Shown here: positions 1 through 64,000 of the stretch, piece by piece
How the letters are laid out: each line of letters starts with the position of its first letter
How positions within the stretch are numbered: the stretch's first letter is position 1
Assembly: GCA_027483805.1 (NCBI GenBank)
Contig: JAIXTS010000109.1
Coordinates: 6,474 to 70,473, forward strand
Origin: Azospirillum sp.
GTDB lineage: Bacteria; Pseudomonadota; Alphaproteobacteria; Azospirillales; Azospirillaceae
Length of the DNA: 64,000 bases
Reading direction: 5' to 3'
Translations under genes and position numbers: made by a program
Notes under the pieces: model-generated
What the model saw: only the letters and a program-made list of their open reading frames with translations
Database searches by the model: none
Told to the model about the DNA's origin: nothing

Positions 1-110
1 TGTATATGGACAAAGAGGGTAAGGATTACGACGTCTTGGTGCTGGAGAATGTCGAGGGGCAGCGGGTAAAGCTGTATTTCGATATCACGGCGTGGATGAC
101 GCGGCGGTAA
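1..110 (+). CDS. 3' end of a gene truncated by the window edge (…YMDKEGKDYDVLVLENVEGQRVKLYFDITAWMTRR*); resembles the C-terminus of DUF4919-type proteins
   Basis: Open frame 3..110 ending TAA, 22 bp before hrpB. The YDVL…LYFDIT pattern is recalled from DUF4919 proteins and is unverified. Confidence 0.45.
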   Translation, partial: YMDKEGKDYDVLVLENVEGQRVKLYFDITAWMTRR

Positions 111-132
111 GCGCCCGCTATAGCATCGCCCC

Positions 133-2628
133 ATGCCCGACTTTCCTGCCCTTCCCATTGATGACGCCCTGCCAGCCCTATTGTCGGCGCTGGATACCGG
201 CACCACTGCCGTGCTGCAGGCACCGCCTGGTGCCGGCAAGACCACCCGTGTGCCGCTGGCGCTGCTGGATCAGGCATGGGCGGCGGGGGGGCGCATCATC
301 ATGCTGGAACCAAGGCGTCTGGCCGCACGCGGCGCCGCGCGGCGCATGGCGCAGATGCTGGGCGAAGAGGTGGGACAGACCGTCGGGTACAGGGTGCGCA
401 TGGATGCCCGCGTGTCGGCGGCCACCCGGATCGAAGTGGTGACGGAAGGGATTTTCCTGCGCCGCCTGCAATCCGACCCGTCGCTGGACGGCGTGTCGGC
501 GGTGCTGTTCGATGAATTCCATGAACGCAGCCTGGATGCCGATCTGGCGCTGGCCTTCTGCCTGCAGACGCGCGAGTTGCTGCGTGATGATCTGCGGCTG
601 GTGGTGATGTCGGCGACGCTGGATGGCGGGCCGGTGGCGGCGCTGCTGGGCGGGGCGCCATTGGTGACGTCAGAGGGCCGCGCCTTTCCCGTGGAGACAC
701 GCTGGCTGGAGCCCGGACCCACCGACCGGCCGGACACGCACATGGCGCGGGCCATCCGCCGGGCGCTGGCGGAAGAACAAGGGTCGGTCCTGGCCTTCCT
801 TCCCGGCAGCGGGGAAATCCGGCGGGTGGAAAGGCTGCTGGCCGAAGGCCCCCTGCCCGCCAATGTCCTGCTGACCCCGCTTTATGGTGATATGAGCCTG
901 GATGCCCAGGACATCGCCATTCGTCCCGCCCCCGCCGGTCGGCGCAAGGTGGTGCTGGCCACCGCCATCGCCGAAACCAGCCTGACCATCGAGGGGATCC
1001 GCATCGTCATCGACAGCGGCCTGTCGCGCCTGCAGCGCTTTGATCCGCGCAGCGGCATGGACCGGCTGGAAACCGTCAAATCATCGCGCGCCTCGGCGGA
1101 CCAACGCCGCGGCCGCGCCGGGCGCCTGTCCGCTGGTGTCTGCTACCGCCTGTGGTCGGAAGCCGGCGACCGGGCGCTGATCCCCTTTTCCGCCGCCGAG
1201 ATCACGCGCGCCGACCTGACGCCCCTGGCCCTGGAACTGGCGCAATGGGGCATTATCGATGCGGACGAGCTGGCTTGGCTGGACAGCCCGCCGGCCGCCA
1301 CCCTGGCACAGGCCCGCAAGCTGTTGCAGCAATTGGGCGCCCTTGACGCTGCCCTGCGCATCACGGCCCATGGCAAGGCCATGGCGGGGCTGGGTATCCA
1401 TCCGCGTCTGGCGCATCTGGTGCTGCGCGGGCGGGAGCTGGGGCGGACGCGGCTGGCCTGCCGCATCGCCGCGCTGATCGGGGAACGGGATATTCTGCGC
1501 GGTAACGGGCGACGGGATGCGGATCTGCGCACCCGCCTGGAACATCTGGATGACCGCGGGCGGGGCGGCGAGGTCGATCGCGGCGCCCTGCTGCTGGCCC
1601 TGGAACAGGCGCGCCAACTGGAACGGCTGGTGGGGGGTCCGCCCGGCCCGATCGACCATCAGGATGCCGGCCTGCTGCTGGCCCTGGCCTATCCCGACCG
1701 GATCGCACAGCGGCGGGCCGGTGCGGCGGGGCAGTTCCGTCTGTCCGGCGGGCGCGGGGCCATGCTGGACCCTGCCGACGCCCTGGCCGCCTGCGATTTC
1801 CTGGCTGTCGCAGATCTGGATGGCCAGGGCCGCGATGCCCGCATCTTCCTGGCCGCCCCGGTAACCCAGGCGGCACTGGAAGAGGCTTTCATCCATGACA
1901 TCCGGTCAGAAACCGAAGTCGCCTGGGATGGACGGGAGCAGATCGTGCAGGCGCGCCGGCGGCGGCGGCTGTTCGAATTGTCGCTGAAGGACGAACCGCT
2001 GCCCACCCCGCCCGCCGATCTGGTCCTTCCCGCTATGCTGGAGGGGGTGCGGGCCATGGGCCTGTCCTGCCTGCCCTGGACCAAGGAACTGGAAGGATGG
2101 CGCCGTCGCGTGGCTTTCCTGCACCGGGCCGCACCCGACCGCTGGCCCGACCTGTCGGACGATGGTTTGCTGGGCAGTCTGGAGGATTGGCTGGCGCCAT
2201 ACCTGTCCGGGGCCACACGCCGGTCGCATCTTGACCGGATCGACCTGCATGCGGCACTGACCGGCATCCTGGACTGGAACCAGCGTCAGGCCATGGATAC
2301 GGAAATCCCCACCCATCTGACGGTTCCCACCGGCAACCGTATCCCCATCGACTATAGCGGCGAAGAACCCGTTCTGGCCGTCCGCCTGCAGGAACTGTTC
2401 GGTCTGGCGGAAACCCCCCGCCTGGGGGGTGGGCGCATCCCGGTCCTGCTGCATCTGCTGTCGCCGGCCCATCGGCCGGTTCAGGTGACACGGGATCTGG
2501 CCGGCTTCTGGGCCGGATCCTACAGGGAGGTGAAAAAGGAACTGGCCGGCCGTTACCCCCGCCATTACTGGCCGGATGACCCGCTGGTGGCGGAACCGAC
2601 CGCCCGCGCCAAAAGACGGGGCACCTGA
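133..2628 (+). CDS. hrpB: ATP-dependent helicase HrpB
   Basis: 831 aa; APPGAGKTT, DEFHER, SAT, TAIAETSLTIEG, QRRGRAGR and the HrpB C-terminus (LSPAHRPVQVTRDLAGFW…YPRHYWP). Confidence 0.97.
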   Translation: MPDFPALPIDDALPALLSALDTGTTAVLQAPPGAGKTTRVPLALLDQAWAAGGRIIMLEPRRLAARGAARRMAQMLGEEVGQTVGYRVRMDARVSAATRIEVVTEGIFLRRLQSDPSLDGVSAVLFDEFHERSLDADLALAFCLQTRELLRDDLRLVVMSATLDGGPVAALLGGAPLVTSEGRAFPVETRWLEPGPTDRPDTHMARAIRRALAEEQGSVLAFLPGSGEIRRVERLLAEGPLPANVLLTPLYGDMSLDAQDIAIRPAPAGRRKVVLATAIAETSLTIEGIRIVIDSGLSRLQRFDPRSGMDRLETVKSSRASADQRRGRAGRLSAGVCYRLWSEAGDRALIPFSAAEITRADLTPLALELAQWGIIDADELAWLDSPPAATLAQARKLLQQLGALDAALRITAHGKAMAGLGIHPRLAHLVLRGRELGRTRLACRIAALIGERDILRGNGRRDADLRTRLEHLDDRGRGGEVDRGALLLALEQARQLERLVGGPPGPIDHQDAGLLLALAYPDRIAQRRAGAAGQFRLSGGRGAMLDPADALAACDFLAVADLDGQGRDARIFLAAPVTQAALEEAFIHDIRSETEVAWDGREQIVQARRRRRLFELSLKDEPLPTPPADLVLPAMLEGVRAMGLSCLPWTKELEGWRRRVAFLHRAAPDRWPDLSDDGLLGSLEDWLAPYLSGATRRSHLDRIDLHAALTGILDWNQRQAMDTEIPTHLTVPTGNRIPIDYSGEEPVLAVRLQELFGLAETPRLGGGRIPVLLHLLSPAHRPVQVTRDLAGFWAGSYREVKKELAGRYPRHYWPDDPLVAEPTARAKRRGT

Positions 2629-2679
2629 TCGGCTGCGCGGGCACGACGGGCACAGGCAGGAGGGCATGGTCAGGCGAGT

Positions 2680-2714
2680 CGCCTTAACACTGACCATCGG
2701 TCCGTGTTAAGGCG
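2680..2714. terminator. Hairpin between convergent hrpB and phaZ (bidirectional terminator or REP-like element)
   Basis: Perfect 11-bp arms CGCCTTAACAC/GTGTTAAGGCG enclosing TGACC-ATC-GGTCC. Confidence 0.6.
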
Positions 2715-2722
2715 GACGGGCA

Positions 2723-3976
2723 TCACGCGGCGGCGGTCTTCTTGCGTCCGGAACGCACGGCGTCATTCTCCAGGATGAAACGACGCACCCGCGGTTCGAT
2801 ATCTTCGCGCCACTTACGGCCATTAAAGATGCCGTAATGGCCCACGCCCTTCTGCAGGTGGTTCTGCTTCTTGGGCTCCGGAATATTCTTGCACAGGCCA
2901 TGCGCGGCGATGGTCTGTCCGGGGGCGGAAATATCGTCCAACTCGCCTTCAACGGTCAGCAGGGCCGTCTTTTCAATGGCCGAAGGATCGACCGTGAGGC
3001 CGCGCCACTTCATCCGGCCAGTCGGCAGGGTGCGTTCCTGGAACACCTGGTTCACGGTCTGCAGGTAGAATTCTGCCGTCAGATCCATGACGGACAGATA
3101 TTCATCATAGAATTTGCGGTGCCCCTCGGCACTCTCGCCATCGCCGCGCACCAGATGCTTGAACAGCTTCAGATGTTCCCCGACATGACGGTCCAGGTTC
3201 ATCGACATGAAGCCGGTCAGCTGCACAAAGCCTGGATAGACCTGCCGCATGGCCCCCGGATAATAGAATGGCACGTTGGTGATGACGTTGCGTTCGAACC
3301 AGCTGATATCCTTGTCTTCCGCCAACTGGGTGACCACGGTGGGCGCAGCAGCGGTATTGATCGGGCCCCCCATCAGGGTCATGGAAGCGGGCTGGCACGG
3401 ATCATCCAGCTGCGCCATCAGCGCCACGGCGGCCAGGGTCGGCACCGCCGGCTGGCACACAGCCATGACATGGGTGTTGGGGCCTAGGTGACGGATAAAA
3501 TCCATCACATAGTCGATATAATCTTCCAGATCGAAGCGTCCGCGGGCCAGCGGGATCAGCTTCGCATCGTGCCAGTCGGTGATGTAGACATCATGGTTCT
3601 GCATCAAGGCCTGAACCGTGCCGCGCAGCAGCGTGGCGTAATGGCCCGACATCGGCGCCACCAGCAGCACTTTCGGGTCATCATGCGGAACGGCGCGTTC
3701 GAAATTCACCAGATTGCCGAAGGGGCGCTCCAGCACCACCCGTTCGGTCACCGCCACCTCGCGCCCGTTGACACGGGTCGTGGGCAGACCGAAATCCGGC
3801 TTGCCCCAGCGGCGGGTGGTGCGTTCGATCAGTTCCGCCCCCGCGGCCACCGCACGCCCCACCTTGGTATAGGAAGCCGGAATGAACGGGTTCTGGAAGG
3901 TCTGCTGCGTCGCTTCCGCCATCAGGCGCAGGGGCGTCAGGGCGGCATGGTGAAGATCATAAAGGTGATAGAGCAC
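2723..3976 (-). CDS. phaZ: Intracellular polyhydroxyalkanoate (PHB) depolymerase
   Basis: 417 aa, GTG start; VLLVAPMSGHYATLLRGTV, AVCQPAVP (Cys nucleophile), EGELDDIS, GHYGIF. Confidence 0.95.
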   Translation of the reverse strand: MLYHLYDLHHAALTPLRLMAEATQQTFQNPFIPASYTKVGRAVAAGAELIERTTRRWGKPDFGLPTTRVNGREVAVTERVVLERPFGNLVNFERAVPHDDPKVLLVAPMSGHYATLLRGTVQALMQNHDVYITDWHDAKLIPLARGRFDLEDYIDYVMDFIRHLGPNTHVMAVCQPAVPTLAAVALMAQLDDPCQPASMTLMGGPINTAAAPTVVTQLAEDKDISWFERNVITNVPFYYPGAMRQVYPGFVQLTGFMSMNLDRHVGEHLKLFKHLVRGDGESAEGHRKFYDEYLSVMDLTAEFYLQTVNQVFQERTLPTGRMKWRGLTVDPSAIEKTALLTVEGELDDISAPGQTIAAHGLCKNIPEPKKQNHLQKGVGHYGIFNGRKWREDIEPRVRRFILENDAVRSGRKKTAAA

Positions 3977-4226
3977 TGCTAACGTCCCCTTTCAACCGAC
4001 GGGCCGTCCCAACCCTGGACGGTCGCCTACCCACAAAAGCGGTACCCCTGCGGCACCCTGTCTCAGGCCGTAGCGTAACCACGCCTGACAAGCTTGCAAC
4101 AGATAAATCACGAAACCGTTAAGAACACAGACACCCGACCAAAGTCGGGGTGGTACCGTGATACCGGTCTCATCTGCGGCGCTTTCAGGCGGACCCGTAT
4201 GATCAGGGCGGCATCATCTTGGCCGG

Positions 4227-4820
4227 TTACAGCGCGCGGCGTGACCGGAGCGCGGCTGTCAGGGTGCCGTCGTCCAGATAGTCCAGTTCTCCGCCCACCG
4301 GTACACCATGGGCAAGACGCGATAGGCGCACACCGCACGGCGCCAGACGGTCGGACAGGTAATGCGCGGTGGTCTGACCGCCGACCGTGGCGTTCAGGGC
4401 CAGGATCACCTCTCCCACCTCCGGACGGCTGGCCCGTTCCAGCAAGGCCGGAATGGACAGATCATCAGGCCCGACTCCATCCAGCGCCGAAAGGGTGCCA
4501 CCCAGAACATGGTAGCGGCCCCGGAATGCGCCCGTCCGTTCCAGCGCCCAGAGATCGCCGACATCCTCCACCACACAGAGCATGCCCGCATCGCGGCCGG
4601 CACTGGTGCAGATATGGCAGGGGTCCTGGCTGTCCAGATTACCACAGACCGAACAGGTGCGGATGGACGCCGCCGCCGCGGCCAGCGCCTCACCCAGCGG
4701 GGCCATCAACCCTTCGCGCCGCTTGATCAGGTGCAGCGCCACGCGCCGCGCCGACCGGGGGCCCAGGCCCGGCAGCTTGGCCAACAACTGGATAAGACGG
4801 TCGATATCGGGTCCGATCAT
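4227..4820 (-). CDS. recR: Recombination mediator RecR
   Basis: [12 protein letters not shown]4 zinc finger CSVCGN…CHIC, Toprim VVED…, [19 protein letters not shown]; start placed at MIGPDI (4820). Confidence 0.97.
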
Positions 4821-4881
4821 GGCGCCGACGCTACAGGATGTTCGCCGAATGTTCCAGAGAAACGTTGCGGTCGCGATAGGG

Positions 4882-5667
4882 TCACAACGCTGTCCGGCGG
4901 GCCAGTTCACTGCGTCGGGCCGCCACTTCCGACTGGGCCCGCTGCACCGCTTCCAGCTCAGTGGCGGTCAGCAAATTCTCGATCACCGTGCCCAGATGAT
5001 GGTGCATGGCCGCCCGCGCCGTTCTGGGATCGCGGGTCTTCAAGGCTTCCACGATTTCCACATGATCGTCGACCAGCGGGCGGATACCCACAGCCCTGGC
5101 CCGGGCCAGCATCGTCCGGCAGAGCGGCGACTTGTAGCGCAGGTCCCACAGCGTCTCCACCACCAGCACGATGGCGCTGTTGCGGGTGGCCTTGGCGATG
5201 GCGACGTGAAAGCGGCGATCGGCACGATCGCCCACGACGTCGCGTTCATTTTCATCCACCATGTCGGCCAGGATGGCCGTTAACTCCGCCAGTTCCTCAT
5301 CCGTGATGGTGGTGGCGGCCAGGGCAACGGCCTCCCCCTCGAACAGGCGCCGCGCCTCGGTCAGCTCAAAAGCGCCGATATCCAGATCATCGGTCTGTTC
5401 GGCCGGACGGGAATGGGTGACATAGATGCCGGACCCTTGCCGTGCCTCGACCAGTCCCATGATATCCAGGGCGATCATCGCCTCGCGGATGGTGGGGCGG
5501 CTGACATTGAACTCCTCCGCCAGCTCACGTTCCGGCGGCAAGCGCTGGCCGGGCTGATAGGCGCCGGTGCGAATGGCCTTGGAAATAGCGCTGGCGATAT
5601 TCTGGTAGAGTTTGCGGCCTTCGGTAGGGGGCATCATCTCAGCAGCGGCAGCAGGAAGGTTGGGCAT
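4882..5667 (-). CDS. GntR/FadR-family transcriptional regulator, ExuR/UxuR-like
   Basis: wHTH RKLYQ…[21 protein letters not shown]…GSGIYV followed by an FCD domain ([10 protein letters not shown]…H…I). Confidence 0.9.
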
Positions 5668-5759
5668 ATCGGCGACGTCATCCGCCCTTCACGCTGAAGG
5701 CCGGCTTGCCTGACCAATGACGGGGACTTTAGCACCGAAAACAGCCATCGCGACACGGG

Positions 5760-5776
5760 AATTGGTCAAACCTATT
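5760..5776. promoter_or_regulatory. Candidate FadR-subfamily operator upstream of the FadR gene
   Basis: AATTGGT-CAA-ACCTATT, one mismatch from the AATTGGT-N3-ACCAATT palindrome of PdhR/LldR-type regulators. Confidence 0.55.
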
Positions 5777-5785
5777 CACCCGTCA

Positions 5786-7438
5786 TCACTGCCCAGGGTC
5801 AGGGGCGTCCGGCCGGTCCCCTTTTATCATATCCCGTACATAGCTCACCAGCGGGTCCCCCAGGGCTGCCGACCGGTCAAGCAAGGCTTCTGCGCCCTCC
5901 GCATCAAGGTCCATGCGCCAGAGCAGTTCGGCCAGCATGGTCATGGCCTCCATCACCCCGGCCTGCGCCGGTCCTTGCAAGGCCGCTCGCATCTTCTCCA
6001 GCGTTGCGCGGTCGTTCGGCCGGTGCAGCAGGGTCATGCGGGCCAGATTGATCTGGGCCGACAGATGGCCCTGCACGGCGGAGGCCGCAAACAGGTCGAT
6101 GGCGCGCTCATTATCCAGGGGCAGTTCCGTGCCCAGCGTCAGGGCATGGGCTACCCGGAACTGCCCCGATGCACTGCCAAGCTCTGCCGATGCGATGTAG
6201 AAATCGAAGGCGGCCTTCCGGTCCTGTGCCACCCCATTCCCGTGGTAGAGCATTGTTCCGTAATTATAGGTGGCATCCGCATGGCCGCGTTCAGCGGCCA
6301 TGCGCAGGTGCTCCGCCGCAATGACCGGGTTGGCGGGCACACCGCGCCCCAGAAGATGGCAAAGCCCCAGTTGAAACCGTGCTTCCGCGTGCTGTTCGGC
6401 GGCTTTGGCGAACAGTTCGGCCGCGCGCGCCGGGTCCTGATGTACACCTCTGCCGGAAAGATGGGCCAGCCCCAGCGCTGTCATCGCCGGCAGGTACCCC
6501 ACATCCATGGCGGCGGCATACCAGACGATGGCCTCTCCCGGGTTGGGGATTTGTGCCTTGCCCAGAGCGTGCAGGTCGGCCAGGAACACCATGCTTTCCG
6601 CATCACCCTTGACGGCGGCGCGCCGGAACCAGGTTTCCGCCTGCCCCACATCCACGGGCTGCTTGCCGATCCCGTTCAGATAAATCTGTCCCAGGGCGCG
6701 CATGGCCCCCGGCACGCCCGCGCCAGCGGCGCGGATCAGCCATTCGCGCCCCGTCTCGGGATCGGCCGCAATACCCGCCCCCTGCACCAGGCTGACCCCG
6801 AGATAGTAGAAGGCCGTCTTGTTACCGAGATCCGCCGCCTTCTGGTAGAGCGCGCAGGCATCTTCCGGTCCCTGGCCCGGCACCTCGCCAACGCTGATCA
6901 GGCCGGCCAGACCCACCATGGCCGGTGCGCTGCCTTGATCAGCGGCGCGGCTGTACCATTCGATGGCCTGGCTGATGTCGCGGCCCTCCGGGTCCTCCTC
7001 CATGCTGCATAGCCAACCCAGCAGGACCTGCGCTTCCATGTGGCCCTGCGCGCTGGCCAGGCGGGCCCAATGGCGGGCCTTGGCCCGGTCGCGCAGCACG
7101 ACCAGCGCCCCGTCATCCTGGGTCGTCTTCTTCTTTACATCCGGGTTGCCGACACCGGTTGAATAAACACCGGCAAGCCGTGCCTGGGCCTCTGCCTTTC
7201 CGGCATCGGCAGCACGTTCGTACCAGCGCATGGCGGATCGCAGATCGCGCAAGGTGCCCAGCCCGCGCCATAAGGCGTCGGCGACCGCCAGCTGGCAATC
7301 GGCATCACCAGCCTGGGCAGCGGTGTGCCAGATATCGACAGCCTTTTCCAAACGCCCCTTTGCCGCGGCTTGCTGGCCACGGGCGAACGGGGTGCCGTAC
7401 AGGCGGTTCTTCAACCGATCGACATATGTTTCTGTCAC
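5786..7438 (-). CDS. Sel1-like repeat protein (about 12 SLRs), no obvious signal peptide
   Basis: Recurrent A-x3-LG-x2-Y-x2-G-x-G…A-x2-W-x3-AA-x2-G units across 550 aa. Confidence 0.92.
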   Translation of the reverse strand: MTETYVDRLKNRLYGTPFARGQQAAAKGRLEKAVDIWHTAAQAGDADCQLAVADALWRGLGTLRDLRSAMRWYERAADAGKAEAQARLAGVYSTGVGNPDVKKKTTQDDGALVVLRDRAKARHWARLASAQGHMEAQVLLGWLCSMEEDPEGRDISQAIEWYSRAADQGSAPAMVGLAGLISVGEVPGQGPEDACALYQKAADLGNKTAFYYLGVSLVQGAGIAADPETGREWLIRAAGAGVPGAMRALGQIYLNGIGKQPVDVGQAETWFRRAAVKGDAESMVFLADLHALGKAQIPNPGEAIVWYAAAMDVGYLPAMTALGLAHLSGRGVHQDPARAAELFAKAAEQHAEARFQLGLCHLLGRGVPANPVIAAEHLRMAAERGHADATYNYGTMLYHGNGVAQDRKAAFDFYIASAELGSASGQFRVAHALTLGTELPLDNERAIDLFAASAVQGHLSAQINLARMTLLHRPNDRATLEKMRAALQGPAQAGVMEAMTMLAELLWRMDLDAEGAEALLDRSAALGDPLVSYVRDMIKGDRPDAPDPGQ

Positions 7439-7521
7439 GATACCCTATTCAGTCGACCATCGGGATTAAGCCTGATCTATCCCACCTGTGTTCCGCGGAA
7501 AAGGCCGAAGCGTCGTTGCCG

Positions 7522-8760
7522 TCAACAGGGACGGGGCAGACCGAACTCCCGATGCAGCATTTCCAGCCATCCCGGCAGTCCAACCTTTTCCAGATCAAAG
7601 CGTTCGACCACGGTCTGCCGGGCGGCCATCTGCAATTGCTTGCGCGGCTTGGCCGACATGCTCAGCGCAGTGGCCAGCCCCGATGCCACCGCCACGGGAT
7701 CATGGAAAGGGACCAGCAGGCCGTTGACGCCATGCTGCACCACCTCCGTCACCGGCCCGGTATCGGACGCGACCAACGAGACGCCGCAGGCCATGGCTTC
7801 CAGCATGGACCAGCTCAGCACGAAAGGGTAGGTGAGATAGAGATGCGCACGCGAAAGACGCATCAGATTGATGAAATCGGCATGCGGGATGTGGCCGGTG
7901 AAATGAACCCTGTCGGTGGGCAGGTCCCCGGCCAGTTCGGCCAGCATGTGTTCCCGCCAGCTTTCGCCGCCGGACGGGGGCGGTCCATAGCAACTGCTGT
8001 CACCGCCGGCAATGACAAGCCGAGTCGTCGGGCGGGACCGCAGCAGGGGCACAGCCGCCCGCATCATGATGTGGAAGCCGCGATAGGGTTCCAGGTCGCG
8101 CGCCACATAGGTGACGATTTCCTGGCCGGGCGACAGTCGGTGCCCGTCGGGCAACAGCATGGCCGTTGGCACGCCGGGGCTGGCAATGGCTGTATCGATC
8201 CCCTCATGGATCAGCGCCAACTTTTCCTGATAGGGTCGCGGGTGCAGGCTCCGTTGCCATCGGGTGGGCGAAACCCCTCTGTCCACCGCCTCAAGCTGGA
8301 GCAGGTTGACCATGTTCAGGGCACGCACCCGTGCCAGATCATAAAGGCTCAGCGGTGCCGGGGGGTCAAAACCCACATCCGCGCCGGTCCCCTGGTAATA
8401 GAACTCGAAATAGCCGACCAGCGGCACATCCGGCCATAGATCCTTCACGAACAGCAATTCACCCCAGCCATGATGGCCGATCACCAGGTCGGGGCGATAA
8501 CCGGCCTGCGATAGCAGCGTGCATGCCGCCAGCACCGACTGTCCCTGCCAGACCGCGGCCTCTGTGCGTGTCAGATAGGGATGGGTGCGGCTTTCCCCGC
8601 CATTATGCAGAACATAGCGGTGAAGCGTCACCCCATCGACCGTTTCCGCGGGTTCGCTGGCCATCGCGTCCACCTGGACGCCGGGTAAACAGGCCAGCCG
8701 GCGGGCCAGATGGATAAACTGCCCGGGGAAAACCTTATGGATAAACAGAACCTTGTACAT
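7522..8760 (-). CDS. Glycosyltransferase family 4 (Glyco_trans_4_3-type N-terminus)
   Basis: MYKVLFIHKVFPGQF, GHHGWGE, RDLEPYRGFH, YPFVLSWSMLEAMACG; start placed at ATG 8760. Confidence 0.92.
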   Translation of the reverse strand: MYKVLFIHKVFPGQFIHLARRLACLPGVQVDAMASEPAETVDGVTLHRYVLHNGGESRTHPYLTRTEAAVWQGQSVLAACTLLSQAGYRPDLVIGHHGWGELLFVKDLWPDVPLVGYFEFYYQGTGADVGFDPPAPLSLYDLARVRALNMVNLLQLEAVDRGVSPTRWQRSLHPRPYQEKLALIHEGIDTAIASPGVPTAMLLPDGHRLSPGQEIVTYVARDLEPYRGFHIMMRAAVPLLRSRPTTRLVIAGGDSSCYGPPPSGGESWREHMLAELAGDLPTDRVHFTGHIPHADFINLMRLSRAHLYLTYPFVLSWSMLEAMACGVSLVASDTGPVTEVVQHGVNGLLVPFHDPVAVASGLATALSMSAKPRKQLQMAARQTVVERFDLEKVGLPGWLEMLHREFGLPRPC

Positions 8761-8959
8761 ACATGTCCCACCTGGTCCACCGGCCCCTTGCCCGCGTAAG
8801 GGTCGCGCAGATGTCGCCGCCCGGCAAGACAATAGGGTTGCGTGTCACCGATAGCTGCCTATGGTGACGGTGCGGGCGGGCCGTCCCGTCATATCACATT
8901 GTAAGAGGAGCCATCCTTTGCAGTTCATCTGGCCGGACGCATTCGCCGAACCTGTATCC

Positions 8960-10939
8960 ATGACCTGTCCGGTCTGCGCCGACGCAGGCCCCCACCGCCC
9001 GGCATTGACCCTGCCATCGGCCGGACCTGGCGGGGCCGACTGGCGCCTGCTTGAATGCCTGTCCTGCCAATCCCGGTTCTCAACCGACCGCCAGGGCGCC
9101 GACTATCATGGTGGTGACGTGCCGGACACGCCCTTTCTCCATTATTACATGGAACAGGGTGCCGGGCTGCGGCCCATGCTGGAACCGCTTGGTTTTGCAG
9201 AACCGGGACCGGGTCGGATGCTTGAAATCGGCGGTGGTTTCGGGTTTCCCAGCGATTATGTGCAAACCGTGCTGGGCTGGACCGCCAAAGGGTATGATCC
9301 GTCCGGTCTTGCCGTCATGGGCAAGCGCTATCTGGGCCTGGACATCACGCGGGACTATTGGACCAGCGACACCCCGCTGACCGAGCCGTTCGACGTCGCC
9401 TATGCGTCGGAAGTGATTGAACATATCCCCGAACCTGGCCCATTTCTGGCCGCCTTGCGTCGGGCCGTGGGCCAGCACGGGGTGGTGGCTCTCACCACGC
9501 CCAACGGCGCTGCCCTCAATCCTGGAACAACCCCCGGCATGCTGGTGCCGATCGCCAGTCCTGGCCTGCATGTGACGCTGTTCAGCGCCAAGGGCCTGGA
9601 ACTGGCCTTGCGGTCGGCCGGATTCCCCCATGTGCGGGTAGAGGAGGACGGCTCGCAGTTGCTCGCCTTCGCCAGCGAGGCGCCGCTGCCGGCGCCGCGC
9701 CGGCTCGATGACGGTCGCTATATCGACTATCTCTATCGTCGGATCGGCACGCCAGACCTGGCGCCGGCCCTGCTTTCGGGTTTGCGGTACCGGCTTCTCA
9801 AGGAGTTGGTCAATCTGGGCGATGCCGCCGGCGCCTTGCGGCTATATGCCGAAATGGCGGTGGCCCTGCGGGACCGTTTCGCCATCGATATCGAGAATCC
9901 GGCGACGCTGACCATGCCCGCCGCCTCAATTGAAAGCCGGGAATGGTTGTCCCTGCTGCCCGGCAACATCACCGGCCTGCTCTATTTCCGCGCCGTCCTG
10001 GCCAACAATGCCGAGGGCGACGCCCGGTCCGCCGCCCTTTATGCGGGGCGCGCCGCACAGGTGGGCGCCTCGCTGCGACAGGTTCTGCGGGCCGTCGGCA
10101 TCGAAGATGGTGAAACCGAAGCCCTGGCGATGGCAGCCATGCACCTGCATCTGTCGGCGGCGGCCGGGCTCGGCGCCGACACCGCCCCCCTGCTGTCGGC
10201 GGTGGAACGCGGGACGGAAGACACGGGCCTGCTGCTGCCGGCCGGTTTCCGATCCCGGCTGCGGCACCTGGTGGTGCGGGATCTGCGGGCCACACGGCAC
10301 CCGGCCTTGCTGTGGCGGGCCTTGTCGGTCATGGAACCAGCGCCGGCGGATGAGCTTTCCCTTCTGTCCGATGGGCTTGCCGCCGGCCTTCCCGTCGCAC
10401 CCGTCGCCGCCTTCGAGGCGCTGCAGACAGCGCCGGATGCCGACGCCGTCCGGCAGGCCCTGCGGGAGATATGGTGTACACCGGGAATCGGTGAGGCACC
10501 CGCCAGCCTTGCCCATGCCCGTAAACTGGCCTTGATCCGGCTTGTCCTGCTGGGGGCCTATTCCGACGCAGAAACATTGTTTGATCTCTGGGGTGACCAG
10601 ACGCTGGCCGCGGACCGGTCGGTCGCGGATGCCCTCGCCATCGCCGCCTCTGCCCGGCGACAGGGCCGCGGCGGCGGTGACATACCCGGTTTTGCCGCGA
10701 TTGAAACGGCCCCGGATGCGCCGTCGGTGAAGCAGGCGCTCTGGTCGGTCTGGACCCTGCCGGATGCCGGGGAAAACCCGGCAATTATCCGACAGGCGCG
10801 AAAACTGACCCTGATCCGACTCGTGCTGCTTGGTGCGTTCGCCGATGCCGAAGCGCTGTTTGACGTCTGGGAAGACCCTTCCCTGGCCAATGACGAGCCG
10901 GTCGCCACGGCCCTGGCCATCGCAGCCTCTGCCCGCTGA
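8960..10939 (+). CDS. Class I SAM-dependent methyltransferase with N-terminal CxxC…CxxC, a helical middle region and a tandemly duplicated C-terminal module
   Basis: CPVC…CLSC, LEIGGGFG, SEVIEHIPEP, LTTPNG; the ORF extends to 8861 and the start is uncertain. Confidence 0.8.
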   Translation: MTCPVCADAGPHRPALTLPSAGPGGADWRLLECLSCQSRFSTDRQGADYHGGDVPDTPFLHYYMEQGAGLRPMLEPLGFAEPGPGRMLEIGGGFGFPSDYVQTVLGWTAKGYDPSGLAVMGKRYLGLDITRDYWTSDTPLTEPFDVAYASEVIEHIPEPGPFLAALRRAVGQHGVVALTTPNGAALNPGTTPGMLVPIASPGLHVTLFSAKGLELALRSAGFPHVRVEEDGSQLLAFASEAPLPAPRRLDDGRYIDYLYRRIGTPDLAPALLSGLRYRLLKELVNLGDAAGALRLYAEMAVALRDRFAIDIENPATLTMPAASIESREWLSLLPGNITGLLYFRAVLANNAEGDARSAALYAGRAAQVGASLRQVLRAVGIEDGETEALAMAAMHLHLSAAAGLGADTAPLLSAVERGTEDTGLLLPAGFRSRLRHLVVRDLRATRHPALLWRALSVMEPAPADELSLLSDGLAAGLPVAPVAAFEALQTAPDADAVRQALREIWCTPGIGEAPASLAHARKLALIRLVLLGAYSDAETLFDLWGDQTLAADRSVADALAIAASARRQGRGGGDIPGFAAIETAPDAPSVKQALWSVWTLPDAGENPAIIRQARKLTLIRLVLLGAFADAEALFDVWEDPSLANDEPVATALAIAASAR

Positions 10940-11204
10940 TCCACCATATCCCCGCCAGGACAAGGCGGGGTACCCCCTTGGGGGCGGGTTTCCTTTGCTT
11001 TTCCAATCAAGCACATACGGGAGAGGCAAACGGCCCCCACGGCAAGGCCTAAGACTTTCGGTCGATGACTTGAATGTACCAACGGCATTGCACAAAACCG
11101 CTGCTGGTGGTAAATAAAGATAAAATTTGATGTGGCGGATTGGGCTGCCGGTGTCCCATATGTGGGCCGCGCCGGGTGTTCATTTTTGTAGATGGGGGTA
11201 GGTT

Positions 11205-12122
11205 ATGGCTACGTTGTCGGGCGGTCAGACGATCGCCACTGTGGGTGTGACGGCGCAGGAGAACACGCAGATTACGCAAATTCTGCAATCGACGTTCTCC
11301 AGCTCGACCGTCGTCAACACACAGGTCAACACCTCCACCGGTGGCAGCACCGTGCCGACCCAACCGCTCACCTTCGGCACTTTCGACGTCACCAGCGTTT
11401 CTAACGTGGTCCTGGCGCCCAGCTCCAACAACTCGGTCGTCATCGCTAACGTCAGTTCGGCGCCGACCACGACAGGGTCGGTGACCAATCTGGTCGTTGA
11501 TTCTTCGGCCGGCAGCGTGGTGATCCAGGGTACGGCGGCAGGCACCGTGACCGGCCTGATCCTGCCGAGCGGTGGTGGCGCCTCCCTGGTGGTTGGCGAC
11601 GCCGGGACGCAGGTTATTGATGGTTCGCGCAGCACCTCCAATCAGACCATCGTCACCGGCGTTGGTAACGACACCGTGGTGGCCGGCTCCGGCAATGACA
11701 GCGTTACGCTGGGTGATTTCGGTATGGCCAATGGTGGTAATGGTGCCGACACGTTGATTGGCGGCCTGGGCAGCGCGACGCTGGGCGGCGGCGGCGGCGC
11801 CGACAGTATCGTGGCGTCGTCGGGCGGCGGCGTGCTGATCGGCGAGTCGGGTAACGACACGATGGTGGGTGGCGCCGGTAAGGATGTCTTCATCTATACC
11901 AGCAGCGGCGGCAATGACGTCATTTCCGGCTTCGATCCGGCCAACGATACGCTGGGTCTTGCCAACTTCAACGATATCTCGGCCGCCGGTCTGTCGCTCC
12001 AGGACATCATCAACCGGGCCACTGTCTCTGGTGGTAACACCATCCTGACCATGCCCGACGGCTCGACCATCACGATTGCCGGCGTTACCGGCGTGAACGT
12101 CAATTGGTTCACGATGAAGTAA
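11205..12122 (+). CDS. Small RTX (Ca2+-binding nonapeptide repeat) protein, probable type I secretion substrate or surface-layer protein
   Basis: 305 aa; repeats TGVGNDTVV, AGSGNDSVT, GGNGADTLI, GGGGADSIV, GESGNDTMV, GGAGKDVFI, SSGGNDVIS; no N-terminal signal peptide; C-terminal DGSTITIAGV…F pattern typical of T1SS cargo. Confidence 0.9.
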   Translation: MATLSGGQTIATVGVTAQENTQITQILQSTFSSSTVVNTQVNTSTGGSTVPTQPLTFGTFDVTSVSNVVLAPSSNNSVVIANVSSAPTTTGSVTNLVVDSSAGSVVIQGTAAGTVTGLILPSGGGASLVVGDAGTQVIDGSRSTSNQTIVTGVGNDTVVAGSGNDSVTLGDFGMANGGNGADTLIGGLGSATLGGGGGADSIVASSGGGVLIGESGNDTMVGGAGKDVFIYTSSGGNDVISGFDPANDTLGLANFNDISAAGLSLQDIINRATVSGGNTILTMPDGSTITIAGVTGVNVNWFTMK

Positions 12123-12147
12123 AAAGCCGGTCCCCTTCAAGACCTTG

Positions 12148-12180
12148 GAAATGGCGGACTTTTGTCCGCCATTTCTGTTT
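12148..12180 (+). terminator. Rho-independent terminator after the RTX gene
   Basis: Perfect 12-bp stem GAAATGGCGGAC-TTTT-GTCCGCCATTTC followed by TGTTT. Confidence 0.8.
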
Positions 12181-12188
12181 GGTAGTCT

Positions 12189-13007
12189 GTGGTGACAAAA
12201 GTGGATCCGAATGTGGTGGTCATGTCGATAGCGAATGGGTTGGTCGCAACAGCAACGCGTGACGGCGGCGCTGATCGTTTCCGGTCGGTGCCACAAGTGC
12301 TCCAGTTGCCGGAAGGCCTGTACCTTGCTGCTCTGAAACCGACCGCACAGGCCCCGACACTGATCAACGGTGTCGCTTTCCCGGCCACACAGATTTCATC
12401 CATCCCGCAACCGGGCACAATCCCGCCCAGCATGCTGTACAAGGGGCATCTTGCGCCGGTCGTGTGGCTAAGCGGGCTGGATGTCGCCGTCATCACCGTG
12501 CCGGCCGGCGGATCGCCCCTGCTGGTCACGAATTATCTCTACGGACCGGAATTGCAGAAATCCGTGGATCTGGAGATCACGCGGCTGGATCGGGTTCAGA
12601 AGATACCCCCGGTGGGATTGATCGTTCACGCCCATATCCAACAGATGGGCGAACTGAAATTTGCGGCCGGTGAATGGGCCGCGACCGACGCCCCCTTCTG
12701 GATTGAGGCGTTGCAGCTGGAGGTTTCGCCCGGCATTGGTCAATTGCTGCAATACCGGGTACCGGGTGTCAGCACATCCGATGGCGCCTGGACACCGGCG
12801 CCGGGCCGAATCGGCGTTCCGGGTGGGCCGCCCTTGGCGGGCATCGCCTTCCGCCTGCTGCCCCCCCTCTCTGAAAGCCATCGGGTCGTCTATGCCGCCC
12901 GCTTCCTGCGTCACGGTGAAATCTCGGGCATGGATGGTGAGCCGTGCCGTTCGCCCCAGGCACAGGATCCGATGATTGCCGTCCGGGTGGCCGTTGTCCC
13001 CCGGTGA
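12189..13007 (+). CDS. Hypothetical protein with C-terminal ChW (hydrophobic-W)-like repeats
   Basis: 272-aa ORF, GTG start; HAHIQQMG…GEWAAT…WIEALQL and two weaker repeats. The domain call is by eye. Confidence 0.75.
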   Translation: MVTKVDPNVVVMSIANGLVATATRDGGADRFRSVPQVLQLPEGLYLAALKPTAQAPTLINGVAFPATQISSIPQPGTIPPSMLYKGHLAPVVWLSGLDVAVITVPAGGSPLLVTNYLYGPELQKSVDLEITRLDRVQKIPPVGLIVHAHIQQMGELKFAAGEWAATDAPFWIEALQLEVSPGIGQLLQYRVPGVSTSDGAWTPAPGRIGVPGGPPLAGIAFRLLPPLSESHRVVYAARFLRHGEISGMDGEPCRSPQAQDPMIAVRVAVVPR

Positions 13008-15807
13008 CGTACCGCCAACCGACGGTGGCGCGTCGGCTCTTTCTTCCACTGGACGGCCGGCGATACGGGCCCGCATCTTTAAGGCCATCGCGGATCAGGA
13101 TTTTGATCTGGCCACGGTGCTCGCCCAATATCTTTCGCGGCTGGAACCGATCCAGGCTGATGACCTGACGGTCGCCGCCGTCGCCTGGATTTGCCGGGGC
13201 GACACCGGCGTCGCCCGCCAGTTGCTGGATCGTGCGCTTGATCTTGATCCGCACCAGAAGATGGCGGCCATGGCTATGGCACGGGTGACGGGATGTCTGC
13301 CCGACTCCGCTCTGGTGGCATTACGCTGGCATGCGGAAACGGACCCGGAAGCGGTCAAGATGCTCGTGTCCCATGTCGCGGCCACCGGCGCCCCCCAGGC
13401 TTTTGTGGCCGCCCGCGACGTGCGGTGCCTTGTCCCGCCTGGGGCGTGGCATGTGGATCTGCGTTGGCGCCACCTGACCCTGGCGGAGGTTCGGCTGGAA
13501 CCTTCCGATCAGGTCCGGCAGGTCATCCTGCCCTGTCCGGGCCCCCTGCGCGGTATCATCGACCCCACCGTCCATCTGGATGGCGCCGCTCTGGCGCAGG
13601 GTGCGTTCCCCGCCGCCCTTCTGGCCGCGCCGCGCCTGACCGCCTCGGTACAGGCCATCAGTCCCCGCCTATGGCATGTCCAGGCGATGGATCTGGCGGC
13701 GCCGTCCCGGCCTGTTGCCGTGCAGTTGCGTGATGGTGGTCAGGTTCTGGGCCGCCATATCTGCGTGCCGGCCGCCGACCAGAACGCAACCGGTCTTGAA
13801 AGCTCACCCGTTCTTTCGATCGAAATTCCGGCGGACACCACCCATCCGGCCCTCCATGCCGAATTGACCGGTGAACCGTTGGGCCCGCCACCACCGGCCG
13901 GTCCGGATGATGGTATTGTCGATGTGATCGTGCCCGTGCATGGCGATCTTGATGCCACACGGGCCTGCTTCACGGCCCTTCTGTCCCTTGACCCTGGCAC
14001 CCCCATGCGGGTCATCGCCATTGATGACAGCGCTCCCGATCCCCGGATCAGTGCCCTGCTGAATGACCTGGCCCACCAGAGGCGTATCGCCCTGATCCGC
14101 AATCCCGGCAATCTGGGTTTTGTGCGGTCCGTCAATATCGGCATGGCCGCGCATCATGGGCGTGACGTCGTGCTGCTGAATGCCGATACGCTGGTGGCCG
14201 CGGGCTGGCTTGCCCGTCTGCGCCAGGCGGCCGGCGCAGCAGCGGATATCGGGACCATCACGCCCTGGTCCAATGACGCGACCATCTGTTCCTATCCGGC
14301 CGCCAATCGGCCGACCCCGCTCTCTGGCGTGGATGTGGCGATGCTGGACCGGCTGGCCGCCGCCACCCTGTCCCGTCAATCCATCCCTCTGCCCACCGCC
14401 ATTGGCTTCTGCATGTATATCCGCCGGGCATGTTTGGCACAGACCGGCTGGTTCGACGCCGATGCCTTCGGGACCGGTTATGGTGAAGAGAATGATTTCT
14501 GCCTGCGCGCAACCGCACGCGGATGGCGTCATCAGATGGCGATGGATGTCTATGTCGGGCATGTTGGCGGCGGCTCCTTTGGTGCGGCCAAGCAGGCCCG
14601 GATCGCATCCGCTCTGCGGGTCCTGGAACATCGCTACCCCGGATATGGGCAGGACATTCAGGCGTTCATTGCGGCCGATCCGCTGAAGCCGGCACGGCGC
14701 ATGCTGGATATCGCACAGGTGCGGCAAGCAGGAATCCGGCGTCCGCTGTTGATCCTGTGTGCGGCCCTGGGTGGCGGTACCGATCGTTTCATCCGGACAC
14801 AGATCGACCAGAACCGGCGCTCGGGGCGCGATGCGCTGATCCTGCGTCCCGAACAACAGGATGGAAGGATTACCCTGCGTCTGGAGGTTCCGGACCGACC
14901 AGCCCTTGCCAACCTTGTCTATGATCCGCAGACGGAACTGCCCCAGTTGCGCAGCGACCTCAACCAGTTGGGGGTGACTGAACTGGCGTTGCACCACGCC
15001 ATGCATCTGCCGCCGGCCCTGCTGCCGGTGCTGACCGCCTGGTTCCCCTTTCGGGCCTATGTCCATGATTATGGCTGGATCTGCCCCCGCTACACCCTGA
15101 TTGACGGCAGCGGGCGCTATTGCGGGGAACCGGAGCACGCGTCCATATGCGACCGCTGTGTCGCCGACCATGGTGACCTGATGGGCCTGGGCATGCCGGT
15201 GGCGGATTGGCGTGACCTGACGCGGACGGTTCTGACCTCGGCGCAGTCGGTCAGTTGTTCCAGTGGCGATTCCGTCACGCGTATGCGCCGCTACATGCCA
15301 GAGGCACGGTTTCAGGTTCAACCGGCGGAACCGACCCTGTCGCCGGCCCCGGTCCTGCGCTCCGTCGCCCCGCGCCGCCCATCGCAATCCCTGCGTATCG
15401 TGGTGCCCGGCGCCATTGGACAAAGCAAAGGGTATGATGTTCTGTTGGCCTGTGCCCGGGACGCCGCCCAACGGGGCCTGCCCTTGACGTTCCTGCTGCT
15501 GGGTTACAGCATGGATGACGATGCGCTTCTGGCCACCGGCCATGTGGAGGTGACGGGACGCTACCGGGAGGATGAAGTCCCTGCCCTGATGGCACAGTTG
15601 CGGCCACACATCGCCTTTTTACCATCCGTCTGGCCGGAGACCTGGTGCTATGCGCTGACCCATGTCATGTCCGAGGGATTGTTTGTGGTCGCCTTCGATC
15701 TGGGGGCGCAGGCCGAACGTTTACGCCAACGTGGCCATGGCATGCTGCTGCCGCTGGCCGCCGGGGCGACAGCCATCAATGATGCGCTGCTGCGCGCCGG
15801 CGATTGA
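12976..15807 (+). CDS. Multidomain glycosyltransferase: unknown N-terminal region, GT2 and GT4-like GT-B domain
   Basis: DVIVPVHG…IDD…LGFVRSVN…LLNADT…GFCMYIRR…GYGEENDF, then GGGTDRF…HDY…CPR…KGYDVL…PSVWPETWCYAL; start uncertain. Confidence 0.9.
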   Translation: MPSGWPLSPGDVPPTDGGASALSSTGRPAIRARIFKAIADQDFDLATVLAQYLSRLEPIQADDLTVAAVAWICRGDTGVARQLLDRALDLDPHQKMAAMAMARVTGCLPDSALVALRWHAETDPEAVKMLVSHVAATGAPQAFVAARDVRCLVPPGAWHVDLRWRHLTLAEVRLEPSDQVRQVILPCPGPLRGIIDPTVHLDGAALAQGAFPAALLAAPRLTASVQAISPRLWHVQAMDLAAPSRPVAVQLRDGGQVLGRHICVPAADQNATGLESSPVLSIEIPADTTHPALHAELTGEPLGPPPPAGPDDGIVDVIVPVHGDLDATRACFTALLSLDPGTPMRVIAIDDSAPDPRISALLNDLAHQRRIALIRNPGNLGFVRSVNIGMAAHHGRDVVLLNADTLVAAGWLARLRQAAGAAADIGTITPWSNDATICSYPAANRPTPLSGVDVAMLDRLAAATLSRQSIPLPTAIGFCMYIRRACLAQTGWFDADAFGTGYGEENDFCLRATARGWRHQMAMDVYVGHVGGGSFGAAKQARIASALRVLEHRYPGYGQDIQAFIAADPLKPARRMLDIAQVRQAGIRRPLLILCAALGGGTDRFIRTQIDQNRRSGRDALILRPEQQDGRITLRLEVPDRPALANLVYDPQTELPQLRSDLNQLGVTELALHHAMHLPPALLPVLTAWFPFRAYVHDYGWICPRYTLIDGSGRYCGEPEHASICDRCVADHGDLMGLGMPVADWRDLTRTVLTSAQSVSCSSGDSVTRMRRYMPEARFQVQPAEPTLSPAPVLRSVAPRRPSQSLRIVVPGAIGQSKGYDVLLACARDAAQRGLPLTFLLLGYSMDDDALLATGHVEVTGRYREDEVPALMAQLRPHIAFLPSVWPETWCYALTHVMSEGLFVVAFDLGAQAERLRQRGHGMLLPLAAGATAINDALLRAGD

Positions 15808-15858
15808 AGAACAGCAAAGAACCAAATCTCTTGCCCGTTGCTACAGCAGCCTTCGCCC

Positions 15859-16641
15859 TCAGCTTTTACGCCAGAAGGTGCCCGTCCAGTCGATGTCGAC
15901 CATCGGGTCTGCGATCCCCCGACGCTGACGGAAGTCACGGACCGCGTCCGCGCAGGCCGGCACGGCCCCGTGATCATCAATGATCACATATCCGCCGGAC
16001 GGAACGCGGTCGTACAAGGCGTCCAGCGCCACCATGGTGGATTCATAAAGATCGCCGTCCAGCCGCAAGACGGCAATGGACCGGACCGGGGCGTTGGGCA
16101 GCGTGTCGCGGAACCAGCCCTCGATAAAGCGGACCCGACCATCCAACAGGCCGAAACGCCGGAAATTCTCCTCCACCACGGCGCGCCCGGCCTTCAGATA
16201 GTCGATGGTGCTGAGATCCAGGCTGAATTCCCCCGGATAGCGTTCAAAGTCGGGCGCCGGCAAGCCCTGGAAACTGTCGGCCAACCAGACCCAGCGGTCC
16301 TGCGCGCCCAGCACATCCAGGACAGCCTTGGCGAAGATGCAGGCGCCGCCCCGCCAGACCCCGGTTTCGACCACGTCGCCGGGAACATCATCCGCCACGA
16401 CCTGTTCAATACAATGGCGCAGATTGTCCAGACGCTTTAATCCCGACATGGAATAGGCGCGCTGCGGCCAATCCCCGCCTTCGCCCCGGATCGCGCGCCT
16501 GACGGCAAGATCGTTCAGGTCGCGTTCGGCATAGTCGGGGCGGACGAACTGTGAACCATCATGGATGCTGATATTCACATAATCGGTCAGCACCTGCGCC
16601 AGCAGCGAAAGGTACCGCTCCTGCGAAGGATCAACGGGCAT
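15859..16641 (-). CDS. TylF/MycF/NovP-family sugar O-methyltransferase
   Basis: GDVVETGVWRGG, ADSFQGLP, GWFRDTLP, LRLDGDLYEST, IIDD; start placed at MPVDPS (16641). Confidence 0.93.
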   Translation of the reverse strand: MPVDPSQERYLSLLAQVLTDYVNISIHDGSQFVRPDYAERDLNDLAVRRAIRGEGGDWPQRAYSMSGLKRLDNLRHCIEQVVADDVPGDVVETGVWRGGACIFAKAVLDVLGAQDRWVWLADSFQGLPAPDFERYPGEFSLDLSTIDYLKAGRAVVEENFRRFGLLDGRVRFIEGWFRDTLPNAPVRSIAVLRLDGDLYESTMVALDALYDRVPSGGYVIIDDHGAVPACADAVRDFRQRRGIADPMVDIDWTGTFWRKS

Positions 16642-17001
16642 ATGATTTTCCCCTGGGCCGCAGCATGGCCAATCGACAATGCGTGACTGTTGTCGCTCAG
16701 CGACGGCAACAGCCCGGTGTCCACGACAGAATATTGCCACATCAGGGCAAGATTCCCATGTGGCAGCGGACCACCGCCATGGTTTATGAGGGTTCTAACA
16801 ATGTGGTATCCTCCCGACAATAGGTTTCAGCATGTCGAAACACCCATGGAAGCCGCTGAATTGCCAATGAAAACCACCTTCGACCCTGGCTTCGCGGATT
16901 GTCCGGTACCAATGGCAGCGCTGTAACATGGCCCCTCGATCCATCACCGGCCTGCCCGTGCCGGCCCCCCGTTCTGGCGGCGTGATCGCGGGCGGCAAGG
17001 C

Positions 17002-17844
17002 ATGAAACCCGTCCATTCGGCGATCATCCGGGCCGATCTCGGCCCGTTGGGACCCTTCACCACCATCTGGCGGCACCGGACGCTGATCGGGCGTCTGACA
17101 CGCCGGGAACTGGCGGGTCGCTATCGCGGCTCATTGCTTGGGCTGGTCTGGGCGGTTCTCACGCCACTGCTGATGCTGGCGGTCTATACGTTCGTATTCT
17201 CCACCGTGTTTCAGTCGCGGTGGACCGGGTCGGTGGAGCAGCAGCCGGGGGAATACGCGCTGTTCCTGTTCGCGGGCCTGACCCTGTTTAACATCCTGGC
17301 GGAAAGCCTGAACAGGTCGCCGGGACTGATGCTGGAAAATGTCAGCTACATCAAAAAAGTCGTCTTCCCTCTGGAAGTGATGCCGGTCGTCATCCTGGCG
17401 GGCGCGCTGGTCAATGCCGGGATCAGCATGCTGGTGCTGGTGGCGTTCTATATCCCCTATCGCGGCCTACCACCTGAAAGCGCCCTGCTGGCGCCGTTGG
17501 TGCTTCTTCCCTTCTGTCTTCTGGCCTTGGGCCTTTGCTGGTTCCTGGCTGCGGCAGGTGTGTTTCTGCGCGATATCCGGCAGTTCATCGGCGTTCTGGT
17601 CACCCTGCTGCTGTTTCTCAGCCCGGTCTTCTACCCGGCGGGCGGGGTTCCGGAGAAGCTGGATATCCTGCTGGCCGTGAACCCGCTGACACCCCTGCTG
17701 GAGCAGTGGCGGGCCTGCCTTTTTGAAGGCAAGGGCCTTGATCCCTGGGGCTTTCTCCAGGCCGCGGGGCTGGGCTGGCTGGCGGCCTGGCTGGGACATT
17801 TGTTTTTTGCCAAGGCCCGCGACGGTTTCGCCGATGTCGTATAA
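17002..17844 (+). CDS. wzm: Polysaccharide ABC exporter permease Wzm
   Basis: RELAGRYRGSLLGLVWAVLTPLLML, IKKVVFP, SPVFYP, NP…; six hydrophobic segments. Confidence 0.95.
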   Translation: MKPVHSAIIRADLGPLGPFTTIWRHRTLIGRLTRRELAGRYRGSLLGLVWAVLTPLLMLAVYTFVFSTVFQSRWTGSVEQQPGEYALFLFAGLTLFNILAESLNRSPGLMLENVSYIKKVVFPLEVMPVVILAGALVNAGISMLVLVAFYIPYRGLPPESALLAPLVLLPFCLLALGLCWFLAAAGVFLRDIRQFIGVLVTLLLFLSPVFYPAGGVPEKLDILLAVNPLTPLLEQWRACLFEGKGLDPWGFLQAAGLGWLAAWLGHLFFAKARDGFADVV

Positions 17845-17898
17845 TGCCAAGCCAAGGGCGCGGCTGCGCCCGCCCGGCGCCTGCGGGTCGGAAAGGGA

Positions 17899-19236
17899 GT
17901 GACGGCCTTGTCGTCTGCGAACATGGGCCCGGTTTCAGCAAACCTTGCCGTGCGGGTGGATGGGGTCGGCAAATGCTACGCCATCTACAGGTCCCCGGCC
18001 GACCGCATGAAACAGATGTTCTGGCCCTGGCGCCGGTTCCATGAGGAATATTGGGCCTTGCGGGACGTCACCCTGCATGTGGCAAAGGGGCAGACGGTCG
18101 GCATCCTGGGGCGTAACGGCGCCGGCAAATCGACCTTGCTGCAGCTGATCACCGGCACATTATCCCCAACCCTGGGCCAGGTGGAGGTGGGCGGACGGGT
18201 GGCCGCCCTGCTGGAACTGGGCGCTGGTTTCAACCCGGAATTCACCGGCCGCGAGAATGTGTATCTGGCGGCAAGCCTGCTGGGCCTGACCGAAACACAG
18301 ATCAAGCAGCGGTTTGACGCCATCACGGCTTTTGCCGGTATCGGGGATTTCCTGGATCAACCGGTGAAGCTCTATTCCAGCGGCATGTATTCCCGCCTGG
18401 CCTTTGCCGTGGCGGCCCATGTTGATGCCGATATCCTGATCATCGATGAAATCCTGGCGGTGGGTGACGCGGCCTTCACGCAGAAATGCATGCGGTTCAT
18501 TGATGATTTCAAAAAGCGTGGAACCATCCTGTTTGTCAGCCATGATGCCGGTGCCATGGCAAAGCTGTGCGACCGCATTCTATGGCTGGATGGCGGCGGG
18601 GTTCGCATGGAAGGCCCGCCAAAGGACGTGCTGGAAGCCTATATGGCGGCCATCCACATGGAAGGTGATGCCGGGCAGTTGCGGGTTGGCGGCCGCCGGC
18701 GCGGACCGCCGCCGCCCGACGCGCTGAAAGCGCCGCCGCCCAGCGCCGTGAAGGTCTTTGATTTCGATCCAGATGCCCCTCAGTTCGGGGCGGGCGGTGC
18801 CCGTGTGCGGGGCGCCACCCTGGCCATCGAAGGCGGCAGCGACTCGGTCCTGTCCGGCGGTCAGGAGGTTGTCCTGTCGGTCGTGGCGGAAATTCTGACC
18901 CCGATGCAGCAACCGATTCTGGGCTTCCTGGTCAAGGATCGGCTGGGCCAGAACATCTTTGTCGACAATACCTGTCAGACCTATCCCATCCAGCCCCGCG
19001 CCCTGCACCCTGGCGATATCCTGACAGCGCGTTTCCATTTCTACATGCCGCATCTGGCGGATGGCGATTACGCCGTCAGTGTCGCGGTCGCGGAGGGGAC
19101 GGAGCAGGCCCATGTGCAGCATCATTGGCTGCATGATGCGCTGTTTTTCCGGGTGGCCAACACACGGCCGTTCCGCGGACTTGTCGCGGTGCCCATGCTG
19201 GACATCACCCTGCGGATCAATGACGACACACCCTGA
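17899..19236 (+). CDS. wzt: Polysaccharide ABC exporter ATPase Wzt with C-terminal carbohydrate-binding domain
   Basis: GRNGAGKST, YSSGM, IIDE; about 190-aa C-terminal Wzt_C-like extension; RBS AAAGGGAG before GTG. Confidence 0.95.
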   Translation: MTALSSANMGPVSANLAVRVDGVGKCYAIYRSPADRMKQMFWPWRRFHEEYWALRDVTLHVAKGQTVGILGRNGAGKSTLLQLITGTLSPTLGQVEVGGRVAALLELGAGFNPEFTGRENVYLAASLLGLTETQIKQRFDAITAFAGIGDFLDQPVKLYSSGMYSRLAFAVAAHVDADILIIDEILAVGDAAFTQKCMRFIDDFKKRGTILFVSHDAGAMAKLCDRILWLDGGGVRMEGPPKDVLEAYMAAIHMEGDAGQLRVGGRRRGPPPPDALKAPPPSAVKVFDFDPDAPQFGAGGARVRGATLAIEGGSDSVLSGGQEVVLSVVAEILTPMQQPILGFLVKDRLGQNIFVDNTCQTYPIQPRALHPGDILTARFHFYMPHLADGDYAVSVAVAEGTEQAHVQHHWLHDALFFRVANTRPFRGLVAVPMLDITLRINDDTP

Positions 19237-19397
19237 GCCGGCCCCTGAGCAGGGATCGGTCCAGGCGCCCCTGCCACCGGGGTCATTGTCCAACCGTAAC
19301 GATGGCTTGCGGCTTGCAGCTTCCAGAATGATCACGGTCCTGCTACCGTCGGCCGGGCCACGGGCGGAGCATTTGCCGGTTTGAGAGGAGGTCGCCT

Positions 19398-22300
19398 TTG
19401 GCGCAGCATATGTTGGATCGACAGCCGCAATACCTGTCCCGGCTGGGCCGCGCGTCCGCTTTCATGATCCCCGACCGGGTTGTCCACCCGCCCTCCTGGG
19501 TGGGGCACATCCCTTTCGCCTTCTGGATCGTCGATATCCTGCGGCCCGCGGTTCTGGTCGAATTGGGAACCCATAGCGGCAATTCCTATTCCGCCTTCTG
19601 TCAGGCGGTGCAGACGCTGGGGATATCCACACGCTGCCACGCCGTCGATACATGGGCCGGCGATCCGCAGGCCGGCCTTTACGGGCCGGAAGTGCTGGCC
19701 GACCTTTCCGCCCACCACGATCCCCGCTATGGGGCCTTCTCAACACTCATGCAGATGCGTTTCGATCAGGCCTTGGCGCATTTTGCCGACGGCTCCATCG
19801 ACCTGCTGCATATTGACGGGCTGCACACCTATGATGCTGTGCGCCATGATTTTGAAACCTGGCTGCCGAAAATGAGCCGGCGCGGGGTTATCCTGTTCCA
19901 TGACATCAATGTGCATCAGCCCGATTTTGGTGTCTGGAAATTATGGGCGGAAATCACCGTCGACCGGCCGCATTTTTCCTTCCTGCATTGTCACGGGCTG
20001 GGTGTGCTGGCCGTCGGCGATGACCTTCCCGATGACCTGCGCTGGCTGTTCGCCGCCCACGGGCAAGATGCCGATGATGCGGCAGGGGTCCATGCCTTCT
20101 TCGCCCGATTGGGCGACGCAATTGTCGATGGCTATCTGTCCTGCGAACGCCAGCGTGTCATACAGGCCCTGGAGAGCACCGTCCGCAGCCGTGAAGCAGA
20201 GCTGATCCCCCTTCGGCTTCAGATCCTGGACCGCGACCGCAGGATCGCCGACCTGACCAGGGCGCGCCAGGAAGATCAGCAGCAGCGCCACGCCGAGATC
20301 ACCCGCCTCAATGATGATCTCCAGGACCAGAGCCGGCTGTTGGCGGCCCATATTGCCATGGTGCAGGAGCGGGATCGGCAGATCCTGGGCTTTCTCCAGT
20401 CAACCTCCTGGCAGTTGACCGCGCCGATCCGGGCCCTTCGCCGTCTGGTCGATCGGGCCCGGCGCGTCTCCTTGCGCCAGTTGCGCCGCCTTCAACAGCG
20501 TCCCTTGACCCATCGGATGACGGTGGCCCAGACGCATCAGATCCAGGCCGACGCATCCGCCGCCCCTGGCGGTCCTTATGAAAGCACAGGCGACGATCCG
20601 CAGCTGATCCTTGTGTCCGACCAGAAACGGGCGCCGCACGGATGGTGTGTGCTTTCCTTTACGGTCGCGGACGCGTCCAGCCCTTTGCTGCCCATGATCT
20701 ATGCCGATACCGGCAATGGCTTCACCGATCAGACGGCGATCGCCCTGCCGCCCGTTCGCGATGGCCGTCTGGAACAATTGTTGGTCCTGTCGCCGGATAC
20801 ACGATCCCTCAGGCTGGACCCGACGATTGAAGCCGCGCGGTTCCAGCTTTCCGGAATCCAGGTGCGGGAAATCAGCCAGGCGGAAGCCCTGTACCGTCTG
20901 GTGCGCCGATATGGGCGCGACTGGCGGCTTGAATGGCGGTCGCTGGCAGCCACGGGGCAGGATCGCGCCGGTCATGACCGGACAGCACAGTTGCTGCGTG
21001 CCAACGTCGCCGGCTCCTACGACCGCTGGGTGGCTTTGTATGACACGCTGCATGACTGGGACCGGGCGGCGATCCGCAACGATATCGGCTCATGGGCAGA
21101 CCGGCCGGTGATCTCGATCCTGATGCCGGTCTATAACCCGCCGGTGGCGTTTCTGCGCCAGGCGCTGGATTCTGTGCAGGGCCAGCTTTATCCCCATTGG
21201 GAATTGTGCATTGCGGATGATGCATCGACCGACCCGGCGGTCGGCGCCCTCCTCCGGGACTATGCGGCCCGTGAACAGCGCATCAAGCTGGTGTTCCGGC
21301 CCGCCAATGGCAATATCGCCGCCGCATCGAACACGGCCCTGGAATTGGTCAGCGGTGCTTTCGTGGCCCTGATGGACCATGATGACATGCTGCCCCCCCA
21401 CGCGCTGTACCGGGTGGCGATGGAGATTGGTCTGCATCCGCAGGCCGATCTGATCTATTCCGACCAGGACAAGATCGACGCCGGCAATCGCCGCTATGGA
21501 CCGTATTTCAAGACCGACTGGAACCCCGATCTGTTGTGCGGTCAGAATATGGTCAGCCATCTGGGGGTGTACCGGACCAGCCTGCTGCGCGATATTGGCG
21601 GTTTCCGGGAGGGGTATGATGGCAGCCAGGATTATGATCTGGTTCTGCGCGCCAGCGAACTGACCACGCCTGACCGTATCCGCCATATTCCGCATGTGCT
21701 CTATCATTGGCGGGTGTTCCAGGGGTCTTCCTCCTTCACCAGCACGGAATTGCCGCGGGCCGTAACGGCCGCAAGACGTGCCATCCAGGATCACCTGGAC
21801 CGTACCGCCCCCGGGGCACGGGCGGAACCGGTGCCCGGCATGGAATGGTTCACCCGTGTCGTGCATGCCCTGCCGGAGCCGGCACCAAAGGTGACGCTGA
21901 TTGTCCCGACGCGCGACAAGGTCGAACTGCTGCGCCCCTGCATCGACAGCCTGCTGCGGCAGACCGACTACCCGGCGTTCGAGATTATTATCGTCGATAA
22001 TGGCAGCCGGGCGCCGGAAACCCACACTTACTTCGCAGAACTGGCCAGCAACCCCCAGGTACAGGTACTGCCCTACGACCAGCCCTTCAATTACTCCGCC
22101 CTCAACAATCACGCCGCCACCCTGGCCAGCGGCGAACTGCTGGGGCTGGTCAATAATGACATCAAGGTGATCAATCCCGGCTGGCTGCGCGAAATGGTGT
22201 CCCAGGCCCTGCGGCCGGGCGTTGGTGTCGTCGGGGCCAAACTCTATTATGGCGACAGCCGGGTGCAGCATGCAGGCGTGGTCACCGGCATCCTGGGCGT

Positions 22301-22775
22301 CGCGAACCATATTTTCAAATTCGCCAGCCGAAATGATCCTGGCTATTTCGGCCGTCTGAAGCTGGTGCAGGAATTTTCCTGCGTCACCGGCGCCTGCATG
22401 GTGATGCGCAAATCGGTTTTCGATCAGGTCGGTGGCCTGGACGCCGAAAACCTCGCCGTCAGCTTCAACGATGTCGATCTGTGCCTGCGCATCCGGGAAG
22501 CCGGGTATCGTGTGGTCTGGACACCGTTTGCTGAACTGTATCACCTGGAATCAATGTCACGGGGCGCCGCCACACAGCCCGATCAGATCGACTGCTTCAA
22601 GCAGGAGATCGCCTATATGCAAACCCGCTGGGCCGGAACATTGGCGGCCGATCCCTTTTACAATGCCAACCTGACATTGAATGATCTCGATTTTTCCTTC
22701 GCCTTCCCCCCGCGCGTATCACCATTTTCCAAGATGATGACACATGATCACCATCACCCCGGCGTTCGCCCCTAG
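19398..22775 (+). CDS. WsaE/WbdD-like multidomain protein: methyltransferase, coiled coil, beta-sandwich and two GT2 domains
   Basis: VELGTHSGNS…LLHIDGLHTYD…FHD; coiled coil ending SWQLTAPIR; ISILMPVYN…DDAS…DHDD; TLIVPTRD…LVNND…VTGAC…FNDVDLCL; TTG start with GAGGAGG RBS. Confidence 0.92.
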   Translation: MAQHMLDRQPQYLSRLGRASAFMIPDRVVHPPSWVGHIPFAFWIVDILRPAVLVELGTHSGNSYSAFCQAVQTLGISTRCHAVDTWAGDPQAGLYGPEVLADLSAHHDPRYGAFSTLMQMRFDQALAHFADGSIDLLHIDGLHTYDAVRHDFETWLPKMSRRGVILFHDINVHQPDFGVWKLWAEITVDRPHFSFLHCHGLGVLAVGDDLPDDLRWLFAAHGQDADDAAGVHAFFARLGDAIVDGYLSCERQRVIQALESTVRSREAELIPLRLQILDRDRRIADLTRARQEDQQQRHAEITRLNDDLQDQSRLLAAHIAMVQERDRQILGFLQSTSWQLTAPIRALRRLVDRARRVSLRQLRRLQQRPLTHRMTVAQTHQIQADASAAPGGPYESTGDDPQLILVSDQKRAPHGWCVLSFTVADASSPLLPMIYADTGNGFTDQTAIALPPVRDGRLEQLLVLSPDTRSLRLDPTIEAARFQLSGIQVREISQAEALYRLVRRYGRDWRLEWRSLAATGQDRAGHDRTAQLLRANVAGSYDRWVALYDTLHDWDRAAIRNDIGSWADRPVISILMPVYNPPVAFLRQALDSVQGQLYPHWELCIADDASTDPAVGALLRDYAAREQRIKLVFRPANGNIAAASNTALELVSGAFVALMDHDDMLPPHALYRVAMEIGLHPQADLIYSDQDKIDAGNRRYGPYFKTDWNPDLLCGQNMVSHLGVYRTSLLRDIGGFREGYDGSQDYDLVLRASELTTPDRIRHIPHVLYHWRVFQGSSSFTSTELPRAVTAARRAIQDHLDRTAPGARAEPVPGMEWFTRVVHALPEPAPKVTLIVPTRDKVELLRPCIDSLLRQTDYPAFEIIIVDNGSRAPETHTYFAELASNPQVQVLPYDQPFNYSALNNHAATLASGELLGLVNNDIKVINPGWLREMVSQALRPGVGVVGAKLYYGDSRVQHAGVVTGILGVANHIFKFASRNDPGYFGRLKLVQEFSCVTGACMVMRKSVFDQVGGLDAENLAVSFNDVDLCLRIREAGYRVVWTPFAELYHLESMSRGAATQPDQIDCFKQEIAYMQTRWAGTLAADPFYNANLTLNDLDFSFAFPPRVSPFSKMMTHDHHHPGVRP

Positions 22776-22998
22776 ACCTGTTTTCGGCTGACCGGAAACA
22801 GGGCCGGCGGCGACTGCCGCCGCGCCGCTCGTGCGGCGCGCCCAAGCTGCGGATGCAGCGCCGGCGATTGAGGAAAACGAATGCTTAGACCTGTTTTCGG
22901 CTGACCGGAAATAGGTCCGGCGGTGACTGCCGCCGCGCCGCTCGTGCGGCGCGGCCAAGCTGCGGATGCAGCGCCGGCGATTGAGGAAAACGAATGCA
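22773..22998. repeat. Two tandem 113-bp copies of a structured intergenic repeat, plus a degenerate start of a third (about 23004-23024)
   Basis: Units begin at 22773 and 22886 (TAGACCTGTTTTCGGCTGACCGGAAA…GCGCCGGCGATTGAGGAAAACGAATGC) and differ at only a few positions. Confidence 0.95.
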
Positions 22999-23264
22999 TA
23001 AAAATCTGTTTTCGGTCAGCGGAACGACGCTCACGTGACCGGGAAGGATGGCGAACGACGCGCGCAGCCAGGCCCCACCCCCAACCGCCGCACCCCTGCC
23101 CCCCGCCATCCGCCCTTGCCGCAGCGCACAAAGCCATGCGATAAGGGTGTCATAAAGCAACATTCTGGAACCGCCGCCCGTATCGGGCCGCCGCCGTTCC
23201 GGCGGTGCTTCGGACGCCTGGCTGCATCGTGCGCCAGGCCGGTTTCAGGGTTACGTTTCCTCAC

Positions 23265-24869
23265 ATGCAAGATTTCAACGGCTTCGGGCTGCTGTCCCCG
23301 CTTTCCGCCGGCTTGGCCGCGGCGGGTTACACCACACCCACTCCCATTCAGGCGCAGGCTTTGCCCGCCGCCTTGGCGGGCCGCGACGTGCTGGGCCTGG
23401 CCCAGACGGGTACCGGCAAGACGGCGGCTTTCGCCCTGCCCATCCTGCAGGCGCTGGCCAAGGCTGACAAGCAGGCCCGGCCGCATTATCCGCGCGCCCT
23501 GATCATGCTGCCCACGCGTGAACTGGCCTTGCAGGTCGGCACGGTCTTCGACCTGCTGGGCATGCAACTGCCCTTCACCAATGCCGTGGTGCATGGCGGC
23601 GTCTCGCTGAACCCGCAGATCAAGGCGCTGGCCGCCGGGGTCGATATTCTGATCGCCACGCCGGGCCGGCTGATCGACCTGATGGATCAGGGCAAGTGCA
23701 AGCTGGACAATATTGTCCTGTTTGTCCTGGACGAGGCGGACCGCATGCTCGACATGGGGTTCCTGCCGGCGGTGAAAAAGATCGTGGCCAAGCTGCCCAA
23801 GACCGGGCGCCAGACCATGTTCTTCTCTGCCACCATGCCCAACGATGTCTCCGGTCTGGCCGAAAGCCTGCTGCGGGATCATGTCCGGGTGGAGGTGACG
23901 CCGCCCGCGACGACGGTGGAGCGTATCGATCAGTCGGTGATCCATCTGGATATGGCGCAGAAGGCGCCGACCCTGGTGAAGCTGCTGTCCGATCCGGCGG
24001 TCGAAACTGCCATCATCTTCACCCGCACCAAGCATGGCGCCAACAAGCTGGCGGCACAGTTGGCCGGGGCCGGCCTGGGCGCCGATGCCTATCACGCCAA
24101 CAAGTCGCAGAATGCCCGCGAACGGGCGCTGGACGCGTTTCGCGCCGGCAAGACCCGCGCCCTGGTCGCCACCGACATTGCGGCGCGCGGCATCGATGTG
24201 GATCTGATCACCCACGTCTTCAATTACGATCTGCCGGAAGTGGCCGACGCCTATGTCCATCGTATCGGCCGTACAGGACGTGCGGGCCGGGCCGGCACCG
24301 CCGTCTCCCTGGTCACGTCCGCCGACCGGCCGCTGCTGAAGCAGATTGAAAAGGTGACGCGCCAGTCGATCCCGCGCCACCCGATGGAACCCGCCGCTGC
24401 TGCCGTGCTGCCGCAGTTGAAGCCCGAACGGCCGCCGCAGCCGCAGCCCAAGCGTAATCGGCCCAAGCCGGCGGGCCAGCCGGGAGAACGCGCCCAGCAG
24501 GGCCGCCCCGGCCATCGCGGCCAGCCGCGCAATGCCGAGGCTGCGCGCAGCGACGCTCCGCGCAGTGAGACGGTGCGCGCCGATGGCACCGCCCCCACGC
24601 CGTCCGCCCGTCCGCAGCAGCCGCGTCCCCAGGGCGCCCGCCCGCAGGGCAATGGTCCCCGCCCGCAGGGTCAGGGCCAGCGTCCGGCCCAACCCGGCAA
24701 GCCGCAGCTTCATTCCCGCCCCGCCGCCGCGAAGCCCCACACCGACAGCCGCCCCGCCCGTGACGGTGCCGCCAAGCCGCAGCGTCCCCAGCGTCCGGCC
24801 CGCGACACTGCGGAAGCCAGCGGTGGTGACTGGACCCCCGATTTCCTGCGCCGTCCGGCGCGGGGGTGA
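23265..24869 (+). CDS. DEAD-box RNA helicase (RhlE-like) with long Pro/Gln/Arg-rich disordered tail
   Basis: TPIQ, AQTGTGKT, PTRELALQ, DEAD, SAT, ATDIAARGID, HRIGRTGRAG; start placed at MQDF (23265). Confidence 0.95.
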   Translation: MQDFNGFGLLSPLSAGLAAAGYTTPTPIQAQALPAALAGRDVLGLAQTGTGKTAAFALPILQALAKADKQARPHYPRALIMLPTRELALQVGTVFDLLGMQLPFTNAVVHGGVSLNPQIKALAAGVDILIATPGRLIDLMDQGKCKLDNIVLFVLDEADRMLDMGFLPAVKKIVAKLPKTGRQTMFFSATMPNDVSGLAESLLRDHVRVEVTPPATTVERIDQSVIHLDMAQKAPTLVKLLSDPAVETAIIFTRTKHGANKLAAQLAGAGLGADAYHANKSQNARERALDAFRAGKTRALVATDIAARGIDVDLITHVFNYDLPEVADAYVHRIGRTGRAGRAGTAVSLVTSADRPLLKQIEKVTRQSIPRHPMEPAAAAVLPQLKPERPPQPQPKRNRPKPAGQPGERAQQGRPGHRGQPRNAEAARSDAPRSETVRADGTAPTPSARPQQPRPQGARPQGNGPRPQGQGQRPAQPGKPQLHSRPAAAKPHTDSRPARDGAAKPQRPQRPARDTAEASGGDWTPDFLRRPARG

Positions 24870-24877
24870 TGTTGAAC

Positions 24878-24914
24878 GTAGGCCAGGGCTCGCCTTCGGC
24901 TCGACCTGACCTAC
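24878..24914. repeat. GTAG-type REP-like palindrome downstream of the helicase
   Basis: GTAGGCCAGG-GCTCGCCTTCGGCTCGA-CCTGACCTAC: GTAG…CTAC ends with an imperfect stem. Confidence 0.6.
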
Positions 24915-25184
24915 CCCTCAATGCTATCATGCGTCCCGCAGCGCTCCATCGCTGCCTGGGTGACGGCCCCCCTTGCCTGTGCAACACGTGCCTGTTTTGT
25001 GTTTCACTATGTTGCACAGACGCGGCGGAAGCACCATTTCGGTAACTCAATTACCAAAATGACATCGAATTCCTGTAACTGGGGGGATCAAATCCGCCAC
25101 GGGCCGTGCTATACTGCCCGCAATGACAGGTCGCACCCGTCTGCGGCCCGATAAACGGACCACCAGAGCCTCAAGGAACGCCCC

Positions 25185-26597
25185 ATGCGCCGCCACCGCC
25201 ATGCCAAGATCGTCGCCACCGTCGGCCCGGCCAGCAATACGCCGGAAAAGCTGAAGGAGCTGTTCCTGGCCGGCGTCGATGTTTTCCGCCTGAATTTCAG
25301 CCACGGCACCCATGACGACCATGCCAAGGTCCATGCCGCCATCCGCGCGCTGGAACGGGAGGTGGGCCGTCCCATCGGCATCCTGCAGGACCTGCAGGGG
25401 CCGAAGATCCGCATCGGCACGCTGACCGCCGGCAAGGAAGAGCTGGTGAATGGGGAACGCGTGACCTTCGTCCTGGGCAAGGAGCCGGGGTCCAAAGACA
25501 ATATCCCCCTGCCGCATCCGGAGATTTTCAAGGCCATCATGCCGGGCCAGGACCTGCTGATCGATGATGGACGGGTGCGCGTGCGGGTGCGCGGCGTGAC
25601 GGATGACAAGATCACGGCAGAGGTGATTGTCGGCGGCACCATCTCCAACCGCAAAGGCGTGAATCTGCCGGGCACGGCGCTCGACCTGTCGCCCCTGACG
25701 GAAAAGGACCGTGCCGATCTGGCCTTTGGTCTGTCGCTGGGCATGGACTGGATCGCCCTGTCCTTCGTGCAGCGCCCGTCCGACGTGATCGAGGCCAAGG
25801 CCCTGATCGGCGACAAGGCCGGTCTGGTCTCCAAGATCGAAAAGCCGCAGGCCCTGGAGAAGATCGAAGACATCATCCGCCTGTCGGATGCCATCATGGT
25901 GGCGCGTGGCGATCTGGGCGTCGAAATCCCGCATGAGGATGTGCCCGGCCGTCAGAAGGAGCTGGTGCGCGCCGCGCGGCTGGCCGCCAAGCCGGTGATC
26001 GTGGCCACCCAGATGCTGGACAGCATGGTGGCCAGCCCCACGCCCACCCGCGCCGAAGCGTCCGACGTTGCCACCGCCGTCTATGACGGGGCCGACGCGG
26101 TCATGCTGTCTGCCGAAAGCGCGTCGGGTCAGTTCCCGCTGGAAGCGGTCTCGATGATGAGCCGGATCATCGCCTCCACCGAACATCACCCCACCTATCG
26201 CCCCATCATCACCGCGCTGGAGCCGGAGGTGGATCACACCCCCTCACACGCCCTGGCCGGCGTGGCCGCCGATCTGGCCGGCACCATCGATGCCGCCGCC
26301 ATCTTTGCCTATACGGCCAGCGGCAATACCGTGGCCCGCATCGCCCGCAAGCGGCCGGATGTGCCGGTCCTGGCGGCCACCCCGCATGAAGGCGTGGCCC
26401 GCCGCCTGGCACTGGTCTGGGGCGCGCATGCCATCCATTCCGGCGATGTCGGCACCTATGAGGAAATGGTGGACCGCGCCCGTGCCCTGGCCGTGAAGGA
26501 AGAATTCGCCCGTCCGGGCGAACGGATCGTCGTCGTCGCCGGCATCCCCTTCGGTCAGTCCGGCAGCACCAACAACCTGCGCATCGCCAAGATCTGA
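25185..26597 (+). CDS. pyk: Pyruvate kinase
   Basis: KIVATVGPAS, RLNFSHG, DLQGPKIR, MVARGDLGVE, ATQMLDSM, MLSAESASG. Confidence 0.97.
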   Translation: MRRHRHAKIVATVGPASNTPEKLKELFLAGVDVFRLNFSHGTHDDHAKVHAAIRALEREVGRPIGILQDLQGPKIRIGTLTAGKEELVNGERVTFVLGKEPGSKDNIPLPHPEIFKAIMPGQDLLIDDGRVRVRVRGVTDDKITAEVIVGGTISNRKGVNLPGTALDLSPLTEKDRADLAFGLSLGMDWIALSFVQRPSDVIEAKALIGDKAGLVSKIEKPQALEKIEDIIRLSDAIMVARGDLGVEIPHEDVPGRQKELVRAARLAAKPVIVATQMLDSMVASPTPTRAEASDVATAVYDGADAVMLSAESASGQFPLEAVSMMSRIIASTEHHPTYRPIITALEPEVDHTPSHALAGVAADLAGTIDAAAIFAYTASGNTVARIARKRPDVPVLAATPHEGVARRLALVWGAHAIHSGDVGTYEEMVDRARALAVKEEFARPGERIVVVAGIPFGQSGSTNNLRIAKI

Positions 26598-26614
26598 TCG
26601 GCGGCGACTGACGG

Positions 26615-26807
26615 GCACGAATCCTGACCGATGGTCAGGATTCGTGCGGCTGGTATAAATTCACCGGTCATAATTTATGACCGGTGATATGGCGGCGACC
26701 GCCGCCGCGCCGCACATGCGGCGTCGCCAAGCCAGCGGATGCTGGCGCCGGCGATTGAGGGGCAGGAAAGATTGACCAAAGGTCAAGATTTCATGCCGCT
26801 GGTATGA
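26615..26807. repeat. Composite palindromic element between convergent pyk and MCP genes; its core is shared with the 22.8-kb repeats
   Basis: 15-bp perfect IR (26615-26647), 13-bp perfect IR (26661-26687), shared core (26691-26760) and a second TGACC-N3-GGTCA hairpin (26766-26807). Confidence 0.9.
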
Positions 26808-26818
26808 GGCGGACGCTA

Positions 26819-28843
26819 TCACACCGCCGACAGGTGCAGCCCGTCCAGACGGTGCGACAGGGCCTGTTTCGCCTGGACATCCTGGTCGAAGCGGACTGAG
26901 CAGCCGCCGGTCTCCACCGCCACGATGGTGAAGGCGATCGGGGCGGGCAGCTGTCGCCACTCCAGGTGCCCCGTCAGACCCACCGCAGCCCCCTGCAGGC
27001 CGATAAAGGCGCCGCCGCCGGAGATATTGTGCAGCGCGGCCTCCACGGCACGGCCCCGGATCTGGACCGTGACGCTCTGCCCCACCTGATAGCGGCGGCT
27101 GGACCGGCGGTCCACGTCGGAAATGGCGGTGCGGACCACGCGGACCAGGGTCTGGCGCAGGGCATTGACCCCATCGGTGACATGGGTCGACACCTCGCGC
27201 AGCAGCACTGCCTTCTCACCCGTCCCATGCGCTTCCTCGGACACCAGGGCGATGCGGCGGGAGACCTCGCGGTTGGCATTGGCCGTTTCCGAGACGTTGC
27301 GCGCGATCTCCTTGGTCGCGGCGGATTGTTCCTCCATCGCGGCGGCAATGGTGGAGGAGATATGGTCCATATCGTTGATGGCGCCGCTGATCGAGGCGAC
27401 GGCGTCAACGGCGGCGGCGGTGGCCGACTGGATTTCGCTGATCTTGCGCGTGATATCCTCGGTCGACCGGCTGGTCTGGGTCGCCAGATTCTTCACCTCC
27501 GACGCGACCACAGCAAAACCCTTGCCCGCCTCGCCAGCCCGCGCCGCCTCGATGGTGGCATTCAAGGCCAACAGGTTGGTCTGGCCAGCAATATCACCGA
27601 TCAGGTTGGCGACCTCGCCGATCTGGCCCACCACCTCGCGCAGGCTCTCGATGGTCTCGCGGGTACGCTCCCCGCCCTCCACCGCCTTGCGGCTGACGGT
27701 CATGGCGTGGGCGACCTGGGCGCTGATCTCCTGGATGGAGGCGGTCAGTTCCTCGGTGGCGCTGGCGACGGCCTCGGCATTGGCCAGCGCCTGTTCGGCG
27801 GCGGCGGCGACATTCTGGGCATTGTCGCTGACCTGGGCCGCCGACTGCTCCATGGCGGCGGCAGTCTTGTCCATGATCACAGCCTCGGCGGCGACATTGT
27901 CGACCGATACGCGGCTTTCGGTTTCCACCGTCTCGGCCATGCTGGTCAGGGCGCTCACCCGCTCTTCCCGGGCGCGGGCCTCGGCCTTGGCCTGCTCTTC
28001 CCGCAGCCGCACATTGTCGGCGGTCCGTTCATGCAGGATGCCCAGGGCGCGGGACATGTCGGCGATCTCGTCTTTGCGGTCACCCGCGGCCGGCACCTTG
28101 ACCGACAGGTTGCCGTCACCGATAGCGGTCAGCGTTTCCGTGATGCCGATCAGCGGCTTCACCACATGGAGGTTCAGCGCAACCATGATGATCCCCGACA
28201 GGGCCACGCCCAGGATCAGCAGCAGCAGCGACAGATCGGCAAGGTCGTCGGCCACATTCACGGCACTGTTCAACTCGCCATGCATGCTTTTGACGGACTT
28301 TTCCGCCAGGCTGTCGACCTCGGTGACCACCGTCTCCAGCGCGGCGGATAAAGCCTCGGTCTTGCTGTCCAGGTCGCCCATCAGCCTGTTGCCGGCAGTC
28401 GTCCCATCCTTGATATAGGCCTGGGCCATTTTCAGGCCCAGATCGTAGAACGGGTCCAGGGTCTGGCCCACCTTGTCGATCTGCGCCACCAGCTTGGTCT
28501 GGCCCATGGTACGGGCGATGTCGGCTGCCTTCTTCAGATTGGCACGGGCGCCATCACGGGCCTTCTCAGCCTCGGCAAACCCGTCATCCAGCCCGTCCTG
28601 CGCGCGTGTCGCCGACACATCGGTCAGCCATTGCTGGATCTGGACCAGGTTCAGGTTCAGCAGGCGCACCGTGGACGTCAGATCCAGCGCCTGGACCGCC
28701 GCCATATCCGCCGCCTGGTTGGCCGCGGCGATCTGCTTTTGCTGCCGCCCGGCCCCCAGCAGCATCAGCACCGTCGCCACCGCCAGCAGCAGCAATACCA
28801 GCAGGTTGGAGAGCATGATCTTTTGGCTGAGGCCGAAGCGCAT
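26819..28843 (-). CDS. Methyl-accepting chemotaxis protein with two TM segments, HAMP, MCP signalling domain and C-terminal PilZ
   Basis: [34 protein letters not shown]; C-terminal RRSSRR (RxxxR)…NISGGG (N/DxSxxG). Confidence 0.95.
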
Positions 28844-28982
28844 GACGCAATAACCAGATAGTCAAAGTACGGGGCGGTCAGACACAGACATGCCCAACCT
28901 TTATGCAGACAACTACCACTTGGCGGGGACGAGGCGTACCTATCCGCGCGCATACTGCCGGTGCCTGGGTTCCTGCGGCCGG

Positions 28983-31562
28983 TCACCCCACCAGGGGCAG
29001 CCCCACCACCACGCAATCCCGCTCCCGCGGGGCACAGAACAGGTTCAACGTGCCGACAGCCCCAAAGAAGTCCCGGGTCTCGCCCCGGAAATTGCCGGGA
29101 TTGAACAGGCGCGGCCGGTGTGACCACAGCCGGTATCCCAGGCCCTGGAGCATGGATATCAGCTCGGCTTCCCGCTCCGGCCGGTCGTTGCGCAGATAAA
29201 GATAGGGCCGGCAGCGATCAATGGTCGCAGCCGCCCCACGCAGCAGTTCCACCTCCCGCCCGTCGATCGCGGCCTTGATCAGGCGGACCTGCGGCAGGGA
29301 AAGGGCATCAATGGCCAGGCCATCCCCCGCATGCAGGATCGCCGATCCGTCAGTATTGGCCGACAGATTGACGGCCAACAGCTCGCGCAGCGCCGGCTGG
29401 CCCTCGAACAGATGCAGTTTGACCGACTTGGCCATCGGCACGGCATGGGTACCGACATTGGCCCCGGCCTCGACCACCACATCGCCGGTGCGCAGCAGAC
29501 TGAGGCACAGACCCAGTTCCGCCTCCATCCACTCGCCATAGGCTTCCAGGCTGCGGCCAATCACCGGGTCCTGGGCGGGATAACGCAGGGCCCCGTACCG
29601 GGTGGCGGTTTCCCGCACCATCTCGCTGACCTGCCGGTGTGCCGTGGCAACCGCCAGCATGACCTGGGGGCGTTCGGCCGGCAGCGGCGGCCGCGGCACC
29701 GGCGGGAACGGTGCCGCCGGGACAGGGGCGGGCGGGGGGGGTGGGATCAGCCGTGACCGGTCGCCATTTTTGAGAGCCGCCACCTCGGTAGCCAGCCGCT
29801 CGAACACCACCGGCCAATCACCCGGCTGGCGCTGGCGGAACAGGCGCATATTGCGGGGATACCAGGGGCTGTCCTCCCGCTCCATCAACCAGCGCCAGTC
29901 GGGCGACAGTTTCAGCGGCACCCAGACAGGCCGGCCCAGCGCGCCCGCCAGATGCGCCACCGACGTGTCGGAGGAGATGATCAGGTCCATATGCTGCATG
30001 ACGGCAGCCGTGTCCAGGAACGCGTCCGCGCCCGCGTCGAAATCGGGACCCAGCGTTTCGACCCGCATGCCGTCGGGCAGGCTGTCCAGCTGGTCCAGAC
30101 CATAGCCCTTTTGCAGGCTGACCAGCGTCACGCCGGGGATGCGGGCGACGGGGGCCAGGTGAGCCAGACCATAGGAACGGCCCCGGTCGATACTCACCCC
30201 GGCCTTGCCCTGCCAGACGATACCGATGCGGAACGCGCCTGCGGGCAGCCGGTCCCGCCACTTCTCCACCCGCTCCGGATCGGCAGACAGATAGGGGATG
30301 GCGGCGGGGATTGTACCCAGCGTCACGCCCAGGACAAACGGCACACTCATGATGGCCAGATGCACATCAAAGGGCGGCAGCGGCTCCCCATAGGTGGCGA
30401 GCGTCACGCCTTTGATCTGCTCCAGGCAGGCATAAAGGGCCCGCAGATTGGGAGGCACTTCCAGGATGACCTGACCGGCCCGCGCCGCCACATCGGCCGC
30501 GAAGCGCACGAACTGGATACTGTCACCCAGACCCTGTTCATGATGCAGCAGGATGGTCTTTGTCGAGATATCCTCGCCCCGCCATTCCGGCTGGCCGAAA
30601 TCACGCAGCGGCACCGGCAGGTTGGGGCGCAGCCAGCGCCATTCAAAATGCGCCCAGCCTTCTTCCAGCTTACCGGCAACCAGGAACAGGCCCGCCGCGG
30701 TGCCATGGATCGTGGGGCTGTCCGCATGATGCGCCAAGGCGCGGCGCAGCACCTGCTCGGCCTCCGCCGGACGACCCATGTTCATATAGGTATTGGCCAG
30801 ATTGTTCAGGCCATCGCGGTGTGTGGGGGCGATGTTGACCGCTTCGCGGAAGCAGTGCTCGGCCCCCACCAGATCATTGCGCACGTCGTACAGGGCACTG
30901 CCCAGGTTGACCAGCGCCTCCGGCAGGTCGGGCCGGCGGCGGGCCGCCTCCTGCAGAAGAGTGATCGCCTCCTCTCCCCGGCCACGCCGCGACAGCTGGT
31001 TGCCCAGATTGACCATGGCCTCCACCATATCGGGATGGTGGCGCAGGGCATCTTCATAGGCCTTGATGCCCTCATCGGTGCGGCCCGTGTCGCACAGGAT
31101 GTTGGCAAGGTTGAACAGGGCCAGGCCCAGGCCGGGATGGTCCTTCAGGACCAGACGGTAATTCTCCTCGGCCCGGACGGCGTCACCGGCCATATAATAG
31201 GCATTGGCCAGGAAGCAGCGAATCTCGGCCGATTGCGGCCGCAGGGACAGCGCCCTCTGATAGGCGGCAGCCGCTTCTGCGGCGCGGCCCAGCGCCAGCA
31301 GGGAATTGCCATGATTGACCATTGCATCGGTATCGTTGGGCGCATGGCCCAGCCAGCGGGCGATGATGGCTTCCGCCTCGGCATGCCTGCCCAGCTGCTG
31401 CAAGGCAATGCCCAGCGGATGCAAGGCATCATGCAGGGTGGGATTGCGGGCCAGCAACGCCCGGTACCGGGTTTCGGCCTCCGCGACCTTGCCGGCAATA
31501 TGAACCTGCTTGGCAGCGTTCAGTTCCGCCAGCACCTTTTGATTGACGCCCGCCTTCTGCAC
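28983..31562 (-). CDS. TPR-repeat, GT9-like glycosyltransferase and degenerate FkbM methyltransferase fusion
   Basis: N-terminal TPRs; EQGLGDSIQFVRF, IGIVWQG, SLQKG, SSDTSVAHLAGALG; C-terminal GRSLEAYGEW…GANVG. Confidence 0.88.
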   Translation of the reverse strand: MQKAGVNQKVLAELNAAKQVHIAGKVAEAETRYRALLARNPTLHDALHPLGIALQQLGRHAEAEAIIARWLGHAPNDTDAMVNHGNSLLALGRAAEAAAAYQRALSLRPQSAEIRCFLANAYYMAGDAVRAEENYRLVLKDHPGLGLALFNLANILCDTGRTDEGIKAYEDALRHHPDMVEAMVNLGNQLSRRGRGEEAITLLQEAARRRPDLPEALVNLGSALYDVRNDLVGAEHCFREAVNIAPTHRDGLNNLANTYMNMGRPAEAEQVLRRALAHHADSPTIHGTAAGLFLVAGKLEEGWAHFEWRWLRPNLPVPLRDFGQPEWRGEDISTKTILLHHEQGLGDSIQFVRFAADVAARAGQVILEVPPNLRALYACLEQIKGVTLATYGEPLPPFDVHLAIMSVPFVLGVTLGTIPAAIPYLSADPERVEKWRDRLPAGAFRIGIVWQGKAGVSIDRGRSYGLAHLAPVARIPGVTLVSLQKGYGLDQLDSLPDGMRVETLGPDFDAGADAFLDTAAVMQHMDLIISSDTSVAHLAGALGRPVWVPLKLSPDWRWLMEREDSPWYPRNMRLFRQRQPGDWPVVFERLATEVAALKNGDRSRLIPPPPPAPVPAAPFPPVPRPPLPAERPQVMLAVATAHRQVSEMVRETATRYGALRYPAQDPVIGRSLEAYGEWMEAELGLCLSLLRTGDVVVEAGANVGTHAVPMAKSVKLHLFEGQPALRELLAVNLSANTDGSAILHAGDGLAIDALSLPQVRLIKAAIDGREVELLRGAAATIDRCRPYLYLRNDRPEREAELISMLQGLGYRLWSHRPRLFNPGNFRGETRDFFGAVGTLNLFCAPRERDCVVVGLPLVG

Positions 31563-31650
31563 CGTTTCATCCCCCGCCAGCGTGCCACGCCCAGAAGATG
31601 TAGCGTTGGGGCGGACCGTTAATCAACGGAATCCCAATCGTGGCCGGCAC

Positions 31651-32055
31651 TCAGCGCAAAGCATTGCTGATCAGATAGGTGGCGTAGTCGGCAACCTTCA
31701 GCTTAAGACCGGCACGTTCGCTTTCGCCTTCCATGGCGCGGGCCAGCACGATATGGCGCTGCACATCGGCCTCGACCACCTTGAACAGGGCCATTTCGCC
31801 TTTGATGCGGGGGTAATAGGTCGGATCGACGCGTTTCTGCCGCTTGGACAGGCGTTCGACAATCTCCTCCTCCGTCACCTCGACATCGGCCTGCTTCTTG
31901 ACCAGGGTCCAATCCTTCTCACCCGCGAACCCTTCGGCCAGCAGCGGGGCGGGGTCTCCCTCACAGATGCCGACCTTGAACAGGTTCTTGCCCAGCCCGA
32001 CATCGGAGCCCCACTGGCTAAGGTTGGCGCTGCGCGCGACAAAGATCGTGGCCAT
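31651..32055 (-). CDS. Hypothetical protein (134 aa)
   Basis: ORF with protein-like composition and host-like codon usage; start placed at MATIFVARS. Confidence 0.75.
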   Translation of the reverse strand: MATIFVARSANLSQWGSDVGLGKNLFKVGICEGDPAPLLAEGFAGEKDWTLVKKQADVEVTEEEIVERLSKRQKRVDPTYYPRIKGEMALFKVVEADVQRHIVLARAMEGESERAGLKLKVADYATYLISNALR

Positions 32056-32383
32056 TGATTCGGGTCCTTCAGAGAGACACTTCCCCTCAACCGGGGCTCT
32101 TGCCTTCCCGACGTAACGCATGGGTCGGCCGCTGAAAAGAGGCAAAGAGCGGCCGGAGACAAGATCGTCCACTTGTTGGGCGACAGGCGATTACATCCTG
32201 GGCAGACACCGCCTTGAAAAGCAGCAACCCTTGGAATGTCGACAAAAGCCCCGCTATCCAAAAGTATATCGTATAACTTTTCAGCCATTCTTCGGTAAAA
32301 ATTGCCTGCCCGTCAGTGATAACTTGTCGTCAACCATCGGTGCCGTGCCGCACCCAATAAACTGCAATCCCAATTCATGAACC

Positions 32384-33520
32384 GTGGCCCCCATGCAAAA
32401 GCAACTGACCTTGGCAATGGCTGAGTATCCCGGCAATGGGGCTGACCTGGAAGCGTCGCCCGAGACGATCATCGAACTGGCGCGGGAGGTGGCGGAAGTA
32501 TCTGCGATGCGTACCAGCGCCATCGGCGATATCACGCGCCGCACCAAGATCCTGGCGCTGAACGCCAAGATCGAGGCGGCGCGCGCCGGCATCCATGGCG
32601 CCGGTTTCGGCGTCGTTGCGGCAGAGGTGCAGACCATCTCCTCGGAAATCGACGTCGCGGCCAGCCGCATGCGCGATGAAATCGTCGGCAGCGCCAACCG
32701 TCTGCATCAATTGGGCCAGGGGCTGGTCGGTTCCATGCGCGGCCAGCGTCTGGCCGATCTGGCGCTGAACATGATCGATATCATTGATCGCAATCTCTAT
32801 GAACGGTCCTGCGATGTAAGATGGTGGGCCACCGACAGCGCCGTGGTCGATGCGCTGGAACACCCGGATGCCGGCCGCGCCCGCCATGCCGGGCAGCGCC
32901 TGGGCGTCATCCTGAAATCCTACACGGTCTATCTGGATATCTGGGTGGCCGACGCGCAGGGCAAGGTCATCGCCAGTGGCCGGGCGGACCGGTATCCTGT
33001 GACAGGCCGATCGGTCGCCCATGAAAGCTGGTTCCGCGACGCCATGGCGACGCGTGACGGCACGGAATTCGCGGTGGCCGACGTGGCCCCGCATGAGGCG
33101 CTGAATAACCAGCCGGTCGCCGTCTACGCCACTGCCATCCGGGCCGGGGGCGCGGAGAATGGCAAGCCGTTGGGCGTGCTGGGCATTTTCTTCGATTGGG
33201 CACCGCAGGCCGGCACGGTGGTGAAATCGGTCCGGCTGACGGAGGAAGAGCGGCTGGAAAGCCGGACCAAATGTCTGATCGTGGACAGCAATTTCCGGGT
33301 CATGGCCGCCAGCGACGAACGCTACCTGCTGATCGGCCGTTACCCGCTGCAAACAGGCGGCAAGGACATGGGCTACTACCAGGCCGAGGATGGAACCCTG
33401 GTCGCTTTTGCCCTAACCCCCGGCTACGAAACCTATAAGGGCCTAGGCTGGTACGGGCTGATCCTGCAACGCCCCCCGGAGGTAGAGGCCGCCTGGAACG
33501 CCAGACATGGCAATGCCTGA
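32384..33520 (+). CDS. Soluble chemoreceptor-like protein: N-terminal truncated MCP signalling hairpin and C-terminal Cache-like domain
   Basis: TKILALNAKIEAARAG…GFGVVAAEV; then LYERSCDVRWWATD…YLDIWVADAQGKVIAS…WF…; no TM segment visible. Confidence 0.85.
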   Translation: MAPMQKQLTLAMAEYPGNGADLEASPETIIELAREVAEVSAMRTSAIGDITRRTKILALNAKIEAARAGIHGAGFGVVAAEVQTISSEIDVAASRMRDEIVGSANRLHQLGQGLVGSMRGQRLADLALNMIDIIDRNLYERSCDVRWWATDSAVVDALEHPDAGRARHAGQRLGVILKSYTVYLDIWVADAQGKVIASGRADRYPVTGRSVAHESWFRDAMATRDGTEFAVADVAPHEALNNQPVAVYATAIRAGGAENGKPLGVLGIFFDWAPQAGTVVKSVRLTEEERLESRTKCLIVDSNFRVMAASDERYLLIGRYPLQTGGKDMGYYQAEDGTLVAFALTPGYETYKGLGWYGLILQRPPEVEAAWNARHGNA

Positions 33521-33565
33521 CCATCCGGGTTACCGTTTTTAAGCTTGGCATCTGCCATGCGCGCG

Positions 33566-34600
33566 GTGGATAGAATGGAGGCCCCGCCATTCTATCCCTG
33601 GGCCATGATGTCTGTTGCCGCCGACCAAACGCCCTTGACCTGGATCGTCATCCTGAACTGGAACGGGGCGGAGGATACGATCGGCTGCCTTGATGCGGTG
33701 CGCAACCTGACGGGTGCGCGCTGGCGGCTGGCCATCTGCGACAATGCTTCGGGCGACGATTCGCTGTCCCGCCTGCGCCCGGCCCTGCACGAACGCTTCG
33801 GCGACAGCTTTGTGGAGCTGACAGAGACGGAGGTCGCGGACGCCGCGACCGACCATGACATTTACCTGATCCGCAATGCTGGCAATCACGGCTATGCCGG
33901 CGGCAACAATGTCGGGGTGCGGCTGGCGCTGCGTGATCCGGCCATGGCCTTTACCTGGATTCTGAACAATGACACGCTGCCGCAGCCGGCCGCCCTGTCG
34001 GCGCTTTTGGCCCAGGCGGCGGCCCATCCGCGTCAGGGCATGATTGGTTCCACTCTGCTCTACGCCCATCAGCCCGACCGGATCCAGGGCGCCGGCGGTG
34101 CCCGCTATAACCGCTGGACCGGTATGGTCCAGCATCTGGGCTGGAATCGACCCCGGGAGGAAGCGGCTTCCTTCGCTGCTATGCCCATGGACTATGTGAT
34201 CGGCGCCGCCATGTTCATCCGCCGGGCCTGGCTGGAACAGGTCGGCCTGATGGATGACAGCTTTTTCCTCTATTTTGAGGAACTCGATTATTGCCGACGC
34301 GGGCGCCATCTGTTCGACCTGGGCTATGCGCCGGACAGTCTGGTTCTGCATAAGGAGGGGGGGACCACGGGCGGCCATCGCGACCAGATCAGTTGGCTGG
34401 CGGATTTCTATAATCTGCGCAACCGGCTGCGGATCACCTGGCGGCATTTCCCCTATGCCATGCCCACCATCCTGGTCGGCCTCTGTATGACGGCACTGAA
34501 CCGCCTGCGCCGGGGCCAGGCGGACCGGCTGCCCATGCTCTGGAACATCGCCAGGCGCTTCCGCAGCATCCGGTTCGAGGATGTACGGAGGCCGGGTTGA
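33566..34600 (+). CDS. Glycosyltransferase family 2 (rhamnosyltransferase-like)
   Basis: IVILNWNG, CDNAS, GYAGGNN, ILNNDT, GAAMFIR, FFLYFEELD; start uncertain (ORF from 33545). Confidence 0.9.
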   Translation: MDRMEAPPFYPWAMMSVAADQTPLTWIVILNWNGAEDTIGCLDAVRNLTGARWRLAICDNASGDDSLSRLRPALHERFGDSFVELTETEVADAATDHDIYLIRNAGNHGYAGGNNVGVRLALRDPAMAFTWILNNDTLPQPAALSALLAQAAAHPRQGMIGSTLLYAHQPDRIQGAGGARYNRWTGMVQHLGWNRPREEAASFAAMPMDYVIGAAMFIRRAWLEQVGLMDDSFFLYFEELDYCRRGRHLFDLGYAPDSLVLHKEGGTTGGHRDQISWLADFYNLRNRLRITWRHFPYAMPTILVGLCMTALNRLRRGQADRLPMLWNIARRFRSIRFEDVRRPG

Positions 34601-34733
34601 GGCCTTTTGTTGCCTGCCCCGGCCGGACAGTGCATAAAGCCGCCAGTCCCAATTCCGTACCCTGGGGCGAAGGGGCGGAACGGGGCGACGTCATTGCCGT
34701 TCCTGTCATCCCCCTTCGCCGGATAGAACCCTC

Positions 34734-35288
34734 ATGCAAGTGACCAGATACGATATCGACGGCCTCGCCCTGCTGAAGCCGGCCCGGTTCGGTGACCATC
34801 GCGGTTATTTCAGCGAAACCTACAGCCGCCGCCGCTTCAAGGATCTGCTGGGCGTCGATGTGGATTTTGTGCAGGACAACCACTCCTTGTCGCGGGATGT
34901 CGGCACCCTGCGGGGCCTGCATTTCCAGCGCCCGCCCACTGCCCAGGGCAAACTGGTGCGTGTCGTGCGCGGCGCGGTTCTGGATGTGGCCGTCGACATG
35001 CGTCACGGTTCCGCCACCTTCGGCCGCCATATCGCTGTGGAACTGACGGCGGATGGCGGTGAACAATTGTGGATTCCGGCGGGTTTTGCCCACGCTTTCT
35101 GTACCCTGGCCCCGGATACGGAGTTTGTTTACAAGGTGACCGACTATTACAGCCCCGCTGATGATGGCGGCATCTTCTGGAACGACCCCGACCTGGGGAT
35201 CGCATGGCCCTTCCCGGCGGAAGAGCTGATCCTGTCCGACAAGGACAGCAAATTGCCGCGCCTGCGCGACCTGCCGCCGATTTTCTGA
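34734..35288 (+). CDS. rmlC: dTDP-4-dehydrorhamnose 3,5-epimerase
   Basis: [35 protein letters not shown]. Confidence 0.97.
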
Positions 35289-35311
35289 ACCCCGCTGACA
35301 AGAGTTCTGGA

Positions 35312-36382
35312 ATGACCCTTCTTTCCCCCAAACTGATCCTTGTCACCGGGGGCGCCGGCTTTATCGGCTCCGCCTTCATCCGTCATGCGGTGGCCGAACA
35401 GGGCTGTGCCGTCGTCAATATCGACAAGCTGACCTATGCCGCGAACCCGGAGAATGTCCGGGTGGTGAAGGACAGCCCGCTTTATCATTTCGAGCAGGCG
35501 GATATCTGCGAGCGCCCCGCCATCGACGCGATCTTCGCGAAATACCAGCCGGATGCCATCATCCATCTGGCCGCCGAAAGCCATGTGGACCGGTCCATCG
35601 ACGGGCCTGACGCCTTCATCCAGACCAATATCGTGGGGACGGGCGTGCTGCTGTCGGCGGCGCGTGACTATTGGCAGGGTCTGGCCGGGCAGAAGCAGGC
35701 GGATTTCCGCTTTCACCATGTCTCAACGGACGAGGTATTCGGCAGCCTGGGGGATGAAGGTTTCTTCACCGAAACCACGCCCTACGCGCCGCGCTCGCCT
35801 TATTCGGCGTCCAAGGCCTCCAGCGACCATCTGGTCGATGCCTGGCACCATACCTATGGGCTGCCCGTCGTCCTGACCAACTGTTCCAACAATTACGGGC
35901 CCTTCCATTTCCCGGAAAAGCTGATCCCGCTGGTCATCCTGAACGCGCTGGAACGCCGCCCCCTGCCTGTTTACGGCAAGGGCGACAATGTGCGCGACTG
36001 GCTGTATGTCGAAGACCACGCCCGCGCTTTGTGGGAAGTGCTGACGCGTGGCCCGGTGGGTGAGCGGTTCAATATCGGCGGCAATAACGAAAAGACCAAC
36101 CTGGAGGTCGTGGAGCGTATCTGCGACATCCTGGATGCGCTGCGTCCCGACGGAACCCCGCGCCGTGACCTGATCACCTTCGTGAAGGACCGGCCCGGCC
36201 ACGACCACCGCTATGCCATCGATGCCGCCAAGATCCGGCGTGACCTGGGCTGGGAGCCGAAAGAAAGCTTCGAGACCGGCCTGGAAAAGACGGTTCGCTG
36301 GTACCTGGATAATGAATGGTGGTGGGGCCCCTTGCGGGAAGAGGCTCACAAGCGTCGCGGAGAGGGGAAGAAGAATGGCTAA
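35312..36382 (+). CDS. rmlB: dTDP-glucose 4,6-dehydratase
   Basis: [44 protein letters not shown]. Confidence 0.97.
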
Positions 36383-37259
36383 CCGCAAGGGCATCATCCT
36401 GGCCGGCGGCTCCGGCACGCGGCTCTATCCCATCACCTTGGGCGTGTCGAAGCAGCTGCTGCCCGTCTATGACAAGCCGATGATCTATTACCCGCTGTCG
36501 GCCCTGATGATGGCGGGGATTACCGACATCCTGGTGATCAGTACCCCGCACGACCTGCCACAGTTCAGCCATCTGCTGGGTGACGGGTCGCAATGGGGGG
36601 TGAACCTCTCCTATGCGGTGCAGCCCAGCCCCGACGGGCTGGCCCAGGCCTTCATCATCGGTCGCGGCTTTGTCGGCAACGATCCGGCGGCCCTGGTGCT
36701 GGGCGACAACATCTTCTATGGCGACGGGTTCGAAAAGCTGCTGGCCAATGCCCATGGCCGTGACAATGGCGCCACCGTCTTCGCCTATCATGTCAATGAT
36801 CCTGAACGCTATGGCGTGGTCAGCTTCGATGGGGACGGCAATGCCCTGACCATTGAGGAAAAGCCCAAGGCGCCGAAGTCGAACTATGCCGTCACCGGCC
36901 TCTATTTCTACGACAATTCGGTGCTGGACATCGCGGCCACCATCAAGCCGTCGCCGCGCGGGGAGCTGGAGATCACTGACGTCAATAATGTCTATCTTCA
37001 GCAGAACAGGCTGCGGGTGGAGCGTATGGGCCGGGGCTATGCCTGGCTGGATACCGGCACGCATGACAGCTTGGTCGAGGCCACACATTTTGTGCAGACG
37101 GTGGAGCGTCGCCAGGGTCTGAAGATCGCCTGCCCGGAGGAAATCGCCTTCCGTCGCGGCCTGATCACCGCCGAGCAGGTGGAGAAACTGGCCAAGCCGC
37201 TGCTGAAGAACGAATATGGCCAGTATCTGATGAAGATCCTGGCGGAAGCCGGCGTCTGA
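36375..37259 (+). CDS. rmlA: Glucose-1-phosphate thymidylyltransferase
   Basis: [47 protein letters not shown]; overlaps the rmlB stop by 8 bp. Confidence 0.97.
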
Positions 37260-37287
37260 CCGCCGGCCGCAACAACGGAACAATGCG

Positions 37288-38166
37288 ATGAAGGTCCTGG
37301 TTTTTGGCCGTGGCGGCCAATTGGCACTGGCCATGCGCGATCAAGGTACCGGCGCTGGTCATGCGGTGGTCTGCCTGGGGCGGGAAAGCCTCTCCATCGC
37401 GGATGGCACGGCGGTGGCCGATGCCGTGCGCGCCCATGCCCCGGACCTGATCGTCAATGCTGCTGCCTATACCGCCGTGGACAAGGCGGAAAGCGACGCG
37501 GCGGAAGCCTACGCCGTCAATTGTGACGGCACGCGGCATATTGCGGCGGCGGCCCGCGACGCCGACATCCCGTTCATCCATGTATCCACCGACTATGTCT
37601 TCGCCGGCAATGGCGACCGGCCCTGGCGGGAGGATGACGCCACCGGCCCGCTGGGCGTCTATGGCGCGTCAAAACTGGCGGGCGAACAGGCAATGGCCGA
37701 CCTGGGTCCGGCCCGCAGCGCCGTGCTGCGCACCTCCTGGGTGTTCAGCCCCTACGGCGCCAACTTTGTCCGCACCATGCTGCGCCTGGGCGCCGACCGG
37801 CCCGAACTGCGGGTGGTGGCGGATCAGCTTGGGCGCCCCACGGCGGCCCATGACATTGCTGACGCCATCCTGCTGATGGCGCCCTTCGTGGCGGATGGAA
37901 GCGCCCGGGGCGTCTATCATTTCGGCGGCGCCGAACCCACGACCTGGCATGCTTTCGCGCAGGCCGTGTTCGTCAGCGCCGCCCGCCATGGACGCCCCGT
38001 GCCGACCGTGCATCCCATCGCCACGGCGGATTATCCCACCCCGGCCCGGCGTCCGGCCAATTCCGTGCTGGCCTGCGACCGGTACCTGGCGCTGCCCGGT
38101 GCCGTCCTGCCGGATTGGCGGATCGGGCTGGACAAGTCCGTCGATGCGCTGCTGACGGCGGGCTGA
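37288..38166 (+). CDS. rmlD: dTDP-4-dehydrorhamnose reductase
   Basis: GRGGQL, NAAAYTAVD, STDYVF, YGASK, DQLGRPT, RRPANS. Confidence 0.95.
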   Translation: MKVLVFGRGGQLALAMRDQGTGAGHAVVCLGRESLSIADGTAVADAVRAHAPDLIVNAAAYTAVDKAESDAAEAYAVNCDGTRHIAAAARDADIPFIHVSTDYVFAGNGDRPWREDDATGPLGVYGASKLAGEQAMADLGPARSAVLRTSWVFSPYGANFVRTMLRLGADRPELRVVADQLGRPTAAHDIADAILLMAPFVADGSARGVYHFGGAEPTTWHAFAQAVFVSAARHGRPVPTVHPIATADYPTPARRPANSVLACDRYLALPGAVLPDWRIGLDKSVDALLTAG

Positions 38167-38171
38167 CCCCC

Positions 38172-39290
38172 TTGTCACAGCCCATCACCTTCAGCCACGA
38201 TATCTTCACGTCCCAGACTGTGGGCGGCATCTCGCGCTATTTCTGCGAACTGGCGCTTGCCTTGTCCGACAGGGGCCGCCCGGTAGAGATCGTGGCGGGC
38301 CGGCACCGCAACCAGCATCTCAAGGCACTGGAAAGCGGCCGGGATGCCATCGATAAAGGATTGGTTCGGGGCCGTTATGAACTGCCGTCCCGGCTGCCGG
38401 CACAGTTGTTGCGCATCCGTAACGAAGCTTGGGCCACGGCCCGCACCCGCCCGGACGGCATTTTCCACCGCACCTACTATCCTTTGCTTGACCTGATGCC
38501 CGGCCGCCGGCCGCTGGTCACCACCGTGCATGACATGGTGTGGGAAATGTTCCCGGGCGAGGCCCGGTCCTTCGCCATCAACAGCCGGCTGAAGCGTAAG
38601 GCGGTGGACCGGGCGGACCTGATCATCGCTCCGACAGAGGCGACAAAGCGCGACCTCTGCCGCCTCTGGTCACTGCCGGCCAGCCAGGTCCATGTGGTCA
38701 ATCACGGGTTCACGGCCCCTGACCTGCCGCCGGACGATGGCCGGCATCTTCTGGACGGCCGCCCTTATATCCTGTTCGTAGGCCGGCGTGGCGGGTACAA
38801 GAATTTCACCTGTTTCCTCAACGGCTATGCACGCAGTGCCCTGCCATCGCGCGGCGTGCATCTGCTCTGTTTCGGTGGCGGCGATTTCGGGCCGGCGGAT
38901 CAGGTGCTGCTGGCCGAAACCGGCATGGCGGACCATGTCACCTGGATGGGTGGCGATGATGCCACCATGATGCGCGCCTATCGTGATGCCCTGTTGTTCT
39001 TTTACCCGTCGCGCTGTGAAGGGTTTGGGCTCCCCGTGTTGGAGGCCATGGCCGTGGGCTGCCCCGTCGCAATCGCACGGGAAGCCGAAGCGCTGGTGGA
39101 GGTTGCGGGCGATGCCGCCCTGACCTATGACGCCAGTGATATCGACGCCACGGTACATATGCTGAACAATCAGGTCGGTGATGGGGCTTTGCGGGCGACG
39201 CTGACCGGGCGTGGACGTGACCGTGTCGGGCATTTCGGCTGGGAACGCTGTGCGGCGGAAACGGCGTCGCTCTACGCCTTGCTGGCATGA
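38172..39290 (+). CDS. Glycosyltransferase family 4
   Basis: GGISRYF, TVHD, FVGRRGGYKNF, PSRCEGFGLPVLEAM; TTG start inferred. Confidence 0.9.
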   Translation: MSQPITFSHDIFTSQTVGGISRYFCELALALSDRGRPVEIVAGRHRNQHLKALESGRDAIDKGLVRGRYELPSRLPAQLLRIRNEAWATARTRPDGIFHRTYYPLLDLMPGRRPLVTTVHDMVWEMFPGEARSFAINSRLKRKAVDRADLIIAPTEATKRDLCRLWSLPASQVHVVNHGFTAPDLPPDDGRHLLDGRPYILFVGRRGGYKNFTCFLNGYARSALPSRGVHLLCFGGGDFGPADQVLLAETGMADHVTWMGGDDATMMRAYRDALLFFYPSRCEGFGLPVLEAMAVGCPVAIAREAEALVEVAGDAALTYDASDIDATVHMLNNQVGDGALRATLTGRGRDRVGHFGWERCAAETASLYALLA

Positions 39291-39372
39291 TGGACAGGCG
39301 GCTTCATTGATCGTAGGGTCGCGCCGGACAGACGACCGGCGTCATTCGAGGACCGGAGGGAAACAAGTGACG

Positions 39373-40245
39373 ATGCAGGCCCAGACCAGCCCCCACACCG
39401 CCGACGCGGATGTGATCTATATCGGCGACATCGTCACCTTTTTCCTGCGCCGCTGGACGGTGTTCCTGGCGGCGATCCTGCTGGCCGTGGCCGCGGCCAT
39501 GCTTTACCTGTTCCTGACCACACCGCTGTACAAGGCGTCGGCCACGGTGGGGCCGCCCACCTCCTCCAACAATGCATCCAAATCCGGCAGCCTTGCGGCC
39601 CTGCCCTTCGGCCTTGGCGCCGCCCTGGGCGATGGCGGCGGCTCCACCCTGCACAAGCAGTTCCTGCAGACGCTGAAATCCTATGACATCGCCGCGAAGC
39701 TGGCCGCCGACAAGGAAATCGGTCCGCGTCTGCTTGAACCCAAGGACGGGGAGGCGGTGACGGCAGGCAAGATTTCAGAGCGGCTGGAGGCGGTCATGGT
39801 GGTCAACAAGCTGCGTAATGCGCCGCTTGAAGACACGACCTTCACGGAAATCACCCTGCTGCATGCCGACCCGGCCTTCGCCCAGAAGGTCCTGAACCAT
39901 ATCTTCGCCCTGTCGGACACCATCATCCGCAAACAGGTGCGGGAATCGAAGACGGCCCAGCGCGAGGTGCTGCTGCGGTCCCTGGAACAGACCAGCAATT
40001 CCTATCAGCGTGACGCGCTGGTGAAGAACCTGCTGGAGGTCGAACATGAATTGATGACCAGCCAGACGGACGGGCCCTTCTCCTACCGCATCATCGAAAG
40101 CCTGCATACCGGTGACCGTCCCGCCTCACCCCGCCGGCTGCTGACCCTGGCCGGGGCGATGGTGGTGGGGACCCTGCTGGGTTTCATGGTCGTCTGCGTG
40201 ATGCTGTTCAACGCCTATCGGCGCAATCGGGGCCGGATCGTCTGA
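39373..40245 (+). CDS. Wzz-like polysaccharide co-polymerase / chain-length determinant
   Basis: Two terminal TM segments, PLYKASATV after TM1, SPRR before TM2, helical periplasmic region. Confidence 0.8.
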   Translation: MQAQTSPHTADADVIYIGDIVTFFLRRWTVFLAAILLAVAAAMLYLFLTTPLYKASATVGPPTSSNNASKSGSLAALPFGLGAALGDGGGSTLHKQFLQTLKSYDIAAKLAADKEIGPRLLEPKDGEAVTAGKISERLEAVMVVNKLRNAPLEDTTFTEITLLHADPAFAQKVLNHIFALSDTIIRKQVRESKTAQREVLLRSLEQTSNSYQRDALVKNLLEVEHELMTSQTDGPFSYRIIESLHTGDRPASPRRLLTLAGAMVVGTLLGFMVVCVMLFNAYRRNRGRIV

Positions 40246-40255
40246 TCGGCGGCCC

Positions 40256-41344
40256 TTACCGGCGCAGCCCTTCGGCCAGGGCCATCATCAGGGCACCCAC
40301 CCCCTTGGGGTCGTTGGGCACGACCGGTTCCGACAGATAATAAGCATAGCTGCCGTCGCGGTAGGGGGCGTTGCCCAGCCCCGCGACACCGCAGATGCCC
40401 CCCAGTTCCGTCTCTGACAGAAAGTCGCGGATGACGGTACGCAGCGCCGCCTCCCCCGCCCGCCCATGGTCGGCCGGCAGCAGGCCCAGCCGTGCGCCCA
40501 CCATCAGGGCATAGGCGATCATCAGGCTGGCGGAGGTCTCCTCATAGTTTCCCTCCTCTCCGCCGCGGTCCAGCACCTGCCACCACAGGCCCCGGGCGCT
40601 GCGCACGGCCATCAGGGCAATGGCTGTATCCTGAAACATCGCGATCAGGGCGGCCCGGCCCGGCCCGTCGAACGGCGCGGCCAATTCAATACAATCCACC
40701 ATCGCCATCATGAACCAGCCCATGGACCGCCCCCAGAAACAGGGCGAACAGCCGGTCACCGGGTCGGCCCAGCGTTGCTGCCGGCTTTCATCCCAGCCAT
40801 GGTAATAAAGACCGGTCCGGGGATCCCGCATCAGGTCGCGCACCTGGGTGAACTGCTGAACGACATCCTCCCAGGCGTCGCGGTCGCCTTCCGCCACCGC
40901 CTGGGCCGTGACCAGGGGCTGCGCCATGTACAGGCCATCCAGCCACACCTGCCACGGATAGATCTGCTTGTGCCAGTAATTGCCGGATTTTGTGCGCGGA
41001 TGGGTACGCAGCTGCGCGACCTGAGTCTCGATGGCCCGGCGGAACCGTTCCTCGCCGGTACGGTCATACAGCGGGAAAAAGACCTTGGCGGGCTTCACAT
41101 TGTCGATATTGTACTCACCCGGATCAAAGCCCTCGATGCCGCCTTCCTCATCAACCCGCGCGCCCACCTTGTCATGCACAAAGTCGGAGAATTCCGACCG
41201 GCCCGTGGCATCGGCCAGGTCCAGGCAGCCCTTGAAGACGCAGCCATCCTCGTAATTCCAGGTCGGTTTGAAAAAATCCCATTCCGACAGGTAATGGCGC
41301 AGGAACGGCAGGACCTGCGGTCCGAAACGGCGGAAATCATGCAT
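40256..41344 (-). CDS. Unsaturated rhamnogalacturonyl hydrolase, GH105 (YteR/YesR-like)
   Basis: WNYEDG, NIDNVK, YWHKQIYP…WLDGLYMAQP, YHGWDES, WGRSMGW, YEETSAS, NDPKGVG. Confidence 0.92.
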   Translation of the reverse strand: MHDFRRFGPQVLPFLRHYLSEWDFFKPTWNYEDGCVFKGCLDLADATGRSEFSDFVHDKVGARVDEEGGIEGFDPGEYNIDNVKPAKVFFPLYDRTGEERFRRAIETQVAQLRTHPRTKSGNYWHKQIYPWQVWLDGLYMAQPLVTAQAVAEGDRDAWEDVVQQFTQVRDLMRDPRTGLYYHGWDESRQQRWADPVTGCSPCFWGRSMGWFMMAMVDCIELAAPFDGPGRAALIAMFQDTAIALMAVRSARGLWWQVLDRGGEEGNYEETSASLMIAYALMVGARLGLLPADHGRAGEAALRTVIRDFLSETELGGICGVAGLGNAPYRDGSYAYYLSEPVVPNDPKGVGALMMALAEGLRR

Positions 41345-41442
41345 GATGGGTTGGGCACCAGGAACGGGTGAACCGGCGGCAATCGCTCTTTCTACTCGAA
41401 CCGGAAACCGGTGTCATCACTGCTGTCACGCTGAACCGGACA

Positions 41443-42723
41443 TCAGCGGATCACCCTTTGCAGGATACCGTTGATTTCCCGCTCCATGGCCAGCCCGGCC
41501 TCTTCAGGCGTCAGCATGCCATAGCCAAGTTTCTCCAATATGTCGTTGAAGCCATCGCGCACACGGGCATGTTCATAATATCCCGACAGGACGATGCCGC
41601 GCGGCAGGCTTTCGATCTGCTGCTGCCCTTCCAGGGCCAGACCCGTCAACTGCCCGTCATCCTCCAGGATGCGGCGGGCGGCGGCACTGGCGGGCACCCC
41701 GCGCCGCGCCCCCAGGATGCGCACGCCTTCCGGATCATTCAGCAGGAATTGCAGCAGCAGCGCCGCCTCCCGCGGATGCGCCGTATGGCGGTTGATGGCG
41801 TACATCATGGCGGGTTTATAAAGCAGCCCCGGATCCACGGCGCCGGGCAGCAGCGGATAGGGTGCAAGCACCATCTTCTGGCCCGGCTCCAGGGTCTCCA
41901 CATATTTCCCGACGGAGCTTGTCCATTGATAGATGCCGGCATAGCGACCCGTGATCCAGGGCCGTGTCTCCTGCAGCTGCACATGCCCGAAACTGGCCCG
42001 CTCCCGCGCCGACGGCACCACATGATTGTCGACCAGTTGCTGGTAAAGGGTCGCAGCCGCCACCAGCAGGTCGCGGCTGGGCACCAGGCGCTTGCCCTCC
42101 TCGTCGATGAAGGCCGTCTGGCTCTTCTGGCTGATCCAGCTATAGAGCAGGGCCACCGTGTCCTGGAAATTCATGTCCAGCGGGTAATGGTCGGATCCCA
42201 GCCGGTCGCGGAAGACCGGACCCGCCGCCATCAGCGTGTCCCAACTGTCGGGCACCGGCAGGCCCGCCTTGGCGAAGGTGGTCTGGTTGAACCAGAACAG
42301 CCGCGCCGTCATGTTAGGCGGCAGGCCGTTCAGCTTGCCGCGCACCGATGACATGGAAATGGCGTCCCGGTCAAACTGTGTCAGGTCGATGATATCGGCC
42401 ACCTGGTTCAGGTCCAGGAAACCTTTGCCGTCACGGGAAAACAGTTTCAGCCAGTTCCAGTTGACCGTCATCACATCAGGGGCGGTACCGCCCGCAATCT
42501 GGGTGGTCAACCGCTCCAGATGCCCGACCCAGCCCGTATACTCGGCCGTGACCTTGATATGGGGATACCGCGCCTCGAACGCCTCCAGCGCACGCAGATG
42601 GGCCCGATGCACATCATTGCCGCCCCACCAGGACATGCGCAGATGCACCTGGCCCCGCGCCGCGGCCATCGGCAGGGGCAAAAGCAGGCTGGCGGCCAGG
42701 AACAGCCGTCTGGCGATGATCAT
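41443..42723 (-). CDS. togB: Oligogalacturonide-binding ABC solute-binding protein, TogB-like
   Basis: LRMSWWGGN…KVTAEYTGW.GHL.RLTTQIAGGT.PDVM..NWNWL..FS.DG.GF closely matches my recollection of Yersinia TogB; N-terminal signal peptide. Confidence 0.8.
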   Translation of the reverse strand: MIIARRLFLAASLLLPLPMAAARGQVHLRMSWWGGNDVHRAHLRALEAFEARYPHIKVTAEYTGWVGHLERLTTQIAGGTAPDVMTVNWNWLKLFSRDGKGFLDLNQVADIIDLTQFDRDAISMSSVRGKLNGLPPNMTARLFWFNQTTFAKAGLPVPDSWDTLMAAGPVFRDRLGSDHYPLDMNFQDTVALLYSWISQKSQTAFIDEEGKRLVPSRDLLVAAATLYQQLVDNHVVPSARERASFGHVQLQETRPWITGRYAGIYQWTSSVGKYVETLEPGQKMVLAPYPLLPGAVDPGLLYKPAMMYAINRHTAHPREAALLLQFLLNDPEGVRILGARRGVPASAAARRILEDDGQLTGLALEGQQQIESLPRGIVLSGYYEHARVRDGFNDILEKLGYGMLTPEEAGLAMEREINGILQRVIR

Positions 42724-42829
42724 CGCAAAGCCCCTCCCTGCCGCCGTTTGTTCTTCCCCCTTTGGTAACCGATTTCCGCGCCTCGGAAAACCCGGTGCAG
42801 AGCTGTCGCGCCCCGGCACCGGGCGCCGG

Positions 42830-43726
42830 TCACGCCGTCTTGTACCGGCGGGCCAGCAGAGCGGCCAATTCGGCATGGATGGCGTTGCGGTCATCCGAAC
42901 TGGCCTTGTCATTCTGATAATAGCTGGTCAGCAGCAGCGGCCCGCCCGCTGGTGGCCACAGGATGGCAATGTCATTATTCATCGGGCCGTAGCTCCCCGT
43001 CTTGTCGCCGATGCGCCAGCCCGCGGGCAACCCGGCGCGCAGCCGCGTTCCGCCCGTGCGGTTATCGATCATCCAGCCGGTCAGACGTTTGCGCGACACG
43101 GGCGTCAGCACATCGCCGATCAGCAGCGCGCGCATCAGCCCCAGCATGGATAGCGGCGTGGTCGTATCCCGCTCCTCGCCAGCCGGCACGACATTCATGC
43201 CAGGCTCGATCCGGTCGACGCGTGTCACCTTGTCGCCGATGCGGCGCAGAAAATCCGTCAGCGCTTCCGGCCCGCCGCTTTCCCGCATCAGGATATTGGC
43301 CCCGGCATTGTCCGACTGGATGATGATGGCCTCGCACAGCGCCTCCACTTTCATCCCCTTGCCGGCATGCGGTTCCGTCAGGGGCGACCATTGCACCAGA
43401 TCGCTCTTCCCGAACATCACCATCCGGTCCAACCGCTCTGCTCCCGCATCGACACGGGACAGGATGAACCCGGCCAGCAGGAACTTGAACGTGCTGCACA
43501 GGGCAAACCGTTCCTCTCCACGCCAGTCGGCCCCGACCCCGGTGGCCAGATCCAGCAGTGCCACGCCCAGCCGCCCGCCCCGTGCCCGCTCCACGCCGCC
43601 AATAGCTGCCTTCATGTCACCCAGCGGCGTGGCGCTGCGGGCCACCGGCCCCGGCACGCCCAGGCCAATCCCGGCCAGTGCCCCGAAAAACGCCGTATTT
43701 CCAATTAATTGACGTCGTGTAAGCAT
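42830..43726 (-). CDS. bla: Class A serine beta-lactamase with twin-arginine-like signal
   Basis: CSTFK (SxxK), SDN, RIEPGMN (E166/N170), KTG; N-terminus MLTRRQLI. Confidence 0.95.
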   Translation of the reverse strand: MLTRRQLIGNTAFFGALAGIGLGVPGPVARSATPLGDMKAAIGGVERARGGRLGVALLDLATGVGADWRGEERFALCSTFKFLLAGFILSRVDAGAERLDRMVMFGKSDLVQWSPLTEPHAGKGMKVEALCEAIIIQSDNAGANILMRESGGPEALTDFLRRIGDKVTRVDRIEPGMNVVPAGEERDTTTPLSMLGLMRALLIGDVLTPVSRKRLTGWMIDNRTGGTRLRAGLPAGWRIGDKTGSYGPMNNDIAILWPPAGGPLLLTSYYQNDKASSDDRNAIHAELAALLARRYKTA

Positions 43727-43821
43727 GTCCGTCTCCGCTGTTGTCCCTTCACGCTAATCAAGCTGACGGCCCAGGACAAACTGTGATAAATCGGATGAAG
43801 CATTAGAAAATCTTGGCCATT

Positions 43822-44733
43822 ATGACCCGCCCGCATCTGCCCCTGAATGCCCTGCGCGCCTTTGAGGCGTCGGCCCGACACCTGTCCTTCACCAAGGCCG
43901 CCATTGAGCTGTGCGTGACCCAGGCCGCTGTCAGCCATCAGGTGAAGGGGCTGGAGGAACGTCTGGGCGCACAATTGTTCCGGCGCCTGCCGCGCGGTCT
44001 GGTCCTGACGGATGAGGGCATGGCCCTGCTCCCCGGTGTGCGCGACAGTTTCGACCAGATCGCGCGCCTGCTGCACCGGTTCGATGGCGGGCCGGTGACG
44101 GAACCTTTGTCAGTGGGCGTGGTCGGCACCTTTGCGGCCGGCTGGCTGCTGCCCCGTATCGATGCGTTCCTGGATGCGCACCCGTTTGTCGATCTGCGCC
44201 TGTCCACCAACAATAACCGTGTCGATATCCAGGGCGAGGGGCTGGACGCCGCCATCAAATTCGGGGATGGCGCCTGGCACGGGATGGAGGTGCAGCCGCT
44301 GCTGGAGGCCCCGATGTCGCCACTCTGCCTGCCATCCATGGCCAGCCGCCTGAAATCCCCGGCCGATCTGGCGGGGGAACGGCTGCTGCGATCCTATCGG
44401 TCGGATGAATGGCCGCGCTGGTTCGCCGCCGCCGACACCACCTGCCCGGCCCTGCGCGGTCCGATCTTCGACAGTTCCTGGATCATGGTGGAGGCGGCAT
44501 TGCAGGGCCATGGCGTGGCCCTGGCCCCCGTGATGATGTTCGCGAAAGAGCTGGCGGCGGGATGGCTGGTCCAACCCTTTGCCACCACCATCACGCTGGG
44601 CCGTTACTGGCTGGTCTGGCCCAAGTCACGGGTGCCGGGGCCGGCGCTGACGGCCTTTGCCGGCTGGCTGGCCGATCAAGGCGGGACCGCCATCACAGCC
44701 GCGCGGCGTGCCAGCGCAGATGATCTTCCATGA
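43822..44733 (+). CDS. ampR: AmpR-type LysR regulator, divergent from bla
   Basis: PLNALRAFEASARHLSFTKAAIELCVTQAAVSHQVK…; LLRSYRSDEW; FDSS. Confidence 0.93.
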   Translation: MTRPHLPLNALRAFEASARHLSFTKAAIELCVTQAAVSHQVKGLEERLGAQLFRRLPRGLVLTDEGMALLPGVRDSFDQIARLLHRFDGGPVTEPLSVGVVGTFAAGWLLPRIDAFLDAHPFVDLRLSTNNNRVDIQGEGLDAAIKFGDGAWHGMEVQPLLEAPMSPLCLPSMASRLKSPADLAGERLLRSYRSDEWPRWFAAADTTCPALRGPIFDSSWIMVEAALQGHGVALAPVMMFAKELAAGWLVQPFATTITLGRYWLVWPKSRVPGPALTAFAGWLADQGGTAITAARRASADDLP

Positions 44734-45529
44734 AGCTGGAGATGAAATAGTAGGAATGATCATAGCCTTCCTGCATCCGCAGGGTCAGCGCGATACCCGC
44801 CTTGGTACAGGCCTCGGCCAGCAATTGCGGGCGCAGCTGGTTGTCCAGAAACCCGTCCGCCATCCCCTGATCGACCAGCAGGTCGGGCAAGCGCGCCCCG
44901 TCCGTGATCAGCGCCACCGCATCATGACGGCGCCACAGGCTTTCATCCCCGCCCAGATAGGCGGGAAACGCCTTTTGTCCCCAGGGTACCTGTGAAGGCG
45001 CCACGATGGGCGCGAAGGCGGAAACGGATTTGAACCGGCCGGGATGGCGCAGCGCCACCGTCAGGGCGCCATGCCCGCCCATGGAATGGCCGGTGATGCC
45101 CTGGCGGTCCATATCGACGGGGAAGTTTGCGGCCACCAGGGCCGGCAGCTCTTCCGTCACATAGGTCCACATGCGGAAATGCGGCGCCCAGGGCGCCTGG
45201 GTGGCATCGACATAGAAACCCGCCCCCTGGCCTAAATCCCAACCGGCATCATCGGCCACACCCTCACCGCGCGGGCTGGTGTCGGGACAGATGATGATCA
45301 GGCCCAGTTCCGCCGCCCAGCGCCGGAACTCCCCCTTTTCCGTCACATTGGCATGGGTGCAGGTCAGGCCCGACAGGTACCAGACCACCGGGCATTTCAC
45401 CCCCTCGGCGGCCTGTGGCGGGACGAAGACGCTGAACACCATGGGTGTGCCGGTGGCCGTAGAGGCATGGCGATAAACGCCCTGCACCCCGCCATGGGAG
45501 CGGGTGGTGGAGACGGTTTCCAGGGTCAT
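44693..45529 (-). CDS. fghA: S-formylglutathione hydrolase
   Basis: LSGLTCT, DTSPRG, GQGAGFYVDAT, GHSMGG, YDHSYYFI. Confidence 0.96.
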   Translation of the reverse strand: MTLETVSTTRSHGGVQGVYRHASTATGTPMVFSVFVPPQAAEGVKCPVVWYLSGLTCTHANVTEKGEFRRWAAELGLIIICPDTSPRGEGVADDAGWDLGQGAGFYVDATQAPWAPHFRMWTYVTEELPALVAANFPVDMDRQGITGHSMGGHGALTVALRHPGRFKSVSAFAPIVAPSQVPWGQKAFPAYLGGDESLWRRHDAVALITDGARLPDLLVDQGMADGFLDNQLRPQLLAEACTKAGIALTLRMQEGYDHSYYFISSFMEDHLRWHAARL

Positions 45530-45532
45530 GGG

Positions 45533-46642
45533 TCAGAACACCACGACGCTGCGGATGCTTTCGCCCGCATGCATCAGATCAAAGCCCTTGTTGATCTCTT
45601 CCAGGGTCAGGACATGGGTGATCATCGGGTCGATCTCGATCTTTCCCTGCATATACCAGTCGACGATCTTCGGCACATCGGTGCGGCCCCGCGCCCCGCC
45701 AAAGGCCGATCCCTTCCAGACACGCCCCGTGACCAGCTGGAACGGACGCGTCGAAATCTCCTTGCCGGCTTCGGCCACGCCGATGACCACCGACACGCCC
45801 CAGCCACGGTGACAGGCTTCCAGCGCCTGACGCATCACCAGCGTATTGCCGGTGCAGTCGAACGTGTAATCGGCCCCGCCCTCGGTCAAGGCCACAAGAT
45901 GCTGGACGATATCGCCTTCGATCTTCTGCGGGTTGACGAAATGGGTCATGCCGAAACGCCGGCCCCATTCTTCCTTGCGGTCATTGATATCAACGCCGAT
46001 GATCTTGTCAGCACCCACCATGCGGGCCGCCTGGATGACGTTCAGGCCGATGCCGCCCAAACCGAAGATCACGACATTGGAACCGGGCTCCACCTTGGCC
46101 GTGTTGGTGACCGCCCCCACGCCCGTGGTGACGCCGCAGCCGATATAGCAGGACGATTGGAACGGCGCGTCGTCCCGGATCTTGGCCACCGCAATTTCCG
46201 GCAGGACCGTGAAGTTGGAGAAGGTGGAACAGCCCATATAATGATAGATCGGCTGCCCCTTGTAGCTGAAGCGTGTGGTGCCGTCGGGCATAAGCCCCTT
46301 ACCCTGTGTGGCGCGGATGGCGGTACACAGGTTGGTCTTGCGCGACAGGCAGCTTTTGCACTGCCGGCATTCCGGGGTGTAGAGCGGGATGACATGGTCC
46401 CCCGGCTTCAGGCTGGTGACCCCCGCCCCGACCTCCCGCACGATCCCGGCCCCTTCATGGCCCAGGATGGAGGGGAAAATGCCTTCGCTGTCGAACCCGT
46501 CCAGCGTATAGGCGTCGGTGTGGCAGATGCCCGTCGCCATGATCTCGATCAGCACCTCACCCGGCTTGGGCCCTTCCAGGTCCAGTTCGACAATCTCCAG
46601 CGGCTTCTTGGCCTCGAAAGCGACGGCGGCGCGGGTCTTCAT
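45533..46642 (-). CDS. frmA: S-(hydroxymethyl)glutathione dehydrogenase / class III alcohol dehydrogenase
   Basis: [21 protein letters not shown]…TNLC, GLGGIG, ACHRGWG, GSAFGG. Confidence 0.97.
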
Positions 46643-46784
46643 GGCGGTTCAGTTCCGGTCATTGGGTCGGAGAAAGGGTCTGTCCGCGCAGCGTGGCACG
46701 GACAGTATGCGGGCGACAATAGCTTGAAAGCCCCGGCAACGATCATGCATTTTGGCAAATGATTATTGCTGTGTGGGGACAATC

Positions 46785-47663
46785 ATGGGCTCCTGGGACG
46801 GGATCGACAGTTTCATTGCCGTCTGTGAGACGGAAAGCTTCTCCGCCGCCGCAACCCGTCTGGGCGTCTCCACCTCCCATATCAGCCGGGAGGTGGCGCG
46901 GCTGGAGGATCGGCTGCAGGTGCGCCTGCTCTACCGCACCACGCGGCGGGTCAGTGTCACCGTTGCCGGCCGCACCTTCCTGGAACGCTGCCGCCGGCTG
47001 GTGGAGGAACGGGAGGAGGCGTTTGCCACCGTCAGCGAAAGCGACGGCGCCCCGCGCGGCCATCTGCGGCTGACCTGTTCCATCGCCTATGGCGAACGGT
47101 TCATCGTGCCCCTGGTGAACCGTTTCCTGCTGACGCACCGGCAATTGTCGGTCAGCATCGATCTGACCAACCGGCTGGTCGATCTGGTGGGCGAAGGCTT
47201 TGATCTGGCCGTGCGTACCGGCACCAGCCTGGATGATAGCCGCCTGATCGCCGTGCGTCTGGCGTCGCGCCGCCGCTATCTCTGCGCGGCCCCCTCATAT
47301 CTGGAGCGGTTTGGCGCGCCGGTCAGCCTGGATGATCTGCCTCGTCACCAATGCCTGACGGGCACCGCCGACCTCTGGCATTTCGACGATCATGGTCGGC
47401 AGGTCGCCTTTCGACCCGTCGGCAGTTGGCGCTGCAACAGCGGCTTTGCCGTGCTGGACGCCGCACGCCAGGGGCTGGGCCTTTGCCAACTCCCTGATTT
47501 CTATGTCGAAACGGACCTGGCCACCGGCACTCTGGTCAGCCTGCTGGACCCGCATCGCCCGCCCGATGAAGGCATCTGGGCTGTCTACCCCCACCGCCGT
47601 CACCTGTCGCCCAAAGTGTCGTTGCTGGTGGACTATCTGAAATCCCATGTCGGGCGGTTATAG
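46785..47663 (+). CDS. LysR-family regulator, divergent from frmA-fghA
   Basis: FIAVCETESFSAAA..LG.STSHISREV.RLE.RL…LL.RTTR.V..T. Confidence 0.92.
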   Translation: MGSWDGIDSFIAVCETESFSAAATRLGVSTSHISREVARLEDRLQVRLLYRTTRRVSVTVAGRTFLERCRRLVEEREEAFATVSESDGAPRGHLRLTCSIAYGERFIVPLVNRFLLTHRQLSVSIDLTNRLVDLVGEGFDLAVRTGTSLDDSRLIAVRLASRRRYLCAAPSYLERFGAPVSLDDLPRHQCLTGTADLWHFDDHGRQVAFRPVGSWRCNSGFAVLDAARQGLGLCQLPDFYVETDLATGTLVSLLDPHRPPDEGIWAVYPHRRHLSPKVSLLVDYLKSHVGRL

Positions 47664-47671
47664 GGCAATGG

Positions 47672-47699
47672 CGTTTCGCCGTCCGAACAGGCGAAACGC
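47672..47699 (+). terminator. Hairpin after the LysR gene
   Basis: Arms GCGTTTCGCC / GGCGAAACGC (10 bp); weak T-tail. Confidence 0.5.
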
Positions 47700-47795
47700 A
47701 GCTAATTAACCTGCATATCGACAGATCGCCGCCTTCCGTTCGGCGCCACCGGCCGGCACCATCCCCTTAACAGTTTTCAGGAAACGGGGAGCAAT

Positions 47796-48866
47796 ATGAA
47801 GAACATCCTGCTGCTGGGCGCCGGCAAGATCGGCATCGCCATCACCCTGCTGCTGCGCCGGACCGGCGATTACGCCGTGACGGTCGCCGACCACAGCGCC
47901 GATGCCCTGAAGCGCTTCGCCGACCTGGGTGTGGACACGGTGCAGCTGGACATTAATGACGGCGCCGCCCTGCGCGCGGTCATGGCCGGCAAATATGCCG
48001 TGCTGAACGCCCTGCCCTTCCACACCACGGCCACTGTCGCCTATGGCGCCTATGATGCCGGCATCCATTATTTCGACCTGACCGAAGATGTGGCCAGCAC
48101 GCGCGTCGTGAAGGAAGTGGCCGCCAAGGCCGCCAGCGCCTTTGTCCCGCAATGCGGTCTCGCCCCCGGCTTTGTCTCCATCGCGGCCCATGGCCTGGCC
48201 GCCGGGTTCGACAGCCTGCGCGATGTGCAGCTGCGCGTGGGCGCCCTGCCGCGTTATCCCACCAACGCCCTGAAATATAACCTGACCTGGTCCACCGACG
48301 GCCTGATCAACGAATATCTGAACCCGTGCGAGGCGGTGCAGGATGGCAAGAATGTTGAGCTGCCGCCCCTGGAGGATCTGGAAGAATTCGCGCTGGAAGG
48401 CGTGACGTATGAGGCGTTCAACACCTCGGGCGGTCTGGGATCGCTGACCGAGACGCTGGCCGGCAAGGTGGAGAACCTGACCTACAAGTCGGTCCGCTAT
48501 CCCGGCCATTGCGCCATCATCAAGCTGCTGGTGGAAGACCTGCGCCTGGCACGGCGCCGCGACCTGCTGAAGGAAGTGCTGGAAGAAGCCCTGCCCATCA
48601 CCATGCAGGATGTGGTCCTGGTTTTCTGCACCGTCAGCGGCAAGCGCCATGGCCGCCTGGAACAGGAAAGCATCGTCCGCCACATCCATGGTGAAGAGGT
48701 CGAAGGCCATTTCCTGTCAGCCATTCAGATGAGCACGGCGGCTGGCATCTGCGCCATGCTGGACCTTCAGGCCGCCGGTCACCTGCCGTCGAAGGGCTTT
48801 GTCCGTCAGGAACAGATGCCGCTGGACCTGTTCCTTTCCAACCGTTTTGGGAAGGTTTATGCGTAA
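47796..48866 (+). CDS. Saccharopine dehydrogenase-family protein, probably lysine 6-dehydrogenase
   Basis: LLGAGKIG, NALPF, YFDLTED, PQCGLAPG, YNLTWSTDGLINEY, EAFNTSGG. Confidence 0.88.
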   Translation: MKNILLLGAGKIGIAITLLLRRTGDYAVTVADHSADALKRFADLGVDTVQLDINDGAALRAVMAGKYAVLNALPFHTTATVAYGAYDAGIHYFDLTEDVASTRVVKEVAAKAASAFVPQCGLAPGFVSIAAHGLAAGFDSLRDVQLRVGALPRYPTNALKYNLTWSTDGLINEYLNPCEAVQDGKNVELPPLEDLEEFALEGVTYEAFNTSGGLGSLTETLAGKVENLTYKSVRYPGHCAIIKLLVEDLRLARRRDLLKEVLEEALPITMQDVVLVFCTVSGKRHGRLEQESIVRHIHGEEVEGHFLSAIQMSTAAGICAMLDLQAAGHLPSKGFVRQEQMPLDLFLSNRFGKVYA

Positions 48867-48953
48867 CGCAAAATGGGGATGGGTGCCGCACCCCTCCCCA
48901 TTTCCCATAAAGCATAAACAAGCAGCATCCATTCCATACCGGAGTTCCGCCCC

Positions 48954-50456
48954 ATGTCCGCCACCGCCGCCCTTCTGGACCGTCTGGGCATTGCCCATCT
49001 CGTTGCCGACGGGGATATCGTCTCCCGCTCCCCCATCGATGGCGCCCGTCTGGGGGCCGTGAAGGCGCACAACGCCGCGGAGGTTGATGCTGCATTGGCG
49101 CAGTCCGCCGCAGCCTTCAAGGCTTGGTGTACCGTGCCCGCCCCGCGCCGGGGCGAACTGATCCGCCTGTTCGGGGAGGTGCTGCGCGAGCATAAGGCCG
49201 ACCTGGGCGCGCTGGTGACGCTGGAAGCCGGCAAGATCGTCCAGGAAGGCCTGGGCGAGGTGCAGGAGATGATCGATATCTGCGACTTCGCTGTGGGCCT
49301 GTCGCGGCAGTTGCACGGTTTGACCATCGCGTCGGAACGTCCGCGTCATCGCATGGTGGAAACCTGGCAGCCGCTGGGCCCCGTCGCCATCATCACCGCC
49401 TTCAACTTCCCCGTCGCCGTCTGGGCCTGGAACGCGGCCCTGGCCGTTGTCTGCGGCGACCCGGTGATCTGGAAGCCGTCGGAAAAGACGCCCCTGACGG
49501 CCCTGGCCACCCAGGCCCTGTTCGAAAAGGCCCTGGCCCGTTTCGGCGACGCGCCGGCCGGCCTGTCGCAGCTGCTGTTCGGCCTGCGTGAGGTGGGCGA
49601 ACAGATTGCATCCGACCCCCGCGTGCCGCTGGTCAGCGCCACCGGCTCCACCCGTATGGGCCGCGAAGTGGCCCCGGTCGTCGCCAAGCGCTTTGGCCGG
49701 TCGATCCTGGAACTGGGCGGCAACAACGCCATGATCGTGACGCCGTCGGCCGATCTGAAGCTGGCCGTGCGCGCCATCCTGTTCGCCGCCGTGGGCACTG
49801 CTGGTCAGCGCTGCACCACCCTGCGCCGCCTGATCGTGCACACCGATTGCTATGACAAGGTCGTGTCGGCGGTGAAGAATGCCTTTGCCGCCATTCAGCC
49901 GGGCGACCCGCGCGAGACGGGCACCCTGATGGGTCCGCTGATCGACAAGGCCGCGTTCGAAGCCGTGACCAAGGCGCTGGAGAGCGCCACGGCACAGGGC
50001 GGCGCAGTGCATGGCGGTGGCCGTGCCCTTTCCGACAGCTTCCCCGATGCCTGGTACGCCTATCCCGCCCTGGTGGAAATGCCGGCCCAGACGGAGATCG
50101 TGAAACACGAGACCTTCGGCCCCATCCTCTATGTCCTGCGCTACAGCGACTTTGAGGAAGCCGTGGCGATGCAGAATGATGTGCCGCAGGGCCTGTCGTC
50201 CAGCATCATCACCCGCGACCTGCTGGAGGCCGAACGTTTCCTGGCGCCCGATGGCTCCGACTGCGGCATTGCCAATGTCAATATGGGTCCCAGCGGTGCC
50301 GAAATCGGCGGGGCCTTCGGCGGGGAGAAGGAAACCGGCGGCGGCCGCGAAAGCGGGTCCGACAGCTGGCGGCAATATATGCGCCGTCAGACCTCGGCCA
50401 TCAATTACGGCACCTCCCTGCCACTGGCCCAGGGGATTGAGTTCCCGGAGCTGTGA
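48954..50456 (+). CDS. Aldehyde dehydrogenase family 7 (piperideine-6-carboxylate / alpha-aminoadipate semialdehyde dehydrogenase)
   Basis: GEVQEMIDICDFAVGLSRQL, AFNFPVAV, TGS, LELGGNN, GQRCTT, GAEIGGAFGGEKETGGGRESGSD. Confidence 0.93.
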   Translation: MSATAALLDRLGIAHLVADGDIVSRSPIDGARLGAVKAHNAAEVDAALAQSAAAFKAWCTVPAPRRGELIRLFGEVLREHKADLGALVTLEAGKIVQEGLGEVQEMIDICDFAVGLSRQLHGLTIASERPRHRMVETWQPLGPVAIITAFNFPVAVWAWNAALAVVCGDPVIWKPSEKTPLTALATQALFEKALARFGDAPAGLSQLLFGLREVGEQIASDPRVPLVSATGSTRMGREVAPVVAKRFGRSILELGGNNAMIVTPSADLKLAVRAILFAAVGTAGQRCTTLRRLIVHTDCYDKVVSAVKNAFAAIQPGDPRETGTLMGPLIDKAAFEAVTKALESATAQGGAVHGGGRALSDSFPDAWYAYPALVEMPAQTEIVKHETFGPILYVLRYSDFEEAVAMQNDVPQGLSSSIITRDLLEAERFLAPDGSDCGIANVNMGPSGAEIGGAFGGEKETGGGRESGSDSWRQYMRRQTSAINYGTSLPLAQGIEFPEL

Positions 50457-50522
50457 TAGGATGCCGGGGCAGGTGGGCAACCATCCGCCCCGGCCCGTCT
50501 TCCCGTTTTGCCAAGGCCCCCG

Positions 50523-50966
50523 ATGGACGCCATTGACGCTCAGCAGGATGCCGTTGATACGGCCCTGCTCGCCCTTCTGAAGGCCAATGCCCGCGAACCG
50601 GCGGCGTCCCTGGCGCGCAAGCTGGGGCTGGCCCGGTCGTCGGTGCAGGCGCGCATCGCGCGGCTGGAACGGCTGGGCGTCATCCAGGGCTATACGCTGC
50701 GTCAGGACCCCGGCAGCAGCCGGCTGATCCGCGCCTATGTGCTGCTTTCCACCAACCCCAAGATGCTGTCGCGCATCGTGGCGGAGGTAAAGCGCATCAC
50801 GGAGGTGGAAAGCCTGTCGGCCATTTCCGGCACCTACGACATGATGGCCGTCATCGCGGCACAGTCGGTGCAGGATATCGACCGTGTCCTCGACATGCTG
50901 GGTCAGGTGCAGGGGGTGGAACGCACCATGTCGTCCCTGGTCCTGTCGGACAAGTTCAGGCGATAG
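50523..50966 (+). CDS. Lrp/AsnC-family regulator
   Basis: LLALLKANAR…SLARKLGLARSSVQARIARLE..GVI.GY; SGTYD. Confidence 0.92.
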   Translation: MDAIDAQQDAVDTALLALLKANAREPAASLARKLGLARSSVQARIARLERLGVIQGYTLRQDPGSSRLIRAYVLLSTNPKMLSRIVAEVKRITEVESLSAISGTYDMMAVIAAQSVQDIDRVLDMLGQVQGVERTMSSLVLSDKFRR

Positions 50967-51741
50967 CGCGCCGTGCCAACACCCCCACAATATGGGCCCG
51001 ATAAGCGGCATCGGCATGCATGTCGCTGTTCAGGCCATCGGCATCCAGCACCAGCCCGTCCAGCGCATCGGCCGTGAACGCTGCCGTCAACGCCGCCTCT
51101 GCCGCGTCCCAGCGGAACACGCACGGCCCGGCCCCCGTCACCGCCACCCGCACACTGTCCCCCTGCCTGGCCACGAACACGCCCGCCATCGCATAGCGGC
51201 TGGCCGGATTGGGGAACTTGGCATAGCGGGCATGGGAGGCGGCGGGGAAAAACACCGACGCCACCACCTCGCCGGGCTGCAACGCCGTCTCGAACAGGCC
51301 GGTGAAGAATTCACCCCCCGCAATATCCCGCCGGTCGGTGCGGATGATGGCGCCCAGCGCTACCAAAGCCGCCGGATAATCCGCCGCCGGGTCGGCATTG
51401 GCGATCGACCCGCCGATGGTGCCGCGGTTGCGCACCTGGGCATCGCCGATATGGGAGGCCAGATCGGCCAGCCCCGGCAGAATGCCGCGCACGCACGCAC
51501 TGCCCGCCACGGCGGCATGGGTCGCCATGGCCCCGATGCGCACCCCGTCACCCTCGGCCACGATCTCCCGCAATCCCGGCACCGCCGACAGATCGACCAA
51601 AGATGTCGGCATGGCCAGCCGCTGTTTCAGCGTCGGGATCAGGGTCTGGCCGCCGGCCAGGACCTTGGCATCCTCATCCGCGATCAACAGCGAGACAACA
51701 TCAGACAATGCTGCGGGACGGTGATAATCGAACCCGTACAT
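50956..51741 (-). CDS. Molybdo-flavoenzyme FAD-binding medium subunit (CoxM/CutM-like)
   Basis: LAGGQTLIP.LKQRLA.P, IGA, QVRNRGTIGGS.AN.DPAAD, KF.NPASR, D.HA.A.YR. Confidence 0.93.
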   Translation of the reverse strand: MYGFDYHRPAALSDVVSLLIADEDAKVLAGGQTLIPTLKQRLAMPTSLVDLSAVPGLREIVAEGDGVRIGAMATHAAVAGSACVRGILPGLADLASHIGDAQVRNRGTIGGSIANADPAADYPAALVALGAIIRTDRRDIAGGEFFTGLFETALQPGEVVASVFFPAASHARYAKFPNPASRYAMAGVFVARQGDSVRVAVTGAGPCVFRWDAAEAALTAAFTADALDGLVLDADGLNSDMHADAAYRAHIVGVLARRAIA

Positions 51742-51745
51742 GGCC

Positions 51746-52222
51746 TTACCCTTCCCGCATGGCCTGGGCGCCGGCGCGCACGGCCTTCACGATATTCTGA
51801 TACCCGGTGCAGCGGCAGAGATTGCCCTCAAGACCGTCGCGGATTGTCGCCTCCTCCAGGTCGGGCGCGGTGCGGGCCAGCTCAATGGCCCCCATTACCA
51901 TGCCCGGCGTGCAGAAGCCGCATTGCAGCCCATGATGTTCCCGGAACGCCGCCTGCATCGGGTGCAAGGCCCCATCCGGCCCCGCGATCCCCTCGATGGT
52001 CAGCACATGCGTCCCATCGGCCTGCACCGCCAGCACGGCGCAGCTTTTCACTGACAGTCCATCCAGATGTACCGTACAGGCCCCGCACTGGCTGGTATCA
52101 CAGCCGACATGCGTGCCGGTCAGGCACAGATCATCGCGCAGCAGCTGTGACAGCAGCAGGCGCGGATCCACCTCCCGGCTCACCGGTTCGCCATTGACAG
52201 TCAGGCTAATCGCGACGGACAT
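51746..52222 (-). CDS. Molybdo-flavoenzyme 2x[2Fe-2S] small subunit (CoxS/CutS-like)
   Basis: [11 protein letters not shown]…[19 protein letters not shown]. Confidence 0.95.
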
Positions 52223-52285
52223 GCGTTGCATCCTTGGGCGCTGCGGGGGCATCCACCCCTTTCTGACCCGTCGGCCTGTGCGCCG

Positions 52286-55200
52286 TCAATCCACCTCCTT
52301 GGGTGCCAGCAGCAGATACATGGCCGGTGTCACCAGCCGCGACAGAACGGTGGAGGAAACCAGCCCGCCAATAATCACCGCCGCCAGCGGTGAATAAAGC
52401 CCGGACCCGCCCAGCGCCAGCGGCAACAGGCCGCCAATGGCGGTGATGGAGGTGAGCAGCACAGGCAGGAACCGCACCTCCCCCGCCTCCTCGATCGCGG
52501 CCTTCAGCGGCGTGCCGGCGCGGCGCAGCTGGGTGGTGAAATCCACCAGCAGGATGGAATTCTTGATCTCGATCCCGATCAGGGCAATGAAGCCGATTAC
52601 GGCGGTGAAGGACAGGGTATAGCCCGTGACGAACAGCGCCACCATGCCGCCGATAATGCCGAGCGGAATCACCCCCGCCACCACGGCCGTGGTCGCAAAG
52701 CTGCGGAATTCCAGGATCAGCACGGCCAGGATGCCGAACATGGCCACCAGGATCGCCCCTGACAGGCCCGCGAAACTCTTGGACCGGGTCTCCGCCTCGC
52801 CGCCCGTCATCAACCGGTAACCCGGCGGCAAGCCCAGGGCCGACAGCTGTTCGCCAATGGCACGGGTGACACGGTCGGTGTTAAAGCCGGTGGCCGTGAA
52901 GGCCGTGATGGTGACGGCGCGTTCGCGGTTGAACCGGTCGATGCGCGCCGGGCCGGTGATGAAATGCGGATCGCTGATCGCCGACAGCGGCACCGCCCCC
53001 GCCGCACCGGGCACCCTGATATCGCCCAGCACGTCCAGCTCATGCCGGCCCGCCATGGGCAGGCGCAGGGTTACCGGATAATCATCGCCATCGCTTTCCC
53101 TGTAGGTGGCGACGGCTTCGCCCGACAAGGACAGGCGCACGGCCCGGTCCACCGCCCCTGCCGGCACACCCAGGACACCTGCCTTGTCCAGGTCGATGCC
53201 CAGATCCAGGTCGGTGCGGTCCAGGCGCAACGGATTGACCACGTCGCGCGATCCGGGCGTACCTTCGATGATTGAGGTCACCTTGGCCGCCAGTTCCTTC
53301 AGCACCGGCAGTTCTGGCCCCAGGATGCGCACCGCGATGGGGGCTTCGATGGGGGGGCCATTCTCGAACACCCGCACAATGATCTGCGCCCCGGGATAGG
53401 CCGCCAGCCTGGCGCGCAGCTTGTCCAGCTCCGCCGTGCTCTGCTTTCCCTTCCATTGCGTCAGGCCTACAAAGATGGCGCCATGGGTCGGGTCATCCTC
53501 ACGTGGGGTGATGTTGTAATAGATGCGGGGATTGCCATGCCCGGCATTGGCCATGACAAAACGCACGTCGGGCATCTGCTTCACCTGATCCTCGACAAAG
53601 CGGACGGCCTTGTCCGTCTCGGCCAGCGGCGCGCCGTCGGGCAGGTCGATCTCGATCAGGAATTGCGGGATGTCGGCGGGCGGAAACAGGCTGAACCCGA
53701 TGCGCGGCACCAGGGCGATGGAGCCCACGAACAGAATCGTGGCGATCAGCACCGTGATGCCGGGCCGGTCCAGCGCCCGGTGCAGCACGGGGCGATAGAC
53801 GGCATGGATGGCACCCATGACCAACCGCAACGCCTTGTTGCCTTCCGGATGCTCATGCCGCGACAGGATGCGGGCGGCCAGGAACGGGATCATGGTCAAG
53901 GCCACGAACAGTGACGCGGCGACGGTCGCCAGCACCGAGACGGGCAGCGACTTGATGAACTTGCCTGACCCTTCCGGCAGGAACATCAGCGGCAGAAAGG
54001 CCAGCAGCAAGGTGGCGGTACAGCCCAGGACCGCCACTGCGATCTGGCGCGTGCCCTCGATCGCCGCCTCTTCCCGGCTTTTGCCCATGCGCAGATGCCG
54101 GGCGATGTTTTCCGTCACCACGATACTGTCATCGACCAGAAGGCCCAGCGACAACACAAAGCCGGCAATCGACAGCTGGTTCAGGGTGAAGCCCGTGAAT
54201 TGCAGCACCGTCACGCCGATGGCCAGCGACAGCGGAATGGCCAGCATCACCACCAGTGACGCCCGGAATCCCAGGGGGATGAGCGTGATCAGCACCAGGG
54301 CCAGGGCGATGGCGAAATCGCGGAACAGGGTGGACAGGCGCTTGGCCACATTTTCCGACTGATCGAACCCGCGCTCCAGCGTGATGGTGGGCGGCAGCGA
54401 TCGCTCAAACTCGTCCAAGGCCGCATAAGCGCCTTTCTTGATGTCGAAGATATTCTGCCCCGGCTTCTGGTTGGCCGTGACGAACACGGCCCGTTTGCCG
54501 TTGAAGCGGGCAATATGGTTGGCCTCGTCTGCGGCCCAGGTCACCTCTGCCACGTCGCGGACCCGCACCACACGGCCATCGGCAGCACGCACGACGGTAT
54601 CGGCAACATCGTCCAGCGTGTCGAAATCCCCTTCCGTCTTGACCGTGAAGCGCCGCTCGCCGGCATGCAGCGCCCCCAATGGCACCGCCGCCCCTTCCGC
54701 CTTCAAGGCATCGGCCACCGCCGTCACGGGCAGGCGCAGTTCGGCCAGGCGTCCGGCATCGACGGCGACACGGACCTCGGTCCGCTCTTCGCCCCAGATC
54801 TCCGATTCCCAGACGCCGGGCACCCGGTCGATGATGTCGCGCAGATCATCGGCCCGCTTGCGCAGCTCCAGCGCCGACACGCCATCACCGATCAGCGCCA
54901 CCTGCATAAAATTGGTCAGCGCCGTGTTGAATTTCTCGACGTCCAGCCGGACCAGTCCAGCCGGCAGGGTAGGGCGGATGGCATTCACCTCCCGCACCAC
55001 CTGGTCATATTTGCGCTCTGCGTCGCTGGACCAGTCGAACTCCACCGTGATGACGGCGACACCGTCGCGGGTGCGCGACGTGATCTTGGTGATGTCATCC
55101 AGACTGTCGATGGCATCTTCCAGCGGGTCGGTAACCTGTTTTTCCAGATCGACCGTATCGGCCCCCGGCAGTACAGCCACCACCAGCATCGTTGGGATCG

Positions 55201-55324
55201 GAAAGCTGGGGTCCTCCGCGCGCGGGATGGACAGAAGCGAACTGACGCCCATGGCGGCCAGCATGGCGAACAGCACGAGCGTGAACTGCCATTGGCGCAC
55301 GGAAAAGGCGGCGATATTGCCCAT
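52286..55324 (-). CDS. RND efflux permease (AcrB/D/F family)
   Basis: 1012 aa, two 6-TM halves; GLLVDDSIVVTENI, KNSILLVDF, R..PVLLTS. Confidence 0.95.
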   Translation of the reverse strand: MGNIAAFSVRQWQFTLVLFAMLAAMGVSSLLSIPRAEDPSFPIPTMLVVAVLPGADTVDLEKQVTDPLEDAIDSLDDITKITSRTRDGVAVITVEFDWSSDAERKYDQVVREVNAIRPTLPAGLVRLDVEKFNTALTNFMQVALIGDGVSALELRKRADDLRDIIDRVPGVWESEIWGEERTEVRVAVDAGRLAELRLPVTAVADALKAEGAAVPLGALHAGERRFTVKTEGDFDTLDDVADTVVRAADGRVVRVRDVAEVTWAADEANHIARFNGKRAVFVTANQKPGQNIFDIKKGAYAALDEFERSLPPTITLERGFDQSENVAKRLSTLFRDFAIALALVLITLIPLGFRASLVVMLAIPLSLAIGVTVLQFTGFTLNQLSIAGFVLSLGLLVDDSIVVTENIARHLRMGKSREEAAIEGTRQIAVAVLGCTATLLLAFLPLMFLPEGSGKFIKSLPVSVLATVAASLFVALTMIPFLAARILSRHEHPEGNKALRLVMGAIHAVYRPVLHRALDRPGITVLIATILFVGSIALVPRIGFSLFPPADIPQFLIEIDLPDGAPLAETDKAVRFVEDQVKQMPDVRFVMANAGHGNPRIYYNITPREDDPTHGAIFVGLTQWKGKQSTAELDKLRARLAAYPGAQIIVRVFENGPPIEAPIAVRILGPELPVLKELAAKVTSIIEGTPGSRDVVNPLRLDRTDLDLGIDLDKAGVLGVPAGAVDRAVRLSLSGEAVATYRESDGDDYPVTLRLPMAGRHELDVLGDIRVPGAAGAVPLSAISDPHFITGPARIDRFNRERAVTITAFTATGFNTDRVTRAIGEQLSALGLPPGYRLMTGGEAETRSKSFAGLSGAILVAMFGILAVLILEFRSFATTAVVAGVIPLGIIGGMVALFVTGYTLSFTAVIGFIALIGIEIKNSILLVDFTTQLRRAGTPLKAAIEEAGEVRFLPVLLTSITAIGGLLPLALGGSGLYSPLAAVIIGGLVSSTVLSRLVTPAMYLLLAPKEVD

Positions 55325-55327
55325 GGC

Positions 55328-56377
55328 TTAGTTCCCCGCCGCTGCGATGATGATGGCGCTGTCGGGCCGCAGATAGGCGCCGCCCGCCGACACAACCCGC
55401 TCCCCTTCGGAAAGCCCGCCAGCCACCAGCAGGTCGCTCCCGCGCAGACCCGCCACCTTCACCTGCCGCCGTTCCACGCCCTTGCCGTCGGCTTTCACAA
55501 CGTACAATGTGGCCAGATCGCCAAACCCCTCGATGATGGCGGACGCCGGGACGGCCAGCGGCGGCTGTGCCCCACCCGGCTTCGGCGCGATCAGCAGGGT
55601 GACGATGCGCCCGCTGGACAGAGAGGAAGGGGCCTCAGGCAGCGTCACCTCCACATCGAACACACCGGTACCGGTGGCGCTTTTGGCCGCGATGCGGGTC
55701 ACCTGCCCCGTCAGCCGCCCCTCGGGAAGGTCCAGCTGTACCGCATTGCCGGTCCCCACCCGCGCCACATCGCGGTCGGACAGGCCCGCGCGCACGATCA
55801 CGCCGCTTTCACGGTCGCCGATGACCAGGGCCGTGGTGCCCGCCGGCACGATCTGCCCGGGCTCCAGCGGCCTTGCCAGCACCACGCCGTCCGCCGGCGC
55901 GCTGATCTCCGACAGGCCCCGGTTGAAGGCGATGGCATCGCGGTCGGCCTGGGCTGTGTCCAGCGCCGACTTGGCCGCATCCACCCGCGCCTTTTCCACA
56001 AAGCCCTTGGCGACCAGGGGCAGCAGCCGGTCCAGATCCTGCCGTGCCTTGGTGACGCGGGCATCGGCGGCCCGCAACTGCGCATCCACCTCCGTCACCT
56101 GGATACGGGCCAGACGCTGGCCGCGCGTCACCGGGTCGGCGATATCGACCTGGAACCCCTCCACCTTGCCCGCCACCTTGAAGGAAAGCGGGATTTCCCT
56201 TTTGAAGGCGACGGTGCCCGTGGCCTTCACCATCTGCGCCTCCGGCGCGGGGCGGGCTGCACTGACCGACACGGGCACGGGCGGGGCCGCAGGGGCCGCC
56301 CGTGCCATGTCAGGATCGGCCTTGCCGCATGCGGACAGGGCCATAACAAGGATCAGCGGGACGGACGCGCGCAGCAT
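55328..56377 (-). CDS. RND periplasmic adaptor (membrane fusion protein), probable lipoprotein
   Basis: Lipobox LSAC; FKVAGKV…V..GQ.LA; I.AP.DG.V; V.GG.YL. Confidence 0.93.
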   Translation of the reverse strand: MLRASVPLILVMALSACGKADPDMARAAPAAPPVPVSVSAARPAPEAQMVKATGTVAFKREIPLSFKVAGKVEGFQVDIADPVTRGQRLARIQVTEVDAQLRAADARVTKARQDLDRLLPLVAKGFVEKARVDAAKSALDTAQADRDAIAFNRGLSEISAPADGVVLARPLEPGQIVPAGTTALVIGDRESGVIVRAGLSDRDVARVGTGNAVQLDLPEGRLTGQVTRIAAKSATGTGVFDVEVTLPEAPSSLSSGRIVTLLIAPKPGGAQPPLAVPASAIIEGFGDLATLYVVKADGKGVERRQVKVAGLRGSDLLVAGGLSEGERVVSAGGAYLRPDSAIIIAAAGN

Positions 56378-56386
56378 GGCACACCT

Positions 56387-56419
56387 AACCTAACATCGGT
56401 AAGTTTACGGTGTTAGGTT
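56387..56419. promoter_or_regulatory. Candidate TetR operator in the divergent promoter
   Basis: 12-bp arms AACCTAACATCG / CGGTGTTAGGTT (one mismatch) with a 9-bp spacer. Confidence 0.7.
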
Positions 56420-56466
56420 TAGTCTGAACGCGCTATAGGTCAATAGGGATTCTGAAAGTTGATTGC

Positions 56467-57150
56467 ATGGTTAACGAAAAAGGCACGCGTGCAGCAAAAC
56501 CGGCGAAGCGGACACGGCTTCCCGCCGCCGAACGCCGTGCGCAGATCCTGGCCGTGGCCCGCGACCTGTTCGTGACCCAGGGGTTCGAACAGGCCAGCAT
56601 GCGGCGTATCGCCGACGCCGCCGGCATCACGCCCACCGCCATTTACGACCATTTCGCCGACAAGGAAGCGCTGCTGACCGCCATCGCGGCCGAGTTTTTC
56701 GACGGTCTGGTTGCGGCCATGACGGTGCCGGCGGGAACAGTGGCCGACCCGCTGGGCATGCTGCGGCAACTGATGGTGAATTATGTGCGCTATGGCTTGG
56801 CGCACCCCAATGAGTACCGGCTGGTCTTCATGAACAGCCTGTCGCGATTTGTCCCCACGCTGGGCCATCGCGGCCTGCCCTGTCAGCCCGGCAATATTCC
56901 CGACGATGTGGCGCAGAAGGCGGCTAAGGCCAAGCAGAGCTTTGGCATCCTTCAGACCGGCATCGAAAGACTGGTGGCCGCCGGACTGCTGCGCGCCGAC
57001 GATCCCGAAGGTTTCGCCGACAGCGTCTGGGCCATGGGCCACGGCATTGTCTCCCTGGTCATCACCAAGGGCGACAGCAACTTCACCCCCATCGACCGCT
57101 GGATCGATACGTCCATCGGAATATTGACCGATGGGATGCGTCCGCGCTGA
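56467..57150 (+). CDS. TetR/AcrR-family regulator
   Basis: ILAVARDLF..QGF…SMRRIADAAGITPTAIYDHF.DKEALL. Confidence 0.95.
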   Translation: MVNEKGTRAAKPAKRTRLPAAERRAQILAVARDLFVTQGFEQASMRRIADAAGITPTAIYDHFADKEALLTAIAAEFFDGLVAAMTVPAGTVADPLGMLRQLMVNYVRYGLAHPNEYRLVFMNSLSRFVPTLGHRGLPCQPGNIPDDVAQKAAKAKQSFGILQTGIERLVAAGLLRADDPEGFADSVWAMGHGIVSLVITKGDSNFTPIDRWIDTSIGILTDGMRPR

Positions 57151-57222
57151 CCCGCCCCCTGTCATTACAGAGTCATGGATGCGGTGCAATATCCCGCGGT
57201 CTCATGACCGAATCGGTGACAA

Positions 57223-59226
57223 GTGGCCCGTGGCACATTGAGAAGTCTGACCTGGCGACAGGCACTGGTGACCCTGACCGGCGCCTTGCTCGTGGGGCTT
57301 GTGCTGACCCTGGTCGAAGGCGGGTTCGCGGTGGTTCGTGAACGCGACAAGGCCGAACGCCGCATCGCACAGATCATGAATCTGGTCGCCGGACCGGCGG
57401 CCACGGCGCTATGGAACTTCGATACCGCTCTGGCACGCAACCAGTTCGAACCGGTGCGAACCCTGGACCTTGTTGACCGGATTGAGATCCGTGACATGGG
57501 GGGAGGGATTTTTGCCGCCGATGGCGTGGCTGCCACGGCGGGTTCCTGGACCGGTTTTATCTTTGAGGGATTGCTGCGGGCACAAAGGCCCCTGGTGAAT
57601 ATCGCGGAAGATGGACGGCGGCGGGAAATCGGCACCCTGGTCCTCTTTATCGATCCGCGGGCCATCGGCGATGATCTGCGCACCTATATTCTGGGCTCCC
57701 TGCTGGGCGGATTGCTGCGTAACCTGCTGCTGGGCGCGTTCTTGTCGGTGATCTTCCATCGGTTCCTGACCCGCCCCCTGATCGCGCTGGGCCGGGACCT
57801 GATCCGGGTGCGCCCGGCCGAACCGCTGGCCAGCCCGATCCGCGTGCCCCGCGGTCACCGCAATGACGAACTGGGCTACGTGGCCTCGCGCATCAATGAA
57901 CTTCTGGCGCAGTTGCACCGGTCGCAGACGGAATTGCGGCGGCTGGCGACACGCGACCCGCTGACGGACCTGCCCAACCGGGTGCTGATGACGGAAACCC
58001 TCAATGTTGCGCTGGAACGCGCCGGCAGGGACGGCACCCATCTGGCCCTGCTGTTTCTCGACCTTGACCGGTTCAAGCATGTCAATGACAGCCTGGGCCA
58101 CGGGGCCGGCGACAACCTTCTGCGCGAGGTTGGAGGCAGGTTGCGCGGCGCCCTGCGCCAGTCGCATGTCGTCGGCCGGCTGGGCGGAGACGAATTCCTG
58201 GTCGTGCTGGAAAATGCCGGCACGGTGGAAGAGGTGGCCCAGGCCGCGGCCCGCCTGCTGGCGGCGCTGTCCCGCCCCTTCGGCATTGATGGTCAGGTGG
58301 TCCATGCAGGCGCCAGCATCGGGATCGCCATGCATCCGCAGGACGGGGCCGACGCCGTGACCCTGATGCGCCATGCCGACGTGGCCATGTACGCGGCAAA
58401 GGCCATGGGCGGTGGGGCCTTCAAATTCTTTGACAAGGCCATGACCGAACGCGCGCTGGTCATGCTGCGGACCGAAGCGTCATTGCGCGACGCCCTGGCC
58501 GGCGACCGACTGGACGTGCATTACCAGCCCAAGATCGATCTGGCCACCGGCCGCCTGGCGGGGGTAGAGGCGCTGGTGCGCTGGCCGCATGGCGACCGCA
58601 TGATCTCCCCGGCGGAATTCATTCCGGTGGCAGAGGAAACGGGCCTGATCGTGGAGCTGGGGGAATGGGTGCTGCGCCGCGCCAGCCGCGATGCGGCGCA
58701 TTGGCGCCATATTCACGGCGCTGTGACGGTGGCCGTGAACGTGTCCGCCCGCCAACTGGCCGAACCGGATTTCCCCGAACGCGCCGTGCGGATCGTGTCG
58801 GAAGCGGGCCTGCTGCCCCGGCAATTCATCCTGGAGATCACGGAAACCGTGGTCATGCGGGACGTGGCCAAACAGATGGCGGTGCTGAACGCGCTGCGCG
58901 GCTTCGGATTCGGGGTGGCGGTGGATGATTTCGGAACGGGCTATTCCTCCTTGGCCTATCTGAAGCAGTTGCCCGTCACGATGCTGAAGATCGACCGCAG
59001 CTTCGTGAATGACCTGCCAGAGGATTCCGCCATCGCCGCGACCGTCATCGCCCTGGGCAAACGGCTGGGCCTGACCACCATCGCAGAGGGGGTGGAAACC
59101 GACCGGCAGCTGGAATGGCTGCGCGCCGAAGGCTGCATGCTGGCGCAGGGCTACCTGCTGGCCAAGCCGATGCCGGCCGACCAGTTCGAGCGGCAATTCC
59201 TGATGGTTATGGCCAAGGTCGGCTGA
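57223..59226 (+). CDS. Membrane-bound GGDEF-EAL protein with HAMP-like linker
   Basis: Two TM segments; DPLTDLPNR, DLDRFK, RLGGDEF; EALVRW, LEITE, DDFGTGYSSL, LKIDRSF, AEGVET, QGY. Confidence 0.94.
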   Translation: MARGTLRSLTWRQALVTLTGALLVGLVLTLVEGGFAVVRERDKAERRIAQIMNLVAGPAATALWNFDTALARNQFEPVRTLDLVDRIEIRDMGGGIFAADGVAATAGSWTGFIFEGLLRAQRPLVNIAEDGRRREIGTLVLFIDPRAIGDDLRTYILGSLLGGLLRNLLLGAFLSVIFHRFLTRPLIALGRDLIRVRPAEPLASPIRVPRGHRNDELGYVASRINELLAQLHRSQTELRRLATRDPLTDLPNRVLMTETLNVALERAGRDGTHLALLFLDLDRFKHVNDSLGHGAGDNLLREVGGRLRGALRQSHVVGRLGGDEFLVVLENAGTVEEVAQAAARLLAALSRPFGIDGQVVHAGASIGIAMHPQDGADAVTLMRHADVAMYAAKAMGGGAFKFFDKAMTERALVMLRTEASLRDALAGDRLDVHYQPKIDLATGRLAGVEALVRWPHGDRMISPAEFIPVAEETGLIVELGEWVLRRASRDAAHWRHIHGAVTVAVNVSARQLAEPDFPERAVRIVSEAGLLPRQFILEITETVVMRDVAKQMAVLNALRGFGFGVAVDDFGTGYSSLAYLKQLPVTMLKIDRSFVNDLPEDSAIAATVIALGKRLGLTTIAEGVETDRQLEWLRAEGCMLAQGYLLAKPMPADQFERQFLMVMAKVG

Positions 59227-59237
59227 ACGGCCCGGAG

Positions 59238-59786
59238 TCAGCCGACCCCACCACCAACCTCTTCCAGATACAGCTTTGCCATTTCCCCATAATGCGGGGC
59301 GATGGACATCTGCGTCCTGATATCGTCCTCGGTCAGGGGACGCAGGAATCTGGCGGGACTGCCGCCCCACAATTCCCCTGCCTTCACCCGCTTGCCCGGC
59401 GTGACCAGGGCACCGGCGGCGACCATCGCACCCGCCTCCACCACGGCCCCGTCCATGACGCAGGCCTTCATGCCGATGAAGGCCCCATCCTCCACCACGC
59501 AGCCATGCAGCAGGGCCAGATGGCCGACCGTGACATTGTCACCGATGGTGGTGCTGAACCGGTTGCGGGTGCAGTGGACGACGCTGCCATCCTGGATGTT
59601 GCTGTTGCAGCCAATGCGGATGGCATTGACGTCACCGCGCACGGTGACGCCGAACCACAGGTTGGTGCCGGCCCCGATCTCCACATCGCCGATGATGGTG
59701 GCATTGGCCAGGAACACCGACGGGTCGATGATGGGCAGCTTGCCCTTGAAGGGCAGGATGGTGGGGATGGGGCGGGAATGGATCAT
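59238..59786 (-). CDS. Gamma-carbonic anhydrase family hexapeptide-repeat protein (YrdA-like)
   Basis: IGDV.IG…RGDVN.IRIG..SNIQDG..VH…TVGH.A.LHGC. Confidence 0.93.
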   Translation of the reverse strand: MIHSRPIPTILPFKGKLPIIDPSVFLANATIIGDVEIGAGTNLWFGVTVRGDVNAIRIGCNSNIQDGSVVHCTRNRFSTTIGDNVTVGHLALLHGCVVEDGAFIGMKACVMDGAVVEAGAMVAAGALVTPGKRVKAGELWGGSPARFLRPLTEDDIRTQMSIAPHYGEMAKLYLEEVGGGVG

Positions 59787-60844
59787 GGGAACACCGGCAC
59801 CACGTCCAGGCCCAGCGTCTCGTCAAACCCGTTCATGATGTTGAAATTCTGCACCGCCTGACCAGACGCGCCCTTCATCAGATTGTCGATGACGGAGACC
59901 AGGATGGCCCGGCCCGGAATGCGGTCGGCAAAGACATTGATCAGGGCCAGATTGGACCCGGCCACATGGCGGGTCTGCGGGCCCACACCGGGGGCCAGCA
60001 GCTTCACGAACGGCTCGCCCGCATAGGCCTTTTCCAGAGACGCGCGCAGGGCTGCCACATCCACCCCATCCTTCACCCGGACATAGGTGGTGGCCATCAT
60101 GCCGCGGTTCATGGGGATCAGATGCGGGGTGAAGGCAATGCGGACATCGCCGCGCCCGGCGGCCCAGCCCAGGCTCTGCTCGATCTCCGGTGCATGGCGA
60201 TGCGAGGCGATGCCATAGGCATGCATGCCTTCCGCCACCTCGCAATAAAGACTGCCCTGCTTGGCGTCACGGCCCGCCCCGGACACGCCCGACTTGGCAT
60301 CGATGATGATGTCTTCAGCTGAAATCAGGCCCTCGCGCAGCAGCGGCAGCAGCGGCAGCAGCGAGGCCGTGGGATAACAGCCGGGATTGGCGACCAGCCG
60401 GGCCTTGGCCACCTGCTCACGCGCCACTTCCGACAGACCGTAAATGGCGGTTTCCTGCAAAGTCACGGCCTTGTGTGCGTGGCCATACCATTCGGCATAG
60501 GTGTCCACGTTGAACAGCCGGAAATCGGCCGACAGGTCGCAGACGCGGACATGGGCCGGCAATCCGGCGATCACCTCCTGCGTGGTGCCGTGCGGCAGTC
60601 CGCAGAAGACAAAATCCACCTCATCCCAATTGACATCGGCGATCTTGGTCAGGGCCGGCAGGTCATAGGGGGCCAGATGCGGGAACACCTCGGCCACCGG
60701 CTTGCCGGCGGCGCGCTCCCCCGTCAGGGCGGTGATCTGCACGCGCGGATGGCGCAGCAGCAATCGCATCAGCTCGGCACCCGTATAGCCGGAAGCGCCC
60801 AGAATGGCGACGCGGACGGGGGCGGCGGCGGAAGCGGTGCTCAT
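59783..60844 (-). CDS. argC: N-acetyl-gamma-glutamyl-phosphate reductase
   Basis: GASGYTG, CGLPHG, DLSADFR, ANPGCYPT, DAKSGVSGAG, HRH.PEI, DNLMKGASGQA. Confidence 0.97.
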   Translation of the reverse strand: MSTASAAAPVRVAILGASGYTGAELMRLLLRHPRVQITALTGERAAGKPVAEVFPHLAPYDLPALTKIADVNWDEVDFVFCGLPHGTTQEVIAGLPAHVRVCDLSADFRLFNVDTYAEWYGHAHKAVTLQETAIYGLSEVAREQVAKARLVANPGCYPTASLLPLLPLLREGLISAEDIIIDAKSGVSGAGRDAKQGSLYCEVAEGMHAYGIASHRHAPEIEQSLGWAAGRGDVRIAFTPHLIPMNRGMMATTYVRVKDGVDVAALRASLEKAYAGEPFVKLLAPGVGPQTRHVAGSNLALINVFADRIPGRAILVSVIDNLMKGASGQAVQNFNIMNGFDETLGLDVVPVFP

Positions 60845-60895
60845 TTACGGCGATCTCCTGCATGACGGTTGGGTGCCCACTCTGGCACCCGTCCG

Positions 60896-61357
60896 TTACA
60901 AATACAGCTTCATCCCCTCATGCGAAGCATCAAAGCCAAGGCGCTGGTAGAACCTGTGCGCATCGGTCCGCTGCTTGTCGGTGGTCAACTGCACCAGACC
61001 ACAGCCCCGCGCCCGCGCCAGATCCACGCAATTCTCGATCAGAATGGCGCCCAGCCCCTTGGACCGCAGGGCAGAGGCCACCCGCACCGCCTCGACCGTA
61101 CAGCGCCGCATGCCCTTGCGACCCAGGCCGCGGGCATAGTTCAGCTGGGCCATCGCCACGACACGGCCATCCAGGTCCAGAACCAGGATTTCGGCATTGG
61201 GGTCCAGGATGATCTCGTCCCAGGCCTCGTAATAGGGTTCAAGGTCGGTCGCCTGTTCGCGCCCCTGGCCCAGCATGTCGTCGGTCAGCAGCGCCACCAT
61301 CTCCGGCACGTCACGGCGCTGGGCCACACGCACCACGACATCTTCCTTGATCGACAT
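60896..61357 (-). CDS. GNAT-family N-acetyltransferase
   Basis: VEAVRVASALRSKGLG (acetyl-CoA motif), VQLTTDKQRTDAHRFYQRLGF..SHEG.KL. Confidence 0.9.
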   Translation of the reverse strand: MSIKEDVVVRVAQRRDVPEMVALLTDDMLGQGREQATDLEPYYEAWDEIILDPNAEILVLDLDGRVVAMAQLNYARGLGRKGMRRCTVEAVRVASALRSKGLGAILIENCVDLARARGCGLVQLTTDKQRTDAHRFYQRLGFDASHEGMKLYL

Positions 61358-61449
61358 CGGTTCCCCCGGCTGTTTACCGGACAAGCATAACAGGGATGGA
61401 CGGGCAAGGGGGGCCGATAGTTCGCCCATGCGATTGCGCATGGGGTAAT

Positions 61450-61495
61450 TGCGATGGATTCGCATTTTCATGCTGGCGCATGCGAGTGATTTGCA
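61450..61495. promoter_or_regulatory. Two candidate alphaproteobacterial Fur-type iron boxes upstream of bfd
   Basis: TGCGA-TGGAT-TCGCA (61450-61464) and TGCGA-GTGAT-TTGCA (61481-61495); resemble the TGCGA-N5-TCGCA core of the Caulobacter Fur box. Confidence 0.65.
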
Positions 61496-61538
61496 GTATC
61501 CAAAGAACATCGCCGCTGACCGGGGTCGCTGTCCGATC

Positions 61539-61745
61539 ATGTATGTCTGCATCTGCAACGCCATCAACTGCAAGACCGTGCGTCACAGTGTGAATAATGG
61601 CGCGTCCAGTGTGGCCGGCGTGTTCAAGGCCTGTGGCAAGACCCCGCAATGTGGTCGCTGCTTCACCACGATCCGGGAAATGGTGGGCGATGCAAGCCCG
61701 GCCCACATCTGCGCCGACCACGCGCACGCCATCGCCGCTGAATAA
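61539..61745 (+). CDS. bfd: Bacterioferritin-associated [2Fe-2S] ferredoxin
   Basis: MYVCICNAI…QCGRC; CxC…CxxC spacing typical of Bfd. Confidence 0.9.
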   Translation: MYVCICNAINCKTVRHSVNNGASSVAGVFKACGKTPQCGRCFTTIREMVGDASPAHICADHAHAIAAE

Positions 61746-61826
61746 CCGGCTTTCCTAACAGACGCGCAGCGTGGTCATGGAGCAAGGGACCTTGCCCTCG
61801 CCGTAATTGTTGCCACGCTGGGCCCG

Positions 61827-62309
61827 TTACTCTCTTTCGTCCGCCACCACGGCCTTCTCGGCCTCGATGCGCTTCGCCCTTTCCGCCTGCATTTCCCGCA
61901 GCCCGGTATCGCTTTTGCCCAGGCGCCCGACCAGCAGGCGCAGGTTGCGTTCCGCCGCGACATAGAGCGGTTCTTCACTTTCCGACCCGTCCAGTCGCGG
62001 CGCCTCGTCATCGCTGGCGGAGACATAGACAACCCGGAACAGGCCGTACGCCTCCTCATACCGGCCGATCTCCTGGTTGATCAGCGCCAGTTGATAGCGC
62101 GCGCCCATATCTTCCGGGTCCTCCTGCGCCAGCCTTCCATAGAATTCCAGCGCCATGACATAATCCCTGGCCTCCAGTGCCGCCCGCCCCCGGTCGCTGT
62201 CATCATTCATGAAGGGGTTCACCGGCTGGGCCCAGCGCGGCGTCAGGCAACCCGGCAGAACAAACACCAAGGACAGGGCCAGGCAGAGGGGGCGCAAATG
62301 GCGGATCAT
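61827..62309 (-). CDS. Putative TPR-containing lipoprotein
   Basis: Hydrophobic N-terminus with LPGC lipobox-like motif; TPR-like GRAALEARDY..AL..Y…ARYQLA.I….GRY.EA. Confidence 0.75.
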   Translation of the reverse strand: MIRHLRPLCLALSLVFVLPGCLTPRWAQPVNPFMNDDSDRGRAALEARDYVMALEFYGRLAQEDPEDMGARYQLALINQEIGRYEEAYGLFRVVYVSASDDEAPRLDGSESEEPLYVAAERNLRLLVGRLGKSDTGLREMQAERAKRIEAEKAVVADERE

Positions 62310-62453
62310 GCAATCCTCGGAATGAAAATCAGGCGGATTGGTGCCATCCTAACACGACAACAGCATCCGTCACCGGTCGCAGCGCCCTGACCCGCCGAAG
62401 CCGGGAAGAGTGGACAGCGGTGCCGATGGCGCCGTCAGCAACCGGAGACCTCG

Positions 62454-62864
62454 ATGGCCGTTCCCTTCACCCTGCTGGGCCTGGATCACATTGTGCTGCG
62501 GGTGTGCCATATCGACCGGATGATGGGCTTCTATCAGTCGGTCCTGGGCTGCACGCTGGAGAAGATCCAGGCCGAAATCGGCCTCTACCAATTGCGCGCG
62601 GGCCGGCACCTGATCGATCTGATCCCGCTGGATGGCACGCTGGGCCGCCTGGGCGGGGCCGGTCCCGGGGAACAGGGGCGCAATCTGGAGCATTTCTGCC
62701 TGGAGATCACGCCCTTCAACGATGCCGCCATCCGCGCACATCTGGCGGCGCATGGTGTCACCGTTGGCAGCACGGGCATACGCAACGGCGCGCAGGGCGA
62801 AGGCCCGTCGATCTATCTGACCGATCCGGAGGGAAACAATGTGGAGTTGAAAGCCGCGCCGTGA
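62454..62864 (+). CDS. VOC / glyoxalase-family protein
   Basis: LDHIVLRV…FYQSVLG…HFCLEI…YLTDPEGNNVEL. Confidence 0.92.
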   Translation: MAVPFTLLGLDHIVLRVCHIDRMMGFYQSVLGCTLEKIQAEIGLYQLRAGRHLIDLIPLDGTLGRLGGAGPGEQGRNLEHFCLEITPFNDAAIRAHLAAHGVTVGSTGIRNGAQGEGPSIYLTDPEGNNVELKAAP

Positions 62865-62876
62865 TCGCAGGGCGGC

Positions 62877-63881
62877 TCAGAAATGCCGCCAGCCGCCGGC
62901 CCCCAGGTCGGCCTCGACCCCGTCCAGGCCCAGCAGGTCCAGGCCCGGTTCGCCATCCACCACCTTGCCGATGCGCGTCACCTTGATCCCGGCATTGATG
63001 CCGGCGGCGGCGATATCCTCGGCCTTGTCGGCGGCCGCCGTGAAGGCAACCTCGTAATCATCGCCCCCGGTCAGAACCGCACGGCGCAGCGCCGGCGTGC
63101 CGACCAGCAGGCGCAGGGCCGCGCCGGACAGGGGCACGGCCTGGGTATCCACCTGCAGCCGCACCTTGCTGGCCAGCGCCAGATGCCGCAGATCGGCCAC
63201 CAGCCCGTCGGAAATATCCAGCGCCGCCGTGCCGAACACCCGCAACGAGGCAACAAGGTCCAGGCGCGGGGCGGGACGATGCAGGCGCGACAGCAGATAG
63301 GCGCGGTCGGCTTCCGTGACGGGCTGGACCAGCGCACCCTGCGCCAGCTTCAGACCCAGGGCGGCATCACCGATGGAACCGGTGACGAACAGCGCGTCAC
63401 CGGGCTTAGCCCCCTTGCGGCGGATCATGCGATTGCGCGGCACCAGCCCCAGCGCGGTGATGGTCAGCGACAGGGGGCCGGAGGTGGAAACCGAATCACC
63501 GCCCAGCAGGTTGACCTTGAACGCCCGCTGCGCCTCGCCCAACCCCTTGGCAAAGGCTTCAACCCAGTCGTCGCCAATGCTTTTTGGCAGGCAGGTGACC
63601 AGGGAATAGGCCAGAGGCTCCGCCCCCTTGGCGGCCAGGTCAGACATGTTGACGGCCAGGATCTTCCAGGCCAGATCGGCAGGATTGTCCTGGGGCAGGA
63701 AATGCACGCCCGCGACCATGGCATCGGTGGTGACCACCAGCTGCTGGTCGTAAGGCACATCCAGGGCGGCGGCATCATCGGTCAGGTCAAAGGCACCGGG
63801 AACGCCCACGGCCAGCGGCCGGAAGAACCGTTCGATCCGGCCGAACTCCCCCAGACTGACGGGCGCGCCCTGCTCGGTCAC
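62877..63881 (-). CDS. thiL: Thiamine-monophosphate kinase
   Basis: [44 protein letters not shown]. Confidence 0.96.
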
Positions 63882-64000
63882 GGTGTGCCGCCCTTGCCGG
63901 CCGGCTTGGCCCCCATCTCAGCCGTCCGCAGCGTGCGGGCCAGCTTGTCCAGCACACCATTGACCATTCCCGGCTCGCGACCGGCGAAAAAGGCGTGGGT
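63878..64000 (-). CDS. nusB: 3' end of transcription antitermination factor NusB (truncated by the window edge)
   Basis: …[25 protein letters not shown]…*; 4-bp overlap with the thiL GTG start, as in the usual nusB-thiL order. Confidence 0.88.

What the first reader, a model, noticed from the sequence alone, without database searches (positions are those of the whole stretch)
5786..22775. Candidate undescribed system: RTX surface protein with Sel1 and ChW-like accessories, methylating enzymes and an ABC-exported glycan
Seen directly: one 17-kb block encodes a small Ser/Thr-rich RTX protein, an approximately 12-repeat Sel1 protein without signal peptide, a ChW-like protein without signal peptide, three glycosyltransferase genes (five GT domains), three distinct methyltransferase domains and Wzm/Wzt. 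Established parallels: the Geobacillus S-layer glycosylation locus (WsaE methyl/rhamnosyltransferase, Wzm/Wzt, rml genes), the Sinorhizobium exp/wg cluster (RTX protein ExpE1, GTs, methyltransferase, rml homologues) and Caulobacter RsaA anchored on smooth LPS. I do not recall Sel1 or ChW-like components in any of these. Inference: the block either glycosylates the RTX protein in the cytoplasm before type I secretion, with Sel1/ChW-like proteins as adaptors, or builds a methylated rhamnan that anchors an RTX surface layer. No T1SS genes are in the window, so secretion would be in trans.
Basis: partly seen in the sequence, partly recalled or inferred. Interest (0 to 1): 0.82.

Follow-up and report, generated by a model that had tools for sequence, protein, structure and literature searches.

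The report
Secreted calcium protein tied to glycan genes
This 17-kb stretch of a Niveispirillum-like genome joins an ordinary O-antigen export pathway to a conserved, barely studied gene set in which a secreted calcium-binding protein travels with sugar-polymerising enzymes; it is a relative of the still unexplained ExpE1 system of Sinorhizobium.

Summary

**Two modules.**
- **Module A (5786-15807)** is syntenic in six Niveispirillum-type loci. Its parts recur at 25-46% identity in Azospirillum and Bradyrhizobium plasmids and in metagenomic contigs. It holds:
  - a cytoplasmic Sel1 protein;
  - an ExpC-like GT4;
  - a methyltransferase;
  - an ExpE1-like RTX protein;
  - a ChW-like protein;
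  - a WbbB-type GT2-GT4 polymerase.
- **Module B (15859-22775)** varies between strains. It holds TylF, Wzm, Wzt with a carbohydrate-binding module, and a methyltransferase-spacer-GT2-GT2 protein. This is a standard capped O-polysaccharide ABC pathway.

**Links inside module A.**
- In most of the relatives a type I secretion system lies in the same cluster, with Sel1 directly after its adaptor gene in the distant ones.
- In 32 of 150 family representatives the ChW-like protein is fused to the C-terminus of the polymerase.
- The RTX gene is the most transcribed gene of the block and ends in a conserved terminator hairpin.

**Comparison with known systems.** The closest studied system is the S. 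meliloti galactoglucan set ExpD1/D2-ExpE1-ExpC. Its mechanism is unknown.

**Reading.** Most likely the RTX protein is a secreted calcium-binding partner of the glycan (about 0.5). Its glycosylation in the cytoplasm before secretion is not excluded (about 0.25-0.3).

**Verdict.** New variant of a known kind.

The parts
5786..7438 (-). Module A: cytoplasmic Sel1-repeat protein (550 aa).
   Evidence: PF08238 E 4.5e-60. No signal peptide or TM segment, in the window protein or in six homologues. Homologues at 30-36% identity sit directly after the T1SS adaptor gene in L010, L011, L012, L014 and L022.
7522..8832 (-). Module A: ExpC-like GT4 glycosyltransferase with a PF12000 N-domain. The likely true start is Met25, at 8760.
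   Evidence: PF12000 E 1.8e-57. 41-46% identical partners in L010, L011, L012, L014, L022 and L023, and 38% in L027. 40-53% identity to the ExpC region of S. meliloti pSymB.
8861..10939 (+). Module A: 692-aa protein with a Cys4 motif, a class I methyltransferase domain and a helical C-terminal region. The last ~90 aa are duplicated.
   Evidence: Methyltransf_23 E 5.5e-13. Conserved only in the Niveispirillum-type loci. It stands where other loci carry an orthologous ~200-aa methyltransferase.
11134..11204 (+). 5' leader of the RTX gene, preceded by an AT-rich stretch.
   Evidence: Metatranscriptome contigs of two runs (X16, X18) begin at 11134. Sequence.
11205..12122 (+). Module A: ExpE1-like RTX calcium-binding protein (305 aa). 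It has a conserved N-terminus (MATLSGG...), a hypervariable Ser/Thr/Val-rich stretch (~35-100), a beta-roll, and a conserved C-terminal end typical of type I secretion substrates.
   Evidence: HemolysinCabind E 4e-8. Profile hits to solved RTX beta-rolls. 34% identity to ExpE1. Ortholog alignment A3. Highest RNA depth in the block.
12147..12176 (+). 13-bp hairpin followed by a U-rich tail; a terminator/attenuator after the RTX gene.
   Evidence: dG -29.3 kcal/mol, z -5.0. An equivalent hairpin follows the Ca-binding protein gene in 11 of the 12 other loci folded; L004 was cut too short to fold and L011 has no clean hairpin. RNA contigs end at 12124-12135.
12189..13007 (+). Module A: two-domain all-beta protein. 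Its C-terminal domain is a degenerate ChW triplet. It is the detached C-terminal module of the polymerase. The likely start is 12222.
   Evidence: 155 homologues, of which 32 of the 150 listed are fused to a GT2-GT4 homologue. hhalign against a ChW protein 99.4%. AF2 pLDDT 89.7. No solved relative.
12976..15807 (+). Module A: 943-aa soluble enzyme with a TPR-like N-terminal region and a GT2+GT4 dual-glycosyltransferase polymerase core of the WbbB type.
   Evidence: Pfam. 33% identity over 662 aa (E 3e-92) to the two C-terminal GT modules of a GT99-bearing WbbB-like protein in an rfbBADC-wzm-wzt cluster. TPR is clear in the fused homologues.
15859..16740 (-). Module B: TylF-family O-methyltransferase.
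   Evidence: PF05711 E 3.9e-93. Absent from all related loci.
17002..17844 (+). Module B: Wzm, the permease of the glycan ABC exporter.
   Evidence: ABC2_membrane E 1.6e-22. 53% identity to the A. brasilense Sp7 plasmid Wzm and 42% to the E. coli plasmid Wzm.
17899..19236 (+). Module B: Wzt ATPase with a C-terminal carbohydrate-binding module.
   Evidence: ABC_tran plus Wzt_C E 4.8e-30. 46% identity to A. brasilense Wzt.
19398..22775 (+). Module B: 1125-aa methyltransferase - charged helical spacer - GT2 - GT2. A chain terminator and polymerase in one protein.
   Evidence: Methyltransf_24 (residues 54-170) and two GT2 domains (573-702, 830-1054). The format matches the Klebsiella O7/O12 coiled-coil terminator-polymerases described in PMC11231755. 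The coiled coil itself is inferred from the sequence only.
22773..22997 (.). 113-bp direct repeat, two copies, at the right edge of the variable module.
   Evidence: TRF score 422, 96% match. Function unknown.
34734..38166 (+). rmlC, rmlB, rmlA, rmlD: the likely dTDP-rhamnose supply. They lie outside the finding and the link is inferred.
   Evidence: Pfam. rml genes accompany the related loci L012, L014, L016, L018, L021 and L022.

Best explanation
The block is two juxtaposed surface-glycan modules.

**Module B** (TylF, Wzm, Wzt with its binding module, methyltransferase-spacer-GT2-GT2) is a conventional ABC-transporter-dependent O-polysaccharide pathway. The chain is capped, probably by methylation. 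The cap is read by the binding module on Wzt before export.

**Module A** is a conserved, mobile gene set related to the ExpD/ExpE1/ExpC part of the Sinorhizobium galactoglucan system.

- A soluble WbbB-type GT2-GT4 polymerase, its detached ChW-like glycan-binding module, an ExpC-like GT4 and a methyltransferase build a probably rhamnose-containing glycan at the cytoplasmic face of the membrane. In this strain the glycan leaves through Wzm/Wzt.
- The abundant 305-aa RTX protein is exported by a HlyB-type type I system encoded elsewhere in the genome. It folds with calcium outside the cell. There it acts as the extracellular partner of that glycan, needed for its production, retention or assembly at the surface, as ExpE1 is for galactoglucan.
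- The cytoplasmic Sel1 protein is a scaffold that ties the secretion system to the glycosyltransferase complex.

**Shown:** gene content, homologies, synteny, the fusions, cytoplasmic location of the enzymes and Sel1, and high expression of the RTX gene.

**Inferred:** the sugar, the cap, where the RTX protein ends up, and the roles of Sel1 and the ChW-like module.
For: **Two modules.** Module A is syntenic in L001-L005, L015 and L020 at 52-82% identity (46-73% for the RTX protein). The TylF/Wzm/Wzt/MT-GT2-GT2 part is replaced by other genes there.

**Homology to the one studied system.**
- RTX305 matches ExpE1 at 34% identity (E 9e-19) and shares its MATLxGG N-terminus.
- The GT4 matches the ExpC region at 40-53%.
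- The S. meliloti gene order is ABC-HlyD-CaBP-GT2-MT-GT4.
- ExpE1 is secreted by ExpD1/ExpD2/TolC and is required for galactoglucan (PMC1403797 and PMC2912261).

**The GT2-GT4 core is a polysaccharide polymerase type.**
- It is 33% identical (E 3e-92) to the two C-terminal GT modules of a GT99-bearing WbbB-like protein. That protein sits in an rfbBADC-GT2-wzm-wzt cluster.
- WbbB polymerises a disaccharide repeat on a lipid carrier for a Wzt with a binding module (PMC11231755).

**Wzm/Wzt sit beside module A elsewhere too.** This is so in A. brasilense (53% and 46% identity), N. cyanobacteriorum and AAP38. wzm on the A. brasilense plasmid is reported to act in LPS synthesis (Lerner 2009, cited in PMC3391215).

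**The partner secretion system is of the protein-exporting type.** The ABC proteins carry an N-terminal C39-like domain without a conserved Cys.

**Expression.** The RTX gene has the highest transcript depth of the block in four metatranscriptomes and is followed by a conserved hairpin. This fits a stoichiometric structural protein.

**Polymerase loci without their own exporter have a precedent.** Klebsiella O1 WbbY is one.
Against: - The role of ExpE1 itself has never been explained, so the homology transfers a phenotype, not a mechanism.
- In the IS-flanked Bradyrhizobium island (18 contiguous genes) and in L010, the only membrane proteins are the type I secretion ABC and adaptor. There is no Wzm/Wzt, flippase, polymerase or priming transferase. 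This fits a glycan that leaves with the protein at least as well.
- A cytoplasmic Sel1 protein in the secretion operon, and TPR on the polymerase, suggest protein-protein contacts inside the cell. A purely extracellular partnership does not need them.
- A structural gene followed by an attenuator and then enzymes is also the layout of substrate-plus-modifying-enzyme operons.
- No type I secretion genes are in the 64-kb window.
Confidence: 0.5

Rival explanations
1. Glycosylated cargo. The module A enzymes glycosylate the RTX protein in the cytoplasm, on Ser/Thr of its variable N-terminal part or at the conserved N-terminal Thr. The TPR region and the ChW-like module hold the acceptor or the growing chain. 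Sel1 docks the complex on the type I secretion ABC protein. The glycoprotein then leaves through the type I system. The logic resembles the serine-rich adhesin / accessory Sec loci of Gram-positive bacteria.
For: - The Ca-binding protein gene lies immediately upstream of the polymerase in nearly all loci. Its attenuator hairpin is conserved.
- The Bradyrhizobium island and L010 carry many soluble GT domains and a type I secretion system as their only membrane machinery; the island also carries rml genes.
- All Sel1 homologues are cytoplasmic, and outside Niveispirillum they sit in the secretion operon.
- Residues 35-100 of RTX305 are Ser/Thr-rich and hypervariable with indels.
- A T-[LIV]-x-G-G motif at the extreme N-terminus is shared with ExpE1 and has no known role.
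- Glycosylated RTX proteins exist (SwmA, oscillin; PMC3034196).
Against: - The GT2-GT4 core is of a type that polymerises lipid-linked O-polysaccharide.
- ExpE1 and the Bradyrhizobium Ca-binding protein lack a Ser/Thr-rich region, and the latter also lacks the N-terminal motif.
- S. meliloti makes a free polysaccharide with the related genes.
- Wzm/Wzt sit beside module A in four Azospirillaceae loci.
- It is not known whether a type I channel passes a polypeptide with long glycan branches.
- The AF2 model of RTX305 was too poor to say whether the Ser/Thr region is folded.
Confidence: 0.27
2. The type I system itself is the glycan's way out. The Ca-binding protein acts as a pilot or plug that opens or holds the channel without being covalently linked to the glycan. 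Wzm/Wzt in this window then serve only module B.
For: [quoted passage not shown]
- There are islands with a type I system and no other exporter.
- Outer-membrane OEP genes lie inside L010 and L027.
Against: - The ABC proteins carry a HlyB-like N-terminal domain, typical of RTX protein export.
- I found no precedent for free polysaccharide passing such a system.
- The window has no type I secretion genes at all, although module A is intact.
Confidence: 0.1
3. Chance neighbours. The RTX, Sel1 and ChW-like genes have nothing to do with the glycan genes and merely sit in a variable surface-antigen region.
For: - O-antigen regions collect unrelated cargo.
- One ChW-like homologue (L026) lies in an unrelated context.
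- GT2-GT4 homologues occur without an ExpE1-like Ca-binding protein, Sel1 or ChW-like gene in E. coli, Dinoroseobacter and R. rubrum plasmids.
Against: - The same set recurs at 25-46% identity in at least ten independent loci on chromosomes, plasmids and IS-flanked islands.
- There are 32 gene fusions of the ChW-like module with the polymerase.
- The type I secretion ABC proteins of these loci are each other's closest relatives, at 45-71% identity.
Confidence: 0.05

Closest known systems
Sinorhizobium meliloti galactoglucan (EPS II) genes expD1/expD2-expE1-expE2-expE3-expE4 and expC (wgd/wge/wgc)
   Same: - A type I-secreted Ca-binding protein with the same MATLxGG N-terminus and 34% identity in the RTX/C-terminal part.
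- A PF12000-type GT4 (ExpC region, 40-53% identity).
- A GT2, a class I methyltransferase and rml-type genes nearby.
- The Ca-binding protein gene stands first, followed by a hairpin and then the transferases.
- ExpE1 is needed for the polysaccharide.
   Different: - S. meliloti has no Sel1 protein, no ChW-like module and no hit to the WbbB-type GT2-GT4 polymerase.
- Its ABC protein lacks the N-terminal C39-like domain and is only 26-29% identical.
- ExpE1 lacks the Ser/Thr-rich stretch.
- Its regulator is MarR-type.
- The window has Wzm/Wzt beside the module and no type I secretion genes.
Klebsiella pneumoniae / Raoultella O12 WbbB and the O7/O3 (E. coli O9a WbdD) format of ABC-transporter-dependent O-polysaccharide assembly
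   Same: - The GT2+GT4 core of the 943-aa protein is homologous (33% identity, E 3e-92) to the two polymerase modules of a WbbB-like protein.
- Wzm, and Wzt with a C-terminal binding module.
- A terminator domain, spacer and two GT2 modules in one 1125-aa protein, as in the O7 format.
   Different: - The 943-aa protein has no GT99 Kdo-transferase and no long coiled coil. It has a TPR-like N-terminal region and a separate ChW-like module instead.
- Neither the Ca-binding protein, Sel1 nor type I secretion belongs to the Klebsiella systems.
Vibrio vulnificus CabA/CabBC and Caulobacter RsaA/RsaDEF: type I-secreted Ca-binding surface or matrix proteins that work with a polysaccharide (from my own knowledge, not tested here)
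   Same: An RTX-type protein secreted by a type I system encoded beside polysaccharide or O-antigen genes. The protein depends on the glycan for its place at the surface, or the matrix depends on the protein.
   Different: - No sequence comparison was made.
- RsaA is about 100 kDa and forms a lattice, whereas RTX305 is 31 kDa.
- No Sel1 protein, ChW-like module or WbbB-type polymerase is described for those systems.
Serine-rich repeat adhesin loci with GtfA/B and the accessory Sec system (Gram-positive), and the Geobacillus S-layer glycan locus with WsaE
   Same: - The logic of a Ser/Thr-rich secreted protein encoded with its own glycosyltransferases, accessory proteins and secretion system.
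- WsaE has the same methyltransferase plus two GT2 modules as the 1125-aa protein, by domain order only.
   Different: - Different secretion route and no homology shown.
- The Geobacillus glycan is transferred outside the membrane by an oligosaccharyltransferase. None was seen among the scanned ORFs here, and a type I substrate would bypass it.
ChW (PF07538) cell-wall-associated repeats of Clostridium and Lactococcus
   Same: The C-terminal domain of the 272-aa protein aligns to a ChW triplet region at 99.4% probability. Homologues reach the Pfam threshold.
   Different: - The window protein itself gives no Pfam hit.
- It is cytoplasmic and attached to a glycosyltransferase, not an extracellular anchor.
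- The ligand of ChW is undetermined (PMC5817068).

Membership tests
RTX / type I secretion substrates | Gly/Asp-rich nonapeptide repeats forming a Ca-binding beta-roll | tested here: met
   PF00353 E 4e-8. The family profile hits the CyaA, lipase, serralysin and HlyA beta-rolls at E 4e-29 to 1e-8.
RTX / type I secretion substrates | Uncleaved C-terminal secretion signal and a cognate ABC/adaptor/OMP system | tested here: inconclusive
   - The C-terminal 30 residues are nearly invariant among orthologues.
- A type I system lies in the cluster in L005, L015, L010-L012, L014 and L022; L001 and L003 show only the start of one at the locus end.
- None is in the 64-kb window.
- Secretion was not tested.
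ExpE1/ExpD/ExpC-type glycan system (S. meliloti galactoglucan) | ExpE1-like secreted Ca-binding protein | tested here: met
   34% identity over 195 aa, E 9e-19, and a shared MATLxGG N-terminus.
ExpE1/ExpD/ExpC-type glycan system (S. meliloti galactoglucan) | ExpC-like GT4 | tested here: met
   40-53% identity to the ExpC region of pSymB. PF12000 is present in all partner loci.
ExpE1/ExpD/ExpC-type glycan system (S. meliloti galactoglucan) | ExpD1/ExpD2 secretion genes adjacent to the Ca-binding protein gene | tested here: not met
   Absent from the window. Present in relatives, but of a different ABC subtype with an N-terminal C39-like domain.
ExpE1/ExpD/ExpC-type glycan system (S. meliloti galactoglucan) | ExpE2/ExpE3/ExpE4 orthologues and a galactoglucan product | tested here: inconclusive
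   - Only a 29% GT2-domain match of the 1125-aa protein to ExpE2.
- None of the window's methyltransferase domains matches ExpE3.
- The product is not testable with these tools.
ABC-transporter-dependent O-polysaccharide pathway with terminal capping | Wzm permease and Wzt ATPase with a C-terminal carbohydrate-binding module | tested here: met
   PF01061 E 1.6e-22. PF00005 plus PF14524 E 4.8e-30.
ABC-transporter-dependent O-polysaccharide pathway with terminal capping | Terminating enzyme on a coiled-coil protein, plus multi-module polymerase | tested here: inconclusive
   - Methyltransf_24, a ~90-aa charged helical stretch and two GT2 domains in one protein.
- The coiled coil was not computed.
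- The WbbB-type polymerase homology is met.
ABC-transporter-dependent O-polysaccharide pathway with terminal capping | Priming on undecaprenyl phosphate (WecA-type) and ligation by WaaL | not tested
   Neither was seen among the ORFs scanned in the window. They are usually encoded elsewhere.
ChW repeat family (PF07538) | Match to the Pfam model above the gathering score | tested here: not met
   No hit for the window protein even at E 10.
ChW repeat family (PF07538) | Homology to bona fide ChW triplets | tested here: met
   hhalign of A1 against a five-repeat ChW protein: 99.4%, E 3.4e-21, 145 columns. Several homologues pass PF07538.
Sel1 repeat proteins | Tandem Sel1 repeats | tested here: met
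   PF08238 E 4.5e-60 with 6 called repeats. 11 repeats in the A. brasilense homologue.
Protein O-glycosylation system for a secreted adhesin (SRRP-like logic) | Glycan demonstrated on the secreted protein | not testable with these tools
   This needs mass spectrometry or glycoprotein staining of the secreted 305-aa protein.

The most novel reading that the evidence does not exclude
ExpE1-type proteins are carriers. The soluble polymerase complex builds its glycan directly on the Ca-binding protein in the cytoplasm, at the conserved N-terminal Thr or in the Ser/Thr-rich stretch. The Sel1 protein holds that complex at the HlyB-type ABC transporter. The protein-linked glycan is then pulled out, C-terminus first, through the type I secretion channel. 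That would be a protein-primed route for polysaccharide export. It would explain why galactoglucan needs ExpE1 and ExpD1/D2, and why some islands carry many glycosyltransferases but no glycan exporter.
Probability: 0.25. Interest if true: 0.85.

Novelty: new variant of a known kind. Interest (0 to 1): 0.6.

Why it matters
Since 2000 it has been known that Sinorhizobium cannot make galactoglucan without a small type I-secreted calcium-binding protein. The papers I could search offer no mechanism.

This window shows that the ExpE1-glycosyltransferase link is not a Sinorhizobium oddity. It is a mobile gene set spread over Azospirillaceae, Bradyrhizobium plasmids and uncultured bacteria. It has three components not described for it in the literature I could search:

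- a cytoplasmic Sel1 protein encoded in the secretion operon;
- a ChW-like module that is part of the polymerase;
- a WbbB-type dual-glycosyltransferase polymerase.

The gene fusions and the islands that have a secretion system but no glycan exporter turn a vague association into testable contacts. Azospirillum brasilense Sp7 offers an established laboratory strain to test them.

The finding also gives the ChW fold, whose ligand is unknown, a cytoplasmic context attached to an enzyme.

The right third of the block is ordinary O-antigen biology.

Tried and rejected
- **Large word-indexed protein search.** It was switched off. I replaced it with the representative library, a genome-contig scan, plasmid tblastn and contig look-ups.
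- **Metagenome scan.** A closer alignment gave only two loci.
- **Fold of the ChW-like protein.** The model is confident (pLDDT 89.7), but Foldseek found nothing below E 0.01, only weak cupin/jelly-roll resemblance. A profile search of PDB sequences found nothing.
- **Fold of RTX305.** The single-sequence model has pLDDT 42 and says nothing about the Ser/Thr-rich part.
- **PDB sequence searches.** The 943-aa enzyme gave no hit. The 1125-aa enzyme and the GT4 gave only generic GT2/GT4 hits.
- **Double-glycine leader idea.** I considered that the N-terminal T-[LIV]-x-G-G motif is a leader cut by the C39 domain of the ABC protein. I rejected this because that domain has no conserved Cys, and none at all in N. 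cyanobacteriorum.
- **Orthology of the methyltransferases.** I considered that the 692-aa methyltransferase is the orthologue of the ~200-aa methyltransferase conserved in other loci. No similarity was found.
- **Literature.** Searches for a described Sel1/ChW/type I secretion/glycosyltransferase system found none.

Full report
**What is there.**

The window has about 64% G+C. Its closest relatives are Niveispirillum genomes.

- a 550-aa Sel1 protein;
- a GT4 with the PF12000 N-domain;
- a 692-aa class I methyltransferase;
- a 305-aa RTX protein with 26% Ser+Thr and no Cys;
- a 272-aa protein without any Pfam hit;
- a 943-aa GT2+GT4 protein;
- a TylF O-methyltransferase;
- Wzm;
- Wzt with the Wzt_C binding module;
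- a 1125-aa Methyltransf_24 - GT2 - GT2 protein.

The rest of the window holds no type I secretion genes. It does hold an rmlCBAD set with a GT2, a GT4 and a Wzz-like gene at 33.5-40.2 kb.

**The block is two modules.**

In five genomes found with the 272-aa protein, the genes from Sel1 to the 943-aa enzyme are syntenic at 57-82% identity. In two of them GntR is also kept next to Sel1. The part from TylF to the 1125-aa gene is not conserved. What replaces it differs by genome:

| Relative | What follows module A |
|---|---|
| N. lacus | A type I secretion ABC protein and adaptor, 1.5 kb after the polymerase |
| N. cyanobacteriorum TH16 (155-kb plasmid, between IS66 copies) | RgpF, Wzm, a short Wzt, two GT2 genes, then a type I ABC protein with an N-terminal C39-like domain, then HlyD |
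| Strain AAP38 | The same kind of ABC protein begins at the end of the locus |

I call the conserved left part module A and the variable right part module B.

**The 272-aa protein.**

A full HMMER pass over 1.84 billion representatives gave 155 homologues.

- Some reach the ChW model PF07538.
- A profile of 29 two-domain members aligns its C-terminal domain to the ChW region of a five-repeat ChW protein at 99.4% probability, E 3e-21.
- AlphaFold gives a confident model (pLDDT 89.7) of two all-beta domains. It has no solved structural or sequence relative.
- 32 of the 150 listed homologues are fused to the C-terminus of a protein 35-57% identical to the neighbouring 943-aa enzyme. The full-length fusions have TPR-GT2-GT4-ChW order.

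The 272-aa protein is thus a detached module of the polymerase. It has no signal peptide, so it works in the cytoplasm.

**The wider neighbourhood.**

| Locus | Gene content |
|---|---|
| L010 | GT2-GT2, type I ABC, adaptor, Sel1 homologue, 160-aa Ca-binding-like protein, fused polymerase, ~200-aa methyltransferase, PF12000 GT4, outer-membrane OEP |
| L011, L012 | RTX-like protein, fused polymerase, PF12000 GT4, Sel1, adaptor, ABC; L012 also has rmlC and rmlD |
| A. brasilense Sp7 plasmid p5 (probably the plasmid known as pRhico; my inference from its size and its wzm and rml genes) | Wzt, Wzm, GT4, Ca-binding protein, 1396-aa TPR-GT2-GT4-ChW enzyme, methyltransferase, PF12000 GT4, methyltransferase, a serralysin-like protease, rfbCBDA, Sel1, HlyD |
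| IS-flanked island on a Bradyrhizobium japonicum plasmid | Ca-binding protein, methyltransferase, ABC with C39-like domain, HlyD, Sel1, a WbsX-GT4-GT2 protein, rfbBA/CD, two GT2 proteins, a ChW-like protein (profile E 4e-22), PF12000 GT4 |
| L023/L024 | A 768-aa RTX protein starting MATLPGG, then polymerase, then ChW-like protein, with a divergent methyltransferase and PF12000 GT4 |
| L027 | Polymerase, ChW-like protein, PF12000 GT4, methyltransferase, OEP |
| L026 | One homologue in an unrelated context |

- The type I ABC proteins of these loci are 45-71% identical to the Niveispirillum ones. They are only 26-29% identical to S. meliloti ExpD1.
- A ~200-aa methyltransferase is orthologous in four loci (41-53% identity) but is missing from the window, where the 692-aa protein stands in its place.
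- None of the Sel1 homologues has a signal peptide or membrane segment.

**Link to known systems.**

- *Sinorhizobium.* RTX305 hits the Ca-binding protein of the S. meliloti pSymB exp region. The gene order there is MarR, type I ABC, HlyD, Ca-binding protein, GT2, methyltransferase, GT4. These are ExpG, ExpD1, ExpD2 and ExpE1-E4. Identity is 34% (E 9e-19), and both proteins start with MATLxGG. The window GT4 matches the ExpC region at 40-53%. ExpE1 is secreted by ExpD1/ExpD2 and TolC and is required for galactoglucan production or secretion (PMC1403797, PMC2912261). S. meliloti has no Sel1 or ChW-like gene in that region.
- *Klebsiella-type O-antigen.* The GT2-GT4 core of the 943-aa enzyme is 33% identical (E 3e-92) to the C-terminal two GT modules of an 1188-aa protein on E. 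coli, Klebsiella and Enterobacter plasmids. That protein has a GT99 N-terminal domain and sits in an rfbBADC-GT2-wzm-wzt cluster. This is the WbbB format of Klebsiella O12. In it, two C-terminal GT modules polymerise a disaccharide repeat, an N-terminal module caps the chain, and the binding module on Wzt admits only capped chains (PMC11231755).
- *The 1125-aa protein.* Its order (methyltransferase, charged spacer, two GT2 modules) has the format the same paper describes for serotype O7.
- *GT2-GT4 relatives outside this context.* Plasmids of Rhodospirillum rubrum (which does carry an unrelated RTX protein and a type I system nearby) and Dinoroseobacter have none of the ExpE1-like, Sel1 or ChW-like genes. 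The ChW-like module and Sel1 therefore mark the subfamily that travels with a type I secretion system.

**Expression.**

The organism occurs in freshwater metagenomes, and four metatranscriptomes hold parts of the block.

- Their contigs cover mainly 11134-12135, the RTX gene, at word depth 2.4-12 (6.5-12 in three of the four runs). The few fragments elsewhere reach 2-3.8. Contig depth is only a crude measure of expression.
- A 13-bp hairpin with a U-rich tail follows the stop codon (12147-12176; dG -29.3 kcal/mol, z -5.0).
- An equivalent hairpin follows the Ca-binding protein gene in most of the other loci, including A. brasilense and S. meliloti, and the stem is almost identical across the Niveispirillum clade. 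L004 was cut too short to judge and L011 shows no clean hairpin.

The Ca-binding protein is therefore made in large excess over the enzymes encoded downstream.

**How it most likely works.**

Module B is, on its own, a complete capped O-polysaccharide pathway of a well-known kind. I consider this settled at the level of gene content.

For module A two readings compete.

*The partner reading (about 0.5).*
- It rests on homology to ExpE1 and to a polymerase type that acts on lipid-linked chains.
- Wzm/Wzt sit beside module A in four Azospirillaceae loci.
- wzm is reported to act in LPS synthesis in A. brasilense (Lerner 2009, cited in PMC3391215).
- Polymerase loci without their own exporter have a precedent in Klebsiella O1.

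*The glycosylated-cargo or carrier reading (about 0.25-0.3).*
- In the Bradyrhizobium island and in L010 the only membrane proteins are the type I ABC and adaptor.
- Sel1 is cytoplasmic and belongs to the secretion operon.
- The polymerase carries TPR.
- The substrate-like gene stands first and is followed by an attenuator.
- Residues 35-100 of RTX305 are Ser/Thr-rich and hypervariable.
- Glycosylated RTX proteins are known.

I could not decide between the two with the tools at hand. The AF2 model of RTX305 failed. The shared N-terminal T-[LIV]-x-G-G motif remains unexplained. It is probably not a cleaved leader, because the ABC N-terminal domain has no conserved cysteine.

**Verdict.**

However, the block is composite, its right third is ordinary, and the left part is a variant of the ExpE1-type systems rather than something without precedent.
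- I found no paper describing the Sel1 and ChW-like components or the WbbB-type polymerase in this context.

Noticed in passing
window 28983-31562 (-): An 859-aa protein with about 300 aa of strong TPR repeats. Its C-terminal part gives weak hits to GT9 (heptosyltransferase-like, E 3.5e-5) and FkbM methyltransferase. TPR joined to a GT-B enzyme is the layout of some protein glycosyltransferases.
   Followed up: partly
window 33545-40245 (+): A second glycan gene set: GT2, rmlC, rmlB, rmlA, rmlD, GT4 and a Wzz-like chain-length protein, followed on the other strand by a GH88 hydrolase. The GT2 could be the WbbL-like adaptor rhamnosyltransferase; this was not tested.
   Followed up: partly
window 22773-22997: A 113-bp unit repeated twice (96% match). 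It starts at the stop codon of the 1125-aa gene, at the border between the variable module and the helicase gene.
   Followed up: no
window 10390-10939 (C-terminus of the 692-aa methyltransferase): The last ~90 residues are an internal duplication. The window protein and the N. lacus orthologue carry two copies. The orthologues in L001-L004, L015 and L020 align with one copy only.
   Followed up: partly
N-termini of the Ca-binding proteins: window 11205-11240; L007, L009, L010, L011, L012, L014, L015, L020, L021, L024: An extreme N-terminal motif T-[LIV]-x-G-G (MATLSGG in the window, MATLEGG in ExpE1) is shared across proteins that otherwise align only in the RTX part. The Bradyrhizobium protein lacks it.
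   Followed up: partly
L004 14261-20795 (-): In Niveispirillum sp. KHB5.9 the variable part is occupied by two large proteins (1443 aa and at least 730 aa) with no Pfam hit at all, after a small HAD-like gene.
   Followed up: no
L015 (N. cyanobacteriorum plasmid) and L022 (B. japonicum plasmid): Module A and its relatives sit on plasmids between IS66/IS5/IS110 copies and recombinase genes, whereas in the window they are chromosomal next to GntR. The set is evidently mobile.
   Followed up: partly
window 26819-28843 (-): A methyl-accepting chemotaxis protein with a C-terminal PilZ domain, that is, a chemoreceptor that may bind c-di-GMP. A GGDEF-EAL protein lies at 57223-59226.
   Followed up: no
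L014 22643-24334 (+): In the A. brasilense cluster a serralysin-type M10 protease with RTX repeats lies between module A and the rml genes. It is a second likely substrate of the same type I system.
   Followed up: no

Follow-up and report, generated by a model that had tools for sequence, protein, structure and literature searches.

A small RTX gene, located in the 64,000-nucleotide stretch of DNA analysed here (the window), encodes a 305-aa protein that we think serves a glycan system coupled to secretion, of the ExpE1/WgeA kind, as its secreted, stoichiometric and non-enzymatic protein partner, a reading to which we give a probability of roughly 0.55. Judged from gene content and gene order in its relatives, the gene is tied to a glycosyltransferase module as well as to a type I secretion system (T1SS) of its own, an association that the initial annotation of this DNA had missed and that makes ExpE1/WgeA, from the galactoglucan cluster of Sinorhizobium, the studied precedent. 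The RTX protein, the soluble glycosyltransferases and the secretion system appear to be inherited together, which would place the same coupling in a different enzymatic setting, and the RTX gene seems to be wired for stoichiometric rather than catalytic output.

Sequence and predicted structure of the RTX protein

The RTX gene and the features surrounding it are listed in Table 1. Its product has a mass computed from the sequence of 29.4 kDa and a pI of 4.05, contains neither Cys nor His, and is rich in Gly (52 of the 305 residues), Thr (41), Ser (37) and Val (36); Cys was absent from every true member of the family. The sole Pfam match was to PF00353 (33.5 bits, cut-off 23), and nine GGxGxD-type nonapeptides could be read directly at residues 151-231. 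Residues 1-30 constitute a conserved N-terminal cap with a helix at 17-30 and are followed by a Ser/Thr/Val-rich beta-helix at residues 31-120 that varies among orthologues. The C-terminal 75 residues are highly conserved, and the last 35 are the best-conserved part of the family (80-85% identity). Ser and Thr account for 30-43% of residues 1-120, in agreement with the Ser/Thr-rich N-terminal half described earlier, and for 23-43% of the variable region in every member of the family.

An AlphaFold model (pLDDT 89, pTM 0.87) was all beta over residues 36-301, and the fold is predicted to be one long beta-roll/beta-helix rod. The best Foldseek matches of the model were T1SS (RTX) lipases, serralysins, the RTX blocks of CyaA and the R-modules of AlgE, and the sequence matches to the C-terminal part were likewise to T1SS lipases, serralysins and CyaA. 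Neither an N-terminal signal peptide nor a hydrophobic N-terminus was seen, and hydrophobic segments were absent from the protein (19-residue Kyte-Doolittle means of 1.4 at most). With PF00353 as the only domain, the size of 305 aa, the lack of Cys and the lack of an enzymatic or pore-forming domain noted in the initial annotation were all borne out, and the data support a product that is non-enzymatic and not pore-forming. A pore-forming RTX cytolysin of the HlyA type was considered and rejected, as the protein is only 305 aa long and has no hydrophobic domain. No acyltransferase was identified among the scanned neighbour genes, and no literature was found on this RTX protein in Niveispirillum or Nitrospirillum.

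Table 1. Coordinates of the RTX gene, its putative transcription and translation signals, and the neighbouring genes in the window.
Feature	Position	Strand	Basis and remarks
Sel1-repeat protein, 550 aa, co-inherited module	5786..7438	-	Pfam Sel1; no signal peptide, no TM
GT4 glycosyltransferase (PF12000 + PF00534), ExpC-like	7522..8832	-	Pfam
Class I methyltransferase, 692 aa, long C-terminal extension	8861..10939	+	Pfam Methyltransf_23
Spacer, 265 bp: promoter-like block and 5' leader of ~70-82 nt	10940..11204	+	Alignment, GC
TTGCAC, conserved -35-like element	11088..11093	+	17 nt upstream of TAAATA hexamer
TGGTAAATA, extended -10-like element (TGnTAnAnn)	11108..11116	+	Orthologue alignment
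Second -10 candidate TAAAAT (11121-11126) and contig 5'-end position (~11135)	11121..11135	+	Contig homology
Shine-Dalgarno-like TGGGGGT, 6 nt before ATG	11193..11199	+	GGGG(G) kept in all aligned orthologues
RTX gene, 305-aa product	11205..12122	+	ORF translation, Pfam, AlphaFold model
Candidate terminator/attenuator hairpin, 13-bp stem, 4-nt loop	12147..12176	+	Folding, conservation; weak U tail 12177-12185
272-aa protein, no Pfam match	12189..13007	+	Start of GT gene overlapped
Soluble glycosyltransferase, 943 aa, GT2 + GT1 domains	12976..15807	+	Pfam
Adjacent ABC-transporter glycan genes, four	15859..22775	.	Pfam
TylF-type O-methyltransferase	15859-16740	-	Pfam
Wzm	17002-17844		Pfam
Wzt with Wzt_C domain	17899-19236		Pfam
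MT-GT2-GT2	19398-22775		Pfam

Transcription signals flanking the gene

The promoter-like block and the hairpin were established by comparison across orthologues, not by motif scans. In an alignment of 12 orthologous upstream regions, the TTGC of the -35-like element was invariant in the 11 regions that reach this site, and the columns TG.TA.A of the extended -10-like element were conserved across orthologues; the block, including TGGTAAATA, was not called by a simple sigma-70 scan. The 5' ends of public contigs for two orthologues (P0006 and P0025) fall at a homologous G-C...TTGG site, so the real start probably lies between ~11123 and 11135. The spacer was exactly as long as first described, but its description as visibly more AT-rich was overstated: with a GC content of 54.7%, against an intergenic mean of 60.2% (sd 6.2) in the genome, it falls at the 17th percentile, which is mildly AT-rich and not unusual. 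A search of Rfam over positions 10850-12300 gave nothing meaningful, and no significant RNA fold was predicted for the 5' leader or for the region that follows the methyltransferase gene.

The hairpin beyond the stop codon has a perfect stem with a z-score of -3.75, and none of 200 shuffled sequences folded as well. A strong hairpin was present 3' of the RTX stop codon in all 23 related loci, with the core ATGGCGG...CCGCCAT identical in 21 of these and placed ~20 nt after the stop, and double compensatory changes were observed in 3 of 12 hairpin pairs. The hairpin sequence occurs only once in the genome, and a generic repeated terminator element was rejected for this reason. The weak U-run (CUGUUUGGU) explains why a simple terminator scan missed the hairpin. 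Thus, while the stem and its conservation agree with the perfect terminator proposed for this gene, the U-run in this genome does not. Only 12 nt separate the end of the hairpin from the start codon that follows, so the downstream enzyme genes would be fed by read-through only. Taken from the alignments, the evidence supports the RTX gene as a real self-contained transcription unit with a conserved promoter-like block and a terminator of its own.

Codon usage and transcript-like contigs

We calculated codon adaptation indices (CAI) using as reference 16 ribosomal-protein genes of the S10/spc cluster (contig C448); EF-Tu was unusable for this purpose, being unassembled in this MAG. The RTX gene had a CAI of 0.629 and ranked 830 among 3707 genes (78th percentile), compared with means of 0.717 for the ribosomal-protein genes and 0.569 for the genome. 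After correction for amino-acid composition, its codon usage was about half-way, at z=+2.0 above the genome average and z=-2.6 below ribosomal-like usage. The clearest signal came from glycine, for which the codons GGA/GGG were used in 2 of 52 cases versus 28% genome-wide (p=8e-6). Such a bias is not a general trait of RTX genes, an explanation that we rejected on finding that two other RTX paralogues of the genome use GGA/GGG at 19% and 47%. The strong codon bias first claimed for the gene is therefore real but moderate in strength, and the term "very highly expressed" goes too far for a gene whose adaptation is well below that of the ribosomal-protein and best-adapted genes. The genes flanking it are poorly adapted (CAI 0.42-0.53), so that the RTX gene stands out within its island, and its CAI exceeded that of both downstream genes in each of the 21 relatives scored.

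We also identified ten public contigs of ~1 kb, representing three orthologues and four run series (SRR352955xx, ERR9698289, DRR5095xx and SRR24204630), that contain only the leader, the ORF and the start of the hairpin. They begin 46-87 nt upstream of the ATG, and 6 of the 10 end 11-35 nt past the stop codon; among the short contigs, two 3' ends lie within the 5' arm of the hairpin and two at its apex. The RTX gene was complete in all six runs with the P0006 orthologue, and the next gene in one of them. A Trinity assembly of the transcriptome of Planopodium desertum, an amoeba, also contains an orthologue, 67% identical. The ~1-kb contigs look like products of an abundant monocistronic mRNA, provided that the runs are RNA libraries; a contig encoding an identical RTX protein (L007) begins upstream of the promoter block, and at least that run is therefore probably DNA. 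Together with codon usage, the contigs favour the earlier proposal that the RTX gene is expressed above the downstream enzymes, as far as an expression ratio can be deduced from such data.

Conservation of the RTX module and its probable secretion pump

The RTX family was present in 12 of 16 Niveispirillum and 10 of 10 Nitrospirillum genomes and in none of 17 other genera of the taxonomic family. The gene for the 272-aa protein was found in exactly the 22 genomes bearing the RTX family; it always adjoins the RTX gene and lies directly downstream of it except in the rearranged locus of N. fermenti (L023), where a second RTX copy stands at the start of the canonical operon. The order RTX, 272-aa protein and GT2-GT1 with a GT4 nearby was retained in 22 of 23 loci, and a GT4 copy was located near the RTX gene in all 23. 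The methyltransferase gene is conserved upstream in Niveispirillum, and the Sel1 gene was present in all Niveispirillum loci and, in Nitrospirillum, on the same strand 3' of the T1SS ABC-MFP genes. No TM segments were detected in the enzymes of the module or in the Sel1 protein. In Azospirillum and another genus, the same module was preceded by different RTX proteins (368 and 1018 aa), and the Azospirillum homologue of the GT2-GT1 enzyme has a TPR at its N-terminus and, fused to its C-terminus, a copy of the 272-aa partner.

All 22 RTX-bearing genomes encode an orthologous HlyB-type ABC transporter, 63-100% identical and best matched by TIGR01846, together with a HlyD partner that scores above the TIGR01843 cut-off, and the orthologous pump was missing from both complete Niveispirillum genomes that have no RTX gene. 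The distance between the two varies: in 8 of the 12 Niveispirillum genomes the pump and the RTX gene are less than 10 kb apart, in this assembly the pump is on another contig (C316), and in Nitrospirillum it is 350-440 kb away. There, GT4, ABC, MFP and Sel1 genes form an array on the same strand, beside two RgpF genes and a methyltransferase gene. In total, the HlyB/HlyD-type system, the ExpC-like GT4, the Sel1 protein and RgpF all co-occur exactly with the RTX family, and we infer that the RTX protein is a type I secretion substrate. As a side observation, the minimal set in Nitrospirillum consists of the RTX, 272-aa protein, GT2-GT1, methyltransferase and GT4 genes and the separate array of GT4, ABC, MFP and Sel1.

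These patterns bear on the simplest alternative, that of an unrelated secreted RTX protein (an adhesin, a Ca2+ buffer, or a NodO-like or bacteriocin-like protein) in a glycan-gene neighbourhood without functional meaning. Alphaproteobacteria commonly encode small RTX proteins whose role is unknown, and all matches outside the family were generic to RTX, as this view would have it. However, it does not account for the RTX family being found in exactly the same genomes as the 272-aa protein (22 of 22) and the orthologous pump, or for the persistence of the gene order across genera even with the RTX protein replaced by a different one, and the protein has no hydrophobic or pore-forming region. 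We regard this alternative as very improbable.

Linkage to the Wzm/Wzt glycan genes was confined to some genomes. Only the window, L003/L098, L021 and L024 have a Wzt-type ABC ATPase gene in the vicinity of the RTX gene, and both Wzm and Wzt are annotated in TH16. This neighbourhood is relevant to the possibility of an LPS-anchored lattice in which the N-terminal part of the RTX protein would bind the O-polysaccharide of the Wzm/Wzt pathway and coat the cell, as in the S-layer of Caulobacter. The Caulobacter protein RsaA is likewise a T1SS-dependent RTX protein that lacks Cys, is encoded near O-antigen genes and is anchored to a glycan, the O-antigen. A gene with its own promoter and terminator and with better codon usage than its neighbours, a product with a variable N-terminal and a conserved C-terminal half, as in exposed surface proteins, and the presence of Wzm, Wzt with its Wzt_C domain and methyltransferases beside the RTX gene here and in three other loci would all fit this model. 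On the other hand, RsaA has ~1026 aa and is among the most abundant proteins of the cell, whereas the RTX protein has 305 aa, a mass of 29 kDa that is small for an S-layer subunit, and mid-to-upper codon adaptation, much lower than a protein coating the whole cell usually shows. No S-layer chain, from RsaA or any other protein, occurred among the 35 matches by sequence or the 50 top-ranking fold matches listed, 7 of which had E<=0.001, so the S-layer or sheath subunit suggested in the initial annotation gained no specific link. Moreover, Wzm and Wzt are unlinked in most genomes, whereas the soluble glycosyltransferase module and the T1SS are always linked. An S-layer role is thus possible but in our view unlikely, and the RTX gene is no demonstrated S-layer gene.

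Proposed role of the RTX protein

According to the reading that we favour, the RTX protein would be the dedicated substrate of the HlyB/HlyD-type system, and its partners would be soluble cytoplasmic sugar- and methyltransferases, namely the TPR-GT2-GT1 enzyme with the 272-aa protein, the ExpC-like GT4, Sel1, the methyltransferase and RgpF. The gene's own conserved promoter would give an mRNA of ~1.0 kb that mostly ends at the conserved hairpin; with the downstream genes dependent on read-through, the RTX protein should be made in stoichiometric excess over the enzymes. It would be exported unfolded and C-terminus first, fold with Ca2+ outside the cell and act there together with the glycan of the module. 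In the version that we prefer, it would serve as an extracellular or surface-bound partner in assembly and export of the glycan, with the variable N-terminal half exposed.

Alternatively, the RTX protein may itself carry the glycan. Here, the soluble glycosyltransferases, guided by TPR and Sel1 repeats, would build sugars on the Ser/Thr-rich N-terminal half in the cytoplasm, and the T1SS would export the conjugate with the C-terminus leading and the glycan following behind. Synthesis primed by a protein in this way would explain a minimal module without a lipid-carrier priming enzyme or glycan exporter, and in Nitrospirillum no Wzm/Wzt, Wzx/Wzy or priming transferase genes were found within 10 kb of the minimal set. 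The solubility of all module enzymes, the TPR on the Azospirillum glycosyltransferase, the Sel1 protein of the module and the richness in Ser and Thr throughout the family point in the same direction, and glycosylated RTX surface proteins have been reported in cyanobacteria (SwmA and oscillin, PMC3034196), although these are much larger (130 kDa and 646 aa, respectively), belong to another phylum and are linked to motility. Yet type I secretion passes unfolded chains through a narrow channel, and we found no example of a T1SS substrate that is glycosylated in the cytoplasm. In addition, the N-terminal half is confidently predicted to be an ordinary beta-helix with Ser and Thr simply facing outward, the ExpE1-like protein has no Ser/Thr-rich N-terminal region, and genes for Wzm and Wzt adjoin the module in this window. 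Overall, we consider a glycan carrier rather doubtful.

A bolder extension of the carrier model, quite unlikely in our estimate, is that the protein is both primer and tow-rope of a protein-primed route of glycan export. The TPR/Sel1-guided soluble glycosyltransferases would then build the chain on the N-terminal half, HlyB/HlyD/TolC would export the protein C-terminus first, and the beta-roll would fold outside the cell, driven by Ca2+, and thereby pull the attached linear glycan through the channel. If true, this would explain the indispensability of ExpE1-type proteins for polysaccharide secretion, the minimal modules that contain neither a lipid-carrier priming enzyme nor an exporter, and the need for stoichiometric amounts of protein.

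Both Nitrospirillum amazonense and Niveispirillum irakense can be cultured, live in association with plants and have one copy of the gene, which makes them convenient for distinguishing between a glycan partner, a glycan carrier and a surface-layer subunit.

Comparison with known systems

In size, the RTX protein resembles NodO, a cation-channel-forming nodulation factor whose gene lies outside any glycosyltransferase operon. NodO of Rhizobium leguminosarum bv. viciae is likewise an RTX protein, of 30 kDa; it is secreted by a type I system (PrsDE) with no N-terminal cleavage (PMC3034196).

By our comparison, the nearest known system is ExpE1/WgeA of the galactoglucan (EPS II) exp/wg cluster of S. 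meliloti. ExpE1/WgeA leaves the cell through ExpD1/ExpD2 and TolC, and both the protein and its secretion are needed to produce galactoglucan, by a mechanism that is unknown (PMC1403797, PMC2912261). It has been unexplained since 2000 why Sinorhizobium should need an exported RTX protein, along with a pump of the protein type, to make this polysaccharide.

There are clear differences between the two systems. The RTX protein has an additional N-terminal beta-helix of 120-150 residues compared with the ExpE1-like protein (219 aa), and the 36% identity between them extends over 183 residues that comprise only the generic RTX and C-terminal regions; no S. meliloti plasmid gave a match at E<=1e-8. 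The pump described here is of the HlyB type with an N-terminal extension and is 25-28% identical to that of the exp cluster. Unlike the exp cluster, the RTX locus has neither pyruvyl transferases nor a MarR regulator, and the TPR-GT2-GT1 enzyme, the 272-aa protein, Sel1 and RgpF had no match in the Ensifer exp cluster.

The similarities concern the overall design. Both systems combine a small gene for a Ca2+-binding RTX protein with a cluster-associated ABC/MFP type I system (ExpD1/ExpD2, also named WgdA/WgdB), and in both the RTX gene heads a row of glycosyltransferase and methyltransferase genes. The gene order in the Ensifer exp cluster is T1SS, RTX, GT2, MT and GT4, and the order RTX, GT2, MT and GT4 recurs in Nitrospirillum and Azospirillum. 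The two also have in common an ExpC (WgcA)-like GT4: the GT4 protein of the window is 43% identical over 407 residues (E=1.6e-88) to the GT4 encoded beside the MarR gene in the exp cluster of Ensifer canadensis.

Sequence and predicted fold of the RTX protein

The initial description of the RTX protein is correct: it is 305 residues long and contains no Cys. In Pfam it matches only the RTX nonapeptide repeat, and it yielded no hydrophobic segment. It also lacks His, is dominated by Gly (52 residues), Thr (41), Ser (37) and Val (36), and has a calculated mass of 29.4 kDa and a pI of 4.05. Nine GGxGxD-type nonapeptides can be read in residues 151-231, and NCBIfam returned partial matches with hemolysins, a polyurethane esterase and serralysins in their C-terminal RTX regions. 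A profile of the RTX family matched solved structures over residues ~113-294 only, namely CyaA RTX blocks, family I.3 lipases, serralysins and AlgE R-modules. A confident AlphaFold model (pLDDT 89, pTM 0.87), for which 34 members of the family were used, begins with a short strand at the N-terminus and a helix at residues 17-30; a segment of lower confidence (residues 41-60) follows, and from there to residue 301 strands are predicted throughout. Foldseek searches with this model again retrieved lipases and proteases of type I secretion systems (T1SS) and CyaA blocks. No S-layer protein was among the Foldseek matches listed, and the S-layer role put forward initially is quite unlikely.

Codon usage and transcript-like contigs

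To estimate expression levels, we calculated the CAI for the 3707 genes called in the genome, using 16 ribosomal-protein genes on a single contig (C448) as the reference. The value for the RTX gene was 0.629 (78th percentile), which is above the genome mean of 0.569 but below the ribosomal-gene mean of 0.717. Corrected for amino acid content, its codon usage was above the genome average (z=+2.0) and below ribosomal-like usage (z=-2.6). The glycine codons GGA and GGG are avoided (2/52 versus 28% genome-wide, p=8e-6), a trait not shared by two RTX paralogs. Genes neighboring the RTX gene had CAI values of 0.42-0.53, and the RTX gene exceeded both downstream genes in all 21 relatives scored. The codon signal is thus real but moderate, falling short of the strong bias and very high expression initially proposed.

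Orthologs were also present in public assemblies. One of 69% identity was found on six contigs from six runs, all starting 66-71 nt upstream of the ATG; two end 11-13 nt past the stop codon and four extend 0.5-1.5 kb further. Every one of these runs contains the whole RTX gene, but only one of them the whole next gene. Another project contained three contigs of 990-1012 nt with only a 51%-identical ortholog, whose starts coincide with the homologous leader position or lie 22 nt further in, and which end 17 nt past the stop codon (one contig) or at the hairpin apex (two contigs). A fourth ortholog was represented by one 1018-nt contig of the same shape, and a Trinity transcriptome of an amoeba contains a 67%-identical ortholog. 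This is the pattern that would be expected from an abundant monocistronic mRNA, and if the runs are RNA, the assemblies would provide support for expression that is independent of codon usage.

Putative regulatory sequences flanking the gene

The upstream spacer has exactly the length first annotated, whereas its supposed AT-richness is not marked, the GC content being at the 17th percentile among intergenic regions of this genome. The orthologous upstream regions have in common a promoter-like block (Table), an element resembling TAAAAT and a ribosome-binding site of the sequence GGGGG. Nitrospirillum has a separate, highly conserved upstream region of its own, in which ~200 nt before the RTX start are almost invariant across loci L026-L036; it holds paired segments, for example CACGCG...CGCGT and GCCGCAGC...GCTGCGGC, so this region may contain a regulatory site or a leader that is long and structured.

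Table. Features of the RTX gene region and of related loci (G, genomes; C, contigs; L, related loci)
Feature	Location	Strand	Description
RTX gene	11205-12122	+	ORF, 305 residues
Spacer 5' of RTX gene			265 bp, 54.7% GC
Promoter-like block	11088-11116	+	TTGC(AC), 17 nt, TGnTAAAT
Hairpin	12147-12176	+	Perfect 13-bp stem, 4-nt loop, z=-3.75
Paralogous HlyB-like ABC gene	G113:C47:111180-113306		Example
Paralogous HlyB-like ABC gene	G108:C9:79716-81842		Example
RTX copy, N. fermenti	G107:C5:136563-137459	+
RTX copy, N. fermenti	G107:C5:141505-142395	-
Nitrospirillum pump array	L106 (G101:C1:643001-662000), 3444-16447		Same-strand genes; also in L107
Putative donor synthesis genes	L031, 4930-9466	-	HAD-UbiA prenyltransferase fusion, FAD-binding oxidase, epimerase
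M10 protease gene	L099 (Azospirillum, G068:C4), 3455-5221	-	Serralysin-type RTX protease
170-aa gene	C221:4373-4882		Genome of the window
170-aa gene	C352:5721-6230		Genome of the window

The terminator assigned to the RTX gene has a perfect stem but a weak U-run, because of which a consensus terminator scan misses it. A strong hairpin follows the RTX stop codon in 23/23 related loci, and in 21 of these it starts ~20 nt past the stop codon and retains the core ATGGCGG...CCGCCAT. In the stem alignment seven pairs are invariant, three show double compensatory changes and only 2/192 cells are unpaired; this comparison across loci makes the signal convincing. Only 12 nt separate the end of the hairpin from the next start codon, so the downstream genes depend on read-through. 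The seven pairs are sequence-identical between two genera in which the RTX proteins are only ~45% identical. The motif also has no second occurrence in this genome. Since such conservation exceeds the needs of termination alone, an additional protein-binding or mRNA-stability role is possible.

Gene neighborhood and secretion pump

The window belongs to a Niveispirillum MAG. Within the bacterial family, only Niveispirillum (12/16 genomes) and Nitrospirillum (10/10) carry the RTX family, and the 272-aa protein occurs in exactly these 22 genomes. The gene order RTX, 272-aa protein, GT2-GT1 is kept in 22/23 loci, the exception being a rearranged locus in N. fermenti (L023), where a second RTX copy heads the canonical operon. 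The two N. fermenti copies are ~4 kb apart, one heading the usual operon and the other alone and convergent with it. An ExpC-like GT4 gene lies near the RTX gene in all 23 loci. In Niveispirillum, Sel1 and the GT4 are additionally encoded on the opposite strand, with a gene for a long methyltransferase upstream and RgpF downstream. In Azospirillum and one further genus, the glycosyltransferase module sits behind different RTX proteins (368 and 1018 aa), with the 272-aa partner fused to the glycosyltransferase and a TPR at the N-terminus of the latter. None of the enzymes in the module has a membrane segment, and Wzm/Wzt-type transporter genes adjoin it in only four loci. Divergent from one Nitrospirillum RTX operon is a gene set that resembles decaprenyl-phosphoryl-arabinose-type donor synthesis, and one Azospirillum RTX-glycosyltransferase module has an M10 protease gene at a distance of a few kb.

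An orthologous HlyB-type ABC transporter with its HlyD (MFP) partner was identified in 22/22 RTX-carrying genomes and is absent from both complete Niveispirillum genomes without the RTX gene; a merely coincidental location of the RTX gene beside glycan genes is highly improbable. In 8/12 Niveispirillum genomes the pump and the RTX gene are no more than 10 kb apart, and in the window's assembly the pump is found together with RgpF on contig C316. In Nitrospirillum it is encoded in an array of GT4, ABC, MFP and Sel1 genes 350-440 kb from the RTX gene, and the system is therefore split into two loci. This array is flanked by two RgpF genes and by a gene for a methyltransferase of 1408 aa, in which C-terminal modules are repeated. 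A paralogous HlyB-like ABC gene (41-43% identity) is interrupted by a single in-frame TGA in each of the 12 searched Niveispirillum genomes that contain it. The window's genome has two near-identical 170-aa genes, and of EF-Tu it contains only 38 C-terminal residues, encoded where a contig ends; strain mixing or collapsed repeats in the MAG are therefore possible.

Comparison with the exp system

Taken together, the RTX gene is a self-contained, probably well-expressed unit, and its product is predicted to be a secreted, non-enzymatic RTX rod that belongs to a secretion-coupled glycan system. Our preferred reading is that the protein acts as an ExpE1-like extracellular partner, the probability of about 0.55 applying to this reading in its broad form; that it is instead a carrier of the glycan seems doubtful. 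ExpE1/WgeA, a small secreted protein that binds Ca2+, leaves the cell via ExpD1/ExpD2 and TolC and is needed for galactoglucan to be produced (PMC1403797, PMC2912261). The exp cluster of Ensifer canadensis, in the order T1SS, RTX (219 aa), GT2, MT and GT4, encodes an ExpC-like GT4 with 43% identity to that in the window and an RTX protein that can be aligned, at 36%, to the RTX protein in the window over 183 C-terminal residues. However, the remaining genes are not common to the two and the pumps belong to different subtypes, and the RTX module would thus work like the exp system without being its ortholog.
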